Below, piece after piece: positions 1 to 64,000 of a stretch of 64,000 nucleotides of DNA (position 1 is its first letter; every line of letters starts with the position of its first letter). The DNA comes from Pseudanabaenales cyanobacterium. GTDB taxonomy: Bacteria > Cyanobacteriota > Cyanobacteriia > Pseudanabaenales > Pseudanabaenaceae. The notes under the pieces are model-generated. The model saw nothing but the letters and a program-made list of their open reading frames with translations. It did not search any database and had not been told where the DNA came from. The stretch covers positions 3,999 through 67,998 of the forward strand of contig JBBQRB010000001.1 in assembly GCA_038215315.1 (NCBI GenBank), in the 5' to 3' direction. The translations under genes and the position numbers were made by a program.

Positions 1-78
1 TTAAACCGCCGTGATGAGTTTCTAAAAATATTTGTGCAAGAAGCCGTTAACCGCGTCATGGTTTTACTCAAACCCTAG
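1..78 (+). CDS. 3' end of an unidentified gene entering the window (…LNRRDEFLKIFVQEAVNRVMVLLKP*)
   Basis: Frame 1 is open from base 1 to TAG at 76-78; it converges on sufD with a hairpin between; too short to identify. Confidence 0.5.
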   Translation, partial: LNRRDEFLKIFVQEAVNRVMVLLKP

Positions 79-182
79 AAAAGATGTGGCGCAAAGCGCC
101 ACATCTTTTCTAGGGTTTAAGCCCAAAAGAGAGAGGCGGCGCTTCTCTCTTTTGGGTTTTATAGCAGCGCAAAGCGCTGTAA
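70..182. repeat. Cluster of palindromic elements (23-bp perfect stem 70-118 with AAA loop; collapsed family-B hairpin; family-C end)
   Basis: AAACCCTAGAAAAGATGTGGCGC-AAA-GCGCCACATCTTTTCTAGGGTTT, then CCCAAAAGAGAGAGGCGGCGC… and AGCGCAAAGCGCTGTA. Confidence 0.85.
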
Positions 183-192
183 TTTGCGAGAC

Positions 193-1566
193 TTAATGCA
201 TTTTTGTTTTTTCTAAAACAAATTGACTTAGCGATCGCTGGACTGACAATATGGGAATGCGCCCAATCGCCTCCGCCGCAAAAGCGTAGGTGAGCAACTT
301 GGCGGCACTCTCAGCATCGATCGCCCGACTTTGGAGATAGAAAATCTCGTCAGCGTCAAGTTGGCTAATGGTCGCACCATGAGCGCATTTAACATTATCG
401 GCAAAGATTTCTAGCTGGGGCTTGGTATCTACTCGCGCTTTGCCTGATAGCAGCAGATTACGGCTTAGCTGTGCCGAATCAGTTTGTTGCGCTAACTTGG
501 CGACTTGGATTTTGCCATTAAAAACAGTACGCGATTTACCATCGGCAATACATTTATGCAATTGCTGACTAGAACCATAGGGATAGTTGTGGGCAATACA
601 AGAATGGGTATCAGTAAGCTGATCGCCATCGGTATAGGCTAGCCCAGTAAGGATCGTCTCCGTCTGCTCCGCCATTTGCTGCACCATCAAGTTATGGCGT
701 GAAATCTTTGCCCCAAAGCCAATGGATTGATTTTTGTAAATGCTGTGTCTAGCTTGGGCGATCGCGGTGGTACTGATATGCACTGACTCATTACCTTGCC
801 ATTGCACCTTGGTATGATTGACCTGAGCGCCCTCGGCTAACCAAATCTCTGTGACCACGTTAGTAACGTAGGCTTGGTTATCAACCCCGACAAAGCTCTG
901 TACTAGCGTCAGATTACTGTGATTTTCGGCAACAACCAAACAGCGGGGTTGGGTAATTAATCTCCCTTGCCCCAACTGTGGCGCAGTAATAAACATCAAC
1001 TGCACAGGGTTTGTCACGACCAGATTTTTGGGAACCAAAATAATCGCGACATCAGCGATACTTGCCGTATTCAGACTGGCAAAATAGTCGGTTGCATCAG
1101 GATGTCGGGCAAGGTGCGATCGCAGTTTGGGCAAGATGCGATCATCAAGGGTTGCCAGAGTGCCAACTATTAACCCCTCTTCGATCTGCGAGCAATCTGA
1201 CAATTCTGGGCTGTATTCTCCATTCACAAAGACAATCATGTTGCCGATCGCTTCAGGAACGAGATGTTGCGACATCAGGGCATTGGCTACCTGCATATCC
1301 GCATCGCGATCGGCAAAGGTATATTCTCCTAAGATCGAGACATCGGTATATTTCCAGTCCTCGTCTTTGGTGGTGGGAAAGGTCAGGGATAGGAGGCGAT
1401 CGCTTGCAGCTTGGCGCAACTCAGCGAACACCGCAGGGGCAAGATCAGAATGCAAGCCCATCACCTGCGCCGCAAACTGTTGTCCATTTACAGCCCTCTT
1501 ACTGCGTGTACTTATCGCTGCCTTGAGTTCTTGTTCATCAATCAATTCAGAAACTTGGATAGTCAT
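193..1566 (-). CDS. sufD: Fe-S cluster assembly protein SufD
   Basis: FPTTKDEDWKYTD N-terminus; TKPQLEIFADNVKCAHGATISQLD…FYLQSR; directly follows sufC. Confidence 0.95.
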   Translation of the reverse strand: MTIQVSELIDEQELKAAISTRSKRAVNGQQFAAQVMGLHSDLAPAVFAELRQAASDRLLSLTFPTTKDEDWKYTDVSILGEYTFADRDADMQVANALMSQHLVPEAIGNMIVFVNGEYSPELSDCSQIEEGLIVGTLATLDDRILPKLRSHLARHPDATDYFASLNTASIADVAIILVPKNLVVTNPVQLMFITAPQLGQGRLITQPRCLVVAENHSNLTLVQSFVGVDNQAYVTNVVTEIWLAEGAQVNHTKVQWQGNESVHISTTAIAQARHSIYKNQSIGFGAKISRHNLMVQQMAEQTETILTGLAYTDGDQLTDTHSCIAHNYPYGSSQQLHKCIADGKSRTVFNGKIQVAKLAQQTDSAQLSRNLLLSGKARVDTKPQLEIFADNVKCAHGATISQLDADEIFYLQSRAIDAESAAKLLTYAFAAEAIGRIPILSVQRSLSQFVLEKTKMH

Positions 1567-2348
1567 TATGCCAACACCGCCTCTTCTTCCTTGAGCCAGT
1601 CATAGCCCTTTTCTTCCAGTTCTAAGGCAAGATTCTTATCACCTGTGAGAATAATGCGCCCATTTTCCATTACATGAATGAAGTCGGGAATGATGTAGTT
1701 AAGAAGGCGTTGATAGTGGGTGATCACTAAAGAAGCGTTGTCAGGAGTAGAAAGCTTGTTTACTCCACCTGCTACGATCCTCAGTGCGTCAATATCTAAG
1801 CCCGAATCTGTCTCATCAAGAATCGCTAGAGTCGGGTCGAGAATTGCCATCTGCAAAATCTCATTACGTTTCTTCTCACCCCCTGAAAACCCTTCATTGA
1901 CGCTGCGACTCAGAAATGAAGGATTCATTTCCACAATCTCCAACCGATCTTGGATAAAGTCATCAAAATCGATAATATCCAATTCTTCCAAGCCCTTATG
2001 TTTGCGAAGGTTGTTATAGGACAGTCTCAAGAAGTCAGAATTAGTCACCCCAGGGATTTCCAGTGGATATTGAAAAGCCAAGAATACACCTTCCCTAGCC
2101 CTCACTTCAGGCTTCAGCTCTAGAAGATTCTGTCCTTTATAGATCACTTCGCCGCTCGTGACGGTGTAAGCAGGATGTCCAGCTAATATCTTTGAAAAAG
2201 TACTTTTCCCAGAGCCGTTAGGTCCCATGATCGCATGAACTTCACCTGCCTTGATTTCCAGATTTAACCCCTTTAAAATCTGCACTCCATCAACATCGGC
2301 AGTCAAATCTTTGACCGACAAAATTACTTCACTATTTTCGACAATCAT
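1566..2348 (-). CDS. sufC: Fe-S cluster assembly ATPase SufC
   Basis: GPNGSGKST Walker A; [17 protein letters not shown]; [14 protein letters not shown]. Confidence 0.97.
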
Positions 2349-2380
2349 CTCTTTTCTCTTAACAATTGTTTAATATTGTA

Positions 2381-2548
2381 GTATAGCCGTCGCCAGTCTT
2401 GTATCAGGACATAAAACCCAAAAGAGGGAGGCGGCGCTTCGCGTCGCATCCCTCTTTTAGGTTTCACAGCGCTTTGCGCTCAAACCCGAACTAGTAGGAT
2501 TTTTGAAAGGGTTGCGAAGCAACCCTTTCAAAAATCCTACTATGGTTA
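2381..2548. mobile_element. Tandem MITE-like palindromes (family-B left part plus family-C hairpin)
   Basis: TATAGCCGTCGCCAGTCTTG…CCCAAAAGAGGGAGGCGGCGC; ACAGCGCTTTGCGCTCAAACCCGAAC…TTTGAAAGGGTTGC-GAA-GCAACCCTTTCAAA; homologous to 21447 and 44303. Confidence 0.75.
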
Positions 2549-3187
2549 TCTTGATCGGAAATTCTGGAAACTTTGCAGCTTTTGGCGATAAATTAGTTCT
2601 AGTTGATTCCCAAACTTGATAAATAATTGAGACTGCTGATCTTGTAGAGCCAGAAATAAGCGATGAAAAGCTGATGTAAAGATCGCAATAATCAAGCCAG
2701 CCGCAGTAGTGATCAAGGCTTCCCCAATCCCCTGAGTCAGTGACCCCGACTTAGTATTTGCCGCCACATCGCCAAGCCTCAAAGAACCAAATGAAATAAT
2801 CAAGCCAGTCACAGTCCCCAATAAACCTAACAAAGGTGCAAGAGTAATGATTGCTTCCAGTAACTTTTCGCCCTTGAGCATTCCCACTAACTCTTCATCA
2901 GCCGTGCTTTCTAACGCTAGACGAAATAGTTCAGGATCTGGCTCTTTTAACGATAAGGGTGCATAAAGAAACCTACCAATGGGAACCTTGCTAGATTGCT
3001 CCGCGAATTCTTTGGCTAGGTTGAGATCTTCACGGGCGATCGCCAAAATACTCTCAGCCGTTTTCTGCTCTTGACGTAAAATACCAAACCAAAAGATGAG
3101 ACGCTCCATGATGCCTGCCAAGGCAAGCACCGAAAGAAGTATGAGTGGGTACATGATCACCCCACCAGCCTTGATCAAATCAATCAC
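2546..3187 (-). CDS. MotA/TolQ/ExbB proton channel family protein
   Basis: [14 protein letters not shown] and [17 protein letters not shown] motifs; three TM segments. Confidence 0.92.
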
Positions 3188-3563
3188 TGGGGTCTGACTC
3201 CTTCTCTTCGCGTTCTCTACTTAGTTGATTAATCAACGACAAAACTTTAACTCCACGCTCAAAAGAACGATCTTCATTGAACACTATTTCTGGAACTCGT
3301 CGCAGAGCAAGTCTCTGACCGACCTCACGCTTAATAAAGCCTGATGCCGAAGCCAAAGCCTCCATAGTCTGTTGACGGGCTTCTTCAGTGCCATAAATGC
3401 TGACAAAAATCTTGACGTGCTGTAAATCTCCCGATACTTCCGCATCCGTGACACTAACCATGCCCATACCGACTCGGTCATCTTTAATATCTTTCAGCAA
3501 CATATTGCTGACTTCTCGCTTAATTAGTTCGGCGACACGAGCAACTCGTCTTGTAGTAGCCAT
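3180..3563 (-). CDS. rbfA: Ribosome-binding factor A
   Basis: [19 protein letters not shown]…[13 protein letters not shown]…LRRVPEIVF; start placed at ATG 3563. Confidence 0.95.
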
Positions 3564-3673
3564 AGATTTCATTTACACAGTTCAAGTGTAATTCTAGTGT
3601 GATTTTGAGAATATTTCTTGAGATGTTGTTTATAAACTTTCTCAAAGCCTACATTCAGTCTAACTTTGCTGAG

Positions 3674-3985
3674 CTATCGGCTCTCATAGGAGCGGCAATC
3701 TTGACAGGGCCCGTCGGGATTGATCGCGCAACGGATATAGGGCGATCGCGCATTATACTTACAGCTAATTTTACCAATCACATAACCAAATCCATCAATA
3801 CGAGTCATATCGGCTGGCGGTAAAGCTTTAAGCTGTGATGACATGGGCAAGATTATCTCTGAGTTGACTTGACGCTGATTGGCTTGAAATCGATGCAGCA
3901 TCCACAGAGATAGGACTGGCGGCATAATACCTAAAAATAAAATGATAACGATGTCTAACATCATAATGTTTAACATTTGTTGCAC
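3674..3985 (-). CDS. Cyanobacterial membrane protein with Cys-rich C-terminus (DUF6464-like)
   Basis: N-terminal TM; IGxxSCKYNARSPYIRCAINPDGPCQDC motif. Confidence 0.7.
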   Translation of the reverse strand: MQQMLNIMMLDIVIILFLGIMPPVLSLWMLHRFQANQRQVNSEIILPMSSQLKALPPADMTRIDGFGYVIGKISCKYNARSPYIRCAINPDGPCQDCRSYESR

Positions 3986-3998
3986 GTTTACTTAGTGT

Positions 3999-4202
3999 CT
4001 AGGCTATGTCTAGTCCTAGCATCGCTCTCAGCACCAGCGATAAACCAATAAATCCGCTAACTAAGGCTGTGATCGTAGCGATCGCAGTAACAGGCTTTTG
4101 CAGTAGGGGAAGCATCGGGGCGATGACGATAGACAAAACTCCACCAGTAATTAGTGCGAGGAATTTAGGGTAGCGAAGCAAATTGAGAATAAAGCTTTTC
4201 AT
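3999..4202 (-). CDS. ycf33: Ycf33 / DUF751 family small membrane protein
   Basis: NLLRYPKFL…LRAMLGL pattern; two TM segments; upstream of rbfA. Confidence 0.8.
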   Translation of the reverse strand: MKSFILNLLRYPKFLALITGGVLSIVIAPMLPLLQKPVTAIATITALVSGFIGLSLVLRAMLGLDIA

Positions 4203-4321
4203 TAGTAATTTTTTGTGATCGAGTCTAAGGAATTATTCAACTGATCACAAATATAGCGTTTTCTAAATCTAATAGAGAATAATTACGAACCAATGCCGCA
4301 CGCTGCGCGTGCGCCATTGGT

Positions 4322-4413
4322 TACTCCCTTCTCAGTGAAAGATTAGCGGCGCGAAGCGCCGCACCGCTAATTCTTGGTTTTTAAATGCGTATTTTTATAC
4401 TGGGAAGGGAGTA
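4322..4413. mobile_element. Family-D MITE with TIRs and flanking TA
   Basis: TA-CTCCCTTCTCAGT…ACTGGGAAGGGAG-TA; closely similar to 42194-42284. Confidence 0.85.
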
Positions 4414-4414
4414 T

Positions 4415-5212
4415 CTATGTCTGTAGGCATTTGGTGTCAACTGGAGGCAGTATTTTTGTTGGATTATTTTGCAAATGCTTACTATGCAGGCGATACCAAG
4501 GAGTCATCGGATATTCATGATGTTCCCAATGATAATGTCCAAAATTATAACAACTCACAAAAGACCAGAAAATCATTAAAGTATTTCTCTCTAGTCTCGG
4601 TGAGAAATTGGGGTTGTTATAAATTTGACGATGGGGTAAATAAGTACCAAAGAAAAATAATTGTAGAGAGCTAAGTACCAATGGGACTAACCAAAAAAGA
4701 ATTAAATTTATAAATGAGACATTACTGAAAAAAATTAATCCCCAAAAGATTACACTCATATTTACCAAGAAAATCAATAGCGATCGCATTGGGAAATATT
4801 CGCGAATAAATTTAAAGTACCAAAACACAGGATGGGAAACACTGCCATGAAAATCAGGATCACCAATTTGAGATGGAAAACGGTGATGCTCAGTATGGTT
4901 TTTACGACAATGGTTATAAGGCAGAAATCCGTAAATGGTAACAGCTATATTCCCAAAAAAATCGTTCAGACGGCGATCGTGGGGAATTAGATTGCTATGC
5001 ATAGAGTCGTGGGCAACAATAAACATTCCTGTGTGCAGATATGAGCGTCCTAAAATCGCTAAAGTCAGCCATATCCAAGATGTCTCTGAGACTGAAATCG
5101 TAATCAGCTTAACGAGACTAATTAACCACAGACTAAAGATAATTAAAACCGAGAACAAACCCAACCAATCATCGGATTGAAATGTCTTTTGGGGCGATTT
5201 AAACATTTGCAT
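4415..5212 (-). CDS. crtW: Beta-carotene ketolase CrtW (fatty-acid desaturase superfamily)
   Basis: His boxes HDSMH, HTEHHRFP, HWEHHEYP; LQLFFFGTYLPH; adjacent to ocp. Confidence 0.85.
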   Translation of the reverse strand: MQMFKSPQKTFQSDDWLGLFSVLIIFSLWLISLVKLITISVSETSWIWLTLAILGRSYLHTGMFIVAHDSMHSNLIPHDRRLNDFFGNIAVTIYGFLPYNHCRKNHTEHHRFPSQIGDPDFHGSVSHPVFWYFKFIREYFPMRSLLIFLVNMSVIFWGLIFFSNVSFINLILFWLVPLVLSSLQLFFFGTYLPHRQIYNNPNFSPRLERNTLMIFWSFVSCYNFGHYHWEHHEYPMTPWYRLHSKHLQNNPTKILPPVDTKCLQT

Positions 5213-5380
5213 ATTCTCAAAAGGCAGGGGTCAAATTTTAGAACTTGGGGCTTGGTCATAAACTAGAGGACTAATTTTTGATGATGTGACTTTGCCTTAT
5301 TATCGAAATCTTGTAAAGATATATTAAGGATAATACATTTATCGATTTTTTTGCCACTGAAATTCAGTGTAAATGCCTGT

Positions 5381-5456
5381 AAAACCAAACCTGATAACTG
5401 ATTGCTGACGCAAAGCGTCAGCAATCAGGTTTGGTTTTTATTTGTACGACTACTTA
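5381..5456. repeat. Palindromic element ending in CTACTTA that overlaps the ocp stop codon
   Basis: AAAACCAAACCTGAT…TGCTGACGC-AAA-GCGTCAGCAATCAGGTTTGGTTTT…ACTACTTA. Confidence 0.75.
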
Positions 5457-6413
5457 ACGCGCCAAATTTAGTAACTCTTTGGGAGAAGCGAGTAAATCGA
5501 TCGCTACGAAGAAAATCTTGTTGCTAGGGTCAAGCAAGAATCTCCAAGCAATATTCATACCAACACCTGAACCAAACCAAGGGGTTTGCACCTTTCCAGT
5601 GATTTTAATTTGGATGTAACCACCATCAGCCTGCTCAGATACTCCTCTCTCAGGAACAAGCACTAAATTTTGACATTCTTCCCTAAAGAATTTCATAATT
5701 GCATCCCTACCAACAACTGGTCTTTGGAAAGGAGGCTGAAGAGCGCCATCTACTAAGAATAGGTCAATCAAAACATCAAAATCATTAGCATTCATGTTGT
5801 TCATGTATGACAAGATCGTGGGATTATCAACCCCTTCGATCGCTACCTCTGTCCGATTAGACATTTCTCTAGGTGGGGAAACTGGCTCAGCAACTAAAGT
5901 GTACTCACCCAACTTTTTGGGGTCATAGCCCATATCTAAAACTGAATTACGCAAAATTGTAATTTGTTGTCCTGGTTCAAGGCTTTTTAGGGTTTCTAAA
6001 ACGGCTGAAGCATTGGCTGAGAGACGGTATCCTGCAGGAATTGGGGCAACAATACCTTGCTCCATCCATTGACCAAGCTGATACCAAAATCCTAGCTTTA
6101 TATTCTGTGACCAAATGGCATAGGTGCGGCAGATTGGAGTGTCAGCACGGTTAGCTAGGTCACACATGACCTGAGTTTGTTGCTGAAAACTCATTTTCTT
6201 GATTTCATTCAAAGTCAACTCAGCCAACTGCATACTAGCCGCTCCAGGAGCTGCGATCGTTACAGTTTTACCCATTTCTAAATAAGTAAACCAAATCCAA
6301 GCCAGTTGATCTTCAGGGCTAAGTTGATTAAATCTTGCGGTCGTAGCTGGGACAACGTCAGCAGCAAGGGTGCTAGGGAAAATACTTCTGGCTGAGTTAA
6401 TTGTGTAGGTCAT
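5454..6413 (-). CDS. ocp: Orange carotenoid protein (OCP1-like)
   Basis: Full N-terminal plus NTF2-like C-terminal domains; ADVVPATTARF, NIKLGFWY, GKVQTPWFG, IDLLASPKELL. Confidence 0.97.
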   Translation of the reverse strand: MTYTINSARSIFPSTLAADVVPATTARFNQLSPEDQLAWIWFTYLEMGKTVTIAAPGAASMQLAELTLNEIKKMSFQQQTQVMCDLANRADTPICRTYAIWSQNIKLGFWYQLGQWMEQGIVAPIPAGYRLSANASAVLETLKSLEPGQQITILRNSVLDMGYDPKKLGEYTLVAEPVSPPREMSNRTEVAIEGVDNPTILSYMNNMNANDFDVLIDLFLVDGALQPPFQRPVVGRDAIMKFFREECQNLVLVPERGVSEQADGGYIQIKITGKVQTPWFGSGVGMNIAWRFLLDPSNKIFFVAIDLLASPKELLNLAR

Positions 6414-6859
6414 AAGAGATATTAGAGGATTTGGCTGAAGTGTCTAAGTTTTTTAATCTTGGTAGATTTAGCTGTCGCTACCTACATCAGGACGTACAAG
6501 AACTTAAGAATTGAATTACGGCGCTTGCTGCCCCAACTCATGTTCTGGGTTTGTGTCCCAAGTTGATTTGCGACAGATTGAAATCAATGTATAAGTTGAA
6601 ATTCAAGAGACAATAATAATTTACTCTATTGATATTGTCGTGATTTCTTTACATTTATCTACTCACACGAAGAGTACGTTACAAAACCTCTAAGGGTAGA
6701 TATTGGTCAGGCATCAAGAGCTTAGCAGGGTTACAGCGCTTCGCACTTTCTTAAAACCCAAGAAGACTTTTGAAAGTCTTCTCATACCACCACATGAAAT
6801 TCATAGATATTTTCGATCAAACAAACTGCAAGAGAATTTTTAAAAGCGCTGCTTTGCAA

Positions 6860-6966
6860 TAAGTAGATGAGCATAATTAAGCCCAAAGCCCAAAAGAGGG
6901 TAGCGGCGCGGAGCGCCGCTACCCTCTTTTGGGCTTTATGTCCTAACAAGACTGGCGACAGCTATA
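6860..6966. mobile_element. Chimeric MITE: family-A left end plus family-B core and right end
   Basis: TAAGTAGATGAGCATAATTAAGCCC…AGAGGGTAGCGGCGC-GGA-GCGCCGCTACCCTCT…CAAGACTGGCGACAGCTATA. Confidence 0.75.
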
Positions 6967-6984
6967 GCAACTATAAGTAAGTAT

Positions 6985-7089
6985 TACAGCCTGTTGAGGC
7001 TTTGAGTAGTACATAAAATTCTTTGAAAGTACCGCTTTGCGGCACTTTCAAAGAATTTTCTGGGTTTTATGATAGCGCAAAGCACTGTA
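6985..7089. mobile_element. Family-C MITE (TACAG…CTGTA termini)
   Basis: TACAGCCTGTTGAGGC…TTTGAAAGTACCGC-TTT-GCGGCACTTTCAAA…GCGCAAAGCACTGTA. Confidence 0.75.
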
Positions 7090-7130
7090 CTGTTTATATA
7101 TTGCCAATAGCCTCAAGACATGGAAAAAGG

Positions 7131-8054
7131 CTATGCCTTGACTTCATCGTTGTTAACGATAAACAAATCTTCAATATTTCTGAGCATTGCGCTACAAATA
7201 TTGTCTAGAGGTAAATCATTTGAATCATGACCAAAGGGATCTTCAATTTGGATGCCAATCTCCTCTATTCCCAGCAAAGTAAAGCTAATTAAGGTAACGA
7301 TTGGAGCGGTCATCCATTCTAATTGAGCAACCATTTGAAATGGAAGTGATAGGCAGTAAATTAATAGTAATTGCTTAAGGTGGATTGCGTAGGCTAGAGG
7401 GATTGGAGTTTTGAGGATACGCTCGCAGATACCGACAACATCAACCATTTGATTTAAAAGTTGAATCATATTTCCCAGTTGATAGCGATCTAGCTTTTCT
7501 TGTTGAAATTGTCTTTGCAAATAGCTACTAATCCAAAATCCTATTTCCAAAGGAGGGTGATTCATCGTTTTTAGTCGATTAAATTGTTCTGCTGATAGAA
7601 CTGCTTCAAGTTCGGCATTAATTGGTTCCGATCGCAAATGCAGTTTCAAGGCGATCGCAAAAGCTGGTAATAGCTTTACAGCAGCAATTTTCCCCTGATG
7701 ATCTTCAATATCCTGTTCAGTAATAGCTACTAATATTTGCCGTGATAGGTTGCGTACTGTATTCACTAGGGTTCCCCAAGCTTTGCGCCCTTCCCAAAAT
7801 CTCTCATAAGCTGTGTTAGTCCGAAAAACTAGTAACAGCCCTAAAACAATGTTAGAAATAAGGCTACCGAAAACTGGCAAATGCACCCGAAAATTTAGGG
7901 CGTGCAAAATATAAATTATGAGACCAAATAATCCACAAAATAGCGATCGCGGTAATACTTCAGGAATAACTGAGCCTCGCCAACTAAAGGCAAGTCGAAA
8001 CCAGCTATCTTTTATCAACCAATTTTTTATCAACCAATTTTTTCTTGCGTGCAT
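7131..8054 (-). CDS. Bestrophin family ion channel
   Basis: LLLVFRTNTAYERFWEGRKAWG; ERILKTPIP; IEDPFGHDSNDLPL. Confidence 0.92.
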   Translation of the reverse strand: MHARKNWLIKNWLIKDSWFRLAFSWRGSVIPEVLPRSLFCGLFGLIIYILHALNFRVHLPVFGSLISNIVLGLLLVFRTNTAYERFWEGRKAWGTLVNTVRNLSRQILVAITEQDIEDHQGKIAAVKLLPAFAIALKLHLRSEPINAELEAVLSAEQFNRLKTMNHPPLEIGFWISSYLQRQFQQEKLDRYQLGNMIQLLNQMVDVVGICERILKTPIPLAYAIHLKQLLLIYCLSLPFQMVAQLEWMTAPIVTLISFTLLGIEEIGIQIEDPFGHDSNDLPLDNICSAMLRNIEDLFIVNNDEVKA

Positions 8055-8134
8055 TATTACCTAACTAATATTTATGGTCAGGGTCGCTAGCGCTTGTCAT
8101 AAGCCGCCCCTATAGATAGATAGTGTATCGAACT

Positions 8135-8232
8135 TAAGTAGATAGGCGTAATAAAGCCCCAAAAGCAGTGGCACACGCTGCGCGTGCGCCACGGCTTTTG
8201 GGGCTTTAAGGTTTCTTTTGCGTACCTACTTA
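8135..8232. mobile_element. Family-A MITE (TAAGTAG…CTACTTA TIRs); terminal TTA is the kinase stop codon
   Basis: TAAGTAGATAGGCG…GGCACACGC-TGC-GCGTGCGCC…GCGTACCTACTTA. Confidence 0.85.
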
Positions 8233-9789
8233 TGGCGAACAGCGATATAGAGTAGTTAGAGATTCCATATCTTTGGTTGGCGATCGCATTAGGAAGGGTA
8301 AATGTCCTTTTGGTGGAGATTTAAAATTGGGCTGGCGACCTGTAATATATTCCCATCGTGAGGTTTGGCGATCATAGGCAGTCTCGATCGCTGGCTCCCC
8401 TGATGTATTTAACCAACCTAACGTCTCAAAGGTCAGCCGAACATCTTTAAATGACTCATTATAGGTTTGACGCTGAGCTGTCAAGCCCTGTTTCGCATCG
8501 GTGGATTGAGTCCATAGTTGATCGATTAGCACCAGATCGGCACAGGAGACCTGGCTCAACTCATCTGGATGGAATGTACCGTCAGCAGAAGACTTCGAGC
8601 CTGCGGCTTTGAGAAGCAGAAGATAAGTCTCTTGATCAGCAGCTTGCCAATTTTTTTGTTTGAGATAGTCTCTCAGTAAGTTATAGCTGACATTATTAGA
8701 AGAATTTGGTTTAGCTGTTGGCAGTTGGGGAGAGTTGCTGGCTATGGGGACTGGTATAACCTCAGGGAGAGTTTTGGGGATCTGGACTAAATCTGCTCTA
8801 TTAGTCTCTTTACCCCAGATAAAAAGTAGATAGATAGTTGTAACCAATCCTAATAGAGAGAGTACAGATATCCAAATTAAATTTTGGGGATTAGATTGTC
8901 TCCTAGTCTTTTGGTCAATCGGCGAGTTGCTTAGGCGATCGCTGATAATTCGAGGTGATGCGGTACTTAGTTTTGGCAGTTTAGACAGATCGCGCAACAC
9001 TTCATCGACTGTTTGGTAGCGATCGCGAGGATTACTACGCGCCATCTGCATTAAGACTGCGGAAAATTCACGGCTAATATTGGTGTAATTCTGCCAATTA
9101 ATCTCATTTTCGCGATCGCGGAGAAATTGACTAGGATGCTTGCCCGTAAGAGCTTGCAGAGCTAACATTCCTAAGGAGTAGATATCACTAGAAGATACGG
9201 ACTGCCCACGCTCCTGCTCATAGGACATATAACCAGGAGTTCCAATTGGCAAGGTTACTTTAGCTTTATGGTGAGCGCTGGCAACTTCCAGTTGTACTTG
9301 CTTAACAGTGCCGAAATCAATTAAAACTAGTTTTCCATCCTGATGCCTACGAATTAAATTACTAGGTTTGACATCACGATGAATGACATTGTATTTATGA
9401 ACAAATTGCAAGATCTCTAAAACTTCTTTGACAATTTGGGCAACCCTAGCTTCAGCCATCTGGCTACCTGGGGACATCTCGGTACTGAGAGGATGCCCTT
9501 CAATAAATTCTTGAACAAGATAGAACTCTTTATTTTCTTGAAAATAAGCATAAAGTTGGGGAATCAAATCATGCTTGCCCAATTCCTGTAGAGTTTCAGC
9601 TTCGGCTTTAAATAGCTCCAAAGCTTTTTTGGTAAAGACTGGATCGTCAATGGTGGGATTGAGATGCTTGACAACACATTTAGGATTTTTGGGTAGGCGC
9701 GTGTCTTCGGCTAGATAAGTTTGTGAAAACCCTCCCTCTGCCAATTCCCTAATGATGCGATAGCGGTTGTCTAGTAGCTTGCCTATCAT
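8230..9789 (-). CDS. Hanks-type Ser/Thr kinase with TM segment and C-terminal GUN4-like domain
   Basis: HRDVKPSN, DFG, GTPGY; TM; YNLLRDYLKQKNWQAADQET…IDQLW GUN4-type motif. Confidence 0.9.
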   Translation of the reverse strand: MIGKLLDNRYRIIRELAEGGFSQTYLAEDTRLPKNPKCVVKHLNPTIDDPVFTKKALELFKAEAETLQELGKHDLIPQLYAYFQENKEFYLVQEFIEGHPLSTEMSPGSQMAEARVAQIVKEVLEILQFVHKYNVIHRDVKPSNLIRRHQDGKLVLIDFGTVKQVQLEVASAHHKAKVTLPIGTPGYMSYEQERGQSVSSSDIYSLGMLALQALTGKHPSQFLRDRENEINWQNYTNISREFSAVLMQMARSNPRDRYQTVDEVLRDLSKLPKLSTASPRIISDRLSNSPIDQKTRRQSNPQNLIWISVLSLLGLVTTIYLLFIWGKETNRADLVQIPKTLPEVIPVPIASNSPQLPTAKPNSSNNVSYNLLRDYLKQKNWQAADQETYLLLLKAAGSKSSADGTFHPDELSQVSCADLVLIDQLWTQSTDAKQGLTAQRQTYNESFKDVRLTFETLGWLNTSGEPAIETAYDRQTSRWEYITGRQPNFKSPPKGHLPFLMRSPTKDMESLTTLYRCSP

Positions 9790-9869
9790 AGTTGCATTAT
9801 AAATTAGAGACTGCCCAAAGATACTTGCTTCCTAGTCTAGAATTGATGGCGCGGGATCTTGTAACAACC

Positions 9870-9949
9870 AAAACTCAAAAAGCTGTGGCGCACGCGCAGC
9901 GTGCGCCACAGCTTTTTGGGTTTTGAGGGTTCTTTTGCCTTCCTACTTA
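9870..9949. mobile_element. Family-A MITE copy
   Basis: AAAAAGCTGTGGCGCACGC-GCA-GCGTGCGCCACAGCTTTTTGGG…CCTACTTA. Confidence 0.8.
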
Positions 9950-9953
9950 ATGT

Positions 9954-11060
9954 CTATTTTTTGGGTTCGTTAGGGTCAGCCCAACCGAGAAGATTGGACA
10001 GCCAGCCACGCTTTGGAGGTGGTGCGATCGGGGTAGTTTTAGAGCTTGAAGTATTAGACTTGGGGACACTTTTACTAGTTTGAGATGTACCTTTGCTACT
10101 GGTATTGCTTTGACTAGGGTTGCTTAACTCCTTGATATGCTTTAGTGCTAGCGGCTCTTGAGGATTGAGTTTTAGGGAGAGATTTAAGCTAATCTTCGCC
10201 ATCTGTGGTTGGTTAATATTTTTATAAACCACGCCTAGCATGGCGTGACACTTACTGTTATTTGGATCAATTTGCAAGATTTCGCGCAAATCTTTGAGGG
10301 CAGCTTTCCAATCCCCTTGACTCATATAGATTTCACAAACTTTTAAGCGATCGCCAATTCTATTACTAGATTTTGGGCTGCCTTTGGATTCTACATAGGA
10401 TTGGATCACTGTTGCATCGGGTTCATCTTGCTGGGTCGCTGATCCGAAGTTAGTCGGGCTAGGAGGTGGATAGGCGTAGATATTTGCGGTGGGGGCGGGA
10501 AGGTAGCTGACCGCTTTTGACTTGGGCGCAAGCACAGGGGGAAGACTAGGAACCCCATATTGATAGCCTTCTTTATAAAGAATATAAACCAGATTTAACT
10601 CGCTAATCTGAGCGGTATATTCCAGAATTGATGTGAGCGACTGATATTGTTTTTTGGCGATCGCAGACACAGCTCGTTCATAAGCACCATCGTTGGGAGC
10701 CATCATAAACTCGCAAGCGATGTCAGATTGAATAGGAACATTGCGTGATTTCTGCATTAGACGCTTCGCCAGTAATTTAAAAATCCCTTGATAAGCCTTA
10801 CGTTCTTCATCTTTCATCAGAATGTTGTAAGCAGGATTGACCAACTTTGCTAAGTATTGAGTAGCAATTTCTTTTTCGGTGGATGAAAATCCATAAACGT
10901 CAGGATGGAGTATTCGCGCAATACTCACATAAACATGGCGAATATAAATCGGACTGCAATTGATTGGCAAGCCTAAAGCCGCATAGTAGTCGTTGTTAAA
11001 CTGATTGATACCTCGATCAATGCGGATAAACTGAAGGTTTGGCTGACTAGGCTGATTCAT
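9954..11060 (-). CDS. J-domain (DnaJ class C) protein with C-terminal TPR
   Basis: DYYAALGL…LHPD…NPAYNIL J-domain; TPR (KCHAMLGVVY…LKLNP); paralog of 35909-36997. Confidence 0.85.
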   Translation of the reverse strand: MNQPSQPNLQFIRIDRGINQFNNDYYAALGLPINCSPIYIRHVYVSIARILHPDVYGFSSTEKEIATQYLAKLVNPAYNILMKDEERKAYQGIFKLLAKRLMQKSRNVPIQSDIACEFMMAPNDGAYERAVSAIAKKQYQSLTSILEYTAQISELNLVYILYKEGYQYGVPSLPPVLAPKSKAVSYLPAPTANIYAYPPPSPTNFGSATQQDEPDATVIQSYVESKGSPKSSNRIGDRLKVCEIYMSQGDWKAALKDLREILQIDPNNSKCHAMLGVVYKNINQPQMAKISLNLSLKLNPQEPLALKHIKELSNPSQSNTSSKGTSQTSKSVPKSNTSSSKTTPIAPPPKRGWLSNLLGWADPNEPKK

Positions 11061-11089
11061 GGTTCTCGCGGCTTCGCATCAGTTCGATA

Positions 11090-11148
11090 TAAACAAGATA
11101 CTGGATAGTGGCGGCGTTTTGCGCCGCCACTATCCAGTATCTTGTTTA
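11090..11148. repeat. Perfect 27-bp-stem palindrome with unique arms and GGCGGCG core
   Basis: TAAACAAGATACTGGATAGTGGCGGCG-TTTTG-CGCCGCCACTATCCAGTATCTTGTTTA. Confidence 0.9.
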
Positions 11149-11173
11149 GGTTTTTAACTTTAAGTATAAGTCC

Positions 11174-11225
11174 TAAGTAGATAAGCTGTGGCGCACGCTG
11201 CGCGTGCGCCACAGCTTTTTGGATT
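11174..11225. mobile_element. Truncated family-A MITE
   Basis: TAAGTAGATAAGCTGTGGCGCACGCTGCGCGTGCGCCACAGCTTTTTGG. Confidence 0.75.
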
Positions 11226-11230
11226 TCTAT

Positions 11231-12136
11231 TCAATAATGTAAAGGCAAAAGAGTTAAGGGTAATAAACTTAAACCCATCCAAAAAAGCGATCGCCATGCA
11301 AATTTTGGTAGTGGTTCAGGTTCAGCCAGTAAACTTTCAATGCGTTCTTCCAAGCGATCGCTTGCATTAGTCGCACCAAAAGCAGCCGCAAAGGTTTCAG
11401 TTAATTGCATATTGCTGCTAACCATCGCCAATAAAGACTCAGCAATTAGCAGATTATCTGTATATTCTACCGCCCAGCGATCTGCCCTCAGCTCTCGCAA
11501 TAATAACAATTCCTGCCATAGCAATTGTGTGTTAGGTAGCCAAGGCATAACTTGGCGCAGACACCCTAGCCAGAAAAACCAAAATGTATCGTGATAATGG
11601 GCATGGGCTTGCTCATGTAACAAAACAGCTTGAAGGTGTTGACGATCGAACCGCTCAAGTAATCCTTTGCTGACAAAAAGCTGCGATCGCCAAAATCCAA
11701 TTTGAGCCGCAAATAGCATTGGTATGTCCAGTAGTCTGACAATCTCGCTAGGCTTTTGGTTGGACTGACTAATCCAATCAATTTCTCTTTCTTCAACTAC
11801 TAGAGCTTGCAGCTTTCTGAGGGATAGCCATCCATCTAGCGCAAATTGGGTAGAACGCACGCCGCTGTAAATCAAAAATATCAGGGCGATCACATAGCTT
11901 AGTCTTCCTGCTTGCATACCGATCATTTGCCCTTCAGTTCCCATACATAGGACGGCGATCGCGGTCATTACCACCAGTAAAGGCGGTATGACAAAACATA
12001 CTAAAGCATTCTGCCAGCGAGTTTGCCAGCTTGCGCTAGTCTGGAGCTTCCCAAAGCTTTGACAGCCATAACGCAAGCCCCAAGCAAGGCAAAGCGATCC
12101 AAATATCATCACAAAATGTATCGATAGAAATGGCAT
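11231..12136 (-). CDS. petP: M56/M48 membrane metallopeptidase, PetP-like (copper-dependent plastocyanin/cytochrome c6 switch)
   Basis: HEQAH zinc motif; RELRAD; TM segments; downstream of a BlaI-family gene. Confidence 0.8.
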   Translation of the reverse strand: MPFLSIHFVMIFGSLCLAWGLRYGCQSFGKLQTSASWQTRWQNALVCFVIPPLLVVMTAIAVLCMGTEGQMIGMQAGRLSYVIALIFLIYSGVRSTQFALDGWLSLRKLQALVVEEREIDWISQSNQKPSEIVRLLDIPMLFAAQIGFWRSQLFVSKGLLERFDRQHLQAVLLHEQAHAHYHDTFWFFWLGCLRQVMPWLPNTQLLWQELLLLRELRADRWAVEYTDNLLIAESLLAMVSSNMQLTETFAAAFGATNASDRLEERIESLLAEPEPLPKFAWRSLFWMGLSLLPLTLLPLHY

Positions 12137-12140
12137 GGAT

Positions 12141-12566
12141 TTATCCTTCCTGCTGTTCGCGCGATTGACGAATGTTTTGCAAACGAGTAGCGATCGCCTC
12201 TAGTTTGTCGATGCTTGCGCGATCAAGATCATTGGCAAAGGCTGCCACCATATCAGCATTGCTTATCTCTAAAAAGCGATTGAGTTGGTCGTAGGCAGTT
12301 ATAGCTTGAGCCTCTTCTCGCAAAATTAGAGCTTGCCAATAGAGTGTACGCCCTTCTTTTTCGCATTTAATCCAGCCTTTTTGTTCAAGACGGCGTAATA
12401 CGGTCATCACTGAGCCATAGGCTAATTCGCGATCAGGATCAGCCAAAATGCGATCATGAATATTAGTCGCCCCTAGCCTTGTGCCATCCCAAATAATGTT
12501 CAGGATTTCTGTCTCTAACGGCCCTAGCGACAGATGCTTAGGTCGATACTTTGGTAGGGGAGTCAT
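12141..12566 (-). CDS. petR: BlaI/CopY family repressor, PetR-like
   Basis: YRPKHLSLGPLETEIL…DPDRELAY.SV.TVL.RL..KGW; resembles Synechocystis PetR as recalled. Confidence 0.85.
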   Translation of the reverse strand: MTPLPKYRPKHLSLGPLETEILNIIWDGTRLGATNIHDRILADPDRELAYGSVMTVLRRLEQKGWIKCEKEGRTLYWQALILREEAQAITAYDQLNRFLEISNADMVAAFANDLDRASIDKLEAIATRLQNIRQSREQQEG

Positions 12567-12643
12567 AGCTTGAGATACTTAGCATTACTGGCTTTAACTA
12601 TAGCAGTCCTGACTCATTGATGAGAACGGCGAGGGCTTTCGCA

Positions 12644-12703
12644 AAACCAATTTTGAGGTTTGTAGCACCTTTGACGCTACAAACCTCAAAATTGGTTTCA
12701 TAG
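12644..12703. repeat. Family-E palindrome
   Basis: AAACCAATTTTGAGGTTTGTAGCACC-TTT-GACGCTACAAACCTCAAAATTGGTTTCATA; related to 35507 and 58756. Confidence 0.8.
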
Positions 12704-12817
12704 TGAGAATTGCTGCGCTCACATAAAAAACACCAAAAGATAATCAGCAATACATCAAAGCTAACCTTGCCTATGGCAAGATTGAAATCAAGTCCAAGCT
12801 TCGCTGATAAATAACTT

Positions 12818-14941
12818 ATGAGTCTGACAACAGGGCAAATAATCGGTGGTCATTATCAAGTCATCGAGCGATTAGGGGGCGGTGGATTTGGCGAAACTTA
12901 TCTCTCCAAAGACTTACATTTGCCCGATCGCCCAAAACGGGTGATCAAGAGATTAAGTCCGCGCATTCAAGAAGCCAGTGTCTTGCAGATCTCGCGGCGA
13001 CTATTTGAGACTGAAGCTCAGGTTTTATACCGTTTGGGTACACATCCGCAAATTCCCCAACTATTTGCCCACTTTGAAGAGTTAGCAGAATTTTATTTGG
13101 TTCAGGAATATATAGATGGCAAAGATCTCGGTCATGAATTGCTGAGGGGGAAAATTTGGGAACAATTTACAATTGCTAATTTATTGCAAAGCCTGCTGAC
13201 CGTTCTAGATTTTGTGCATCAAAACAATGTCATTCATCGCGATATTAAGCCAGAAAACATTATTCGGCGGCGAGATGGACAACTATTTTTGATTGACTTT
13301 GGAGTGGTCAAAGAAATCGCTACCTCTAGCACAATCGTTATCGATCAGCCCATCAGCTCTTCCAACTATACGGTCGGTATTGGTACTCCTGGCTATATGC
13401 CTAGCGAACAAGCTCATGGCGAACCTAAATTTGCCAGCGATATTTACGCGATCGGGATGCTCGGCATTCAAGCGCTCACAGGAATTAGCCCTAGCCACTT
13501 AGGTAAGGACGACAATTTGGAAATACTCTGGCGACAGCAAGCTCCCAAAGTTTATCCAGAGTTTGCCGATATCCTATCGCAGATGGTCAAGTTCGATTTT
13601 CGACAACGTTATGCCACTGCCAGTGCAGCCTACAGAGCGATTAAGGAATTTTGCGATCGCTATCCGATTTCCAATGTAAACCACAGTTTACCAACTGTCC
13701 AAATCAGTAATGGTGGGAACTCAGTTAATTTAACAAATCAACAATCTACACATCTTAAAAATCCACAGGAGCGTAGTCTCACTTCCATACTAAACGAATC
13801 TTCAAACCCCATCCCTGTTACAGCCAAACTCAGAGACGCAAGCTCTAAGTTTCAAGAACCTGAACCTCCTCAATCAGCCTCTAAGCAATATTTTCAGCCT
13901 TGGCACTTGGGTTTAGGGCTAGTTACAATTTCCGCGATCGCCATCACATCAGCATATTTATTTGTCAATCCTAACCTCAGCCCCAACCGCCAAGAAAATT
14001 CTTCAGAACTTAATCTCAACCCTTCTTCAACCTCTAGATTTGACATTAGTTTCGTCAAGGAATTATTTAACAATCCAGAAAGTAATGACCCGATCTATGG
14101 AGTAGCAGTAAGTCCAACCAATAAACTATTAGCAGTGGCTAGCTCCAACCAAAGCATCGAACTATGGAACTTCGAGTCTGACAATAGCTTACGAATCCTG
14201 AAAGGACATAAAGGACGAGTTTATGATGTTTACTTCAGTCCAGACGGCACTAAGTTAGTAAGTGGAAGCGATAATGGTGAAATTATCATTTGGGATGTAG
14301 CTTCAGGCAAAATCATCCATAGTTTAATCGGTCAACAGGAGCGGATCTATACGACTATCTTCAGTCCTGATGGTCAGTTAGTAGTCAGTTGCAGTAGCGA
14401 TCGCAAGATCAGGATCTGGGATGTTAAATCTGGCAAGCAAATTAAGACGCTGCAAGAAAAGTCTTGGGTCTATGATGCCTCATTTGATCCTGACGGAAAG
14501 ACCTTGGTAAGTGGTTCACGAAGCGGAGCAATTCGATTGTGGAGTGTGGAAACAGGAAAACCAATTAAAACCATAGTTGAGAAAGGAACTCCAGTTCGAT
14601 CAATCGTCTACAGCAATGATGGCAAACTAATTGCCAGTGCAATGGAAGATAACACGGTGCGTCTCTGGGATGGAAAAACAGGGCAATTTGTAGAAGTCTT
14701 GACAGGGCATACTAATGAAGTGCATACAGTCGCCTTCAGCGAAGATAGTTCTTTACTTGCAAGTGGTAGCGCTGACAAGACTATTCGCGTGTGGGATGTC
14801 AAGACTAAGCGCTTATTACAAGTTCTATCGGATCATGAACTTGGCGTTGCCTCTGTGGATTTCAGCAAAGATGGAAAGTTCTTAATTAGTGGAAGTTTTG
14901 ATGGCAAGGTAAAAGTATGGCGAGTAGCTGACAACCGATAG
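12818..14941 (+). CDS. Ser/Thr protein kinase with TM segment and WD40 repeats
   Basis: LGGGGFG, HRDIKPEN, DFG; about 7 GH…WD repeats at the C-terminus. Confidence 0.93.
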   Translation: MSLTTGQIIGGHYQVIERLGGGGFGETYLSKDLHLPDRPKRVIKRLSPRIQEASVLQISRRLFETEAQVLYRLGTHPQIPQLFAHFEELAEFYLVQEYIDGKDLGHELLRGKIWEQFTIANLLQSLLTVLDFVHQNNVIHRDIKPENIIRRRDGQLFLIDFGVVKEIATSSTIVIDQPISSSNYTVGIGTPGYMPSEQAHGEPKFASDIYAIGMLGIQALTGISPSHLGKDDNLEILWRQQAPKVYPEFADILSQMVKFDFRQRYATASAAYRAIKEFCDRYPISNVNHSLPTVQISNGGNSVNLTNQQSTHLKNPQERSLTSILNESSNPIPVTAKLRDASSKFQEPEPPQSASKQYFQPWHLGLGLVTISAIAITSAYLFVNPNLSPNRQENSSELNLNPSSTSRFDISFVKELFNNPESNDPIYGVAVSPTNKLLAVASSNQSIELWNFESDNSLRILKGHKGRVYDVYFSPDGTKLVSGSDNGEIIIWDVASGKIIHSLIGQQERIYTTIFSPDGQLVVSCSSDRKIRIWDVKSGKQIKTLQEKSWVYDASFDPDGKTLVSGSRSGAIRLWSVETGKPIKTIVEKGTPVRSIVYSNDGKLIASAMEDNTVRLWDGKTGQFVEVLTGHTNEVHTVAFSEDSSLLASGSADKTIRVWDVKTKRLLQVLSDHELGVASVDFSKDGKFLISGSFDGKVKVWRVADNR

Positions 14942-14945
14942 AATA

Positions 14946-15013
14946 AAAACACAAAGCTGTGGCGAACGCTGCGCGTTCGCCACAGCTTTGTGTTTTTTTG
15001 GCGTACCTACTTA
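14946..15013. mobile_element. Family-A MITE copy between convergent genes
   Basis: AAAAACACAAAGCTGTGGCGAACGC-TGC-GCGTTCGCCACAGCTTTGTGTTTTT…GCGTACCTACTTA. Confidence 0.8.
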
Positions 15014-15019
15014 GGAGAT

Positions 15020-16699
15020 TTAAAATTCAAAATCAAAAGTAGGTTCAGCAAGTAGCTTGCCTAGTCCTAACTCTTTATCGTCAATTAGTCTTATTTCATA
15101 ATATCCCAAAATATGATGAGGGGCAGGATTACCTCGCGATGCTCCTGTGATTCCCATAGAGATGATTACGCAAATATTACCTTTGGTATTTTTTGCCCTT
15201 TGCTTCCATCGCTTATGATGCTCTCCACTTAGAGTAGATTTATCAAATTCGCTAAAGAGATGCAGATCTCCATTGCCCATAACCATAAGTCCGAGTTGAC
15301 AAGCGTTTCCCAAAATATCTTCAGCAGGATTAAAGCATAGGGATTGAATTCCCTCAAAAGACTTAATTTGTTCAATTAGCGCTAAGGCTTTTGGGCGAGA
15401 TGTCTGAATCAACAGCCCAGGTAAGCCTTCACCTTTTCTAGCAGTTGGCAGAGATTCAGAAAACTGATGATAAATAGTAGCTCTTTTTAAAAAGTCCACC
15501 TGTTCCCAAGGCATAGTCATCATGTGAATTAATGAGTTGTCTGGAAAGAGGTCTTCGCTAATTAATGGAGCGTCATCATCATCGTCATCATTACTTTCTT
15601 CAGAGAGCTGATTTAGCTCATGGGAAAGTTCAGCCATAGTTGAGACAGTTACTGAAATAGATTCTTCTACATCACTGTCGATATCGGGAGCGTATAGGGT
15701 ATAGGTATCAGAAAGATCACTGAAGCTAGATTTTAAGCGGTTGCTGTACTTTTCCCAAAAACTATTTAGGGCTTCAAGGGCAACAGTTAGGGAGATCGCC
15801 TCTTCGTCGTACAAATAGGGTCGTCCACCCTCAAGAGGATGCAATGCGCCATAGATCGGTTTGAAGGAAGCGACTGCAACTGACAAGGCGCGAATTTTAT
15901 TGCGAAAGGGGAGTGGGGGGAAATCGTCTTCTGATTCTAAATCTGGGGTTTCAAATAGATTGAATAGGCAATCTTGATGAAAAAATGTCTCTTCGATTTC
16001 ATCACTAGAGCTACCTAAGACAATACGGTGACGAAATTTGACTAAAGACTCTTCAGAACGATAAAAAATCGCCCCCTGCTCTAAGCCCATTTTCCCCATG
16101 ACAATCACATAAAATGTATCGATATCCCATCGATCCAGCTTGATTGAGATTACCTGATGATCCCACAGAATGTTCCAAGGCGCATTTTGCCAAAGCTTTT
16201 CGGATTGGCGACGTAGAGATGCCGCATAGCGATCTGGAATAACGGGAGGATCTACCGAAAAGCTTTCTAAAATGTGGGAAAAGATTTCGTCAATTAGAGG
16301 TAATCGTTCGACATATTCTACGGAAATACCTAAGTCTTGCAAAACGCCACGTAGATAAAACTGAAGTTCGCGATCGCAGACTAGAATTTTTTGTGGTAGG
16401 GATGGCTGTGCAGGACTCTGTGGATGCTCGATCGCTTGCAGCAATGCACGAACAAATGCTTCTTGCCCTACGCATGATTCCACCACGTCCATAGAGCGCA
16501 CCATTCCCATCGATCCATCGACCCACAAAATACAATGTGGCTTAGACTCTTCTTCTGGGGCATGGAGAGGGATAATGTTAGAAGAGTCTTGGGATTGACG
16601 CATCTTTGCGGGTAAGGCCCGGCGATCGCCCTCCCAAACCACAGATGATTGCTTGAGTTTTTTGAGGCGACGAAGTGTAGAACGGTTTAACGTGGTCAT
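15020..16699 (-). CDS. Conserved cyanobacterial hypothetical protein (DUF6930-like)
   Basis: 559-aa ORF; MTTLNRSTLRRLKKL…VWEGDRR N-terminus recalled from a conserved cyanobacterial family. Confidence 0.7.
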   Translation of the reverse strand: MTTLNRSTLRRLKKLKQSSVVWEGDRRALPAKMRQSQDSSNIIPLHAPEEESKPHCILWVDGSMGMVRSMDVVESCVGQEAFVRALLQAIEHPQSPAQPSLPQKILVCDRELQFYLRGVLQDLGISVEYVERLPLIDEIFSHILESFSVDPPVIPDRYAASLRRQSEKLWQNAPWNILWDHQVISIKLDRWDIDTFYVIVMGKMGLEQGAIFYRSEESLVKFRHRIVLGSSSDEIEETFFHQDCLFNLFETPDLESEDDFPPLPFRNKIRALSVAVASFKPIYGALHPLEGGRPYLYDEEAISLTVALEALNSFWEKYSNRLKSSFSDLSDTYTLYAPDIDSDVEESISVTVSTMAELSHELNQLSEESNDDDDDDAPLISEDLFPDNSLIHMMTMPWEQVDFLKRATIYHQFSESLPTARKGEGLPGLLIQTSRPKALALIEQIKSFEGIQSLCFNPAEDILGNACQLGLMVMGNGDLHLFSEFDKSTLSGEHHKRWKQRAKNTKGNICVIISMGITGASRGNPAPHHILGYYEIRLIDDKELGLGKLLAEPTFDFEF

Positions 16700-16871
16700 C
16701 GAAAGTTTTCTCTATGATTAGCCACTCTCTAGGTAAGACAATGAGAGTGCATTGATCGATTTAACTATGATATGACGAGAAATTACTAGATTTATTGAGA
16801 AAAATTTTGAAAGCCCCGCGAATCATTGCTTTCAAAATTTTCTCTAGAGTTTAACTTAACGCAAAGCTATG

Positions 16872-16969
16872 TATAGTTATCGCCAGTCTTGTTAGGATAT
16901 AAGACCCAAAAGAGAGAGGCGGCGCTCTCTTTTGGGTCTTATGTCCTGATCCAAGCGGCGACAGCTATA
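16872..16969. mobile_element. Family-B MITE (TATAG…GCTATA termini) with collapsed apex
   Basis: TATAGTTATCGCCAGTCTTGTTAGGA…CCCAAAAGAGAGAGGCGGCGCTCTCTTTTGGG…GGCGACAGCTATA. Confidence 0.8.
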
Positions 16970-17097
16970 TGAAAAGACTAAAATCGTTTTTCTAGCGATC
17001 GCTTTGCAGTTGCTATGATATTAATAGACATCGTAAAGGTGACTACATCTTTGATGAGCTTCTAACTTTTGAGATGTATCCGCACTTCAAGAAGTTG

Positions 17098-17178
17098 TTA
17101 CAGCACTCTACGCTGATATAAAACCCAGAGAAAATTTTAAAAGTGGCGCTAAGCGCCACTTTTAAAATTTTCTCTGTA
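17098..17178. repeat. Family-C palindrome
   Basis: TACAGCAC…CAGAGAAAATTTTAAAAGTGGCGC-TAA-GCGCCACTTTTAAAATTTTCTCTG. Confidence 0.8.
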
Positions 17179-17205
17179 CCATCTAAAATTAAATCTATAC
17201 TCTTT

Positions 17206-17421
17206 GTGTTTTTTATGGACGAGATAAAGCCGATTTTTAATGAGTTCGTGGAGCAACCAGTTGCTTTTTTAGGTGGACTCGTTTCGGGCTTCCTCAAGCT
17301 CGAGCTTCAGCAAGATCCCCTAAGAAGTTGGTTAGAAAAGCAAGGGGCAACATTGAAGACTCCTTATGCTGCTGGTGATAGCGGCAAAAATGATGGTCCT
17401 CAGTCAATTTCTATTGACTAG
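17206..17421 (+). CDS. Small conserved protein (UPF0426-like)
   Basis: PVAFLGGLVSGFLKL…DPLRSWL…PQSISID; start GTG 17206 or ATG 17215; the longer ORF start lies inside a repeat. Confidence 0.7.
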   Translation: MFFMDEIKPIFNEFVEQPVAFLGGLVSGFLKLELQQDPLRSWLEKQGATLKTPYAAGDSGKNDGPQSISID

Positions 17422-17505
17422 GAAAGTACTCGCAATCATATAAAATTTATAGCCATGTGGCTTTGCCACATGGCTATAAATTTTATTATTTCTGGTGCGG
17501 CGCTT

Positions 17506-18168
17506 ATGTGGTTTCCCTATTTCTTGCTAGCGATCGCTTATCTCCTTGGCTCATTTCCCACTGGCTATCTGGTAGGAAGAATTGCGGGTATTGACATTCG
17601 GGAACACGGCTCAGGCTCAACGGGAGCGACGAATATTTGGCGTTATGTTGGCAAAATTGCAGGTATTAGCGTTTTCGTGGTTGATTTTGCAAAGGGGGCG
17701 ATCGCGATTTATTTAATGCAATCAGCAAACTTTTTACAGACTTTACTTGTGAACTTATCGGGAAATGCTACTGTTAATCAAAATATTGGTAACTTATCAG
17801 TATTTGTGATTGGGGCAGGGATGCTAGCCATGATTGGTCATAGCTGTCCTGTTTGGTTGGGCTTTAAGGGTGGCAAATCAGTAGCCACGGGAGTAGGTAT
17901 TTTGGTAATGCTAAATTGGTTAGCTGCCATACTTGCCTTAAGTATTTGGTTAGTAACGATGGTGATTTGGCGAACCGTCTCGATTAGCTCAATTGCCTCT
18001 GCCGCGATCGCCCCAGTTTTTATGTGGACATTGCAAGAAAATATAATTTATTCAATGTTTGTGACCGTTGGCTGTGCCTTTGTGATTTGGCTGCATCGCT
18101 CCAATATTGAACGAATTCTCAATGGTACAGAATTCAGTTTTAAGTCAGATTCCAAACAAATTAATTAA
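17506..18168 (+). CDS. plsY: Glycerol-3-phosphate acyltransferase PlsY
   Basis: AYLLGSFP, DIREHGSGSTGATN, FKGGKSVATGVG, HRSNIERI; upstream ATGs lie in a hairpin. Confidence 0.95.
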   Translation: MWFPYFLLAIAYLLGSFPTGYLVGRIAGIDIREHGSGSTGATNIWRYVGKIAGISVFVVDFAKGAIAIYLMQSANFLQTLLVNLSGNATVNQNIGNLSVFVIGAGMLAMIGHSCPVWLGFKGGKSVATGVGILVMLNWLAAILALSIWLVTMVIWRTVSISSIASAAIAPVFMWTLQENIIYSMFVTVGCAFVIWLHRSNIERILNGTEFSFKSDSKQIN

Positions 18169-18182
18169 AACAGCACTTTGCA

Positions 18183-18343
18183 CTATAAAAACCAAGAAAC
18201 GAGTTGCGGCGCAACTCGTTTCTTGGTTTTGTGTCCTAACAAGACTAGCTACGGCTATAAAACCCAGAGAAACTTTTGAAAGCGCGACTTCGCCGCGCTT
18301 TCAAAAATTTCTCCATACTATACCAATGCCTCAATAGGCTGTA
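18183..18343. mobile_element. Tandem family-B/family-C MITE-like palindromes
   Basis: AAAACCAAGAAACGAGTTGC-GGC-GCAACTCGTTTCTTGGTTTT…GCTATA; TTTTGAAAGCGCGACTTCGCCGCGCTTTCAAAA…CCTCAATAGGCTGTA. Confidence 0.75.
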
Positions 18344-18348
18344 ATCAC

Positions 18349-19128
18349 ATGGCAAATATTAGGATTATTTTGGTCGAGACTGCGGGAGAACGAAATCTTG
18401 GCTCAGTTGCTAGAGTAATGAAAAACTTTGGTCTGAACGAACTATGGCTAGTCAATCCTCAGTGCGATCGCCTCAGCGAAGAGGCAAGAAATATGGCAGT
18501 CCATGCCCCTGAAATATTGGAACGCGCCATAGTTGTAGACAGCCTTCCCCAAGCGATCGCCAATTGCCAAAGGACGGTAGCAACCGCAGGTCGCATTGAT
18601 CAAGGTGAAATGCGGGTGAGCGATCCTATTCCTAGTTTGAGTTGGCTTGCCCAAGTAGATACCAGTGCGATCGTCTTTGGGGCGGAAGATCGGGGCTTGA
18701 GTAATCGGGAAATCCAATATTGCCAGCAAGTCATGCGTATCCCTGTCCATCCTGATTATCCGTCCCTCAATCTGGCGCAGGCGGTGGGGATTTGTTGCTA
18801 TCAAATACGGCAGTTAGAAGAGAGCAAAACAGCCGACTCTCAACTGCCACAACAACCCCTACAAAAATTGACTAGCCAAATCGCTCAAGATTTGCTAGAG
18901 TCAGCACCCATAGACCTAGCCAACCGTGCTGAGCTAGAAGTCTGCTATCAGCAACTCGAAGCCGTGCTGCTAAAGATTGGTTATGTATATCCCCATACGT
19001 CTACCCATCGATTGCGAAAATTTCGACATATCTTTGATCGTGCTAATTTGAGTGCATCAGAAGTGGCGATGCTGCGGGGGATTTTACGCCAAGTTAATTG
19101 GGCTACAGCGCATCTTGATTCAACATAA
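18349..19128 (+). CDS. trmJ: TrmJ/LasT family SPOUT RNA methyltransferase
   Basis: RNLGSVARVMKNFG; VFGAEDRGLSN; YPSLNLAQAV; MLRGILRQ. Confidence 0.88.
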   Translation: MANIRIILVETAGERNLGSVARVMKNFGLNELWLVNPQCDRLSEEARNMAVHAPEILERAIVVDSLPQAIANCQRTVATAGRIDQGEMRVSDPIPSLSWLAQVDTSAIVFGAEDRGLSNREIQYCQQVMRIPVHPDYPSLNLAQAVGICCYQIRQLEESKTADSQLPQQPLQKLTSQIAQDLLESAPIDLANRAELEVCYQQLEAVLLKIGYVYPHTSTHRLRKFRHIFDRANLSASEVAMLRGILRQVNWATAHLDST

Positions 19129-19261
19129 AGCTCCAATCCTTTAAAGTTGCGCTGCTGGGCGCAATTCTAAAGGATTGGACAAGTTGCTAAAATCTCGCAT
19201 TTGCAGCATCATTGACAAAAAAAATATCCGTAGAGACATTTGTATCGGAGTTATAAAAGCC

Positions 19262-20755
19262 GTGGAACCCAGAAACCTTTCATCGCCTGACGTTAATGCC
19301 AAAAGCCGAGAAGCACGTCTAAACAAGTTGCGCGATCGCCGCAATCGGTCGGTGACAAACATCAACGATGCAGTTCTGCGTCCAGATAATCTTGAATCGA
19401 GAGTCCGATTTGAAGGGCGCAACCTAGACAATAGGGTAAGACCTCTACCAAACCGACAAGGACGCATTGAGACTCGCCCAGAAAATCGCCCAGAAAATCG
19501 CCAAGAGCTGCGCCCTATTGCCGATGTTTCCAGACTGGAACCAAAAGCGAAGAAAAAATCTGGTAATGGCAATCCACGCTCAGGCAAGCTCAACCATAAA
19601 CCTCTTGGCTGGCAAATTCTACGTTTAGCGATCGCGGGTATTGGTTTAAGCGTAATTGCGGGAACAGCACTCTCTTTTTGGCAAAATCAACAGCAGCAGC
19701 TAAGTCAAGCTACTAATAATGGTGCTGAAGTAGCCGCTGAAGCGAAAGATCCTGCTGAGCAAGAACTCGTCCCTCTAGAGCTAAAAACTGAAGCAACCTC
19801 ACTGATAACAAAACTAAAAGAACTAGCGGCTACCCAAAAGGATCTCGCCATGCAAATGATGGTGGTCGATCTTGACTCTGGCACTTACGCTCAGATTGGG
19901 GCAAACCAGAAGATCGCTGCCGCAAGTACGATCAAAACTCCTTTGCTGATTGCTTTTTTGCAAGATGTTGATGCTGGCAAAATCAAGCTTGATGAACCGC
20001 TCGAAATATCTGAGGATGTGATAGTAGGTGAAGCTGGCGAGTTTCAGCTTTTACCTGTCGGTACAAAAAAGACAGCCTTAGAAACTGCTACCGAAATGAT
20101 TGTGATTAGTGACAACACTGCCACCAACATGATCATCAAGCGCCTAGGTGGATTCGCGGTAGTTAATCAGCGCTTTAAGTCGTGGGGATTGAACAATATT
20201 GTATTGAACAGTAATCTGCCAGATTTAGAAGGCACAAATACTATCAGTACTCAAGACATGGTGACACTTTTATCGATGATCGATAAAGGTAAGTTAATTG
20301 CCCCGCGTAGCCGCGATCGCTTTATAGATATTATGAGTCGCCCAATCACAAACACTCTGTTACCCCAAGGAATTGGCGCGAATGCTCGTATTTTTCATAA
20401 GACTGGTGATATTGGTTTAGCTGTTGGCGATGCGGGGATTGTCGATATGCCCAACGGTAAACGCTACGCGATCGCGGTGATGGTCAAGCGCCCAAATAAT
20501 GATCAGAGTGCAAATGAATTAATTCGTCAGATTTCGCGGACAACTTATGACTATTTTCTCAATGGCGGTAAGTTGCCAGCAGATGCGACTAACGGCACTG
20601 AACCTAATAACTCAGCAGCTCCAGAAAATCCAGAAAGAGGCGGCAGTACGTTAATTGAAAATATTTCGATTCCCCTGCCTAATGCATCTCCCAATCCAGC
20701 ATCTAGTGATGATCCAAGTTTGAGTCCTCCCGAAGTAACTCGTCAAGCTCAATAA
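19262..20755 (+). CDS. Class A beta-lactamase-like serine hydrolase (PBP-A type), membrane anchored
   Basis: AASTIK (SxxK), SDN, HKTG motifs; TM segment; start uncertain (GTG 19262). Confidence 0.85.
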   Translation: MEPRNLSSPDVNAKSREARLNKLRDRRNRSVTNINDAVLRPDNLESRVRFEGRNLDNRVRPLPNRQGRIETRPENRPENRQELRPIADVSRLEPKAKKKSGNGNPRSGKLNHKPLGWQILRLAIAGIGLSVIAGTALSFWQNQQQQLSQATNNGAEVAAEAKDPAEQELVPLELKTEATSLITKLKELAATQKDLAMQMMVVDLDSGTYAQIGANQKIAAASTIKTPLLIAFLQDVDAGKIKLDEPLEISEDVIVGEAGEFQLLPVGTKKTALETATEMIVISDNTATNMIIKRLGGFAVVNQRFKSWGLNNIVLNSNLPDLEGTNTISTQDMVTLLSMIDKGKLIAPRSRDRFIDIMSRPITNTLLPQGIGANARIFHKTGDIGLAVGDAGIVDMPNGKRYAIAVMVKRPNNDQSANELIRQISRTTYDYFLNGGKLPADATNGTEPNNSAAPENPERGGSTLIENISIPLPNASPNPASSDDPSLSPPEVTRQAQ

Positions 20756-20763
20756 AAGTACAA

Positions 20764-20796
20764 ATAAAAAAGTGGCGCTCTGCGCCACTTTTTTAT
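20764..20796. terminator. Bidirectional terminator-like hairpin between convergent genes
   Basis: ATAAAAAAGTGGCGC-TCT-GCGCCACTTTTTTAT, with A/T tracts on both sides. Confidence 0.7.
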
Positions 20797-21362
20797 GGAA
20801 CTTGCTTACCGTGATCCATTGGCTGTGAAATATCAGGTTGCGGTTCTGAGATCGGGGAAGTGCGATCGCTGCTAATGCTGTTGTGGGGTAGAGGCTGACC
20901 TGCGATCGCGGCTTCAATATTTTCTGCCATAATCGCGCGGGGAACTGCGCCTGTAGTATCACCAATCACTTGATTCGCGCTATCTAAAAAAATAAAGCGC
21001 GGAATTCCGTCTACATGATATTTAGTTACTTCTGGCAACCATTTTGTATTGTCCACATTTAACATTACAAAATTCAGGCGATCGCCATACTCTAGTTCTA
21101 GGGACAGGTTATCTGCTGCCATCGATTGACAGCTACTACACCAATCTGCATAAAACTCGATCGCCGTTGGCTGGTTGTTGGCGATCGCTTGATCAATGGG
21201 TATAGCGGCGGCGGCTACAGCATCTAGGGATATCGAGTTGCGCTGAGTTTGAATACCGAAGAATAAAGCTGTAGTTAATAAAATTGCGGCGATCGCTACC
21301 AATAAGTTTCTCAACCGATTAGCGCTTGCAGGTATTGCTGAGTCTTGGTTTGGGGAATTCAT
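20793..21362 (-). CDS. txlA: Thylakoid thioredoxin-like protein (TxlA/HCF164 family)
   Basis: TM; EFYADWCSSC; FVMLNVDNTKW; VDGIP. Confidence 0.85.
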   Translation of the reverse strand: MNSPNQDSAIPASANRLRNLLVAIAAILLTTALFFGIQTQRNSISLDAVAAAAIPIDQAIANNQPTAIEFYADWCSSCQSMAADNLSLELEYGDRLNFVMLNVDNTKWLPEVTKYHVDGIPRFIFLDSANQVIGDTTGAVPRAIMAENIEAAIAGQPLPHNSISSDRTSPISEPQPDISQPMDHGKQVP

Positions 21363-21446
21363 AGTAAATATTTATTAAAAACAAGCCAACAAAACCTAAA
21401 GAAGCCAATCCGCACGCAAAGCGGGCGAATTAGCTTCTTTAGGTTT

Positions 21447-21560
21447 TATAGCTGTTGCCAGTCTTGTTAGGACATAAAACCCAAAAGAGAGAGGCGGCGC
21501 GCCGCGCCGCCACCCTCTTTTGAATTTTGATTTGTACTGATACAAGTAGCGACAGCTATA
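21447..21560. mobile_element. Full-length family-B MITE
   Basis: TATAGCTGTTGCCAGTCTTGTTAGGACATAAAACCCAAAAGAGAGAGGCGGCGC…TACAAGTAGCGACAGCTATA. Confidence 0.85.
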
Positions 21561-21609
21561 TTACTTTATGCTATTGCAATTCTAAATCGAAATTTTTGAG
21601 TAACTACGA

Positions 21610-23082
21610 ATGAGTAACTCTGCAAATTCCTTTGATCCTTCACAATACGATCTTACTCAGACTAAACTCACGCTCGGCGAAAAACTTGCCTATGGGACAG
21701 GAGACTTGGGTACAGCAATCACTACCAACCTGCTCTCATTCTTTTTACTGTTCTTTTTTACTAATGTTGCAGGGCTTGACCCCGCTCTCGCAGGCTTAGT
21801 ATTACTAATTGGCAAAGTTTTTGATGCCGTTAATGACCCAATTATTGGCGTACTCAGCGATCGCACTGAGTCAAAACTTGGGCGCAGACTGCCGTGGATG
21901 ATCTATGCAGCGATTCCCTTTGGGTTGTCTTTTTTTGCTCAGTGGCTTGTCCCTAGCAGCGACAAGATGGTTCTATTTTGGTATTACGTAGCGATCGGGA
22001 TTGTTTTTAATCTTTTTTTTACTGCCGTCAATCTGCCCTATACAGCGCTGACTCCTGAGATTACCCAAGACTATAACGAGCGCACTAGCCTAAATAGTTT
22101 TCGCTTTATGTTTTCCATTGGCGGCAGTATTGTTTCTCTATTTTTAGCCCAATTAATTTTTGCATTCTTTAAAGATCCTGCGCGACAGACCAGTGCTTGT
22201 GACACGGGTGGAGCGCAATATATTGCGCTCGGTGCAGCCTGTGCAATCATTTCGAGTATTTCCATCTATGCCTGTGTATGGGGAATTAAAAGAAGGGCGA
22301 TCGCTAGCGATCGGCAACGCATTCGCAACAAATCTCTCGAAGATAGTCAAGAACTAGGCATCATCGAGCAGCTCAAAATTGTGTTTAACAATCGTCCTTT
22401 TCTTTTTGTGATCGGGATTTACTTCTGCTCATGGCTCGCTCTACAAATTACGGCTTCCATAATTCCCTACTTTGTGGTCAATTGGATGAAGTTAAAAGAG
22501 AGTGACTTTATTATGGTGACGATCGCCGTTCAAGGTACTGCTCTAATAATGCTGCCTATATGGAGTGAAATTAGCAAAAAATTTGGCAAAAAGGCTGCCT
22601 ATTTTATGGGATCAGGAGTCTGGATTGTTGCCCAAGCGGGACTATTCTTCTTGCAGGAGGGACAGGTTGTGTTGTTGTATGCCTTCGCAATCATGGCGGG
22701 AGCGGGTATTTCCACGGCTTATCTGATTCCTTGGTCGATGATTCCCGATGTCACCGATCTTGATGAGCTAGAGACAGGGCAGCGCCGCGAAGGGATTTTC
22801 TATGCATTTATGGTGCTTTTGCAAAAGTTTGGATTAGCCGCAGGACTATTTTTGCTGGGTCAAGGGCTTGCCGTGGCTAAGTTTCAAGAAAATGTCGCCT
22901 GTCAACCCACGCCGATTCAGCCTGAATCAGCTCTATTTGCGATTCGTTTAGCGATCGGTCCTCTGCCCACGATCGCCTTGGTGATTGGTTTGGGACTAGC
23001 CTATTTCTATCCAATTACCCGTGAAGTACATACCGAAATTTTGATGCGTCTGCATCAAAAGCGGAGCCAAAGTAATCAATAA
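21610..23082 (+). CDS. MFS transporter, MelB/GPH family
   Basis: KLAYGTGD; DAVNDPIIGVLSDRT..GRRLPW; PWSMIPDV; RREGIFY. Confidence 0.9.
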   Translation: MSNSANSFDPSQYDLTQTKLTLGEKLAYGTGDLGTAITTNLLSFFLLFFFTNVAGLDPALAGLVLLIGKVFDAVNDPIIGVLSDRTESKLGRRLPWMIYAAIPFGLSFFAQWLVPSSDKMVLFWYYVAIGIVFNLFFTAVNLPYTALTPEITQDYNERTSLNSFRFMFSIGGSIVSLFLAQLIFAFFKDPARQTSACDTGGAQYIALGAACAIISSISIYACVWGIKRRAIASDRQRIRNKSLEDSQELGIIEQLKIVFNNRPFLFVIGIYFCSWLALQITASIIPYFVVNWMKLKESDFIMVTIAVQGTALIMLPIWSEISKKFGKKAAYFMGSGVWIVAQAGLFFLQEGQVVLLYAFAIMAGAGISTAYLIPWSMIPDVTDLDELETGQRREGIFYAFMVLLQKFGLAAGLFLLGQGLAVAKFQENVACQPTPIQPESALFAIRLAIGPLPTIALVIGLGLAYFYPITREVHTEILMRLHQKRSQSNQ

Positions 23083-23201
23083 GGGCGCTAAGCGCCCTTA
23101 TTGATTCTCAGTAAATAAATCAAAGCCGAAAAGAGAGAGGCGGCGCGGTGCGCCGCCTCTCTCTTTTCGGCTTTATGCCAGCGCAAAGCGCTGTGGCTAT
23201 A
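23074..23201. repeat. Two perfect palindromes between convergent genes; the first overlaps the MFS stop
   Basis: AATCAATAAGGGCGC-TAA-GCGCCCTTATTGATT; AAAGCCGAAAAGAGAGAGGCGGCGC-GGT-GCGCCGCCTCTCTCTTTTCGGCTTT. Confidence 0.85.
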
Positions 23202-23204
23202 CAA

Positions 23205-25841
23205 TCACTTTGATAAAGAAATTAAAGCCTCGACTTTACTAACCAGCTCATTAGTGGCAAAGCCTTTAGTCAAGTAATCAGTCGCACCAAGACGTTCAGT
23301 TTCCTTTGACCATTCCTCAGCAAGACGCGATGAGATCACCAAGATTGGCATCGTCAAACCCATTTGGCGACAACGATCAATTAGGGTGAAACCATCCATC
23401 CGCGGCATCTCAATATCAGTAATCAGTAAAGCAGGTTGTGAATGTTGCTGTAGCCACTGCCAAGCATCCATACCATCGTCACAGGTGACTACTTCATAAC
23501 CTTGCGGAGTCAGGGCACTCTCAATGCGCCGCCGCATCAACGCCGCATCATCAACCACTACGATCTGGCGATCGCTAGATGCATCCAACAATGGAGCAGA
23601 TTGAGAGCTGGAAGTGATTAATAAATCAACCTCAGTGGAGAATAAAGCTTCCACAAACGAAAAGGCATCAATCACAGGAACTAGCTTACCGTCAGGCATT
23701 AAGCTCATACCAATCAAACCGATAGGAGCAATCAGCGGTGCAGGAATAGGCGTGACTAATAGTTCACTTTGTCCCAATAGATTATCCGCTAATAGCCAAA
23801 CTCCCAAACCACTGTCAACCTGCTTAGTCCGCACCGCAATTGAAGTCGGCAAAGGAGATCGGGTTTCTACTTGACCACTCCAATATTGAGATAGGTCGAT
23901 CGCAGGAATAAATTTTTCATTTTCTTGCACCTCAATCGTATAGTCGGCGCGATCCGTCATTTGCCAAAGTAAACTCTCAACTAGGGTAGTTGTATAAATC
24001 TCGGTGGTGGGCACAGCGAAGGTGCGATCGCCAGATTGCAGCATCATACAGCGCACAAACAGGTGAGGCACAGGAATCTGAATAATAAATGCAGTACCTT
24101 TACCAACTTGAGAAACTAGATTCATCTTGCCATTCATCATCGCCACTTGACTGGCGACTACATCCATACCCACGCCCCTTCCAGAAATATCGCTGACAGC
24201 CGTAGCGGAAGTGAATCCCGATTGGCAAAGTACATTTAACAAACGCTCAGAAGTACTGGTATCAGTCAGGGGTAATCCTTTGTTTTTGGCAATTTGACTG
24301 ACGCGTTCAGGATTAATCCCGCGACCATCATCGCGAATACTGAGTTCAAATACACTGCCCCGCCGATTGAGCGCTAGCTCTATTTTCCCCTGTGCAGGTT
24401 TACCTGATTGCGCTCGCTGATCAGCTTCTTCGATACCATGATCGTAGGAATTACGCAGTAGGTGCAGCAGCAATGGCTCTAGGCTCCGTAATGTGCCAGC
24501 ATCAAGCTCTAGTTTTTCACCAATAATTGTAAATTGCACCATTTTGCCCATCCGACTCATCAGATCTCGTAAAATCCCTCTTGATCTAAATGCCAAAGAT
24601 TCAAAGGGAACTAGCCGACTTTCTTCTATGGTCTGTTGGAGATTGCGAAGGCTGCGATCAAGGATTTGGATGCTATCGGCAGTACGTCTAGCTGATTCGC
24701 CTGTTTCCGAACCTAGTTCAATTAATCGCAAACTAATTTCTAGCAGACGATTAATCGCCGTATAACCCTGTCGATAGCGTTCCACCTTCAGTCCATCTTG
24801 TTTGCCTGAGTCATCCAAAAGGGCGTAGTCATCTTGGACTTCCCGTAGCTGGGTGATGTACTGGACACTATTTTGAGCAAGGGAAACTAGGGGCAGCAGG
24901 TTAGAGTAGACCGACTCATAAAAACCTTGCGTAGCGCGAGTTGCCATCAGAGTTTCTACTAAATATTGTGACGATCGCTCTAGGCGCTCAAGTGGCACAG
25001 GTATCTGCACATCGGCGGTTGTCGGTGCGGGAATATTGATCGCTTCTATATTTTCATTGCTAGTTGTCGATGCGATCGCCATATCTTCAACCACAGGCTC
25101 AACTGCAAAAACACCGCCTTGACGGGCGCTATCTTTCAGTTTTTTGAGCAATGGCATCCATTCGGCTCTCCACAGTTCACAGTCACGGTGGTCAAACAGT
25201 TCAGTCGTTTTTTGTTGCAAGAAACTCTGCCAAGTCTCCGACAAACTTATCTCTGCACCAATTTCTTGCAATTGAGTGATGGTTTGTTGGGCGATTTCCC
25301 ATGCTTCGTCAGATACTTCCCCCGATTCTGGCAGTTCTTCTACCATCATCTCTAGATCAAGCATCACTAAGTCAAAGCCTTGGTCGGCAAACTCTTGCTG
25401 CACCTGTCGCATTTCGTTCCATTCAGGCAGATAATCACTCTGAATGCGATCGCGTAGGTTTTGAATATACTTTACAGCCGCTTCTGCATCTTGGCTTTCC
25501 CCCATTTGCACTGCGCCGATCAGCAACTCTCCTGATTCAATGAGAGCTTTTGATAGCTCACCATCGGCTAAGGGAGGGGCAACATCAAGGTAACGAAGAT
25601 CCGATAGCAGATCTTCTAGTATTGTTGCCACTTTGAGAACTGATTGAAATCCTACAGTTACCGAGCCACCCTTGATCGTATGCACACAGCGGTAAAGCTG
25701 CTGAATATCCTGTCGCCAATTAGGAGCATTTAGCTGGCTAACGGTCTGCACATAGAGCTGTAAGTCTTTCTGCGTATCTATTGCAAATAGAACCTTCAGT
25801 TCATCTTGTAGCTGGGAATCGTCAAAGTCAGAGTTCGCCAT
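23205..25841 (-). CDS. CheA-like hybrid histidine kinase (Hpt-HATPase-CheW-REC)
   Basis: VHTIKG Hpt; RNSYDHGIE, DDGRGI, SGRGVGMDVV; CheW-like P5; REC domain (VDD…TDIEMPRMDG…K). Confidence 0.93.
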   Translation of the reverse strand: MANSDFDDSQLQDELKVLFAIDTQKDLQLYVQTVSQLNAPNWRQDIQQLYRCVHTIKGGSVTVGFQSVLKVATILEDLLSDLRYLDVAPPLADGELSKALIESGELLIGAVQMGESQDAEAAVKYIQNLRDRIQSDYLPEWNEMRQVQQEFADQGFDLVMLDLEMMVEELPESGEVSDEAWEIAQQTITQLQEIGAEISLSETWQSFLQQKTTELFDHRDCELWRAEWMPLLKKLKDSARQGGVFAVEPVVEDMAIASTTSNENIEAINIPAPTTADVQIPVPLERLERSSQYLVETLMATRATQGFYESVYSNLLPLVSLAQNSVQYITQLREVQDDYALLDDSGKQDGLKVERYRQGYTAINRLLEISLRLIELGSETGESARRTADSIQILDRSLRNLQQTIEESRLVPFESLAFRSRGILRDLMSRMGKMVQFTIIGEKLELDAGTLRSLEPLLLHLLRNSYDHGIEEADQRAQSGKPAQGKIELALNRRGSVFELSIRDDGRGINPERVSQIAKNKGLPLTDTSTSERLLNVLCQSGFTSATAVSDISGRGVGMDVVASQVAMMNGKMNLVSQVGKGTAFIIQIPVPHLFVRCMMLQSGDRTFAVPTTEIYTTTLVESLLWQMTDRADYTIEVQENEKFIPAIDLSQYWSGQVETRSPLPTSIAVRTKQVDSGLGVWLLADNLLGQSELLVTPIPAPLIAPIGLIGMSLMPDGKLVPVIDAFSFVEALFSTEVDLLITSSSQSAPLLDASSDRQIVVVDDAALMRRRIESALTPQGYEVVTCDDGMDAWQWLQQHSQPALLITDIEMPRMDGFTLIDRCRQMGLTMPILVISSRLAEEWSKETERLGATDYLTKGFATNELVSKVEALISLSK

Positions 25842-25881
25842 TATTGCACTGTCATCGTTTCACTAGCAAAATTTTACATAC

Positions 25882-25986
25882 TAAGTAGGCAAGCATAATT
25901 AAAACCAAAACCCAGAAGGCTGTAGCGCACGCGCAGTGTGCGCTACAGCTTTTTGGGTTTTAAGGTTTCTTTTGCCCATCTACTTA
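25882..25986. mobile_element. Full-length family-A MITE; terminal TTA is the MCP stop codon
   Basis: TAAGTAGGCAAGCATAATT…GCTGTAGCGCACGCGCAGTGTGCGCTACAGC…CCATCTACTTA. Confidence 0.85.
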
Positions 25987-27618
25987 CAGATCGCTGCCAA
26001 TGGCGATTGGTGTGCCATCCACATCAATCGATTCCATTTCTTCAAGCTCTGTAATGTCGGATTGGCTGAGCGCCGGCAACCGAAAGAACTGTACTCTTTC
26101 TAGTAGCTGACGCGCTAACATCCCCATCTTCCCTGATTGGTCGCGGGTGAACTGGGCTTGAGAAGCAGAACGTTCGGCGATCGCTTCAATATCTTGAATC
26201 GACGACAAGCTAAACTTAACCGCCTCAGCAATTGAGCGCGAAGAATCAGTTACCGAGATGCCAATTTCAGCCAATTCTTCGGTCACGGTGGAGATGTTAG
26301 TAAATGTCTGCTCAGAGCTATCAACGCTATTAGTAAAGTCAGCCACTAGACTATTAACGTCGCGCACATCTTGATCAATACCTGAAACCACCACATCCAC
26401 AAATCCTGTGCGTTGTTGTAGGGTGATTAGTCCTTGATTAGTTTGAGTTGCCAAAGTGTTTACCTGAGTAGCGATCGCTTCAAACTCTCTAGCCACAGAC
26501 ACAAACTGCTCAGGATCTCGCTGCTCTAAAGCTCTTACCGCCACCATTGAGGCATTGGTAGCCAAAACCTGAGTTAGGGAAGCTAGCCGTTTTTGGTCGG
26601 TAACAAACTGCTTGGCTAGGGCGACGAACTCACCGAGATTTCTAATTCGCTGCACCATCTGCACTGTTGCCGCCTGTAGCGACTCAATCGAAGCCGTCAA
26701 GTAAATAATTTGCTCTTCCCCCTGACGCACGGCGGAGCGTACCCTCTGCACAGCTTTGTTGGCGGCGATCGCCTGTTGAGCCGCATTTTCCGCTAGTTTG
26801 TCCACATCTTCAATACCCAGACGAGCCTGTACCACTAAGCCTTCTTGCTGTTGTGCATTTTGGGACACAGCGATCGATAACTGCTCAAGGCGATTGGTAC
26901 GCAATGTTACCTGCTGTGCGGTTTGCAACACAGCCGCTAGTACTTCCGCAAGCTGCTCTGACAATCGATTAAGCGTATCGGCAATTAGTCCCGTAGCATG
27001 GGGACTAACCTCAGCTTTTGCGGTGAGATCCCCCATCTCTAGCTCAGATACCACATCCAGCAAATGCGAAATTTCATCTTGGAAGATATCATTTTGCATT
27101 TCGGCTTCCACCTTAGCCTCAGACTGCTTCAGCTCATTTTGAGCCAGATTTGTAGTCATCAGATCAAATACATCTGCTAGTTTGCCCACTTCATCTTTGG
27201 CTCCAACTTGGACTGTCGCCGTAAAGTCACCCGTCGCAAATTGTCGAGCGATCGCCTCTAGCTGTCGGATTCTCTTGCTAATCGTACTACCGATAAACAG
27301 TCCAAATAGCGAACTAAGTACGATCAAGACAAATCCCAACCCAAATACAAATAGGGTAGCTGTCAGTAGTTGACTTTTTGCTTCTACAGAAACAATTGGG
27401 GCAAGGCTGTTATTTAGATACAGGGCAGCGATCGCAAAACTAATTAGGGATAAAAAACTAGTTGAACAGATCGCGTACAAAATCTTCACACTAATTGGCA
27501 GATTATTAAGCCAATTGCTTTGATTAGAATTTTGCCTAGATTTGGGGGAAGCAACAGCAGCCTTCTTGCTTTTCTTCCCACTAGATTTTTTTCGTAAAGA
27601 AGCAGATTTATTCGCCAT
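25984..27618 (-). CDS. Methyl-accepting chemotaxis-like protein (2 TM, HAMP, divergent signalling domain)
   Basis: Two TM segments; HAMP (GDFTATV…DEVGKLA..F..M); heptad coiled coil; adjacent to cheA. Confidence 0.85.
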   Translation of the reverse strand: MANKSASLRKKSSGKKSKKAAVASPKSRQNSNQSNWLNNLPISVKILYAICSTSFLSLISFAIAALYLNNSLAPIVSVEAKSQLLTATLFVFGLGFVLIVLSSLFGLFIGSTISKRIRQLEAIARQFATGDFTATVQVGAKDEVGKLADVFDLMTTNLAQNELKQSEAKVEAEMQNDIFQDEISHLLDVVSELEMGDLTAKAEVSPHATGLIADTLNRLSEQLAEVLAAVLQTAQQVTLRTNRLEQLSIAVSQNAQQQEGLVVQARLGIEDVDKLAENAAQQAIAANKAVQRVRSAVRQGEEQIIYLTASIESLQAATVQMVQRIRNLGEFVALAKQFVTDQKRLASLTQVLATNASMVAVRALEQRDPEQFVSVAREFEAIATQVNTLATQTNQGLITLQQRTGFVDVVVSGIDQDVRDVNSLVADFTNSVDSSEQTFTNISTVTEELAEIGISVTDSSRSIAEAVKFSLSSIQDIEAIAERSASQAQFTRDQSGKMGMLARQLLERVQFFRLPALSQSDITELEEMESIDVDGTPIAIGSDL

Positions 27619-27889
27619 ATCTTTCTACACTAAGGAATAGCTACAGTCTTTTGCAAGCAAGAGAAATATAAGAGGTTTGGGACTATAGCAACGAAATACT
27701 ATAGATTTGTGATGGTGAAATCAAGCGATAAAACTATTAATTCTGATTATAAAAATCGGTTTTTTGAAAGCCTACCTTAAGTGGGCTTTCAAAAATCGGT
27801 TTCATAATAAAAATCCTTGCCTAACAACATACATCCTTGTGTTGCTTTGCTTGAGTGCGCTTTGCGACAATGCTCAATATTTTTACGTT

Positions 27890-27953
27890 AAAACCCAAAA
27901 AGCTGTGGCGCACGCTGCGCGTGCGCCACAGCTTTTTGGGTTTTAGCTACCTA
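27890..27953. mobile_element. Family-A palindrome abutting the stop of the WD40 gene
   Basis: AAAACCCAAAAAGCTGTGGCGCACGCTGCGCGTGCGCCACAGCTTTTTGGGTTTT. Confidence 0.85.
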
Positions 27954-30900
27954 TCTGCAAACTTCTTGACGATCTGAGCTTGGGCTATTTTGCAGATAAT
28001 CCTTAAGCAAGCTACATCCCCTTGCTACCAATTGATCAAATGGCAAGGTTTCGGCTTTCCATAACTTGAGTGTCGAATCTCGGCTTGCTGATACTACATA
28101 CTCGCCATCAGGGCTATAGCTGAGGGCGTGGACTTCGGCAGTATGTCCTGACAAAGTTTTGAGCAGTTCTCCAGAAGCGATATCAAAAATTTGGATGGTT
28201 TTGATAGCATTGCCAATTGCAACATTGCGATCGTCAGGACTAAAGCTCAATCCGTAGATCCAAGCTTTTGTATTATTAACAATAATTTCCCGCTCTAGTA
28301 ATCCTGACTGGGCATTCCACAATTTAAACTTGCCATCTTTACCCGCAGAGCCAATATATTTGCCATTGCGGCTGTAGGCGATCGCCAGTCCACCAGTATT
28401 TAAATGGGCATCAACTATAGTATGCACAGCCTTACCACTAGCCACATCCCAAACCCTCACTGCTTGATCGTTACCTGTTGCTGCTAAAGACTTACTATCA
28501 GGGCTAAAAGCGATCGACCACACACTTTTAGACTGATCGAATGTATGCATCAATTGTGGGTTGTCGGTATTGTCCCATTTCCACAATTTAATTTTTAGGT
28601 CTTCTCCAAGGGTGGCTAAAACTTTTTGATCAGGACTAAGAGTGGCATAGATTAATGGAGCGTCATGTACTTTCAATAGATGTAGCTGATCGCCTGTGTT
28701 GCTATCCCAAACTCGGACGGTTTTATCGCTACTGGCTGAGATCAGCTTTTGACCATCACTGCTAAAACTGACCCCATAAACGATGTCACTATGTCCTTGA
28801 ATTTCTTGCTTCAAAGTTCCATCTCGGTTCCAGATGCGGATATTTTTGTCTACGCTACTAGAGGCAAACGTCTTGCCATTGGGGTTAAAGCTGACTGACC
28901 AAATCGTACTTTTATGACCATACATGGTATCTATCAGCGTGTTTTGGAAATACCACAGACGGGCATTACGATCCTTGCCAGTCGATAGAAGGTATTGATT
29001 GTCAGGACTAAAATCCATATCAAGGACACTATCTTGATGCTTACCGAGTTGCATATCGATCTCCCCATTCAGATTAAAGATTTGAATCGAGTTGTCCTGA
29101 GCGCCAAGGGCAATCTTGCGTCCATCTCTGCTAAACGCCAAGCTCAAAATATTACTAGGGTTGCCATTCAAGCTCTTAATCAAGAAAAAAGGATCATTAG
29201 GTGAATTGCTGGAAAGAACTTTTGGAGTTAAGGATGAAGAGACAGATGCAAGTACTTGATCGGATATTTGCCAAATTTTGACGCTTTTATCATCACTAGA
29301 AGAGGCAAATTTATCACCATCAGGATGAAACTTGACACTACGAATTTCTCCGTCATGGACAATTTTATTGGCGAGTAAGTTACCTTGCAAGTCCCACAAA
29401 GAGATAGCCCTATTCTTTGCGGCAATGATCATATTTCCATCAGGACTGAAACCTGCATTGCGGATTACTTCGCTTTGTTTTTGAGCGTAGGTAACATTAG
29501 ATTGGTTAAGGGGTTGATTAGGGCTTTGGAGATTTGCCTGAATTGGGGGATTGATCGTTAGTAAATTGAGTGCGCGATCGCAATCCCAGATCTTGATCAA
29601 GCCATCATTGCCGCCAGTTAACAGTCTCTTACCATCAGGATGAAAATCGACTTTAAATACAGCTTCTTTGTGAGCGTTAAATTCAACGATTACCTTCTTA
29701 CTAGCCACATCCCAAATTCGTACAACACTACTAGCACCCGAAGCTGCTAGTTTTTTACCGTCAGGACTAAAGCTTAAACTTCTGATTTCCCTTGTATTTG
29801 ATTTAAACAATTGTGCGATCAATTTACCATTATTCTCAAACAAATAGATAGAACCATCAAAACCAGCAACAGCAATTATTTTCCCATCTGGACTAAATTT
29901 AGATACATAAAATGGAGAATCTGCTTTTGAAGAAACAAATCGATAGCGTTCTCTGATATTAAAAACAATTGTTTGCAGGGCTTCAAAAGTATTCTTCTTT
30001 GCTTTTTCTTTCTCCAGCCCTGAGTCGGTGTTATTTAGTTTTTGAGCAGATTTTAAAATTAAAGATAGAGCATCTCGCTGTTCATTGAGCAAAAATTTGG
30101 AAGTTGCGGAGGAAACCAAAGCTTCTATTTCACCGATTGCGGCTATTTGGCGCTGACGATTTGCCTGAAAAGCTAATCCAGAGACAACTAGTAGTCCCAT
30201 AATTGTTCCAAATAAAGCGAACTTAGTCAATAGATTTAATCGCGCTTGGCTACGCTGTGCCGAAGACCGAATTTTAGTAAGTTCATCACGCAGTCCAATT
30301 TCCTTCTGGGAACGAATAAATGGGACAAGATAATCATGTACTAGTTGATAGCGATTGTTAGGAGTTTCTAGAAATTTAAAAACTAGCCCTGAATCAACTA
30401 AAATTCTTAAAGTCGCATTAAAATCGTCTAGGTTACTGGAATAAGCTAGAACCCCTGTCCTCAGCTCATTATATGTACGCAATGGACGCTTATTTTGATC
30501 ATCAGTCAATAAGATTAGTAACTGTTGCGCGATCGCATCCAATTTCCCACAAGCTTTGATGGCCTCTCTGACAGAACGCTCCACCAAGTTTTGCTTTGCT
30601 CCAAATGCTTGGTAGTCAGCGAGGGTCGTAATGTTTAAATCTTGAAGTTGCGCCCCAACTAATTGCAGTTCAATAGGGCGGATAGAACCGCGATCGCCCG
30701 CCAAGTCATTAACGAGTTCATCAATTAAGTCTGATTCAATCGGGAAGCTCGCTTGTTCGGTTAAGTTTCTAATTAGAGACTTGGTATCGTCTATCGAGAG
30801 ATTCCCAATTGAGTAGCGAAAATCTCGACTAAGGATATCAATCTCTCCATGGCTAGAGTCAAGTTCTAGCAATAGGTGTAGATAGTCTTCTCGAATAGAA

Positions 30901-33023
30901 ACAACTAATTTAAGATTAGCAATTTGCAGACATCCTTGCCAAAAGTTAATAAACACCTGTCTCTCTTGAGGCTGGATATGCGTAAAAAAGAACTCTTCAA
31001 ATTGATCGAAAATAAGGACAATCTGAATGCCAAGATTTGAGACTTTCCTGAGTTTGTGTAGAAGGTTTGTCGCCTTTTGCCGATCATTGCGAAGCTGTTC
31101 TTGGTCTTCATCAACCCCACTTGAAATGATCTCTCTAACCATTGGATCATTTTTAACTTCATAACCAGCTTGCAGTCCCACGGAAATGACATTGACCCAA
31201 CTTGGATAAATATGGACTTTGATTGGCAGTAATTCTTGTCCTATTAGAGATCTTTGCAGCAGCGCAGGAATCAATCCTGCATTCACAAGAGAACTCTTGC
31301 CAACTCCTGACTCACCATGAATTACGGTCAGTCGATGCTCTCCTGAGAGAATTCTTTCCATGATGTTTTCGACATCTTGGACACGTCCTGAAGCAGCAAT
31401 TTCCCCAGCATTAATATCAAATTTACTAGCGTCAAGATCGGTGATATTAGCGCTAGAGTGAGACTGCTTTGGTTGCAATACACCCGCACCTATAAAGGCA
31501 ATTAGTCCATATTGCTGCTCTAAAGATCGCTGATTTTGTCTAGCTTCAAAAGCCTGTAGGTAGCGTCCTTGAGCAAAGGCAATGTCATGGAATGTGTCTA
31601 AGAGTCGAGCAAATAGCTGCGGTTCAGAGCTAGAGTTAAAATTAGCGATCGCTAACTCGATCAATTCTGAGGCTAGAGTTAGCTCTTGAAGATGAAAATA
31701 ACTCTGCGCGAGTAATAGTTGGCATTGTGCTAGCTGAACATGACGCAGACGTGACCAACTGTTTGCCAACTGCTCATTATCAAATATTGGAATTAGTTCT
31801 AGAGCAGAAATGGCTTCCTCTACGTAGCTCTTAACCTGCGACCACTCTCTCTTATCTACTGCTATTTTGGCTAGATACCCATAGTCTTGGGCAAGATCAA
31901 GAGAGTTTTGTTGATGCAGAGGAATTAGATATTCTGTAAATTCTTGGAGTTCATGCCATTCCTTGAGTTGTTCTAAAACGCCACAGTAGGAACGGCTGTA
32001 TTTAGCTACTAGATCCAAACGTTCTGCACTTTTAAAGGACGCGATCGCCTCTTGAAAGAAATGTTTTGCCTTAAGCCAAGAATCATGGGTCGAACGTCCC
32101 TTCACAAAAGAGTTGTGCCACCACAAACTACCTATATAGAAGAAAACAATCCCAGTTTCTACATGACGTTCGGCGTTTTGCCAGTAGATTAAACTGCATT
32201 GATAGAAGATTTGCGATATGCTATGCACCTCTCCTTGCGATTCATCATAGACATCCCCTGCCTCTGCATTAGGCGATCGCCACAATAGCATTCCTAAGAC
32301 AAAATCTAATTTTGCATCCAAATCTGGATCAATTTGATAGAGCCCTGAATAACGATATTGTTGATTATCATAGTAAGCAATTTGCATCTCACGTCGAGCT
32401 AGCTCTATTTCTCTATGAGACATAGACTGCGGATCATTATCAATTTTGAAGTCTTGCCAAAATAGAGATATATGCGGATCTTTAGCCATCGTAAACAGAT
32501 GTTCTACTTGCTCAGAAATTTCGCGATTTAGATCTACTAGAGGCAACTCAAATTTAATTGGTGGCGCTGCTAGGTTGGTTAGTTCAGGAGCAAAATTCCA
32601 AAACTTATGCAAAGCATGGTCATCGAGCCAAAGTACTAATGGACAGGATATTTCTTTTTTGAGGCGATCGCGCTGTAGGTTAGCACCGACAAACAGATTC
32701 TCCAAATGTTCTCCTGTGAGCTGTTCTAGTCCAAGGCACATCAAAGCAGAGGTATCTTCTAGGGATTGAGAACGGGTTAGTATTTTGAGCTTTGTATAAA
32801 GAGGTTCTGATGCTTCAGACCACCAAATTTCTTGAAACGGCGAATCTACCATTGAGGATAGAGTGCCTAATATTCTTTGACGAACTAAACGATAGTTACA
32901 GTGAACAATAATTAGAGCAAAAGAACCGCGAAATAAATTGATTGCTCTAACTAAATTACTTAGCGATCGCTCGTTGAGGATCTGTTGTTCTTGCAAAGGT
33001 TTAAGCTGTTCGACTTGAATCAC
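27951..33023 (-). CDS. STAND (nSTAND1-type) NTPase with TPR-like region, TM segment and about 14 WD40 repeats
   Basis: HGESGVGKSSLVNAGLIP Walker A; LIFDQFEEFF Walker B; YQLVHDYLV; WD40 repeats; start 33101 lies inside a repeat, so GTG 33023 is preferred. Confidence 0.88.
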   Translation of the reverse strand: MIQVEQLKPLQEQQILNERSLSNLVRAINLFRGSFALIIVHCNYRLVRQRILGTLSSMVDSPFQEIWWSEASEPLYTKLKILTRSQSLEDTSALMCLGLEQLTGEHLENLFVGANLQRDRLKKEISCPLVLWLDDHALHKFWNFAPELTNLAAPPIKFELPLVDLNREISEQVEHLFTMAKDPHISLFWQDFKIDNDPQSMSHREIELARREMQIAYYDNQQYRYSGLYQIDPDLDAKLDFVLGMLLWRSPNAEAGDVYDESQGEVHSISQIFYQCSLIYWQNAERHVETGIVFFYIGSLWWHNSFVKGRSTHDSWLKAKHFFQEAIASFKSAERLDLVAKYSRSYCGVLEQLKEWHELQEFTEYLIPLHQQNSLDLAQDYGYLAKIAVDKREWSQVKSYVEEAISALELIPIFDNEQLANSWSRLRHVQLAQCQLLLAQSYFHLQELTLASELIELAIANFNSSSEPQLFARLLDTFHDIAFAQGRYLQAFEARQNQRSLEQQYGLIAFIGAGVLQPKQSHSSANITDLDASKFDINAGEIAASGRVQDVENIMERILSGEHRLTVIHGESGVGKSSLVNAGLIPALLQRSLIGQELLPIKVHIYPSWVNVISVGLQAGYEVKNDPMVREIISSGVDEDQEQLRNDRQKATNLLHKLRKVSNLGIQIVLIFDQFEEFFFTHIQPQERQVFINFWQGCLQIANLKLVVSIREDYLHLLLELDSSHGEIDILSRDFRYSIGNLSIDDTKSLIRNLTEQASFPIESDLIDELVNDLAGDRGSIRPIELQLVGAQLQDLNITTLADYQAFGAKQNLVERSVREAIKACGKLDAIAQQLLILLTDDQNKRPLRTYNELRTGVLAYSSNLDDFNATLRILVDSGLVFKFLETPNNRYQLVHDYLVPFIRSQKEIGLRDELTKIRSSAQRSQARLNLLTKFALFGTIMGLLVVSGLAFQANRQRQIAAIGEIEALVSSATSKFLLNEQRDALSLILKSAQKLNNTDSGLEKEKAKKNTFEALQTIVFNIRERYRFVSSKADSPFYVSKFSPDGKIIAVAGFDGSIYLFENNGKLIAQLFKSNTREIRSLSFSPDGKKLAASGASSVVRIWDVASKKVIVEFNAHKEAVFKVDFHPDGKRLLTGGNDGLIKIWDCDRALNLLTINPPIQANLQSPNQPLNQSNVTYAQKQSEVIRNAGFSPDGNMIIAAKNRAISLWDLQGNLLANKIVHDGEIRSVKFHPDGDKFASSSDDKSVKIWQISDQVLASVSSSLTPKVLSSNSPNDPFFLIKSLNGNPSNILSLAFSRDGRKIALGAQDNSIQIFNLNGEIDMQLGKHQDSVLDMDFSPDNQYLLSTGKDRNARLWYFQNTLIDTMYGHKSTIWSVSFNPNGKTFASSSVDKNIRIWNRDGTLKQEIQGHSDIVYGVSFSSDGQKLISASSDKTVRVWDSNTGDQLHLLKVHDAPLIYATLSPDQKVLATLGEDLKIKLWKWDNTDNPQLMHTFDQSKSVWSIAFSPDSKSLAATGNDQAVRVWDVASGKAVHTIVDAHLNTGGLAIAYSRNGKYIGSAGKDGKFKLWNAQSGLLEREIIVNNTKAWIYGLSFSPDDRNVAIGNAIKTIQIFDIASGELLKTLSGHTAEVHALSYSPDGEYVVSASRDSTLKLWKAETLPFDQLVARGCSLLKDYLQNSPSSDRQEVCR

Positions 33024-33058
33024 TGAAGTACTTACCGCTAGATCGCTTTTATTGTATT

Positions 33059-33213
33059 TACTCACCTTCCGCAGAGCGAAGATAGTCCCCTCATCCCCCA
33101 ACCCCTTCTCCCACGAGGGGAGGAGGGGAGCAAGATTAGTTTTCTGGTTCCCCTCTCCCTTAATGGGAGGGCTAGGGATGAGGGTCTTAGGAAATTCTGC
33201 GTAAGGTGAGTTA
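33059..33213. mobile_element. MITE with TACTCACCTT TIRs and internal CCCTCATCCCC…CTCCC REP-like hairpins
   Basis: TACTCACCTTCCGCAGA…TCTGCGTAAGGTGAGT; inner CCCTCATCCC…GGGATGAGGG. Confidence 0.75.
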
Positions 33214-33273
33214 TTTAGACATATTAATACATTCAGCGCTTTATGATTGGAACTACTTGTGATATTTCACCAA

Positions 33274-33461
33274 CACAGCACTTTGCGATTTCTTAAAACC
33301 CAAGAAAATCTTGAAAAGGCTGGCTTCGCCAGCCTTTTCAAGATTTTCTTGGGCTATACAAGACCTCAACAGGCTACATAGCTTTCGCAGCCTAAAGATC
33401 TGTGGTGCACGCGCAACGTGCGCCACAGCTCTTTAGGCTTTTGGGTTTGCCTATCTACTTA
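33274..33461. mobile_element. Tandem family-C and family-A MITEs
   Basis: CCCAAGAAAATCTTGAAAAGGCTGGC-TTC-GCCAGCCTTTTCAAGATTTTCTTGGG; CTGTGGTGCACGCGCAACGTGCGCCACAG…CTATCTACTTA. Confidence 0.8.
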
Positions 33462-33462
33462 T

Positions 33463-34455
33463 TCAAATAAAAACTGTTTGATTGCTAGATGCTGACTTTT
33501 CTGCCGCATTAGCAACTGTCAGTGAATGCAACACACTTTCATTGTTGTTATAAAGTAATGTCCCTTCAAATAAATGAGACATCACATTCTCGGTGTCTTT
33601 TTTGAATAGTCCCCGAGTTAAACCTGCATCTAGCTCTAGCTCAACATTCGCAGAAGCCAATTTTCCTTTGTCTCCATTAAAAAGAATTGCTCCCTGACTA
33701 CCCTGTACTTCCATTAGCCGCTCAGGAATCCAGAAGCTCTCACCTTTACTGTAGCTAACATCAGCAAGGACTCCATTCTCAAATTGTAATTGAGCATTGC
33801 AGACACAGGACGTAAAGTGATGCGGTAAGCGATCGCCCCTATAGCTCAACTGACAGGACACAGCTTTGACCTTACCAAAGAGGGCAATGATTCGATTTAG
33901 GCGGGACACTGCGGCTGTGAGAGGAAATCCAAATAAGTCAGGATTATATGTCCATTTATCGGGAACTGGTCGCTGAGGACTTTTGGTAGAATACCTTGCA
34001 TAAAACGGCACGCCTACTTTAGATATATGCTCTCTCACCAGTTGATGTACACCACCCAAAAGCTCGATATGCTCCACATGGAGCATCAGTTTTTGCTTGT
34101 TAGCGAGTTCTATGAGTTGTTGTGCTTCAGTCAAACTAAAGGATAAAGGATATTCGACAATTACGTGCTTCCCCGATCGCAGGGCTTGCCCAACTACGGC
34201 GGCATGATCGCGATTGACATTACATACCACTACTAAGTCGATGTCATCACGCACAACTAGTTCTGACCAATATTGATACACATTCAGAATATTAAACTCC
34301 TGAGCGATCGCCTGTGCTTTTTCAAGAGTGCCAGCGATCGCTTTAATCTCAATCCTTGCATCTTGGCTGAAGATCTCTGCGCGGAGTCTAGCCACAAAGC
34401 CAGAGCCAACGATTCCCACTCGCAAAGGTTGATCAAAAGTGGCGTATCCAGTCAT
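33463..34455 (-). CDS. bvdR: Biliverdin reductase (Gfo/Idh/MocA family)
   Basis: VGIVGSG; GKHVIVEYP; HVEHIELLGGVH signature. Confidence 0.85.
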   Translation of the reverse strand: MTGYATFDQPLRVGIVGSGFVARLRAEIFSQDARIEIKAIAGTLEKAQAIAQEFNILNVYQYWSELVVRDDIDLVVVCNVNRDHAAVVGQALRSGKHVIVEYPLSFSLTEAQQLIELANKQKLMLHVEHIELLGGVHQLVREHISKVGVPFYARYSTKSPQRPVPDKWTYNPDLFGFPLTAAVSRLNRIIALFGKVKAVSCQLSYRGDRLPHHFTSCVCNAQLQFENGVLADVSYSKGESFWIPERLMEVQGSQGAILFNGDKGKLASANVELELDAGLTRGLFKKDTENVMSHLFEGTLLYNNNESVLHSLTVANAAEKSASSNQTVFI

Positions 34456-34563
34456 AGTTTGGAAATTCTCTCAAATAAGTAATCGCTATACCGCGCTTTG
34501 CGCTTTCTTCAAGCCTCAATAGGCTTTATGGGTTTAGCTTTTGTGAATTAGTTTTACAGGATT

Positions 34564-35472
34564 TTAGCGAGTTGTAAAGGTTGTGCCATCCTTGGCGATC
34601 GCTAAGCATTTAGTCACAGAGCCAATCCCCAAAGATTGCCATGCTTGCTGCATTGCCTGTGCAACACTATTAATCTTATCGGTAGAAGCCAAAGATAGCA
34701 GAGTTGGTCCCGCACCGCTAATCACCAATCCATAGGCTCCCGATGCGATCGCCGCCGCTTGCACATTTTCTAGCCCTACGATCAAACTTTGCCGATAGGG
34801 TTGATGCAGTCGATCTTGCAACCCTGCCTTGAGCCAGCTAGTTTTTCCTGACTGGATGCCGTGACTCAACAAAGCTAAGTGTGAAGCATTAAAAATGGCA
34901 TCTGCCATCGATACTTGCTTGGGCAAAACTTGACGCGCCTTTGCTGTAGACAGTTCAAATTCAGGAATAGCCACCGCGATCGCAATATCATCATGCCATT
35001 GCAGATCACAAAACTCCCAGCCACCATCTTGATTAGTAGCCATCAGTTGACAACCACCTAACATCGCAGGAGCCACATTGTCAGGATGTCCTTCCATCGC
35101 GATCGCTAGATCTAGCAACTGCATCCGATCTAAGGGCGAACCCGCTAATAAATTTGCGCCAAATATACCGCCGACAATAGCTGTCGCCGAGCTACCTAGT
35201 CCCCGTGATAGCGGAATCGCCGTATCAGTATGTAAGGCGATCGGCGGAATCGGGCGATCAATATAGTTGTAAAGCTTAGCTATGCCCTGATAGACCAGAT
35301 TTGTCTCATCGCGCTCTACTTGACCTGCGCCTTTCCCTGTTGCCGTAATCGTCAAACGCTCGGCGATCGCAAACTCAAAGCGATTATACAAAGATAAAGC
35401 TGCACCAAGGCAGTCAAAACCAGGTCCTAAATTTCCTGTAGTTGCGGGAACAGAGACATCAAAAATGGTCAT
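34564..35472 (-). CDS. thrB: Homoserine kinase
   Basis: VPATTGNLGPGFDCLG; PLSRGLGSSA; EGHPDN; ISGAGPT. Confidence 0.97.
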   Translation of the reverse strand: MTIFDVSVPATTGNLGPGFDCLGAALSLYNRFEFAIAERLTITATGKGAGQVERDETNLVYQGIAKLYNYIDRPIPPIALHTDTAIPLSRGLGSSATAIVGGIFGANLLAGSPLDRMQLLDLAIAMEGHPDNVAPAMLGGCQLMATNQDGGWEFCDLQWHDDIAIAVAIPEFELSTAKARQVLPKQVSMADAIFNASHLALLSHGIQSGKTSWLKAGLQDRLHQPYRQSLIVGLENVQAAAIASGAYGLVISGAGPTLLSLASTDKINSVAQAMQQAWQSLGIGSVTKCLAIAKDGTTFTTR

Positions 35473-35506
35473 ACTAAAAATCTAAAATAAACTGAATCTT
35501 TCAAAT

Positions 35507-35565
35507 AACCAATTTCAGGTTTCGCAGCGCCTTTGGCGCTGCGAAACCTGAAATTGGTTTCATAA
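35507..35565. repeat. Family-E palindrome
   Basis: AACCAATTTCAGGTTTCGCAGCGCC-TTT-GGCGCTGCGAAACCTGAAATTGGTTTCATAA. Confidence 0.85.
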
Positions 35566-35599
35566 TACTAATTCACAAAAGTGTTGGCACGCTATATGT

Positions 35600-35704
35600 T
35601 CAGTAGATAGGCATAATAAAAACCAATACCCAAAAAGCTGTGGCACACGCTGCGCGTGTGCCACCGCTGTTTGGGGGTTAAGGTTTCTTTTTCCTACCTA
35701 CTTA
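35600..35704. mobile_element. Family-A MITE
   Basis: TCAGTAGATAGGCATAAT…GCTGTGGCACACGCTGCGCGTGTGCCAC…CCTACCTACTTA. Confidence 0.8.
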
Positions 35705-35908
35705 GTAGCCAAAAACTGAACTTTAACTGGCTTATCCATACAAAACATATAATCTTAATGTTCATACTTACTTGAACAATGGGTAAGCTTGTGCTAATTT
35801 GCAAGCCTCAAACTATAATGTTTCATAAGAAGTTTTTCTAAGGAATTCTTTAGTATTTTGGTATTGTAAATGTAACCGAGATTTGATGTGCAGCACAGAG
35901 GATAGATA

Positions 35909-36997
35909 GTGATATATCCAAGAACTTTTCGTATAGATCGTGGTATTGGTCAGTACGATTTTAATGACTATTACGCTGTGCTAGGGTTGCCGCTTACAGC
36001 CGAGACTTCAGTTGTGAGAAAAAGATACCTTATGATTGCTAAATGTTTACACCCAGACGTACATGGCAGATCCTCTGAGGAAAAGGAGGTTGCCACTTTA
36101 TATCTATCTAAGCTAGTTAACCCAGCCTATGATGTGATGTCTCAGGAGAGAGAACGTACTGAGTATTCGGCAATTCTGAAGCTGTTGGGCAAACGATTAA
36201 TGAAGCGCAATCAGAAATTTTTACCGCATTCAGACTTGGCGAAGCAATATCTACACACATCAGAAGACATAAACTATGAGCAAACTGTTAAAGATGTAGC
36301 CAAGGTTCAGTATCACGACCTAAATCAAGCTTTAGAAAATATCTGTTTATTGAGTGAACTAAATTTAGTTCATATCCTTCTACAAGAGGGATATCGACCT
36401 CAACCTCAACAAATTACCAGAACTTCAGATGAGACGGTGATTCAAGTAAGCACAAACGCAACAGCTTACCGTGCCAATGCCTCTAGCACCACTAAACCTA
36501 ATACTCCACAGGGCAATAATAAGGTGGGAGATAGCAGCAAGGTTGACTCGACTAGTACTAGAGGTAGTTATCAAATGCGAAGCGAGTCGCAAATTCCGAA
36601 TGTTAATAAATCTAGCGGTAAGAGTCAAAGTACAAATCAATCCGCCACCAATAGCTCTGCTAGTGCTTCAATAGACAAATATATTCAGCAAGCTGAAAGC
36701 TATATCAGCCAGCAGCTATGGGCTTCTGCACTAAAAGAACTGCGCGTTGCGATCCAAATTGATTGCAATCACAGTAAATGTCATGCCTTATTAGGCTATG
36801 TGTACCTAAATCAAAAATTAACTGGCATGGCAAAAGTTAGTTTTCAGCAAGCACTGAAGCTTAACCCAGAAGAACCCTTAGCTCTAAAGTACTTCAGCCA
36901 AGTTAGTGGCACTTCGCCGATTAAAGACTCACAAACCAAGACCAAAGACGACAAAGATAAAAAAGGTGGCTTTTTTGGCTGGCTCGGTGGCGGTTAA
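35909..36997 (+). CDS. J-domain (DnaJ class C) protein with C-terminal TPR
   Basis: DYYAVLGLP…LHPD…NPAYDV; TPR; GGFFGWLGGG tail. Confidence 0.85.
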   Translation: MIYPRTFRIDRGIGQYDFNDYYAVLGLPLTAETSVVRKRYLMIAKCLHPDVHGRSSEEKEVATLYLSKLVNPAYDVMSQERERTEYSAILKLLGKRLMKRNQKFLPHSDLAKQYLHTSEDINYEQTVKDVAKVQYHDLNQALENICLLSELNLVHILLQEGYRPQPQQITRTSDETVIQVSTNATAYRANASSTTKPNTPQGNNKVGDSSKVDSTSTRGSYQMRSESQIPNVNKSSGKSQSTNQSATNSSASASIDKYIQQAESYISQQLWASALKELRVAIQIDCNHSKCHALLGYVYLNQKLTGMAKVSFQQALKLNPEEPLALKYFSQVSGTSPIKDSQTKTKDDKDKKGGFFGWLGGG

Positions 36998-37005
36998 CTG
37001 TTGCA

Positions 37006-37959
37006 ATGTCTATATCGAAACAAGAGATTAAACAGGCGATCGCTAAAAAAGCGATCACATTGGGCTTCAGTAAAATTGGGATCGCCAAAGCCGAATCTGG
37101 CATAGAAGCGGCGCGTCTGCAATCTTGGCTAGATCTAGGATATCAAGCCGATATGGACTGGATGACTAACCCCAAACGGCAGGATATTACCCAAGTGATG
37201 ACTGGAGTTAAGTCGATAATTTGTGTAGCGTTAAATTATTACACGCCGCACCAACATTCAAGTGATCCTCAAACTGGCAAAATCTCTCGCTATGGATGGG
37301 GGCGCGACTATCACAAGGTTTTGAGTAAAAAGCTGAAAGCTCTCTCCAACTGGTTAATTGAATTTGGCAATCAAAATGGTGAGGAGATTCAAGCTCGATA
37401 CTATGTAGACACTGGGCCGATCGCCGAGAAAGCCTTTGCCCAAAGGGCAGGAATTGGCTGGATCGGTAAACATAGCAATGTAATTAGTCGCGAATATGGG
37501 TCTTGGTTGTTTTTAGGCGAAGTCTTAACCAATCTAGATCTCGAACCCGACCAACCGCATACAGACCATTGTGGTACTTGTACCCGTTGTATTGAAGCCT
37601 GCCCAACTGGGGCGATCGCTAGTCCCTATGTAGTTGATGCAAATCGCTGCATTGCCTTTCACACGATCGAAAATAAAGCCGAACAAATTCCTGATGCGAT
37701 CGCTACTAATCTCCAAAACTGGGTCGCAGGTTGCGATATTTGCCAAGATGTCTGCCCTTGGAATCAGCGATTTGCTCAAGAGACTCCAGAGTCAGATTTC
37801 CAACCCTTTGCCCAAAATCTCGATCCACAGTTGAGCGCCCTAGCTAATATGTCTGACGAAGAATGGGATCAAAGGTTTATTGGCTCGGCATTAAGAAGAA
37901 TTAAGCGCGATCGCTGGCGACGTAATGCCAAAACCATAATTTCTAAGCAGGCTAAGTAG
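37006..37959 (+). CDS. queG: Epoxyqueuosine reductase
   Basis: SRYGWGRDYH; VDTGP; CGTCTRCIEACPT; GCDICQDVCPWN. Confidence 0.96.
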   Translation: MSISKQEIKQAIAKKAITLGFSKIGIAKAESGIEAARLQSWLDLGYQADMDWMTNPKRQDITQVMTGVKSIICVALNYYTPHQHSSDPQTGKISRYGWGRDYHKVLSKKLKALSNWLIEFGNQNGEEIQARYYVDTGPIAEKAFAQRAGIGWIGKHSNVISREYGSWLFLGEVLTNLDLEPDQPHTDHCGTCTRCIEACPTGAIASPYVVDANRCIAFHTIENKAEQIPDAIATNLQNWVAGCDICQDVCPWNQRFAQETPESDFQPFAQNLDPQLSALANMSDEEWDQRFIGSALRRIKRDRWRRNAKTIISKQAK

Positions 37960-38049
37960 GTATAATCAAAACCCAAAAAGCTGTAGCGCACGCTGAGCGT
38001 GCGCTACAGCCTTTTGGGTTTTAAGGTTTCTTATGCCTAGCCACTCATA
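37953..38049. mobile_element. Family-A MITE supplying the last codon and stop of queG
   Basis: GC-TAAGTAGGTATAATC…GCTGTAGCGCACGCTGAGCGTGCGCTACAGC…. Confidence 0.8.
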
Positions 38050-38069
38050 AATGTTAGGATTCACAAAGA

Positions 38070-38174
38070 TATAGCGCTTTGCGCCTTCTTGAAAACCAAA
38101 CAAATTTTCTAAAAGGCTGGCTTCGCCAGCCTTTTAGGAAATTTGTTAAATTAAACAAAGCCTCAATAGGCTGT
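38070..38174. mobile_element. Family-C MITE
   Basis: TATAGCGCTTTGCGC…CTAAAAGGCTGGC-TTC-GCCAGCCTTTTAG…CCTCAATAGGCTGTA. Confidence 0.8.
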
Positions 38175-38192
38175 AATGTGGGCAAAGTAATT

Positions 38193-39026
38193 ATGGGAAA
38201 TATTGCATACTTAGATTGTCCGACAGGAATCGCTGGTGATATGTGTTTGGGAGCCTTAGTAAGTGCAGGTGTTCCCCTATCATATTTGCAAGACATCGTG
38301 CATCAATTAGGGCTTGATCGTGAAGTAAAGCTATGGACAGAACTCGTCCATCGTAGTGGTATTGAAGCAACTAAGTTACACGTTGAGTTACTAAACTATG
38401 GCGGTGAAGAACCTCCAACTACGGAACATGATCAATCACATTCCCATAGCCACGAACATTCCCATAAGCATGAGCATTCTCTCTCAAAACATCGCCATTT
38501 GCCTGATATTGAGAAGCTAATTAGTGGCGCAAAATTGCCAAAACAGATTGAAGTTTGGAGCTTGGCAATATTTAGAGAACTAGCGATCGCAGAAGGATCA
38601 GTGCATGGCATTCCACCCGAAGCAGTCCATTTTCATGAAGTGGGAGCGATTGATGCGATCGTTGATATTGTTTGTACTTGTGCTGGCTTGGCTTGGCTAG
38701 AAATCGATAAAATTTACTGCTCAGCCCTGCCAATAGGGGGCGGCTATGTGGACTGCGATCATGGCAAGATGCCAGTGCCAGCACCTGCAACCCTCAAGCT
38801 ATGGGAAATGCACGAAGTCACAACCTTTGATAATGGCATTCGCAAGGAACTAGTCACACCAACAGGCGCAGCGATCGCAGTCACTCTTTGTGAGCAGTTT
38901 GGCGAATATCCATTAATGAAAATCAAAAAGGTAGGGCTAGGAGCAGGCACGCAAGAGTTAGAAATCCCCAATACTCTGCGTCTATGGATTGGCAAAAGTA
39001 AGAAAAAAGATAAAAAAAAAGACTAA
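38193..39026 (+). CDS. larC: Nickel pincer cofactor biosynthesis protein LarC, N-terminal part (LarC1)
   Basis: YLDCPTGIAGDMCLGAL; His-rich tract; VHFHEVGAIDAIVD; HGKMPVPAPAT; ELVTPTGAA. Confidence 0.9.
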   Translation: MGNIAYLDCPTGIAGDMCLGALVSAGVPLSYLQDIVHQLGLDREVKLWTELVHRSGIEATKLHVELLNYGGEEPPTTEHDQSHSHSHEHSHKHEHSLSKHRHLPDIEKLISGAKLPKQIEVWSLAIFRELAIAEGSVHGIPPEAVHFHEVGAIDAIVDIVCTCAGLAWLEIDKIYCSALPIGGGYVDCDHGKMPVPAPATLKLWEMHEVTTFDNGIRKELVTPTGAAIAVTLCEQFGEYPLMKIKKVGLGAGTQELEIPNTLRLWIGKSKKKDKKKD

Positions 39027-39040
39027 TTCACCATAAAAGA

Positions 39041-39547
39041 ATGAGCAGTACAGAGTGCCGCCTATTTTTACCTTTAGATAATGATTCTATTTATAAAGTA
39101 GAAACAGTTGTAATCTTAGAAACTCAAGTCGATGACATGACATCTCAGGCGATCGCCTACACGACAGAAAAGCTATTACAAAATGATGCTCTAGATGTCT
39201 ACACACAGGCGATCACGATGAAAAAATCTCGTTGTGGAACCTTAATTACAGTCATTTGCGATCGCGATCATCAATCCATTTGTGAGCAGATTCTCTTTCA
39301 AGAAACCAGTACTTTAGGAATTAGGTTCCGATTACAAGAGCGAAAAATTCTTGACCGCCAAATATGCGAAGTTATGACTGAGTATGGCAGTGCAAGGGTA
39401 AAGATTGCCAGACGAGAGGGTTTCAAGACAGTGCAACCAGAATATGACGACTGCGCTAAACTAGCGCGATCGCAAAATATTCCACTAACTCAAATTCAGC
39501 AAGCTGTGTTTCTAGCTGGTTTAGCACTACTCAAATCCAAAAGTTAA
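39041..39547 (+). CDS. larC: LarC C-terminal part (LarC2), probably fused to LarC1 via a -1 shift
   Basis: LETQVDD; MKKSR; ETSTLGIR; YGSARVK; QPEYDDC; frame open back to 39014. Confidence 0.88.
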   Translation: MSSTECRLFLPLDNDSIYKVETVVILETQVDDMTSQAIAYTTEKLLQNDALDVYTQAITMKKSRCGTLITVICDRDHQSICEQILFQETSTLGIRFRLQERKILDRQICEVMTEYGSARVKIARREGFKTVQPEYDDCAKLARSQNIPLTQIQQAVFLAGLALLKSKS

Positions 39548-40446
39548 CTTTTGGATTTCGCTTTGATTTTTTTGCGAATATGTCTTGCACCAGCGATCGC
39601 TCCTAACGTCAGCAAGCCACCAGTCGGCGAAAAATCAAAAGGAATTGGAGTCAAATCAACACTCCCAAGAGTAAACTCTCCACTGGCTTGACCAGAATTG
39701 TCACCCAAAAATACAAAGCTAGGTGTTGTGTAGGGATTAAAAGGCAGGGGAGGGTCACTAAGCGCTGGAGCAAAGGTATACTCAACGAGCAATCCACTCA
39801 AAATTGTGCTGACCGTTGTGGGAGAAGTAACTTCATCTAGCAAGTAATTACTACCTGAGACTGTTAATCTGTAATCCTTTAGGGCAGTAGTCGTGAACGC
39901 TGCTGAATTTGCTTCAGCTGTAAAATCAGATGACTGAGCAAAAATTTCACCCGCTCTAAATCCGAGTTCTATAGCGAAATTGTCACTACTGACAACAAGG
40001 ACACTAAAAACTGCTCGTGGATTGGTGTTGTCAACTTCACTGCCTACAGTATCCAACCTAAACTTGAAGTCAAGTGAATAGCCAGTAACTCGATTAAGAG
40101 TACCAGAATTAAAAATTGTGGTGTTAAAGAAATTACTTGTTGATGGGTTGAAGTTACTGTATCCAGAATATTCAGCCAAATTTGCGGCGGTGTTTAACCT
40201 GACTCCAACACCATTAATTACAGTCTGAGAAGTTGGGGTTGGAAAGGGGAAATTGCCAGCAGCATTGCATGGTGGGGTATTGGGAGCCAAAGTAGTACAG
40301 ATTGCTCCAGATCTAATAGCAGCTAATTGAGCGTCAGGAGTTTGATTAGCTGTGCCATTGTATAGATTAATCGCACTTACGTTACTGCTCAATCCTGAAA
40401 CAAAAAATACTGCACTAGCGATCGCTGAAGTCCAAAGAGGTCTCAT
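39544..40446 (-). CDS. Secreted surface protein with PEP-CTERM-like (PFE/PFD-CTERM) sorting signal
   Basis: Signal peptide; C-terminal TPIPFDFSPTGGLL, hydrophobic segment and basic tail; possibly a choice-of-anchor Y domain. Confidence 0.75.
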   Translation of the reverse strand: MRPLWTSAIASAVFFVSGLSSNVSAINLYNGTANQTPDAQLAAIRSGAICTTLAPNTPPCNAAGNFPFPTPTSQTVINGVGVRLNTAANLAEYSGYSNFNPSTSNFFNTTIFNSGTLNRVTGYSLDFKFRLDTVGSEVDNTNPRAVFSVLVVSSDNFAIELGFRAGEIFAQSSDFTAEANSAAFTTTALKDYRLTVSGSNYLLDEVTSPTTVSTILSGLLVEYTFAPALSDPPLPFNPYTTPSFVFLGDNSGQASGEFTLGSVDLTPIPFDFSPTGGLLTLGAIAGARHIRKKIKAKSKS

Positions 40447-40502
40447 AGATGTAATCCTTAGCTAAGTTAATTCAATTTCTGAAATTTCATACTTGATTGC
40501 AA

Positions 40503-41579
40503 TTATCTGCTGACTTTAGCAGCGATCGCTTTGGCAATCTCCTTTAAAGCTTTAGCCGATGCAGAATCAGGATGACCCAACACAATTGGTACACCGCGAT
40601 CGCCACCTTCGCGGAGACTGATTTCTAGAGGCACACAACCAAGTAAATCTACACCTAGCTCCTCAGAAGTCTTCTTACCACCACCAGAACCAAAAATATC
40701 GTATTGCTTGTTAGGGCTATCAGGAGGAATGAAATAGCTCATATTCTCGACAATCCCTAGAACAGGGATGCCCATATTTTGGAACATCTTCAAGCCTTTG
40801 CGCGAATCTAAAAGTGAAACCGTCTGCGGAGTGGTGACAATTACAGCTCCTGCTAATGGCACAGACTGCGTAAGAGTCAATTGCGCGTCTCCCGTTCCTG
40901 GAGGCATATCGACAATCAAATAATCTAATTCGCCCCAATTTGCCTGATAAAGAAATTGGCGAATTACCCCATTGAGCATAGGTCCCCGCCAAACAACGGG
41001 CTGATCCTTCGCAATCAAAAATGCCATTGAGATCATCTTTACCCCATAGTTAAAGGCTGGCTCAACTACATCCGCTCCATTTTCTGCCTTAACTACCTTT
41101 ATTTGAGCAGACTCCATTCCCAACATCACAGGCACATTCGGACCGTAAATATCAGCATCAAGGATGCCCACCTTTGCGCCCATATCAGCTAGAGCAACCG
41201 CCACGTTCACCGCCACCGAAGTTTTGCCCACACCGCCTTTACCACTAGAAACGGCAAGAATGTACTTCACACCTTCAATGCCTTTTAATGAACTTGTAGG
41301 AGTCTCTGGTGTATTGATCACAGGACTATTGGCGATCACTTTGACCCATACATCTGTAACTTCAGCGATCGCTCTAATTGCAGTTTTACATTCTTGGATC
41401 AGCTCATCCCGATAGGGACTACTAGGATTGTCCATTAATAACGTGAAACTAACTACCCCATTAGCCTTGACCGTAATATCGCGCACCATCTCTGCTTCAA
41501 TAATGCTTTTTTGGCGATCGCGATCAATAATTGGGTTGAGTAAAGTTTGAATTGCTTGGACATTAGGTAAATCGGACAT
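40503..41579 (-). CDS. mrp: Mrp/ApbC/NBP35 Fe-S carrier ATPase
   Basis: SSGKGGVGKT; DADIYGPN; WRGPML; DMPPGTGDAQL; ENMSYF. Confidence 0.93.
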   Translation of the reverse strand: MSDLPNVQAIQTLLNPIIDRDRQKSIIEAEMVRDITVKANGVVSFTLLMDNPSSPYRDELIQECKTAIRAIAEVTDVWVKVIANSPVINTPETPTSSLKGIEGVKYILAVSSGKGGVGKTSVAVNVAVALADMGAKVGILDADIYGPNVPVMLGMESAQIKVVKAENGADVVEPAFNYGVKMISMAFLIAKDQPVVWRGPMLNGVIRQFLYQANWGELDYLIVDMPPGTGDAQLTLTQSVPLAGAVIVTTPQTVSLLDSRKGLKMFQNMGIPVLGIVENMSYFIPPDSPNKQYDIFGSGGGKKTSEELGVDLLGCVPLEISLREGGDRGVPIVLGHPDSASAKALKEIAKAIAAKVSR

Positions 41580-41722
41580 AACTTCAGATCTTAAAAATGC
41601 TGTGAAACTGCCAAGATTTTATTAAAGCTTAAATAAGAGCCAAAATGATTAACAAAGATTTATGCTTGTCAGTACATTAGTAGATCTAACTCACATTCAA
41701 ATATAGATAGTCAAAGAATTTT

Positions 41723-42046
41723 ATGAGCGAACAAGTAAGAGTTATTAGACCTTCTGGAAGGTTAGATGTTACGACAGCGGCTGAGTTTCGCCGTCAAGTT
41801 AGTGACATTGCTTCAGTGGCAAACCCTCCTAAATATTTATTAGTTGACCTACAAGAAATCACCTTTATGGACAGTTCGGGATTGGGCGCTTTGGTTTCTG
41901 CCCTAAAAGCATTTCGCAACAATAATGGGGAAATGGTAATTAGTGGCGCTAATGATCAAGTGCAGATGCTATTTGAGCTTACCAGCATGACCAAAATTTT
42001 TAAAATTTATACAACTGCTGACGAATTTAAAGCAACGCTAGATTAA
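41723..42046 (+). CDS. STAS-domain anti-sigma factor antagonist
   Basis: GRLD; ITFMDSSGLGALV. Confidence 0.92.
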   Translation: MSEQVRVIRPSGRLDVTTAAEFRRQVSDIASVANPPKYLLVDLQEITFMDSSGLGALVSALKAFRNNNGEMVISGANDQVQMLFELTSMTKIFKIYTTADEFKATLD

Positions 42047-42109
42047 TACCAAGTTAGAAAATGGCAACGCCATTTTCTAACTTAAAAACCCGAGAATTTT
42101 TTTGAGAAG

Positions 42110-42377
42110 CTATAAAAACCAAGAGTTGCGGTGCAAAGCGCCGCAACTCTTGGTTTTTAGTTTTGTCCAAACATTAACGGCTATACAGCCTATTACTCCC
42201 TTCCCAGTGAGAGATTAGCGGCGCTTCGCGCCGCACCGCTAATTCTTAGGTTTTAATATTTATTCTTATACTGGGAAGGGAGTAAGACTTTAAGGAATAC
42301 AGAGAAATTTTTGAAAGTGTTGCTTCGCGCCACTTTCAAAAATTTCTCTGGGTTTTATGACAGCGCAAAGTGCTGTA
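42110..42377. mobile_element. Composite of family-B and family-C elements, with a family-D MITE nested in the family-C copy
   Basis: AAAAACCAAGAGTTGCGGTGC-AAA-GCGCCGCAACTCTTGGTTTTT…GCTATA; TACAGCCTAT[TA…TA]AGACTT…TTTGAAAGTG…CACTTTCAAAA…GTGCTGTA. Confidence 0.8.
42194..42284. mobile_element. Family-D MITE with perfect TIRs and TA duplication
   Basis: TA-CTCCCTTCCCAGT…ACTGGGAAGGGAG-TA. Confidence 0.88.
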
Positions 42378-42524
42378 GCTATATTGAGAATCTATAATTT
42401 CAAGATTTTTAATGATTTATAGGAAATATTTTCAAAATTCAGTCGCTAATCTAAAGTGACTGCGCTAAGATATATGTGGGTAAGAGTTTTTAGATTGTAC
42501 GTTTGTTTTCAATATTGACAGTTA

Positions 42525-42598
42525 TTTTCTGTTTGTTTTTAACAGCCTCTCTCCAAAATCTTTATCTCTACACATCTCTGACCGTTAAATTAAGTATT
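42525..42598 (+). promoter_or_regulatory. Possible conserved rbp 5'-UTR boxes
   Basis: TTTGTTTTTAAC and TCTCTCCAAAA resemble boxes described upstream of cold-regulated cyanobacterial rbp genes; imperfect match. Confidence 0.4.
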
Positions 42599-42919
42599 AT
42601 GTCTATTTATGTTGGTAACCTCTCCTACGATGTTACAGAAGATGATTTGAAAGGCGTATTTGCAGAATATGGCAAAATTACCCGCGTTCATTTACCTATC
42701 GACCGTGAATCTGGTCGTCCTCGTGGTTTCGCTTTTGTAGAAATGACTGCGGAAAATGAGGAAGATGCAGCGATTGAAGCTCTAGATGAAGCTGAGTGGA
42801 TGGGTCGTTCGCTCAAGGTAAACAAGGCTAAGCCTCGTGAAAGCTCTGATTCCTTCGGCGGCGGTGGCGGTCGAGGTGGATTTAGAGGCGGCGGCGGCGG
42901 TGGCGGCGGTCGTTATTAA
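42599..42919 (+). CDS. rbp: RRM RNA-binding protein with Gly-rich tail (Rbp family)
   Basis: MSIYVGNLSY (RNP2); RGFAFVEM (RNP1); GGGG tail; start ATG 42599. Confidence 0.95.
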   Translation: MSIYVGNLSYDVTEDDLKGVFAEYGKITRVHLPIDRESGRPRGFAFVEMTAENEEDAAIEALDEAEWMGRSLKVNKAKPRESSDSFGGGGGRGGFRGGGGGGGGRY

Positions 42920-42923
42920 ACGC

Positions 42924-42966
42924 AAATAAAAAGAGGGGGTGTTACTTACACTCCCTCTTTTTATTT
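42924..42966. terminator. Bidirectional terminator
   Basis: AAATAAAAAGAGGGGGTGT…ACACTCCCTCTTTTTATTT between convergent genes. Confidence 0.7.
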
Positions 42967-43356
42967 GTGCTTACCTCTTTGCATAGCAGCAGCATCGCCA
43001 ACTGTGCCAAGATTTCTAATAACTTGAAACTTTCTCGCTTCTTCTAACTTTCCTAAGTCATTGTAGTTAACCCAAGCAATACAATCAACTGGGCAGGTGT
43101 CGATCGCTTCTTGTACTAATTCCTCTTGGTCGCCATCTTGAGCAATGACTCTAGCCCGTCCATGATCTTCCTCTAAAAAGAAAGTTTCACGCGCTACATA
43201 AGCACAGTGACCGCAGCCAATACAGACCGTTTCGTCTACAAAGATCGCATCTTGCCGCAAGTCACCACCCAGTTCAGGTTCAAAGCCAGAGCGATCAAGC
43301 ATCTCTGACTTTAAATCCAGATCTGAAGTTTTAGTATCTACAGATACTTTATCCAT
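42961..43356 (-). CDS. Ferredoxin (Fer4_13 type)
   Basis: VDETVCIGCGHC…AIDTCPVDCI. Confidence 0.9.
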   Translation of the reverse strand: MDKVSVDTKTSDLDLKSEMLDRSGFEPELGGDLRQDAIFVDETVCIGCGHCAYVARETFFLEEDHGRARVIAQDGDQEELVQEAIDTCPVDCIAWVNYNDLGKLEEARKFQVIRNLGTVGDAAAMQRGKHK

Positions 43357-43735
43357 GCCAGCGCTGAAGGACTAAGCGTACAGAACCATCATCTTGTACC
43401 TTTTGCTCAGAAAGTTCAAAGCCTTGCTCGTTTGACTCGCTCATGACTGTAGCGATCGCGTAGCGTTGTGTCACCTTATTTAAAAAGCTTTCGACAGTCC
43501 ATGGTTGCTGCCAAAACTGCATATCGGTGACTAAAGCATATTCAGAACCATTCCACTGAAAGCCAACGTCATAGCCATTTTCTTGCTGGATCACGACTTC
43601 GGCGATCGCGGTTGTACCTTGATGACCTCGCATGGGAGCATCGCCAGATTTCCAATCAACACCTAAAGCAGTTAGGGCAGTTTGGAGAGGCTCAAGGCTA
43701 CGGATTTGGGTTTTTACTTGGCTAAAATGTGACAT
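43349..43735 (-). CDS. ycf35: Ycf35 / DUF1257 family protein
   Basis: MSHFSQVKTQI…DVGFQWNG..Y.LV.D..FW…VTQRYA. Confidence 0.88.
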   Translation of the reverse strand: MSHFSQVKTQIRSLEPLQTALTALGVDWKSGDAPMRGHQGTTAIAEVVIQQENGYDVGFQWNGSEYALVTDMQFWQQPWTVESFLNKVTQRYAIATVMSESNEQGFELSEQKVQDDGSVRLVLQRWHG

Positions 43736-43859
43736 GGCAGTACCTTAACTTTTATGTGAACAGTGAATCCGCTAAAAGAAATTTATCGGAACAAATGCTA
43801 TACAGTGCGCCGCAATTAATCGCGTCAATATACTTACTATAGCAAGACTAAATAAAACA

Positions 43860-43927
43860 CAGAACCCAAAAAGCTGTGGCGCACGCGCAGCGTGCGCCAC
43901 AGCTTTTTGGGTTTGCCTAACTACTTA
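43860..43927. mobile_element. Family-A MITE; terminal TTA is the DUF2997 gene stop
   Basis: AACCCAAAAAGCTGTGGCGCACGCGCAGCGTGCGCCACAGCTTTTTGGGTT…AACTACTTA. Confidence 0.85.
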
Positions 43928-44158
43928 CCACTGGCTAAAGCTAGAGTTGTCATCACCTGATGCATAGTCGAGTTGTACAGCTGACTGAGATACGTCCCGT
44001 TGCCTAGCAAAATTTTCAGAAGTAAGTTCGCTACAAACTACCACTCCCAACTTTGCTTCGATCTTTGCCGTTACATCTGCACAGCTAGCTCCAATGATGC
44101 CAGTGACTCGCTCTTCGACTCGACCATCTGAATAAATAATAAATTCCAGAGTTTCCAT
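43925..44158 (-). CDS. DUF2997 family protein
   Basis: METLEFIIYSDGRVEERVTGIIGASC…IEAKLG; upstream of ycf35. Confidence 0.85.
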   Translation of the reverse strand: METLEFIIYSDGRVEERVTGIIGASCADVTAKIEAKLGVVVCSELTSENFARQRDVSQSAVQLDYASGDDNSSFSQW

Positions 44159-44302
44159 GCTGGCTCTAGTTATTGAGTTATTGAATTAATTAGTAGTTTG
44201 ACGTAAGGCTCATATAAACGTCAAGGATTTACGATTAATCAAAATACCAAAGGCTCTGGTTTTGGCACTTTAGTTTGGAGCAAGCCCCTAAGCGCCGCCT
44301 AT

Positions 44303-44407
44303 TACAGCGCTTTGCGCTCAAACCCGAACCTGCAAGATTTTTAAAAGGGTTGCTTCGCAACCCTTTTAAAAATTTTACTATGGTTCGTTTGATCGTAAAT
44401 TGCTGTA
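44303..44407. mobile_element. Family-C-type MITE (TACAGC…GCTGTA)
   Basis: TACAGCGCTTTGCGCTCAAACCCGAAC…TTTAAAAGGGTTGC-TTC-GCAACCCTTTTAAA…TTGCTGTA. Confidence 0.85.
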
Positions 44408-44483
44408 GATTCTTGGCTTTTGCTATCGCTAAGATCACAAGCTAAACTATATATAACTTCACAAAGCGATCTAACTAGCTGCC

Positions 44484-45929
44484 ATGACTGCCAATATTTT
44501 AGTCAAAGATAATCTCAGCCCCAATTCTAAAAGCTTAGAGTCTCAAGATCAGCGATCGCAAACTTTGCCTGCTGGGGGAATAGATCCTGAACGCTTTGAT
44601 TGGCTAGAGGTATGGTATCCAGTTTTTTATACAGAAGATTTGGATAAGACTAAACCGAATAAATTTACTTTGCTAGAGAGAGACTTAGTAATTTGGTGGG
44701 ATCGACATACAGCCGCATGGAAAGTTTTTGACGATCGCTGTCCTCATCGACTAGTGCCACTATCAGAAGGAAGAATTGCTGAAGATGGACTATTGGAATG
44801 TCCTTATCATGGCTGGGCGTTTAAAAGTGATGGTAGCTGCGATCGCATACCGCAACAACCAGACAACGGCTCGGCTCATACATCAAAAAGAGCTTGTGTA
44901 GCTACCTTGCCCGCCTCTGAGCGCCAAGGATTGCTATTTGTATATGCTGGCAATCCCGAAAATGCCCCTCATATCAAGATTCCTATTATTGAACCTTTAG
45001 AAAATGACAAAGGTAAATGGACACTCTTCGGGACTTTTCGCGATTTGCCATACGATGCAATTACCCTGCTAGAAAATGTCCTTGATGCTAGCCACCTCCC
45101 CTTCACACACCATAAATCTGTGGGCAATCGAGTTAACGCAGCGCCAATGGTTTTGGAAGTTATTGAATCTGATAAATTTGGATTTAAAGGAACATGGGAA
45201 GAGGGACCAAGACGGGGAAAATTGGGTCGGCAAGATACCAATTTTGTCGCGCCTTCATTAATGTGGCATGACTTAACCTCTAAACAATTTGGTCGGACGA
45301 TGACAGTGGTATACGCCACACCGACACGTAAAGGAGAATGTCGATTATTTGCGAGATTTCCTTTTCAGTTTAGTTCCGCAATTCCGAGATTCTTTATCAG
45401 CATCACCCCTCGCTGGTACTCCCATATTGGGCAAAATTCGATCCTAGAAGATGATCAAATTTTCTTGCATTATCAAGAGCGCTATCTAGAGAAAGCACTT
45501 GATAATGTCGAAAATAATGGCAACTATGCCAAGGCTTTTTATTTGGCGACACAAGCCGATACCTATGTTTCTGAATTAAGAAAATGGGTTGATCGCTACC
45601 AAGCAAATCCTTTTGCTAATGCAAAACTAAAAGCGTCTTTAACTAAACCAGTCCTTCTAGATCGCTACCATTCGCATACTTCTAAATGTGCTAGCTGTAG
45701 CAAGGCTTTGCAAAACGTCCGTAAAATTAAAACTGTGAGTCTAGCGATCGCCGCAGTATCTTGGACAGTCAGCCCTCTAATCAGCTTTCTGCTTGCTCCA
45801 AGTAATTTAATTCTAATTTTATTGAGTTCTAGTTTTGCTGTAGTTGCGATCGCTGTATGGCTTATTTGTCATAATCTAGAGCAAAAATTTCTTTACGGTC
45901 AAGAAACTCCGTTACGCAACTTGTCGTAA
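44484..45929 (+). CDS. Rieske oxygenase, pheophorbide a oxygenase (PaO) family
   Basis: CPHRL…CPYHGW Rieske motif; ENVLDASHLPFTH; HTSKCASC; C-terminal TM segments. Confidence 0.9.
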   Translation: MTANILVKDNLSPNSKSLESQDQRSQTLPAGGIDPERFDWLEVWYPVFYTEDLDKTKPNKFTLLERDLVIWWDRHTAAWKVFDDRCPHRLVPLSEGRIAEDGLLECPYHGWAFKSDGSCDRIPQQPDNGSAHTSKRACVATLPASERQGLLFVYAGNPENAPHIKIPIIEPLENDKGKWTLFGTFRDLPYDAITLLENVLDASHLPFTHHKSVGNRVNAAPMVLEVIESDKFGFKGTWEEGPRRGKLGRQDTNFVAPSLMWHDLTSKQFGRTMTVVYATPTRKGECRLFARFPFQFSSAIPRFFISITPRWYSHIGQNSILEDDQIFLHYQERYLEKALDNVENNGNYAKAFYLATQADTYVSELRKWVDRYQANPFANAKLKASLTKPVLLDRYHSHTSKCASCSKALQNVRKIKTVSLAIAAVSWTVSPLISFLLAPSNLILILLSSSFAVVAIAVWLICHNLEQKFLYGQETPLRNLS

Positions 45930-45975
45930 AGCCCAAAGAATTGCGGCGATGGGCGCTGCAATTCTTTGAGGGGAT

Positions 45976-46488
45976 TCAAATAACTTTTCCTAAAATTATT
46001 AAACTTTGGTCTACACCATCTAGTTCAGCAACGTGTGGCAAAAATCCCCATTCCACAAATCCGTATCGCTTAAACAATCGACAACTAGCAATATTATGAG
46101 CAAATACAAATCCTACAAGTTTAGATATAGCCAGTTGGGGACAAACAGCGATCGCATAATCAAGTAATTTATTGCCAATTCCTTTACGTTGGTAATCAGA
46201 ATCGACGTAGATACTAACTTCTGCTGTTTTGTGGTATGCAGGACGACCATAAAACATTTGGAAACTAAGCCAGCCAATTATCTTTTCAGTTTGGTCACTC
46301 ATAATATTGCGATCGCCAATAGTCATCACCCAAACTGGGTAACGATCATCATGGGCGCGAAACCAAGCACGGCGACTCTCAACCGTAATAGGCTCAAGAT
46401 CAGCCGTAGCTATCCGCGACGGGATAGCGGCATTATAAATTTCAATAATTTGCGGTAGATCTGCCTCTATTGCTATCCGAATTTTCAT
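45976..46488 (-). CDS. GNAT acetyltransferase (phosphinothricin/MnaT-like)
   Basis: IIEIYN; RPAYHKTAEVSIYV; QRKGIG; HNIAS..LF. Confidence 0.88.
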   Translation of the reverse strand: MKIRIAIEADLPQIIEIYNAAIPSRIATADLEPITVESRRAWFRAHDDRYPVWVMTIGDRNIMSDQTEKIIGWLSFQMFYGRPAYHKTAEVSIYVDSDYQRKGIGNKLLDYAIAVCPQLAISKLVGFVFAHNIASCRLFKRYGFVEWGFLPHVAELDGVDQSLIILGKVI

Positions 46489-46494
46489 AGATAA

Positions 46495-47295
46495 CTACTG
46501 ATTGAGAATAGAATCCATTTTGGCGAAGCCGATAACCTGCATTTTTCCCTCAGTTACTTCCAATCTCAAGACCCTAGCCGTAATTCCTTTTTCTTCTAGT
46601 TGTCGTAAATCCAGCACTTTATTTAACCCTTCAGCAAAGGCTCTAGTAATGCGCTCTGGGACAGGCGTACCTGCCAACTCAATTTTAGGGTCAATAATCT
46701 GTAATTTTGTACCGCCAATGGTTTTTAATTGAGCATTTAAAGACACGTCAAGTTTTGTAGGATTAGGCTTACCACTAGTTGGTTGTGACTGCAATGTTGC
46801 TGCTAAACGAAGGCGATCGCCTTCTAAAAAAGTTACCTCTGGATTAACTAGGTCAAGGATCTCAGGATTACTTCTATTAGTACCTGTAATGTCGATACTT
46901 AAACCTTTAAAGGAAGATCGAATAGTCGGCGATCGCAATGCAGTATTTATGTCCTCTGAATTTAAAACAACTCTCACCGCAGCCTGCAAAGGGCGGCGCA
47001 AAACAACTTTTCCTGATTGAAGTGCCACTGGATCAATGCTAACAGGATCAGTCTCAAGATCTACTTCTTCAATTCGCAAGAACTCTAAAACATAAACGCC
47101 TCTGGCTGCTACCCGAATGCGATCAACATTACCCAGAAGGATTTGATAGTTAGGCGCATTATCAACCCGCACTTCCAAAACATCAGCCCGAACGATTTGA
47201 CCACGTAAAAGATCAGTTGCAACACGATCAATAACAATTCCTGGTGAGCCTGCTAAGCCTAAGAATGTTGTCAGTAGACCCGCAAATAGTTCCAT
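46495..47295 (-). CDS. DUF2993 (LmeA-like) protein
   Basis: LEVRVDNAPNYQILLGNVDRIRVAARG; LNSEDIN.AL.SP pattern. Confidence 0.75.
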   Translation of the reverse strand: MELFAGLLTTFLGLAGSPGIVIDRVATDLLRGQIVRADVLEVRVDNAPNYQILLGNVDRIRVAARGVYVLEFLRIEEVDLETDPVSIDPVALQSGKVVLRRPLQAAVRVVLNSEDINTALRSPTIRSSFKGLSIDITGTNRSNPEILDLVNPEVTFLEGDRLRLAATLQSQPTSGKPNPTKLDVSLNAQLKTIGGTKLQIIDPKIELAGTPVPERITRAFAEGLNKVLDLRQLEEKGITARVLRLEVTEGKMQVIGFAKMDSILNQ

Positions 47296-47467
47296 AAATG
47301 CAACTTGAATTATCTAGACATCATATCACTAATGAATTTACGCCATTCCTCAAGACTGGTTTTTTGAAAGCCACAATCCACAAAGCCACAATCCACAATG
47401 TAGCTACAGCCTATTGAGACTCTAAAGGACACTGAAAAATTTTCATAACATTGCTGCCAGAACATAC

Positions 47468-47500
47468 TTGACATAAAATGCTGACGTGAGATACTATAAT
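47468..47500 (+). promoter_or_regulatory. Putative sigma70-type promoter of rpoB
   Basis: TTGACA (47468), 18-nt spacer, TACTAT overlapping TATAAT. Confidence 0.5.
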
Positions 47501-47564
47501 GTGCTTATGTTTAGAATTAAAGCTATACATATCATCCGCCCACTAAAACTGCAGTCATTAGTGA

Positions 47565-50500
47565 ATGAATAAGTCTACTCTTGTTACTCCTGCCTTCGTT
47601 CTACCAGATCTTGTAGAAATCCAGCGGGAGAGTTTTCGATGGTTCCTAGAAGAAGGACTTATTGAAGAGCTTGAGAGTTTCTCGCCGATTACAGATTATA
47701 CGGGCAAGATGGAACTCCATTTTATTGCCAAAGACTACAAGCTCAAGCGTCCTAAATATAGTGTTGATGATTCCAAGCGTCGGGATGCAACTTACGCCGT
47801 ACAGATGTACGTTCCCACCAGATTAATCAATAAAGAAACGGGAGAAATCAAGGAGCAAGAAGTATTCATCGGCGATCTGCCTTTGATGACAGACCGTGGA
47901 ACCTTTATTATTAACGGGGCAGAACGAGTAATTGTCAACCAAATTGTTCGTAGCCCTGGTGTATATTACAAGCAAGAAATTGATAAAAACGGTCGCCGAA
48001 CCTACAATGCCAGCTTGATTCCTAACCGAGGAGCTTGGTTGAAGTTTGAAACTGATAAAAATGATTTAGTTTGGGTGCGTATTGACAAAACCCGCAAACT
48101 TTCCGCTCAGGTACTACTCAAGGCAATTGGTTTAAGCGATGCCGAAATTTTGGACGCACTTACCCACCGTGAGTATTTCCAAAAGACCATCGACAAAGAG
48201 GGTCAGTTCGACGAAGATGAAGCGCTAAAAGAGCTATACCGCAAGTTGAGACCAGGAGAGCCGCCTACTGAATCTGGTGGTCGTGAACTGTTGCGATCAC
48301 GCTTTTTCGACCCAAAGCGTTATGACTTGGGTAAGGTTGGTCGGTATAAGCTTAACAAGAAGCTACGTTTAAATACTCCTGACACCATGAGGGTATTAAC
48401 GGAGAAAGATATTCTTACTGCCATCAATTACCTGATCAATCTCAAATTTGATATTGGTGAAATTGACGATATTGATCACTTAGGTAATCGTCGCGTCCGT
48501 TCTGTTGGTGAACTGCTACAGAATCAAGTTCGAGTCGGTTTAAACCGACTCGAAAGAATCATCCGTGAAAGAATGACTGTCTCTGACGTTGATTCACTCA
48601 CACCTGCATCTCTAGTTAATCCAAAGCCTTTAGTTGCCGCAATCAAAGAATTCTTTGGCTCCAGTCAACTATCTCAGTTTATGGATCAAACAAATCCTCT
48701 TGCTGAACTTACGCACAAACGTCGGCTTAGCGCTCTAGGTCCTGGCGGTTTAACTCGTGAACGCGCAGGGTTTGCGGTGCGTGATATCCACCCGAGCCAC
48801 TATGGTCGGATCTGCCCTATTGAAACACCAGAAGGTCCAAACGCAGGCTTAATTGGTTCCCTCGCCACTCATGCACGTGTCAACCAATATGGTTTTATCG
48901 AGACTCCATATTATGCAGTTGAGAACGGTAAAGTTCTAAAAAACCAAGAGCCGATTTACATGACTGCTGACGAGGAAGATGAATTCCGCGTTGCACCTGG
49001 AGACGTTGCTACTAATGACGAAGGATATATCTTTAGCGAAATTGTACCAATTCGTTATCGTCAAGAATGGGGTACTGCAACACCAGAGGAAATCGACTAT
49101 GTAGCCGTTTCTCCTGTGCAGATCATCTCTGTCGCAACATCATTAATTCCTTTTCTAGAACATGACGATGCCAACCGCGCCCTAATGGGGTCGAATATGC
49201 AACGTCAAGCAGTTCCTCTTCTTCGTCCTGAGCGCCCCTTAGTTGGTACTGGCTTAGAAGCGCAAGCGGCTAGAGACTCAGGGATGGTGATTGTTTCGAG
49301 AGTCACAGGCGATGTTTCCTACGTGTCTGCTGACGAAATTCGCGTCAAGGCTGATGATACTGGTCTAGAAAGCATCTATCGTCTGCAAAAATATCAGCGC
49401 TCGAACCAAGATACTTGCTTGAACCAACGTCCCTTGGTATGGGTCGGCGATAGTGTAGTTGCGGGACAAGTACTAGCTGACGGGTCTGCTACTGAAGGCG
49501 GCGAAATTGCTCTTGGTCAAAACATTCTCGTAGCCTATATGCCTTGGGAAGGCTACAACTACGAAGACGCAATTTTGATTAATGAGCGACTAGTAATTGA
49601 CGATGTTTACACCTCGATTCACGTTGAAAAATATGAAATTGAGGCTCGTCAGACGAAGTTAGGTCCTGAAGAAATTACCCGCGAGATTCCTAACGTTGGT
49701 GAGGACTCACTCCGCAATCTAGATGAGCAGGGAATTATTCGGATTGGTGCTTGGGTTAGTTCTGGTGAGATCCTTGTTGGTAAAGTCACGCCCAAAGGTG
49801 AATCTGATCAGCCGCCCGAAGAAAAGCTATTGAGAGCAATCTTCGGAGAAAAAGCTAGAGATGTCAGAGATAACTCCTTGCGAGTTCCTAATGGTGAAAA
49901 AGGTCGTGTAGTTGATGTACGAGTATTTACTCGTGAACAAGGCGACGAGTTACCCCCTGGGGCAAACATGGTTGTCCGTGTCTATGTTGCCCAGAAACGG
50001 AAGATTCAAGTTGGCGACAAAATGGCAGGTCGTCACGGTAATAAGGGAATCATTTCGCGAATTCTACCTAAGGAAGATATGCCCTTTCTACCTGACGGAA
50101 CTCCACTTGACATCGTACTCAATCCTCTCGGTGTGCCATCACGGATGAATGTAGGTCAAGTTTTTGAGTGCCTTTTAGGTTGGGCTGCGGAAAACTTGAA
50201 TGCTCGCTTCAAAATCGTACCTTTCGATGAAATGTATGGAGAAGAGGCTTCCAGAGAGTTAGTACATGGTCAACTTGAACACGCTCGTAGCCATACTGGA
50301 AAAGATTGGATCTTTAACGACGCATTTCCTGGCAAGCTAACTGTCTATGACGGTCGGACGGGTGAACCGTTTGATCAACCTGTGACTGTTGGTAAGGCGT
50401 ATATGCTGAAACTTGTTCACCTAGTTGATGACAAAATTCATGCTCGCTCAACAGGACCTTATTCTCTAGTCACACAGCAGCCTCTGGGTGGTAAAGCCCA

Positions 50501-50867
50501 ACAAGGTGGTCAGCGTTTTGGAGAAATGGAGGTGTGGGCTTTGGAGGCATTTGGTGCTGCCTATATTCTTCAAGAGCTACTCACTGTTAAGTCTGATGAT
50601 ATGACTGGCCGGAATGAAGCTCTGAATGCGATCGTCAAGGGTCATGCCATTCCGCGACCTGGTACTCCAGAATCATTCAAAGTACTAGTGCGTGAGCTTC
50701 AGTCTCTATGTCTAGATGTTTCAGTACATAAGCTTTCTGACGATGGTAGCAATCAAGATACTGAGGTGGATTTAATGGTAGATGCTGGCTCCCGCCGCAC
50801 CCCAAATCGTCCTACTTACGAATCCGCCTATAGAGGTGACATCAACTTTGATGAGGATGATGACTAA
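47565..50867 (+). CDS. rpoB: RNA polymerase beta subunit
   Basis: [18 protein letters not shown]; [12 protein letters not shown]; [14 protein letters not shown]. Confidence 0.99.
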
Positions 50868-51059
50868 CTAGGGACTAGCTATTGGGGGCAATTCTGTTGC
50901 CCTTCTGTTGACCTTTGGGTACATAGTTGCTCCTCAATAGTTAGTGACAAAAGATGTATTGATCGGGTTATGCGATCGCAATTCAATCATTTGAAAAGCT
51001 GATAGCTACACGCTATTAGCTATTTACCTAAAGAACTTAATTTAAGGACGTTACAACGC

Positions 51060-53096
51060 ATGGCGAAAGTGGAACAGCGATTTGACTATGTCAAGATTGG
51101 CTTAGCATCACCTGATCGCATTCGTAAGTGGGGCGAACGGGTTTTGCCTAACGGTAGCTTGGTTGGTGAGGTTACTAAGCCTGAGACGATTAACTACCGC
51201 ACCCTCAAACCAGAAATGGATGGGTTATTTTGCGAAAGAATATTCGGTCCTGCTAAGGACTGGGAATGTCATTGCGGTAAATATAAACGAGTACGGCATC
51301 GTGGTATCGTTTGCGAACGGTGTGGCGTAGAAGTAACTGAATCACGGGTGCGTCGTCACCGTATGGGCTTCATTAAATTGGCAGCCTCGGTTACCCATGT
51401 TTGGTATCTCAAGGGTATTCCTAGCTACATGGCAACCTTGCTAGATATGCCCCTGCGTGATGTAGAACAGATAGTTTATTTTAACGCTTATGTCGTCATT
51501 AACCCTGGTCTCCGATCAGAGGTAGATGGTGTAATTGTATCGGTCAATAGCCGTGAGATCCGCATACGGGGTGTTGATGGCGTTGAGACAGCCTACTATC
51601 TTCACCCCAAGCATGTTTCTACAGTTGTTGAAGGTAAGACAGTAGAGACGGGTGAGGTAATTGCTGGAGCTTATGGTTTGTCTTATAAGCAACTGCTTAC
51701 TGAAGATCAATGGATTGATTTAGAAGACCAAATTTATGCTGAAGATCCTGTGTTGGAAGGCATTGAAGTTGGCATTGGTGCGGAGGCAATTAAGCAGTTA
51801 CTGCAAAATATCAATCTTGAAAAAGAAGCAGAACGGCTTCGCACTGATATTGGGAACTCTAAAGGGCAGAAACGAGCCAAGCTAATCAAGCGCCTACGTG
51901 TAGTTGATAACTTTGTAGCGACTGGCTCTAAGCCAGATTGGATGGTTTTAGACGTTATTCCTGTTATTCCTCCTGATTTACGTCCAATGGTGCAACTTGA
52001 TGGCGGTCGATTCGCTACTAGCGATCTGAATGATCTTTACCGTCGTGTGATCAACCGAAATAATCGTCTTGCGCGCTTGCAAGAAATTCTGGCACCTGAA
52101 ATTATTGTCCGTAATGAAAAGCGGATGTTACAGGAAGCCGTAGATGCCCTAATTGATAATGGTCGTCGTGGACGCACTGTAGTTGGAGCGAATAATCGTC
52201 CTCTTAAGTCTCTTTCTGACATTATTGAAGGGAAACAAGGGCGTTTTCGTCAGAACTTGCTTGGTAAGCGTGTTGACTACTCAGGTCGTTCAGTGATCGT
52301 GGTAGGACCGAATCTCAAGATTCACCAGTGCGGTTTGCCTAAGGAAATGGCTATAGAGCTATTTCAGCCCTTTGTGATTCATCGCCTAATTAAGACGGGC
52401 TTGGTAAACAATATCAAGGCAGCTAAGAAATTAATTCAGCGTAATGATCCATCTGTATGGGATGTGCTAGAAGATGTAATCCGCGAGCATCCTGTAATGT
52501 TAAATCGCGCTCCGACGCTTCACCGTTTAGGTATCCAAGCTTTTGAGCCTTTATTAGTTAGCGGTCGTGCGATTCAACTGCACCCTCTTGTTTGTCCAGC
52601 TTTCAATGCTGACTTTGATGGTGACCAAATGGCAGTTCACGTTCCTCTGTCTATTGAGGCTCAAGCTGAAGCAAGAATGTTGATGCTTGCGTCCAATAAC
52701 ATTCTCTCGCCAGCTACTGGTCGTCCGATTGTGACTCCCAGTCAAGACATGGTTTTGGGCTGTTACTATCTCACCACCGAAAATCCTTATAAGCAGAAGG
52801 GAGTAGGTCGATATTTTGCCAACTTTAACGATGTAGTTATGGCCTACGAACAGGCCGAGTTAGATATTCACGCGAATATCTGGGTGCGCTTTGAAGGTGT
52901 GGTTGAAGGACAAGGTGAAGAGAGGGACGATGAAGAACCAAAGCTTACTGTTTTAGAGGATGGCTCAAGAGTTAAAGAATTCTCCTTCCGTCGTATTCGA
53001 GAAGATGCTGAAGGAGAGTTAATTTCTCAATACATCAAGACAACTCCGGGAAGAGTAATTTTTAATCAAGCAATCTACGCTTCCTTAGTTAGTTAG
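51060..53096 (+). CDS. rpoC1: RNA polymerase gamma subunit, with a 53-aa insertion
   Basis: Zn finger CHCGKYK…CERC; NADFDGD catalytic motif. Confidence 0.99.
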
Positions 53097-53202
53097 CCCA
53101 GTTTCCTCCTCTCTTAATTCATCGAAGGATACCTATTTCTCTTAGTTGAGAAATAGGTATCAAAGCCAATTATTTAAAAGATTATCTAGTAGCTTATATA
53201 CC

Positions 53203-56200
53203 ATGGCAAATTTCACGACTAGCAGCACGGATTCGCCTGAAGACAAAAAGCCTCAGCGTTTTATCAACCGTACAATTGATAAAGGGCAGCTTAAAAAATT
53301 AATTGCATGGGCTTTTACTAACTATGGAACCACCAGCGCTGCGATCGTTGCCGATCAACTTAAAGCATTGGGTTTTCGTTATGCAACGCAGGCTGGTATT
53401 TCTATCAGTATTGATGATTTACAGGTTCCTGCTACTAAGAAAGCGTTGTTAGCTGCTGCGGAGCTGGAACTTGAAGAAACAGAGAGTCGCTATACCAGAG
53501 GTGAGATTACTGAAGTAGAGCGTTTTCAAAAGGTTATCGATACTTGGAACGTTACTAACGAGAACCTCAAGGACGAGGTGGTCAAGAACTTTCAGAACAA
53601 CAATCCTCTTAACTCTGTATATATGATGGCGTTCTCTGGTGCGCGTGGCAATATGTCGCAGGTGCGTCAGTTGGTAGGTATGCGCGGCTTGATGGCTGAT
53701 CCTCAAGGGGAAATCATAGATTTACCGATTAAGACAAATTTCCGTGAAGGGCTGACAGTTACGGAGTACATTATTTCTTCTTACGGTGCGCGTAAGGGGT
53801 TAGTTGACACCGCGCTACGGACAGCCGACTCTGGATACCTCACTCGCCGTCTAGTTGATGTGTCGCAGGATGTGATTGTCCGTGAGAATGATTGCGGTAC
53901 AACTCGTGGTATTCGTTTAAGAGCAATGCGTGATGGGGAAAAGACGCTTATCAAGTTGTCTGATCGTCTTTTTGGTAGGGTCGCGGCTGAAGATATTGTC
54001 GACCCCAGAACGGGTGAAGTAATCGTCATGCGTAACCAAGAGATATCCGAAGAACTCTCCTTGACTGTTCAAAAGGCTGGTGTCGAAGAAGTCTGTGTTC
54101 GCTCTGCTTTTACCTGTGAATCAACTCGCTCAGTTTGTCAGATGTGCTATGGCTGGAGTCTTGCCCATGCTGAATTGGTGAACATTGGTGAGGCTGTCGG
54201 CATCATTGCTGCTCAGTCAATCGGCGAGCCAGGCACGCAGTTGACTATGCGTACTTTCCACACGGGTGGTGTAGTTACTGGGGAAGTTGCTGAACAGCAA
54301 CGCGCTCCCTATGGAGGTACTGTCAAGTACAGCAAAAAGCTGAAAGTTCGCCCGATGCGTACTCGTCATGGGGAAGATGCATTCATTATTGAGTCTAACG
54401 GTGACTTTACGCTAGAAAGTGCTGAAGGTAAACGCTCTTATACTGTTACACAAGGTTCGACTTTATTAGTTAGTGATGGACAAAAGGTAACTCACAATCA
54501 GCTAATGGCAGAGGTCTCTGTCACAGGTAAAACTTCTCGTAAGACAACAGAAAAAGCAACTAAGGCTTTAAATACTGGTTTGGCTGGCGAAGTTTTATTT
54601 TCTGATCTGGCGATCGAGGAGAAAAAAGACCGTCAAGGTAATACTAGCTATGTGGCTCGTGGTGAAAAAGGTAGGGTTTGGGTCTTATCTGGTGAGGTTT
54701 ATAACTTACCTCCTGGTGCTGAACCAACGGTTAAAAATGAGGCTTCTGTGCAAGAGGGTGACGTACTTGCTGAAACTCGTTTGATTACTGAGCATGGCGG
54801 TGTTGTCCGTCTCAGTGAAGAAGACAGTCGCCACAATCGCGAGGTTGAGATTATTACGGCTTCTGTGGTTTTAGATCAGGCGATCGTTAAGGAGGAAAGT
54901 TACCAAGGTCGCGAGCATTATGTGCTTGAAACTCAGGGCGGTCAGAATTTCTCTTTGAAGGCTTCTCCAGGTACAAAATTAATTAACAATCAAGTTGTTG
55001 CGGAATTAATTGATGATACTTATCAGACTAAGAGTGGTGGCATTATTAAGTTTGCAGGCGTAGAGGTTGCTAAGCGCAGTAAGGGCAAGCAGGGTTATGA
55101 AGTCGTCAAGGGCGGCACTTTGCTCTGGGTTCCTGAAGAAACCCATGAAGTTAACAAAGATGCTTCTTTGTTGATGGTGGAGGAGAATCAGTTTATTGAG
55201 GCTGGTACGGAAGTTGTTAAGGACATCTTCAGCCAAACTGCGGGAGTAGTGGAAGTATTTCAAAAGAATGATATTCTTCGTGAAATCGTGATTAAACCAG
55301 GTGATTTACATTTGGTTGACGATCCTCAAACGGCGATGCAGAAGAATGGCTCTTTAGCTTATCCTGGTACAGAAATCATGCCAGGGTTGACTTCTCCTGA
55401 GTTGAGATATGTTGAATATCTTGATTCTACTGAAGGTCCAGCACTATTGTTGCGTCCTGTAGAAGAGTACCAAGTACCTGATGTGCCAACAGTTCCTAGC
55501 CAAGAGTCGGTCAATCAGGAAGGTCGCTCTATTGGTTTGCGGGCTGTGCAACGGATTCCTTACAAGGATGGCGATCGCGTGAAAGCGATCGATAGTGTTG
55601 AACTTCTGAAAACTCAACTGCTTTTGGAGGTTGATACTGACGCACCACAATTGGCTGCTGACATTGAATTCATCCCCAATGAACAAGATCCTGGTAGCTT
55701 ACGTTTACAGTTGGTAATTTTAGAATCTCTAGTGATTCGCCAAGATAATTCTGGCGATCCTGCTCATAGCAATTCTCGGACAAGATTACTTGTCAATGAT
55801 GGCGATCGCATCGATCCAAGTGCTGTGGTAGCTAGAACAGAGATTCTTTGCAAAAAAGCAGGACAGGTGCGTGGTATCCGTCAAGGCTCCGAAGTAGTTC
55901 GACGCTTGTTGATAGTTACTGATACTGATTGCATCACTACAGATTGCCCGAATCCCACTGTCAAGGCTGGCGATTTGCTAAGTGCTGGTGATCAGATTGG
56001 TGAAGGTGCTATTACTCGAGAGTCTGGGCAGGTTTTGAAGATTGATAACGGTCAAGCGATCATCCGCACTGGTCGTCCTTATCTCATATCCCCTGGTGCA
56101 TTGTTGCAAATCCATGATGCTGACCTAGTACAGAGAGGTGACAACATCGCTTTGTTAGTGTTTGAACGCGCCAAGACGGGAGACATTATCCAAGGTTTAC

Positions 56201-57180
56201 CTCGAATCGAAGAGCTTTTAGAAGCCCGTAAGCCCAAGGAGATGTGTGTATTATCACGGACATCTGGTACTGCTCAAGTGACCTACGATGCTGACGATAA
56301 TCCCGAAGTTAAGATTATTGGTGATGATGGTGTAGTGGATGATGACTATTCGTTCAACGCTGGACAGAGTGTGATTATCTCTGATGGTCAAAAGGTTTCG
56401 GCTGGTGAAGCTATTACTGATGGACCTGCTAATCCCCATGACATTCTGGACATCTACTTCCAAGCCTATAAAGAATCCGTTGGTGTAAAGAAAGCAGCTT
56501 TAATTGGTTTACAGAAGGTTCAAGAGTTCTTGATGAATGAAGTTCAATCTGTCTATCAATCTCAGGGTGTGGATATTTCCGACAAGCATATTGAGGTAAT
56601 TGTTAAGCAAATGACCTCAAAGGTTCGTATCGAAGATGGTGGGGATACTACCCGTCTTCCTGGTGAGCTAGTCGAACTACATCAAGTTGAGCAGATTAAT
56701 GAAGCGATGGAAATCACTGGTGGTGCGCCTGCTGACTACACGCCTGTATTGATGGGCATCACTAAGGCAAGTTTGAACACGGATAGCTTTATCTCGGCAG
56801 CTAGTTTCCAAGAGACAACTCGTGTACTCACTGAAGCAGCGATTGAAGGTAAGTCCGATTGGTTACGCGGCTTGAAGGAGAACGTAATTATCGGTCGTTT
56901 GATTCCTGCGGGTACTGGCTTTAATGCTTACGATACGCCGATTGTGGAAGTGGATAATGGCTACGAGCCTGATCTTGGCTATGACGAAAAAGCGGATGAT
57001 GTGATCATTGATGATAATACGGCGCGGAACTATCAAATTATTGAGCCGCGCGTTGAACCTATTCGGGTGATCGATAAGCCTCGGAGCCGTCGTAGTTTTG
57101 ATGATGAGCTAGTTGATGATGATGTGGAATTTGAAGATGACGATCTTGATGATGATGATGACTTCGATGATGAAGAATAA
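53203..57180 (+). CDS. rpoC2: RNA polymerase beta' (delta) subunit
   Basis: [16 protein letters not shown]; [13 protein letters not shown]; large cyanobacterial SI3; start ATG 53203. Confidence 0.98.
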
Positions 57181-57262
57181 CTAATAAAAGGCGGTGCTAA
57201 GCACCGCCTTTTATTAGTTTTAGAGAGATAATTGCAACGCTTAGCGCTGCAATTATCTCTTT
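57179..57262. repeat. Two palindromes after rpoC2 (the first is a likely terminator)
   Basis: AACTAATAAAAGGCGGTGC-TAA-GCACCGCCTTTTATTAGTT; AGAGATAATTGCA…TGCAATTATCTCT. Confidence 0.8.
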
Positions 57263-57299
57263 GGTATTAAAATTAGATTTAAGCAACATCATAGTAAGC

Positions 57300-57551
57300 A
57301 TGAAGTATCAAGCCCGTATATTTATCACTCTACGTCCATCGGTTCTCGATCCCGCAGGCACTGCGGTGCAGTCTGCTCTCAAACAAATGGATTATCACGT
57401 TGATTCTGTCCGCATTGGTAAATATGTAGAAATTGCGCTTGAAGCAAATGATGACGAAGAAGCTACTCAAAAACTCGATGAAGCTGCTGATAAGCTACTG
57501 GCTAATCCTGTAATCGAAAATTATCGCTTTGAGTTTACTCAGGTCACTTAG
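57300..57551 (+). CDS. purS: FGAM synthase subunit PurS
   Basis: LRPSVLDPAG; VRIGKY; LLANPVIENY; start ATG 57300. Confidence 0.95.
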   Translation: MKYQARIFITLRPSVLDPAGTAVQSALKQMDYHVDSVRIGKYVEIALEANDDEEATQKLDEAADKLLANPVIENYRFEFTQVT

Positions 57552-57556
57552 GAGTT

Positions 57557-58261
57557 ATGAGTATGAAGTTTGGTATTTTAGTTTTTCCAGGTTCCAATTG
57601 CGATCGCGATGTGGCGACAGTTACCAGTGGTATTTTGCAGCAACCGACTAGGTTAATTTGGCATACTGATACGGATTTGAGTGATTGTGATGTAGTTGTT
57701 GTGCCTGGGGGATTTAGCTATGGTGACTATCTGCGCTGCGGGGCGATCGCTAGATTTGCACCCGTAATGCGATCGCTACAGGCCCACGCCTCTAAGGGCA
57801 AATATGTACTGGGCATTTGTAACGGGCTCCAGATTTTAACTGAATCTGGACTATTGCAAGGCGCATTAGTTCGCAATCGCGATTTACATTTTATTTGCGA
57901 TCGCGTTGCTCTGAGGGTTGAGCGTAATGATTTGATATTCACTCAGAAATATCAAAAGCATCAGGTAATTAATTTGCCGATTGCCCATGGCGAAGGCTGT
58001 TATTTTGCTGATGCTGACACACTCAAAGAAATTGAAGATAATCAGCAAGTTGTATTTCGTTACAGTGATGCGATCGGCAATGTCACTAATGTCGCCAACC
58101 CCAATGGCTCGCTCAACAACATTGCAGGGATTACTAACAAACAGGGAAATGTCATCGGAATGATGCCCCATCCAGAACGGGCGGCTGAAAAAGCTGTTGG
58201 CGGTATTGATGGCAAAGCTTTATTTGAAGGACTGATTTCAGGTTTATTGATCAATGCCTAG
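57557..58261 (+). CDS. purQ: FGAM synthase subunit PurQ
   Basis: FPGSNCD; GGFSYGDYLR; GICNG; MMPHPER. Confidence 0.97.
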   Translation: MSMKFGILVFPGSNCDRDVATVTSGILQQPTRLIWHTDTDLSDCDVVVVPGGFSYGDYLRCGAIARFAPVMRSLQAHASKGKYVLGICNGLQILTESGLLQGALVRNRDLHFICDRVALRVERNDLIFTQKYQKHQVINLPIAHGEGCYFADADTLKEIEDNQQVVFRYSDAIGNVTNVANPNGSLNNIAGITNKQGNVIGMMPHPERAAEKAVGGIDGKALFEGLISGLLINA

Positions 58262-58757
58262 CCTATATTTAATTCGTCATGGGATTGCTGAAGAGCGTGG
58301 CACATATGCAGATGATAACCTGCGATCGCTAACTGACGAGGGGCGTAAAAAAACCAAGCAAGTTGCTAAACGCTTGTATGATTTAGGTCTACGTTTTGAC
58401 ATATTACAAACTAGTCCCCTAGTTCGCGCTCAACAGACATCTGAAATATTTGTCAATATATTTAACTGCCCTGTTGAACAGTCAAAAGAGCTTGCTCCAG
58501 AAGGGAATCTAGAAGCATGGCTCAGTTGGGCAAATGAATGGATTTCTGAACATCCTCACCCTGCAAGAGCTTCGTTGGGAATCATTGGACATGAGCCAGA
58601 TCTCAGTACTTGGGCGGAAATGTTAATTTGGGGAAATTCAAAGGGATCTCTAGTTTTGAAAAAGGCAGGAATAATCGGACTAGCTTTACCTGAAAATGAG
58701 CCTTGGCAAGGAAATAGTATTCTGTTTCTCTCAATTCCACCTAAATTATTAATTTAA
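58254..58757 (+). CDS. sixA: Phosphohistidine phosphatase SixA
   Basis: LYLIRHG; SPLVRAQQT; GHEP. Confidence 0.92.
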   Translation: MPSLYLIRHGIAEERGTYADDNLRSLTDEGRKKTKQVAKRLYDLGLRFDILQTSPLVRAQQTSEIFVNIFNCPVEQSKELAPEGNLEAWLSWANEWISEHPHPARASLGIIGHEPDLSTWAEMLIWGNSKGSLVLKKAGIIGLALPENEPWQGNSILFLSIPPKLLI

Positions 58758-58870
58758 AAAACAATTTTGGGTTTTGTAGCACCGAAGGTGCTACAAAACC
58801 CAAAATTGTTTTCATAAGATTTTTTTACTGAAAGGAAATAGAGGCGGCGTAGTGCGCCGTCTCTATTTTT
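58756..58870. repeat. Family-E palindrome plus a short GGCGGCG hairpin
   Basis: AAAACAATTTTGGGTTTTGTAGCACC-GAA-GGTGCTACAAAACCCAAAATTGTTTTCATAA; AAATAGAGGCGGCG…CGCCGTCTCTATTT. Confidence 0.85.
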
Positions 58871-58928
58871 TAGTTTGTGACCATGAATCGTTAAACTGGT
58901 AAAACCGCAATTTTTAAAGCAAATTTAA

Positions 58929-59696
<768 letters not shown>

Positions 59697-59852
59697 ACCA
59701 GAGAAGGGTAATTTTGCACCCTTCTTTAATTTTATGAACTTCACTGTGCGATCGCGGGTCATGTCGAAGCAGGAATGTATGGCAGTATCACAACTCAACC
59801 AAGCGCGTAGAATAAGGAAATAGCTCGATTTTCAATCAAAGATTTAATCCTC

Positions 59853-60668
59853 ATGCGCTTTATACTTGCAATTTGTCTTATCTTGTTTTTACTATTTTAT
59901 CCTGCGGCGATCGCCCCAGTACAAGCACAACTAAACATTACTGAGACAGAATCAAATCAACTAGATGCCCTCGTCAAGAAAGCCTTTGACGCAACTGATG
60001 CAGGAGACTTTAAAGATGCGGAGGGCTACTGGACGGATTTGATTAAGCTTTATCCTGATAATGCTGCTGGCTGGAGCAATCGTGGTAACTCAAAGATGAG
60101 CCAAAACTTTCCACAGGAAGCTCTTGTTGATTACAACAAATCCGTAGAACTTGCCCCAAACTATCCTGACCCCTATCTCAATCGTGGAGCGGCGCTCGAA
60201 AGTTTAGGCAAATGGGAAGAGGCGATCGCTGATTACAATCGCGTTTTAGAAATTGATCCCAAAGATGCGGCAGCCTATAACAATCGTGGTAATGCTAAGG
60301 CAGGCTTAGGCAAATGGGAGGAGGCGGTCGCTGACTATCAAATAGCCATGAAAGTTAATTCACGATTTAGCACCTCCTTTGGCAACAACGCGATCGCTCT
60401 ATATGAGATCGGTACACGCGATGGCAATACGGACGGAGCGATTAAGGCAATGAAAAGCATATTACGCAAATACCCCAGCTATACCGATGTAAGAGCGGCT
60501 CTAGCCGCAGCTCTTTGGGCAAATAAAAAGCAAGGTGAGGCTGAGAGTAATTGGGTATCAGTAGAAAATCTTGATCCTCGCTATCGAGATATTAACTGGG
60601 TACAAAATATTCGCCGTTGGCCCCCATCTTTGGTATCTGCCCTAGAAAAGTTTCTCACTCTAAAGTAA
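59853..60668 (+). CDS. Exported TPR-repeat protein
   Basis: Signal peptide; repeats WSNRGN/YLNRG/YNNRGN; conserved RRWPP end. Confidence 0.88.
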   Translation: MRFILAICLILFLLFYPAAIAPVQAQLNITETESNQLDALVKKAFDATDAGDFKDAEGYWTDLIKLYPDNAAGWSNRGNSKMSQNFPQEALVDYNKSVELAPNYPDPYLNRGAALESLGKWEEAIADYNRVLEIDPKDAAAYNNRGNAKAGLGKWEEAVADYQIAMKVNSRFSTSFGNNAIALYEIGTRDGNTDGAIKAMKSILRKYPSYTDVRAALAAALWANKKQGEAESNWVSVENLDPRYRDINWVQNIRRWPPSLVSALEKFLTLK

Positions 60669-60713
60669 AAGAATAGGCTTGGCGATCTGTCGCAGCTCCT
60701 TAAAAATAAAAGA

Positions 60714-60759
60714 CAAGTAAGTGAGTGGCGGCGCTCCACGCCGCCACTCACTTACTTGG
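60714..60759. repeat. Perfect palindrome between convergent genes
   Basis: CAAGTAAGTGAGTGGCGGCG-CTCCA-CGCCGCCACTCACTTACTTG. Confidence 0.85.
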
Positions 60760-60831
60760 GAAGACAGTGATCGCTATAAAAGAAAAACTCAATTCATAAA
60801 ATGGGATTGCCATTTTATGAAAATCACTAAA

Positions 60832-61155
60832 TTACTGATTTGGGACAGAAATTTTAATTTCTCTTTGTTGCTGCTTTCTAAAAGTGGAAACAGCTTCATC
60901 AAAGGATTCATTTTGATCCTTGTTAAACTGCTCTGGTGACCTGCCACCCGCCAAATTAATTTGATTAATTAATTGCAATAGGTTCACATTACTGCCACCT
61001 ACACTCAGAGAACCTCTTTCCTGTTGCTGTGCATCTCTTAAAGTTTGTTCTGAGAGGGTTGGCGCAGTATTGATTTGGGCGACCGCGCTGCTTGATAAGA
61101 TCACATTCGCAGATATGAAACTCATAGCAGCTAAAGAAGTAAGTCTCAAAAGCAT
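60832..61155 (-). CDS. Hypothetical secreted protein
   Basis: Signal-peptide-like N-terminus ending AVAQ; LLQLINQINL…FDEAV..FRKQQ pattern. Confidence 0.65.
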   Translation of the reverse strand: MLLRLTSLAAMSFISANVILSSSAVAQINTAPTLSEQTLRDAQQQERGSLSVGGSNVNLLQLINQINLAGGRSPEQFNKDQNESFDEAVSTFRKQQQREIKISVPNQ

Positions 61156-61478
61156 AGATTTGGTTTGTAATGTATGTAGGAATATCTATAAGTATGATAT
61201 CCAATTTCTAGATTACATCAAGGTTAAACAGACATCTCGCAAAACCGAAAATATAGTACATATCCCCGTCCCAACATCACGATATACTGATAAGCATTAA
61301 GGTATATCTACTTAAACGACATAATAGATAAGTTATTTGTTGAAGCAATCGCTCAGCCAGTGACTTAAAATGACCAAAGTTTAGGATTTGTCGTGCTAAG
61401 CACAACAGCTCCCAAGCAAATATCAAAAACTAGCAGCCAAAGCAACAGTTTACAGAGTAAAGAGGCGATCGCAAAATC

Positions 61479-62660
61479 ATGGTGATGATTGAAACCAAAG
61501 CCGAACGCATGGTCATAAATATGGGACCTCATCACCCATCCATGCACGGTGTTCTCAGACTCATCGTCACGCTAGACGGTGAAAATGTAGTTGATTGCGA
61601 GCCTGTCTTAGGTTATTTGCATCGCTCCATGGAAAAAATCGCTGAAAATCGCACGATTATCCAATATTTGCCATATGTGACCCGATGGGATTATCTCGCG
61701 ACCATGTTTACCGAGGCAATTACCGTCAATGCTCCTGAAAAGCTAGCAAACGTACCTGTGCCAAGACGAGCCAGCTACATCCGCATGATTATGCTAGAGC
61801 TTAGCCGTATCGCCTCTCACTTGTTATGGCTTGGCACTTTTGTAGCTGACATCGGCGCACAGACACCATTTTTCTACGTCTTCCGTGAACGGGAAATGAT
61901 CTATGACCTGTTTGAAGCTGCCACAGGAATGCGGATGATGCATAACTACTTTCGTATCGGTGGAGTAGCGGCTGACTTACCCTATGGCTGGATCGAGAAA
62001 TGTGAAGACTTCTGCAATTACTTCACCCCTGTCATTGACGAATACGAAAAACTAATCACCAATAACCCAATCTTTCGCAAACGGGTAGAAGGATTAGGTA
62101 CAATTACCCGTGACGAAGCGATCAACTGGGGCTTATCGGGACCAATGTTGCGTGGTTCGGGCGTAAAACTCGATTTGCGTAAGGTTGATCACTATGAGCT
62201 TTACGATGAATTGGACTGGGAGGTTCAATGGGATAATGGCGGCGACTGTTTAGCCCGCTATCTAGTGCGTGTAAAAGAAATGCGTGAATCCACCAAAATG
62301 ATCTCGCAATGCCTCAAGCAAATTCCTGGTGGCTCTTATGAAAATCTAGAGGCGCAGAGAATGCTTGCGGGTCCCAAGAGTGAGTGGAATTCGATGGATT
62401 ACCAATTCATTAGTAAAAAGCCATCTCCTACCTTCAAGGTTGCTTCAGGCGAGCATTATGTTCGTGTCGAAGCGCCCAAAGGTGAATTAGGAGTCTATAT
62501 TATTGGCGAAGATAGCGTCTTCCCTTGGCGTTTTAAGATTCGTCCACCTGGATTTATTAATCTACAGATTTTGCCAGAACTGGTGCGTGGCATGAAGCTA
62601 GCTGACATCATGGCAATCTTGGGAAGTGTGGATATTATTATGGGTGAGGTTGATCGCTAA
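61479..62660 (+). CDS. ndhH: NDH-1 subunit H
   Basis: [15 protein letters not shown]; [14 protein letters not shown]. Confidence 0.98.
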
Positions 62661-63778
62661 TGTACGGTGGAATTGATTTACAGGCTTCTTTAATCGAGAT
62701 TTTGTCGGGGCTTGGGTTACCGACAGATGTAGCCAAACTAATTTGGATGGTGCTACCCATGATAGTAATGATTTTGGGTGTAACCGTGGGCGCGTTGGTC
62801 TGCACTTGGTTAGAGCGCAAAATTTCAGCTGCTGCTCAACAACGGATTGGACCTGAATATGCAGGACCTTTTGGCTTGTTGATCCCCCTTGCTGATGTGG
62901 GCAAGCTATTGATTAAGCAGGGGACAATTCCTGCTAAAGCTGACCCATTGCTCTACACAATCGGACCCGCACTAGTATTTACCTCTGTATTTATCTGCTA
63001 CCTTGTAATTCCTTTTGGTCAGAACTTAATCATTTCTGATATCAGTACAGGGGTGTTTTTTATCATTGCTATTTCTAGCATTGCCCCCATCGGCTTGCTC
63101 ATGGCAGGCTATTCCTCCAACAATAAATACTCACTTCTTGGCGGTTTACGTGCCGCCGCGCAGTCGATTAGCTACGAAATCCCTCTAGCTCTGGCGGTTC
63201 TCGCGATCGCCTTGATGACTAATGGGCTTAGCACGATCGACATTGTTAACCAGCAAGCTGAATATGGCATTTTGTCTTGGAATATCTGGCGGCAACCGAT
63301 TGGGTTTGCAATTTTCATTATTTCCGCTTTGGCTGAATGTGAGCGCTTACCCTTTGACTTACCAGAAGCTGAAGAGGAACTGGTAGCTGGTTATCAAACC
63401 GAGTATTCGGGGATCAGATTCGCATTCTTTTACGGTGGTTCCTATGCAAACCTACTCTTAGCAGGACTGCTCGCGTCCATTCTTTATCTTGGCGGCTGGG
63501 AATTGCCCTTTCCGATCGACAAGATTAGCGATTCTCTAGGGATTGCGGCAAATACCGCTTGGTGGCAAGTCCTCGCTGCTTTTATTGGTTTAACAGCAAC
63601 ACTAGTAAAGACTTATGCGTTTATCTTCTTTGCAATCCTTTTGCGCTGGACAGTGCCTCGTGTTCGTATAGACCAATTGCTTGATCTCGGCTGGAAATTT
63701 TTGTTGCCAATTGGACTTGCTAATTTACTGATTACCGCAGCCCTGAAGTTGGCTTTTCCTGTTGCTTTTGGCGGATAG
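62660..63778 (+). CDS. ndhA: NDH-1 subunit A
   Basis: [15 protein letters not shown]; [15 protein letters not shown]; [11 protein letters not shown]. Confidence 0.98.
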
Positions 63779-63840
63779 ATACAGTTTAAGCAATTGCTAT
63801 CACAACTGCTTAGATATAAAACCCATTACTAATTACCACT

Positions 63841-64000
63841 ATGCTGAAATTTTTAAATAAAGTTGGTGAATACACCAAAGATGCGGTCCAAGCAGCCAAA
63901 TATATTGGACAAGGGATGTCAGTGACTTTCGATCATATGCGTCGTCGTCCAATTACTGTGCAATATCCCTACGAAAAACTAATTCCTTCGGAACGTTTTC
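63841..64000 (+). CDS. ndhI: NDH-1 subunit I (5' part, runs off the window)
   Basis: [53 protein letters not shown]. Confidence 0.95.

Follow-up and report, generated by a model that had tools for sequence, protein, structure and literature searches.

Template-switch, or quasipalindrome, mutation depends on polymerases or exonucleases in E. coli reporter assays. The footprints of template switching include loop inversion, compensated changes and insertions of stem halves (PMC8794818), and homogenisation of the arms of inverted repeats together with inversion of the spacer has also been described (PMC8604942). In REP/REPIN elements, changes in one half of the hairpin are commonly compensated in the other (Bertels and Rainey 2011, PMC3116915); loop orientation is not mentioned in that work. 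DNA mini-hairpins of the form d(GCGNAGC) are extraordinarily stable (PMC13037366, PMC3201870).

Here we describe a genome of the cyanobacterium Pseudanabaena in which the loops of many palindromes occur in two reverse-complementary states. The loop flips are real, local and recurrent. Orthologous loci show them in place, and homogenisation of the stem arms accompanies them.

Hairpins and their carriers

The genome, a 3.16-Mb MAG, contains 1729 perfect hairpins with 3-nt loops and about 500 with other loop sizes. More than 1000 of its hairpins combine a GC-NNN-GC apex with a stem of 19-30 bp, the commonest apex heptamers being GCGAAGC (218), GCGCAGC (163) and GCGGAGC (62), plus their complements. 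The flipping loops sit at the apex of palindromes that are perfect or nearly so, the longest of which is at most 57 nt. The carriers are mostly MITE-like repeats of the genus Pseudanabaena, with some one-off intergenic hairpins.

Family A, a putative MITE of about 104 nt with 89 copies, is bounded by the terminal inverted repeats TAAGTAGG... and ...CCTACTTA, and its ends would fit a TA duplication. Family D has the terminal inverted repeats TACTCCCTTCCCAGTG and CACTGGGAAGGGAGTA, and there are 96 oriented matches to its long form. Being short, non-coding, present in many copies and bounded by terminal inverted repeats, both families are probably MITEs. A polymorphic D-type insertion in the conspecific contig L086 is truncated at its right end, and the DDE_3 transposase in the MAG is only a fragment. 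We rejected an assignment to REP/REPIN elements mobilised with a RAYT: the only Y1_Tnp domain in the genome is flanked by three copies on each side of CAAGGGGCTTAAGCCCCTTG, a different palindrome.

Copies of families A, C and D in the window

The window that we analysed is a stretch of 64,000 nucleotides of this genome. A first-pass annotation had drawn attention to one pair of copies in each of families A, C and D that lie in the same orientation and carry opposite loops. All six loop strings are present in the window as quoted, and the members of each pair are indeed co-oriented, since they were found as direct repeats that reach past the palindrome (D2, which takes in both A copies; D11, 2466-2584 / 44304-44422, 79% identity; D18, 4321-4384 / 42193-42256, 89% identity). 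For the second A copy, co-orientation is given by the right-hand AAGGTTTCTTTTGC...ACTTA part. The main hairpin of the first C copy (2492-2542) has a perfect 24-bp stem. Around its loop the first D copy reads GATTAGCGGCGC-GAA-GCGCCGCACC, and the second is the same except for TTC; the termini of the first are TACTCCCTTC... and ...GGGAAGGGAGTA. Both D copies belong to a variant that lacks 5 nt (TGCGG) in the left arm, the arms of the usual hairpin being 16 bp. The unpaired A noticed in the first-pass annotation is the edge of this deletion.

The first D copy does not differ in the conspecific contigs L096, L107 and L108, the first A copy has the same state in L096, and the second C copy has the same state in L099 and L100. 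The loop of the first C copy is polymorphic within the species: L107 has TTC with the rest identical, and L108 and L109 have GAA.

Table 1. Family copies and flipping hairpins in the window, with the loop or tract found there and the states found in other assemblies or contigs.
Feature	Position	Strand	Loop or tract in the window	Other states and remarks
C-family composite element	2466-2584	+	GAA 2516-2518, GGGTTGC-GAA-GCAACCC	
C-family copy	44304-44422	+	TTC 44354-44356	co-oriented with 2466-2584
D-family copy (putative MITE)	4322-4413	+	GAA 4353-4355	central hairpin with 5-nt left-arm deletion
D-family copy (putative MITE)	42194-42284	+	TTC 42225-42227	same left-arm deletion and orientation as 4322 copy
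A-family copy (putative MITE), degenerate	8121-8232	+	TGC 8179-8181, CACGC-TGC-GCGTG	
A-family copy (putative MITE)	9838-9949	+	GCA 9896-9898	
Unique-stem hairpin	5398-5428		AAA 5412-5414	TTT in three other assemblies
Hairpin	17126-17176		TAA 17150-17152	L090, L092: TTA
Unique 22-bp hairpin	17440-17486		TTT 17462-17464	L092: AAA, all else identical
7-nt tract, loop TTC and mismatched stem pair	18287-18293		ACTTCGC	L090: GCGAAGT
Imperfect A-type hairpin	33400-33428		GCA 33413-33415	L105: TGC
A-family hairpin	35629-35675		TGC 35651-35653	L105: GCA
A-family loop	37994-37996		TGA	L105: TCA
Unique 26-bp hairpin	58758-58812		GAA 58784-58786	L086, L089: TTC; L087: GAA

Loop orientation is mixed within families

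Tabulated against the flanks across the whole genome, both loop orientations are abundant among co-oriented copies with similar stems: 1183 pairs have the same loop and 964 have it exactly flipped. In a strict set with flanks at least 95% identical, where both flanks had to back one orientation and neither the other, there were 244 same and 203 flipped pairs. Family A is nearly balanced (GCA 42, TGC 40), with orientation conflicts in 0 of 1066 cases, and so are its copies in other Pseudanabaena genomes (GCA 23, TGC 20), among them the cultured strain PCC 7429, whose genome holds both orientations. Family 1 is unequal (TTC 47, GAA 22; p 0.0035), and comparing divergence between its TTC and GAA classes gave no difference. 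Full-length D copies are likewise skewed (TTC 19, GAA 7).

The mixture could have been expected to follow descent, with one ancient event per family, and it does not: no subfamily marker predicts loop orientation. Orientation and the right-end variant vary independently (Fisher p 0.37), and both orientations are present inside the compensated-stem variant and inside the 5-nt-deletion variant. The family tree, which is low-powered, requires 26 orientation changes, compared with 27.7 when labels are shuffled. With respect to gene strand, 159 GNA loops are sense and 167 antisense, so there is no transcription-strand bias and no sign of selection on loop orientation. A comparison of replichores, itself underpowered, gave no convincing bias.

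Loops flip at orthologous loci

We compared these loci with metagenome contigs of the same species, which are 97-100% identical and come from at least 10 samples. Orientation is not invariant: eight loci flip between conspecific contigs in a way that requires three base changes each, including the C copy at 2516. At 22 loci with long hairpins there were 10 flips in 38 contig comparisons, and no other kind of loop change was seen in those 38. Further flips, at 18289 and 33413, lie beyond this set. The flips at 17150 and 37994 are ambiguous because each of these loops is a single base away from its reverse complement. Flipping is not restricted to GNA loops, since TTT/AAA, ACC/GGT and TAA/TTA loops flip as well.

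Could the flips be artefacts? Palindromes give ambiguous de Bruijn paths at small k and the data are mostly metagenome assemblies, but an assembly or sequencing error is scarcely credible, given that these palindromes are shorter than both the final k of 141 and the read length, that independent assemblies from different pipelines share the same flipped allele (three assemblies for 5412, two each for 58784 and locus C1:1753), that the flanks are correct on both sides, that the cultured PCC 7429 has both orientations, and that imperfect stems consistently invert or become perfect.

The inverted tract and the arms

Every change leaves the segment at its old length and turns it into its exact reverse complement, and the perfect arms on either side of the flips measure 5 to 27 bp. 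The tract at 18287-18293, flanked by GCGCG and CGCGC, is a true micro-inversion: L090 has its exact reverse complement, and the stem mismatch was inverted along with the loop. In the D variant with the left-arm deletion (GAA 7, TTC 3) the deletion is unmoved; therefore, the flipped tract cannot exceed the 7-bp stem plus loop. The ends of the inverted tract vary between the D deletion variant and 18287-18293, and the tract spans 3-7 nt.

The arms change too. Compensated double changes number 40 in family A (0.67 expected) and 149 in family 1 (6 expected), and overall such stem changes are 25-60 times above chance. Between strains we found 7 compensated pairs and one hairpin with a 7-nt stem extension, the latter at 5398-5428 in L107, where an additional 7-nt insertion lengthens the stem. 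The hairpin at 17126-17176 also has a compensated stem change in L092. Two flips (33413 and 35651) coincide with the perfecting of an imperfect stem: in L105 both stem mismatches of the first hairpin are mended to give a perfect palindrome, and the right arm of the second is rewritten and now matches the left. At C1:1753, L107 has a 5-bp block altered on both arms, which is beyond a single local switch and could be a conversion from a paralogue.

Mechanism and alternatives

We put a probability of about 75% on template switching that repeatedly inverts the spacer in place, which is probably the best explanation of these footprints. The palindrome's short unpaired centre, consisting of the 3-nt loop and sometimes a few adjacent stem bases, is occasionally swapped in place for its own reverse complement. 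While DNA is being replicated or a gap repaired, the nascent strand would quit its template within one arm, pair with the identical arm sequence of the complementary strand, copy the loop and return. The Ripley quasipalindrome model describes template switching of this kind at inverted repeats, which is also known as inverted-repeat spacer inversion. The same process could copy one arm onto the other, leaving stems perfect and yet different between copies, turning single mutations into compensated pairs and lengthening stems. The polymerase strand-switch step is read off the footprints and is suggested by them. We estimate that a hairpin flips at ~40-160 times the per-site substitution rate, with contigs taken as independent and recombination ignored; such a high rate would therefore place old families at about 50:50. 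Simple symmetric flipping at this rate does not predict the skewed families 1 and D.

The first-pass annotation had proposed in-place micro-inversion by strand switching, which the flips at orthologous loci and in unique-stem hairpins support, and two other routes. Cruciform resolution as such is not supported, judging by sequence; it yields hairpin-capped breaks and no inversion. Copying during transposition is not needed, as unique-stem hairpins outside any repeat family flip in place.

A related but improbable alternative has a different trigger and the same outcome. An extruded hairpin would be cut (SbcCD-type cleavage) and the sister chromosome used for the repair; the arm that invades would anneal to the wrong arm, so that the loop is copied from the opposite strand. 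SbcD homologues occur in 13 of 13 Pseudanabaena genomes searched, the present one included, the palindromes are long and perfect enough for extrusion, and the footprints at orthologous loci fit equally well. Sequence data do not tell this break repair from a replicative switch; flips with only a 7-bp stem around the loop speak against it, such stems being poor substrates for cruciform or hairpin cleavage.

Ectopic gene conversion, in which a short patch comes from a family member in the opposite orientation, is clearly improbable. An inverted copy would align perfectly because the stems are palindromic, and the loop would be imported flipped. Near-identical family members, tens to hundreds per family and lying either way round in the genome, would supply donors, family A markers are in linkage equilibrium, and the 5-bp compensated block at C1:1753 in L107 resembles other C-family stems. 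However, three flipped hairpins (5412, 17462 and 58784) have stems for which the 88%-complete assembly contains no other match even when 1 mismatch in 14 nt is allowed, and therefore the template is local, with no paralogous donor. Pure flips also leave copy-specific stem variants unchanged.

It is very unlikely that the copying or insertion of an element fixes the orientation, be it through a tiny mobile apex that can insert either way or through a hairpin-shaped transposition intermediate in which the loop is randomised, with no in-place flips. The elements are mobile, as the D-type insertion polymorphism in L086 shows, an orphan palindrome (23074-23110) is missing from L090, and Elhai et al. 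reportedly proposed in 2008 a class of very small mobile repeats in cyanobacteria. Against this, strains that are 99.8-99.9% identical can share a locus with identical flanks and stems and differ there by a flip, hairpins without a family and with unrelated stems and apexes flip, and the ends of the inverted tract vary. No fresh target duplication or scar of excision and reinsertion was seen at flipped loci.

A programmed invertible switch was also considered and rejected. Invertons consist of recombinase-bound inverted repeats around tens to thousands of bp that contain a promoter or part of a coding sequence. Here, the tract has only 3-7 nt, the loci are intergenic, unrelated one-off hairpins flip, and there is no strand relation to genes.

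Implications

With some thousand independent palindromes in one genome and the two loop states segregating in wild populations, this system amounts to a natural measuring device with which template-switch rates, tract lengths and strand effects could be measured outside laboratory reporters. Template switching would also provide a non-selective reason why REP- and MITE-type stems stay perfect despite sequence drift. A cluster of three differing bases in a hairpin loop is a single event whose orientation does not track phylogeny, and such clusters should enter neither substitution counts nor sets of phylogenetic markers.

A more far-reaching idea, which we regard as improbable, is that the palindromes are more than passive targets, and that hairpin-templated copying seeds, perfects, lengthens and flips them. 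A small GC-NNN-GC apex would be the starting point of this copying, which would mirror the neighbouring sequence, gene ends included; hairpins would form because the GNA triloop is stable, and rates that depend on orientation could explain the lasting 2:1 bias of some families. If true, this would give repeats a transposase-independent origin and upkeep.

Comparison with known systems

Parvovirus terminal hairpins (flip/flop) likewise have two reverse-complement palindrome forms that arise from copying through a hairpin. They are the ends of linear replicons and are processed by a dedicated nickase in each replication round, whereas the hairpins described here are internal, chromosomal and rarely flip. 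The d(GCGNAGC) mini-hairpins share, by their sequence, the GC-GNA-GC heptamer found at the apex here, but flipping extends to non-GNA loops. MITEs and REP/REPIN elements are also short, non-coding, multi-copy intergenic palindromes, and the cyanobacterial Nezha MITEs and the small dispersed repeats of Elhai are comparable short palindromic elements. In families A and D, the terminal inverted repeats are of the kind usual in cut-and-paste MITEs.

In chloroplasts, which are plastids and thus of cyanobacterial descent, non-coding hairpins undergo inversions that resemble ours. Their short loops flip recurrently between perfect inverted repeats (PMC6824564), with an orientation independent of phylogeny. 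A plastome loop is, as a rule, longer and its hairpin single-copy, whereas here we see repeat families. The closest match is template-switch mutation, which shares the exact reverse-complement spacer, the kept length and the inverted-repeat bounds (PMC8794818, PMC8604942, PMC5453318), the inversion of stem mismatches with the loop or their correction, and the compensated double changes, stem-extending insertions and recurrence. What differs is that here more than 1000 mostly non-coding DNA hairpins are involved in one bacterial genome, with whole repeat families at about 50:50 and polymorphism within a wild species. The mechanism is thus already known, and the present case is a clear, new and large natural example of it rather than a new kind of system.

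Abundant hairpins with three-nucleotide loops

The window covers positions 3999-67998 of contig C1 of the genome under study (3.16 Mb in 282 contigs, 43% G+C, 88% complete). This genome contains 1729 perfect hairpins with a 3-nt loop and a stem of at least 7 bp. This is a strong over-representation: loops of 0, 1, 2, 4 or 6 nt gave about 450-570 hairpins in the same count, and a peak at 5 nt reflects the same 3-nt-loop hairpins with their closing base pair counted into the loop. Perfect stems of 19-30 bp are found in more than 1000 hairpins, with a peak at 24-26 bp, and the apex is nearly always GC-NNN-GC. The commonest apexes are GCGAAGC and GCTTCGC (218 and 202 occurrences), GCGCAGC and GCTGCGC (163 and 140), GCTTTGC and GCAAAGC (116 and 92), and GCGGAGC and GCTCCGC (62 and 41). 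Read on one strand, these are the GCGNAGC heptamers that form extraordinarily stable DNA mini-hairpins (PMC13037366, PMC3201870). Nearly all GNA/TNC hairpins are intergenic, with 18 of about 810 lying within ORFs by crude ORF calls. Searches found the repeat families in each of 18 genomes of the same genus, and not in any of 12 genomes belonging to other families of the class.

Two of the families are MITEs, on which a literature search for Pseudanabaena found no paper. Family A is about 104 nt long and runs from TAAGTAGG... to ...CCTACTTA; it has a 26-bp hairpin at its centre, and its right part, AAGGTTTCTTTTGC, is asymmetric. In family D, whose ends are TACTCCCTTCCCAGTG and CACTGGGAAGGGAGTA, the hairpin arms are 16 bp long and the right part is asymmetric and rich in A+T; both copies in the window have lost 5 nt (TGCGG) from the left arm. 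The consensus of another family, family 1, reads ...TTTTTGAAAGTGCCGC-TTC-GCGGCACTTTCAAAAA... In a conspecific metagenome contig (L086:10561-10630), a short D-type MITE with a truncated right terminal repeat lies directly 3′ of the 58784 hairpin; it is missing at window position 58815.

Loop orientation across the genome

We call a loop flipped when it is replaced by its own reverse complement while the flanks are unchanged. The first-pass annotation had proposed such flips from six copies in families A, C and D, and all six strings are present in the window exactly as quoted. The copies of each pair are also co-oriented, as a repeat finder reports them as direct repeats reaching well past the palindrome (D18, the D pair, at 89%; D11, the C pair, at 79% over 119 nt; and D2, the A pair).

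Loop positions of the repeat copies first noticed and of hairpins with loop differences in conspecific contigs (L numbers); bare positions are those of the window
Position	Hairpin	Loop in window	Loop in conspecific contigs	Change
2516-2518	C copy	GAA	TTC in L107; GAA in L108, L109	three-base
44354-44356	C copy	TTC		
4353-4355	D copy	GAA		
42225-42227	D copy	TTC		
8179-8181	A copy	TGC		
9896-9898	A copy	GCA		
5412			TTT in L096, L107, L108	three-base
17462			AAA in L092	three-base
35651			GCA in L105	three-base
58784			TTC in L086, L089; GAA in L087	three-base
C1:1753	just upstream of window		TTC in L107, L108	three-base
18289	imperfect, extra flip			three-base
33413	imperfect, extra flip			three-base
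17150	loops TAA/TTA			ambiguous, one base change suffices
37994	loops TGA/TCA			ambiguous, one base change suffices

We oriented hairpins solely by sequence outside the palindrome, using blastn with the 80-nt left and right flanks. Tabulated in this way, loop orientation relative to the flanks is near 1:1 genome-wide: where relative orientation was clear and the stems were similar, the loop is the same in 1183 pairs and exactly flipped in 964. Under a strict rule, by which both flanks back one orientation and neither backs the other, the ratio is about 1:1 at every level of flank identity (244 same to 203 flipped for flanks at least 95% identical).

Clustering gave 89 copies of family A (its family 0), without inconsistency in any of 1066 edges, and the loops were GCA in 42, TGC in 40 and ACA in 5. 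Family 1 (87 copies) has 48 TTC to 22 GAA loops, and family 3, which is full-length D (15 copies), has 12 TTC to 1 GAA. When D copies found by regular expression were oriented by the internal asymmetry of the element, full-length hairpins gave TTC 19 to GAA 7, ACC 12 to GGT 8 and TCC 3 to GGA 2, while copies sharing the left-arm deletion gave GAA 7 to TTC 3. At 77 family-A loci elsewhere in Pseudanabaena, some of them in the cultured strain PCC 7429, oriented copies have GCA 23 times and TGC 20 times. In a small sample, the ACA loop has no TGT counterpart in the genome under study, and one TGT copy is found in PCC 7429.

The TTC bias in element orientation (47:22 in family 1, p 0.0035, and 19:7 in full-length D) is unexpected under symmetric flipping at the rate estimated below, which should have erased it. 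Direction-dependent rates, recent bursts or selection are possible explanations; divergence from the consensus does not differ between the two orientation classes of the TTC-biased families.

Loop orientation does not track any subfamily marker; each marker class holds both orientations. Both are present in every right-end variant of family A (Fisher p 0.37), in a compensated G-C stem variant (5 and 4 copies) and in the D deletion variant (7 and 3). With the loop masked, the family-A tree needs 26 loop changes, compared with 27.7 ± 2.4 for shuffled labels, though this tree is weak in that the right-end variant, a true subfamily marker, is also signal-free when its own columns are omitted. The family-1 tree needs 17 changes, compared with 18.9 after shuffling. 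A single ancient event per family is excluded, unless recombination shuffles the markers.

Flips at orthologous loci within the species

Exact-protein look-ups yielded 25 conspecific contigs (L086-L110), assembled from 10 or more samples in ENA, JGI and Logan and 97.3-100% identical to the genome under study. Counting loci whose stem is perfect over 11 bp or more, we obtained 38 usable hairpin-by-contig comparisons at 22 loci. Ten of these, at 8 loci, are exact loop flips, and the 38 contain no loop difference of any other kind. Orientation thus varies at orthologous loci within one species. Contigs that are 99.8-99.9% identical already differ by flips, and in L096, over 5.5 kb, 3 of 7 mismatches belong to a single flipped loop. 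Fitted by maximum likelihood, a two-state model put the rate at about 66 flips per hairpin for each substitution per site. The likelihood is flat from about 40 to 160, and the estimate is rough because it treats the contigs as independent and leaves recombination out of account.

Other Pseudanabaena species are 70-85% identical and have unalignable intergenic regions, making them unusable for same-locus comparison. At the intergenic position that corresponds to 27890-27945, the closest of them (G012:C67) has the same gene upstream and flanks about 77% identical, but the hairpin there is another one, its stem unrelated and its loop TTC. Hairpins may keep their position while being replaced or diverging past recognition. 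Separately, an orphan palindrome at 23074-23110 (AATCAATAA / TTATTGATT around GGGCGC-TAA-GCGCCC), whose arm mirrors the end of an MFS gene, is missing in L090, where AATCAATAA runs straight into ATCAAAGCC. The species is polymorphic for the presence of this locally mirrored palindrome.

Anatomy of the events

The majority of flips are pure, with identical stems and 30-60 nt of identical flank. Others extend into the stem. At 18287-18293, ACTTCGC in the window is GCGAAGT in L090, between GCGCG and CGCGC; a mismatched stem pair turned over with the loop, which marks the event as a true inversion rather than a substitution of loop bases. In the flipped alleles at 33413 and 35651, stem mismatches are also corrected, giving a perfect palindrome. 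A compensating change together with loop inversion is the strongest template-switch footprint listed (PMC8794818). The stem at 5412 is lengthened by a 7-nt insertion in L107, and a compensated pair is seen at 17150 in L092.

Copies of the repeats carry similar marks. In family D the loop flips without moving the 5-nt left-arm deletion, which means that a tract need be no longer than a 7-bp stem and the loop. In four family-A copies the right arm has the same mismatch, 7 nt away from the loop, and both loop orientations occur among them. Compensated changes are far above chance, at 40 in family A (0.67 expected) and 149 in family 1 (6 expected).

Origin of the flips

The flips are genuine: they recur, they are local and they happen in place. 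With identical flanks at the same loci, they agree with in-place micro-inversion by strand switching, the first of the options suggested from the window alone. We infer that a polymerase switching strands at the inverted repeat inverts the loop, in preference to mis-annealing during break repair. Frequent copying from arm to arm would also keep stems perfect, though differing between copies.

Complex events, among them the 5-bp block change at C1:1753 in L107, may owe something to ectopic conversion from another copy. As a source of flips, however, it is opposed by the hairpins at 5412, 17462 and 58784, whose inner 14 stem nucleotides have no other match in the 88%-complete genome with at most 1 mismatch; these stems being unique, the hairpin itself must be the template. 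Orientation set by transposition is not needed to explain flips that arise in place between unchanged flanks, some of them in hairpins that belong to no repeat. An assembly artefact at palindromes is very unlikely, since the palindromes (up to 57 nt) are below both the read length and the final assembly k-mer of 141, minority alleles are repeated in independent assemblies, and both states occur in a cultured-strain genome. A programmed switch does not fit the 3-7 nt tract or the lack of any transcription-strand bias (GNA on the sense strand 159 times, antisense 167; p 0.70), and flipping seems open to any hairpin.

Nor was there a convincing signal of replication-strand bias in two other genomes. 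For the A-type core, the complete genome G006 has strands 21:19, with 20 runs observed and about 21 expected. In G002, all matches to a narrower pattern are 22:14, with no more than weak apparent clustering (+13 : -3 at 1.5-4.0 Mb vs +9 : -11 elsewhere).

Two candidate factors were rejected. Absence of SbcCD cannot be why palindromes are tolerated, as SbcD is found throughout the genus. A RAYT is not the driver, as the genome's single Y1 transposase sits between copies of a different palindrome. This only Y1 (IS200-like) domain occupies residues 180-279 of a 545-aa open frame on contig C11 (L111:964-2601), the rest of which matches the C-terminal domain of Type ISP restriction enzymes. Three copies of the 20-nt palindrome CAAGGGGCTTAAGCCCCTTG lie on either side (L111:1254-1400 and 1917-2061), and the locus looks like a RAYT/REP-type arrangement in frame within a restriction-gene remnant.

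Relation to known systems

Template switching at inverted repeats has been described (PMC8794818, PMC8604942, PMC5453318). The flips match it in their exact spacer inversion, in tract ends that vary within the arms, in stem mismatches that are co-inverted or corrected, in one-step compensated changes and stem extension, and in local template and recurrence. Loop inversion is a familiar nuisance in plastid non-coding DNA.

Template switching is an established cause of loop or spacer inversion in E. coli reporters, and likewise in yeast, human and rRNA data. What is new here is the host, a whole cyanobacterial genus; the scale, which takes in more than 1000 hairpins and several MITE families that are close to equilibrium or have reached it; a relative flip rate, if a rough one; and direct polymorphism at 8 loci in about 70 kb of one species.

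Follow-up and report, generated by a model that had tools for sequence, protein, structure and literature searches.

A predicted single sandwich-barrel hybrid motif inserted in the gamma-subunit clamp-toe of RNA polymerase in Pseudanabaena and related genera

Few enzymes are as conserved as RNA polymerase, and inserts restricted to particular lineages mark a diversified regulation. The cyanobacterial polymerase stands out by its unusual split beta' and its giant Si3. The window analysed here is a stretch of 64,000 nucleotides from a Pseudanabaenales cyanobacterium (GenBank assembly GCA_038215315.1, contig JBBQRB010000001.1, positions 3,999 to 67,998). It contains the genes rpoB, rpoC1 and rpoC2 in this order, which form an operon on the + strand with rpoB upstream and rpoC2 downstream of rpoC1. 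The coordinates are collected in Table 1. A preliminary description, made from the sequence alone, had pointed to an in-frame insertion in RpoC1, the gamma subunit, with the pattern of a sandwich-barrel hybrid motif (SBHM). This raises the question whether the additional segment is a genuine domain of the polymerase, where it came from and what it may do at its place in the enzyme.

Table 1. Position of the RNA polymerase genes and of the features discussed in the text, numbered along the window.
Feature	Position	Strand	Size	Evidence
rpoC1 (RNA polymerase gamma subunit, N-terminal part of beta')	51060-53096	+	678 aa	ORF; Pfam RNA_pol_Rpb1_1/2/3
rpoB (beta subunit)	47565-50867	+	1100 aa	ORF; Pfam RNA_pol_Rpb2 domains
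rpoC2 (beta'2 subunit with SI3 insertion)	53146-57180	+	1344 aa	Pfam
Insert domain, RpoC1 residues 151-206, predicted single SBHM	51510-51677	+		Carrier/non-carrier alignment; AlphaFold2; Foldseek; VIA-align; dN/dS
L-H-P-K turn, RpoC1 residues 181-184	51600-51611	+		Invariant columns in the alignment of 19 diverse carriers
Beta-subunit SBHM, RpoB residues 576-638	49290-49478	+		Insert HMM against the genome; hhalign

The open reading frame of rpoC1 agrees with the protein length given in the preliminary description, and the residues quoted there after YVVINPG are reproduced exactly by translation of 51450-51730 on the + strand. For comparison, we used the solved gamma subunits 8syi (Synechococcus elongatus, 624 aa), 8h3v (625 aa) and 8gzg (Synechocystis, 626 aa). 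Using phmmer against PDB sequences, we found that RpoC1 is about 80-90% identical to the solved cyanobacterial gamma subunits outside the insert and that the matches fall into two blocks, residues 1-155 and 204/207-677. No part of the gamma subunits of 8syi, 8h3v and 8gzg corresponds to residues ~151-205. In a multiple alignment, N-P-G and L-S-Y-K-Q are separated by 56 residues (151-206) in the carriers and by a 4-residue loop, N-x-x-(N/D/E), in the non-carriers. The expectation of a normal cyanobacterial gamma subunit of about 625 aa, with only a few residues at this site, was borne out, and the insertion itself stands. Its size has to be revised, since it had been given as 53 aa at 51510-51668, while 56 residues replace four. 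The net gain is 52 aa and is the same in every carrier examined, with boundaries that are ambiguous by a few residues in the alignment. This constant length across carriers rules out chance or an assembly artefact.

Within the insert, L-H-P-K is invariant in 19 of 19 diverse carriers (alignment columns L34 H35 P36 K37) and forms the turn that connects one half of the motif to the other. Several surface positions do not vary either, although the inserts of these carriers are only 43-59% identical. In addition, a word-indexed protein search found 15 RpoC1 clusters with 69-98% identity within the insert. Repeats flanking the insert that could explain an insertion or deletion were not found, and there is only a weak internal repeat of 20 nt. 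The segment is very probably a genuine, translated, lineage-specific SBHM of about 52 aa, which lies in frame in the loop at the tip of the clamp-toe.

We mapped the distribution of the insert among cyanobacteria. In its own genus, Pseudanabaena, to which the names of near-identical proteins assign the window, 46 of the 47 genomes were matched and all 46 have the insert, one of them (G078) being cut by a contig end inside it. Named carriers are P. cinerea FACHB-1277, P. frigida ULC066bin1 and Pseudanabaena sp. BL-A-41. Further carriers in the Pseudanabaenaceae are found in the genera g20, g21, g22, g26 and g28 (9 genomes), while the genera g18, g19, g23, g24, g25 and g27 (11 genomes) do without it, so that six of the 12 genera of the family carry the insert. 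The GTDB order consists of this single family; besides carriers and non-carriers, it holds one truncated genome, which was left unscored, and three incomplete genomes without a match. The class was sampled evenly with 401 genomes; the 352 matched genomes from other cyanobacterial families all gave split matches and thus lack the insert, and so do 16 other families in a separate sample. The segment is thus absent from most of the cyanobacterial RpoC1 proteins examined, and the earlier suggestion that it is lineage-specific holds, as only a part of the Pseudanabaenaceae has it. In genus g23, the alignment shows an unrelated insertion of 12 aa at the same point, and small length variants at the site occur elsewhere.

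In order to obtain a structure, AlphaFold2 was run on an alignment of 19 diverse inserts and without templates. Predicted alone, the insert is all-beta with five or six strands and a pLDDT of 85.9. Within gamma residues 1-343 it is the best-predicted part, with a pLDDT of about 90 and the same strands, which are placed at 157-162, 166-171, 176-180, 185-187 and 200-204. The top 50 matches of a Foldseek search against the PDB are bacterial beta-subunit SBHMs (TM 0.81-0.88, with 0.83-0.88 for the best of them, rmsd about 1 A, 22-29% identity). A comparison with representatives by VIA-align gave the highest scores for residues 578-652 of the beta subunit of the plastid RNA polymerase, PEP (Z 9.8), the small domain of cytochrome f (9.5) and the Xanthomonas beta subunit (8.6). 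BCCP, EIIA, NusG domain II, the S. elongatus SI3 tail (8h02, 7.6) and E. coli SI3 (2auk, 7.3) scored lower; Taq beta'i2 (2auj) was found with a Z of 6.1 and 32% identity, and M23 peptidases also matched. All VIA-align matches are barrel-sandwich hybrids. On the predicted, not solved, structure the insert folds as one compact SBHM, as the preliminary description had proposed from its pattern. Pfam searches with the insert alone gave only matches below the cut-offs, namely Biotin_lipoyl_2 (17.4 bits), Peptidase_M23 (16.7) and RPOC_hybrid (14.3), all of which are hybrid-motif families. We considered a biotinyl or lipoyl carrier domain and rejected it, since a motif of the M-K-M type is missing and the sole invariant lysine lies in L-H-P-K. 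The lysine of E-G-K is not conserved, other carriers having pairs such as N-Q or G-D in its place.

A profile of the insert was used to look for its relatives. In the six-frame translated genome, the insert HMM has RpoB 576-638 as the only significant second match (E 6.7e-5, 24.5 bits), and the C-terminal SBHM of RpoC2 follows with an E of 0.1. Using hhalign, the insert aligns with RpoB 576-638 at 96.5% probability (E 8.8e-10, 35% identity) and with SBHMs of RpoC2 at 70-90% probability (residues 953-1002, 1035-1090, 385-455 and 518-542). Column-shuffled controls reached at most 22.8, compared with observed scores of 64.9 for RpoB and 38.9-46.8 for RpoC2. Both of the resemblances named in the preliminary description, to a segment of RpoB and to the SI3 repeats of RpoC2, were therefore recovered, the second being the weaker one. 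The relationship is visible to profile methods only, as pairwise BLASTP of the insert against RpoB and RpoC2 of the window gave no significant alignment. Among PDB sequences, the insert HMM found at E < 1e-3 only RNA polymerase SBHMs (E 2.6e-8 to 1e-4, including Thermus beta'i2), NusG domain II of Thermotoga and one ribosomal L24. With the same profile, no close family outside the Pseudanabaenaceae was found among 1.84 billion representative proteins; in this set the Pseudanabaena proteins are hidden by 50% clustering with RpoC1 lacking the insert. The 16 matches returned are weak (E 3e-10 to 8e-4) and comprise C-terminal fragments of beta', M23 peptidases and proteins with SLH-domain repeats.

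We tentatively suggest that the likeliest source is a copy of an RNA polymerase SBHM, for which the SBHM of the beta subunit is the nearest candidate. This SBHM, which in E. coli beta lies ahead of the flap, is the best match of the insert both in structure and, within the genome, in profile. Its coding sequence belongs to the same operon and precedes that of the insert by about 2 kb. The two differ in that beta has a strictly conserved, core-buried loop of 10 residues (Q-R-S-N-Q...). In the hhalign alignment there is a gap of 10 residues at this loop, and the L-H-P-K of the insert is found there. A copied SBHM would accordingly have lost the buried loop of beta and would carry the invariant turn in its place. 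However, the Y-x-L-x-P turn of the insert is closer to SBHMs of the beta' type (SI3, beta'i2) than to the beta SBHM, so that the beta SBHM is no more than a candidate donor. The Si3 (beta'i6) repeats of RpoC2 and E. coli SI3 are, like the insert, lineage-specific SBHM surface modules in a large subunit of RNA polymerase, and they have the half-motif Y-x-L-x-P-...-G-x-x-V-x-x-G-x-x-(I/L)-A in common with it. Si3 differs in its place, the trigger loop of beta'2, and in its motion during catalysis, whereas the insert lies in the clamp-toe of gamma. The profile scores of the Si3 repeats against the insert are lower than that of the beta SBHM.

Selection on the insert was estimated from 39 distinct Pseudanabaena coding sequences using pooled Nei-Gojobori estimates. 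The dN/dS of the insert is 0.108, while the flanks have values of 0.007-0.019 and the gene apart from the insert one of 0.015, at a synonymous divergence near saturation. Hence, the insert is under purifying selection at the protein level, and its value, which is about 7-fold higher than that of the rest of the gene, is as expected for a peripheral, possibly dispensable domain. The GC content (0.48 in the insert and 0.45 in the gene) and GC3 (0.37 and 0.38) match, so that the composition of the insert is not foreign. At the RNA level, we used contigs from four freshwater RNA-seq libraries (poly-A metatranscriptomes), for which contaminating DNA is possible. With this proviso, a contig of 2269 nt covers 51381-52000 without a gap, and another one of 151 nt lies wholly inside the insert.

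The insertion site is one that is used in other bacteria as well. The flanks of the insert map to E. coli beta' 96-150 and 154-241, which places the site at E. coli beta' 150-154, and to M. tuberculosis beta' 86-137 and 250-317, which bracket beta'i1. It has been described that beta'i1 and the beta'i2 of Deinococcus-Thermus are inserted at exactly the same point of the clamp tip, where the cleft opens, and that beta'i2 consists of five SBHMs and has a role in binding of sigma A (PMC5511352). The insert therefore lies between the same conserved flanks as these two elements, where the identity with the beta'i2 point is taken from that study. The preliminary description had mentioned an SBHM insertion of Thermus nearby in the clamp; this is correct but understated, as by that account the point is the same. 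Residues 144-179 of E. coli beta' make up the clamp-toe, to which Crl binds and which is known as a hotspot of lineage-specific insertion (bioRxiv 10.1101/726851). In the closed complex it touches sigma 1.2 and the NCR, which affects promoter escape and early pausing (PMC7822876), and in the plastid polymerase it binds PAP11 (PMC11561172). Moreover, the head of Si3 docks on domain 2 of sigma A in cyanobacterial open complexes.

Compared with the known occupants of this site, the insert is small. The actinobacterial beta'i1 (M. tuberculosis and M. smegmatis beta' ~140-230) is likewise lineage-specific and also projects from the tip of the clamp where the cleft opens, but with its two helices it forms a coiled coil of ~90 aa across the cleft, whereas the insert is predicted to be all-beta and globular and would be too small to span it. 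Taq beta'i2 (beta' ~158-452; PDB 2auj) is, like the insert, built of SBHM, and its repeats match the profile and the model of the insert; it has 283 residues in five interlocked SBHMs, in contrast to the one minimal SBHM of 52 aa in Pseudanabaena.

The shared insertion point makes it conceivable that the insert is homologous by descent to the Deinococcus-Thermus beta'i2, either as a remnant or as a piece acquired horizontally. The insert profile matches several SBHM stretches of Thermus beta'i2, in addition to the structural match to 2auj given above. These stretches score only 5-7 bits each, though, the beta SBHM is the better match in structure and in profile, GC and GC3 match those of the host gene, and a single SBHM stands against five. 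None of the other cyanobacteria sampled has the insert, which excludes vertical descent from beta'i2, and an orthologue of this element of about 283 aa was rejected on the same distribution and on the size of the insert. We regard a descent from beta'i2 as very improbable; the confinement of the insert to one cyanobacterial family points to an acquisition independent of beta'i2. Its removal before the mature protein is formed, as an intein or intron, or an artefact of assembly or annotation, would be suggested by one RNA-library contig that lacks 156 nt at the site, and by nothing else. In this contig, 99 different letters replace 255 nt and the short flanks are mismatched, so that it comes from a relative without the insert and not from a splice. 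The other contigs cover the insert without a gap, which answers the concern of the preliminary description that the segment might be spliced out, and so does the dN/dS of 0.11. More than 50 independent genomes, among them complete ones, have the insert at one and the same length, and purifying selection acts on the protein. Furthermore, the segment of 52 aa begins with L or I and ends with A-Y-(N/G), it has no Cys/Ser/Thr nucleophile and no His-Asn end of an intein, and an SBHM fold is predicted for it. A removed or artefactual segment is thus practically inconceivable.

Whether the insert was gained once or is older than its present distribution was examined on trees from which the insert had been masked. 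In the RpoC1-only tree, which is poorly resolved, the carriers are scattered among non-carriers. We preferred a concatenated tree of RpoB, RpoC1 and RpoC2 (3019 columns), in which 11 of the 13 carrier rows, representing five of the six carrier genera (g1, g20, g21, g26 and g28), form one clade with 100% support. The sixth, g22, is placed at the base of the family with a support of 87. The scatter in the first tree and the basal place of g22 in the second would fit an insert that was already present in the ancestor of the whole Pseudanabaenaceae and was later lost by one to three precise deletions. However, the stem of g22 is long (0.3), and an AU test in which all carriers were forced into one clade did not reject their monophyly (p = 0.124). 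Moreover, outgroups and in-family non-carriers agree in their N-x-x-(N/D/E) loop, which repeated deletions would need to recreate exactly. We consider an ancestral insert with later losses unlikely. The tree and the AU test are compatible with one origin, and we favour a single gain within the Pseudanabaenaceae, because monophyly is not rejected and the non-carriers of the family keep the 4-residue loop of the outgroups. The distribution over half of the genera of one family is thus restricted and coherent, and the insert may serve as a clade marker, as had been proposed earlier.

With regard to function, the insert would leave the catalytic core untouched and would enlarge the surface platform beside domain 2 of sigma, at the entrance of the DNA cleft. 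Elsewhere the same platform contacts the non-conserved region of sigma, Crl or PAP11, or carries beta'i1 or beta'i2. For the site, the literature thus lends support to the earlier suggestion that interactions with sigma or other factors may be altered. An effect would most likely concern the stability of the holoenzyme or of the open complex, or promoter escape; the added surface might also serve for docking of sigma, of the Si3 head, which itself docks on sigma domain 2, or of a lineage-specific factor. That the insert acts in this way, as a surface beside sigma domain 2 which tunes the holoenzyme or open complex or offers a docking site, is possible, if on the doubtful side. A more specific proposal is a transplanted beta SBHM that has made a new contact to domain 2 of sigma A or to the docked Si3 head. 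This is quite improbable, but if true, it would mean that the arch of Si3 and sigma over the -10 region is reinforced or regulated in a way specific to Pseudanabaena, with lineage-specific open-complex stability or promoter escape. A complex prediction of the insert with residues 75-255 of SigA, which was located via Sigma70_r1_2, had a score of 0.00 and gave no answer, and is evidence neither way. The Pfam families Sigma70_ner and Sigma70_r1_1 had no match in this 88%-complete genome.

A functional reading has to be weighed against a neutral one, in which an SBHM landed by chance in a permissive surface loop and was kept since its removal or unfolding would be mildly harmful, without any specific partner or regulatory role. 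The six sister genera and all other cyanobacteria sampled do without the insert, which weighs against a function. The site tolerates unrelated inserts in several lineages, such as beta'i1, beta'i2, the 12 aa of g23 and the small length variants, and the constraint on the insert is weaker than that on the core, as the dN/dS values given above indicate. On the other hand, the length of the insert is exactly constant, and the L-H-P-K turn and several surface positions have stayed invariant across inserts of only 43-59% identity. With synonymous divergence saturated, dN/dS has still stayed well below 1, and comparable elements at this site, beta'i2 and the clamp-toe itself, have documented roles. 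The neutral alternative remains strong, and we take it as a serious possibility, if not the probable one. Taken as a whole, with identity, origin and mechanism together, the account of a small SBHM acquired within the family and placed beside sigma domain 2 is probably the best explanation of the data.

No earlier description of this insert was found in the searchable literature, the insert catalogue of Lane & Darst 2010 aside. Lineage-specific SBHM insertions are known as a class; the present one adds to the beta'i1/beta'i2 hotspot a third occupant, which is minimal and independent of the other two. Sister genera with and without the domain offer a natural comparison for the effects of an add-on to the clamp-toe on sigma binding, open-complex stability and promoter escape. 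For taxonomy, the insert is an unambiguous indel that marks Pseudanabaena sensu stricto and its nearest genera and is absent from the matched genomes of six other genera which GTDB places in the Pseudanabaenaceae. The gene rpoC1 is a common barcode for cyanobacteria and a reference in qPCR. The difference of 156 nt in the length of rpoC1 between carriers and non-carriers matters for the design of primers and amplicons.

Using the genomes of the Pseudanabaenaceae genus g23, which lacks the SBHM insert of RpoC1, we found that three of them (L070-L072) carry a 12-aa insertion at the same site in the clamp-toe. This insertion, of the type P-A-L-K-S-I-L-P-N-E-S-S, immediately follows the ancestral N-x-x-D loop and is unrelated to the SBHM insert. 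The clamp-toe site is thus a hotspot for indels within the Pseudanabaenaceae as well. Ten or five additional residues were also seen in the 141-aa segment around the clamp-toe in the genomes L148 (UBA2566), L170 (Hormoscilla) and L184 (Hydrococcus).

A contig from the metatranscriptome run X14 matches the window on both flanks, while 255 nt between them are exchanged for 99 other letters, leaving it 156 nt (52 codons) shorter than the window sequence in this region. Its source is most likely a co-occurring cyanobacterium without the insert.

Furthermore, RpoC1 reaches 742 aa in the insert-carrying genus g28 (L064, L065) and 704 aa in the non-carrier g18 (L075). Proteins of both genera contain additional insertions, about 65-77 aa in total, in an acidic variable loop close to the C-terminus. 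These C-terminal variants represent a second set of gamma length differences within the Pseudanabaenaceae, independent of the clamp-toe insert.

The insert also contains a direct repeat of 20 nt, imperfect at 70% identity, whose copies together encode both E-x-(D)G-x-(V/I)-I half-motifs. This repeat mirrors the pseudo-symmetry within the hybrid motif, and a recent duplication is unlikely to be its origin.

Positions of the features in the window
Feature	Window position (nt)	Protein or alignment position
Site of the 12-aa insertion in g23	51510	
Region in which the X14 contig differs	51427-51683	
Direct repeat, first copy	51518-51537	
Direct repeat, second copy	51644-51663	
Acidic variable loop, RpoC1 C-terminal region (counterpart)	~52890-53000	alignment columns 628-725
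rpoC2, putative TTG start	53146	
RpoC2 C-terminal SBHM	56272-56427	residues 1043-1094

Pfam matched the C-terminal SBHM of RpoC2 to Apocytochr_F_C at a sub-threshold level (E 1.2e-5), in agreement with the Z score of 9.5 between the insert model and the cytochrome f small domain. Common fold, not common function, lies behind these matches. The putative start of rpoC2, taken from the longest ORF, lies just 50 nt past the rpoC1 stop.
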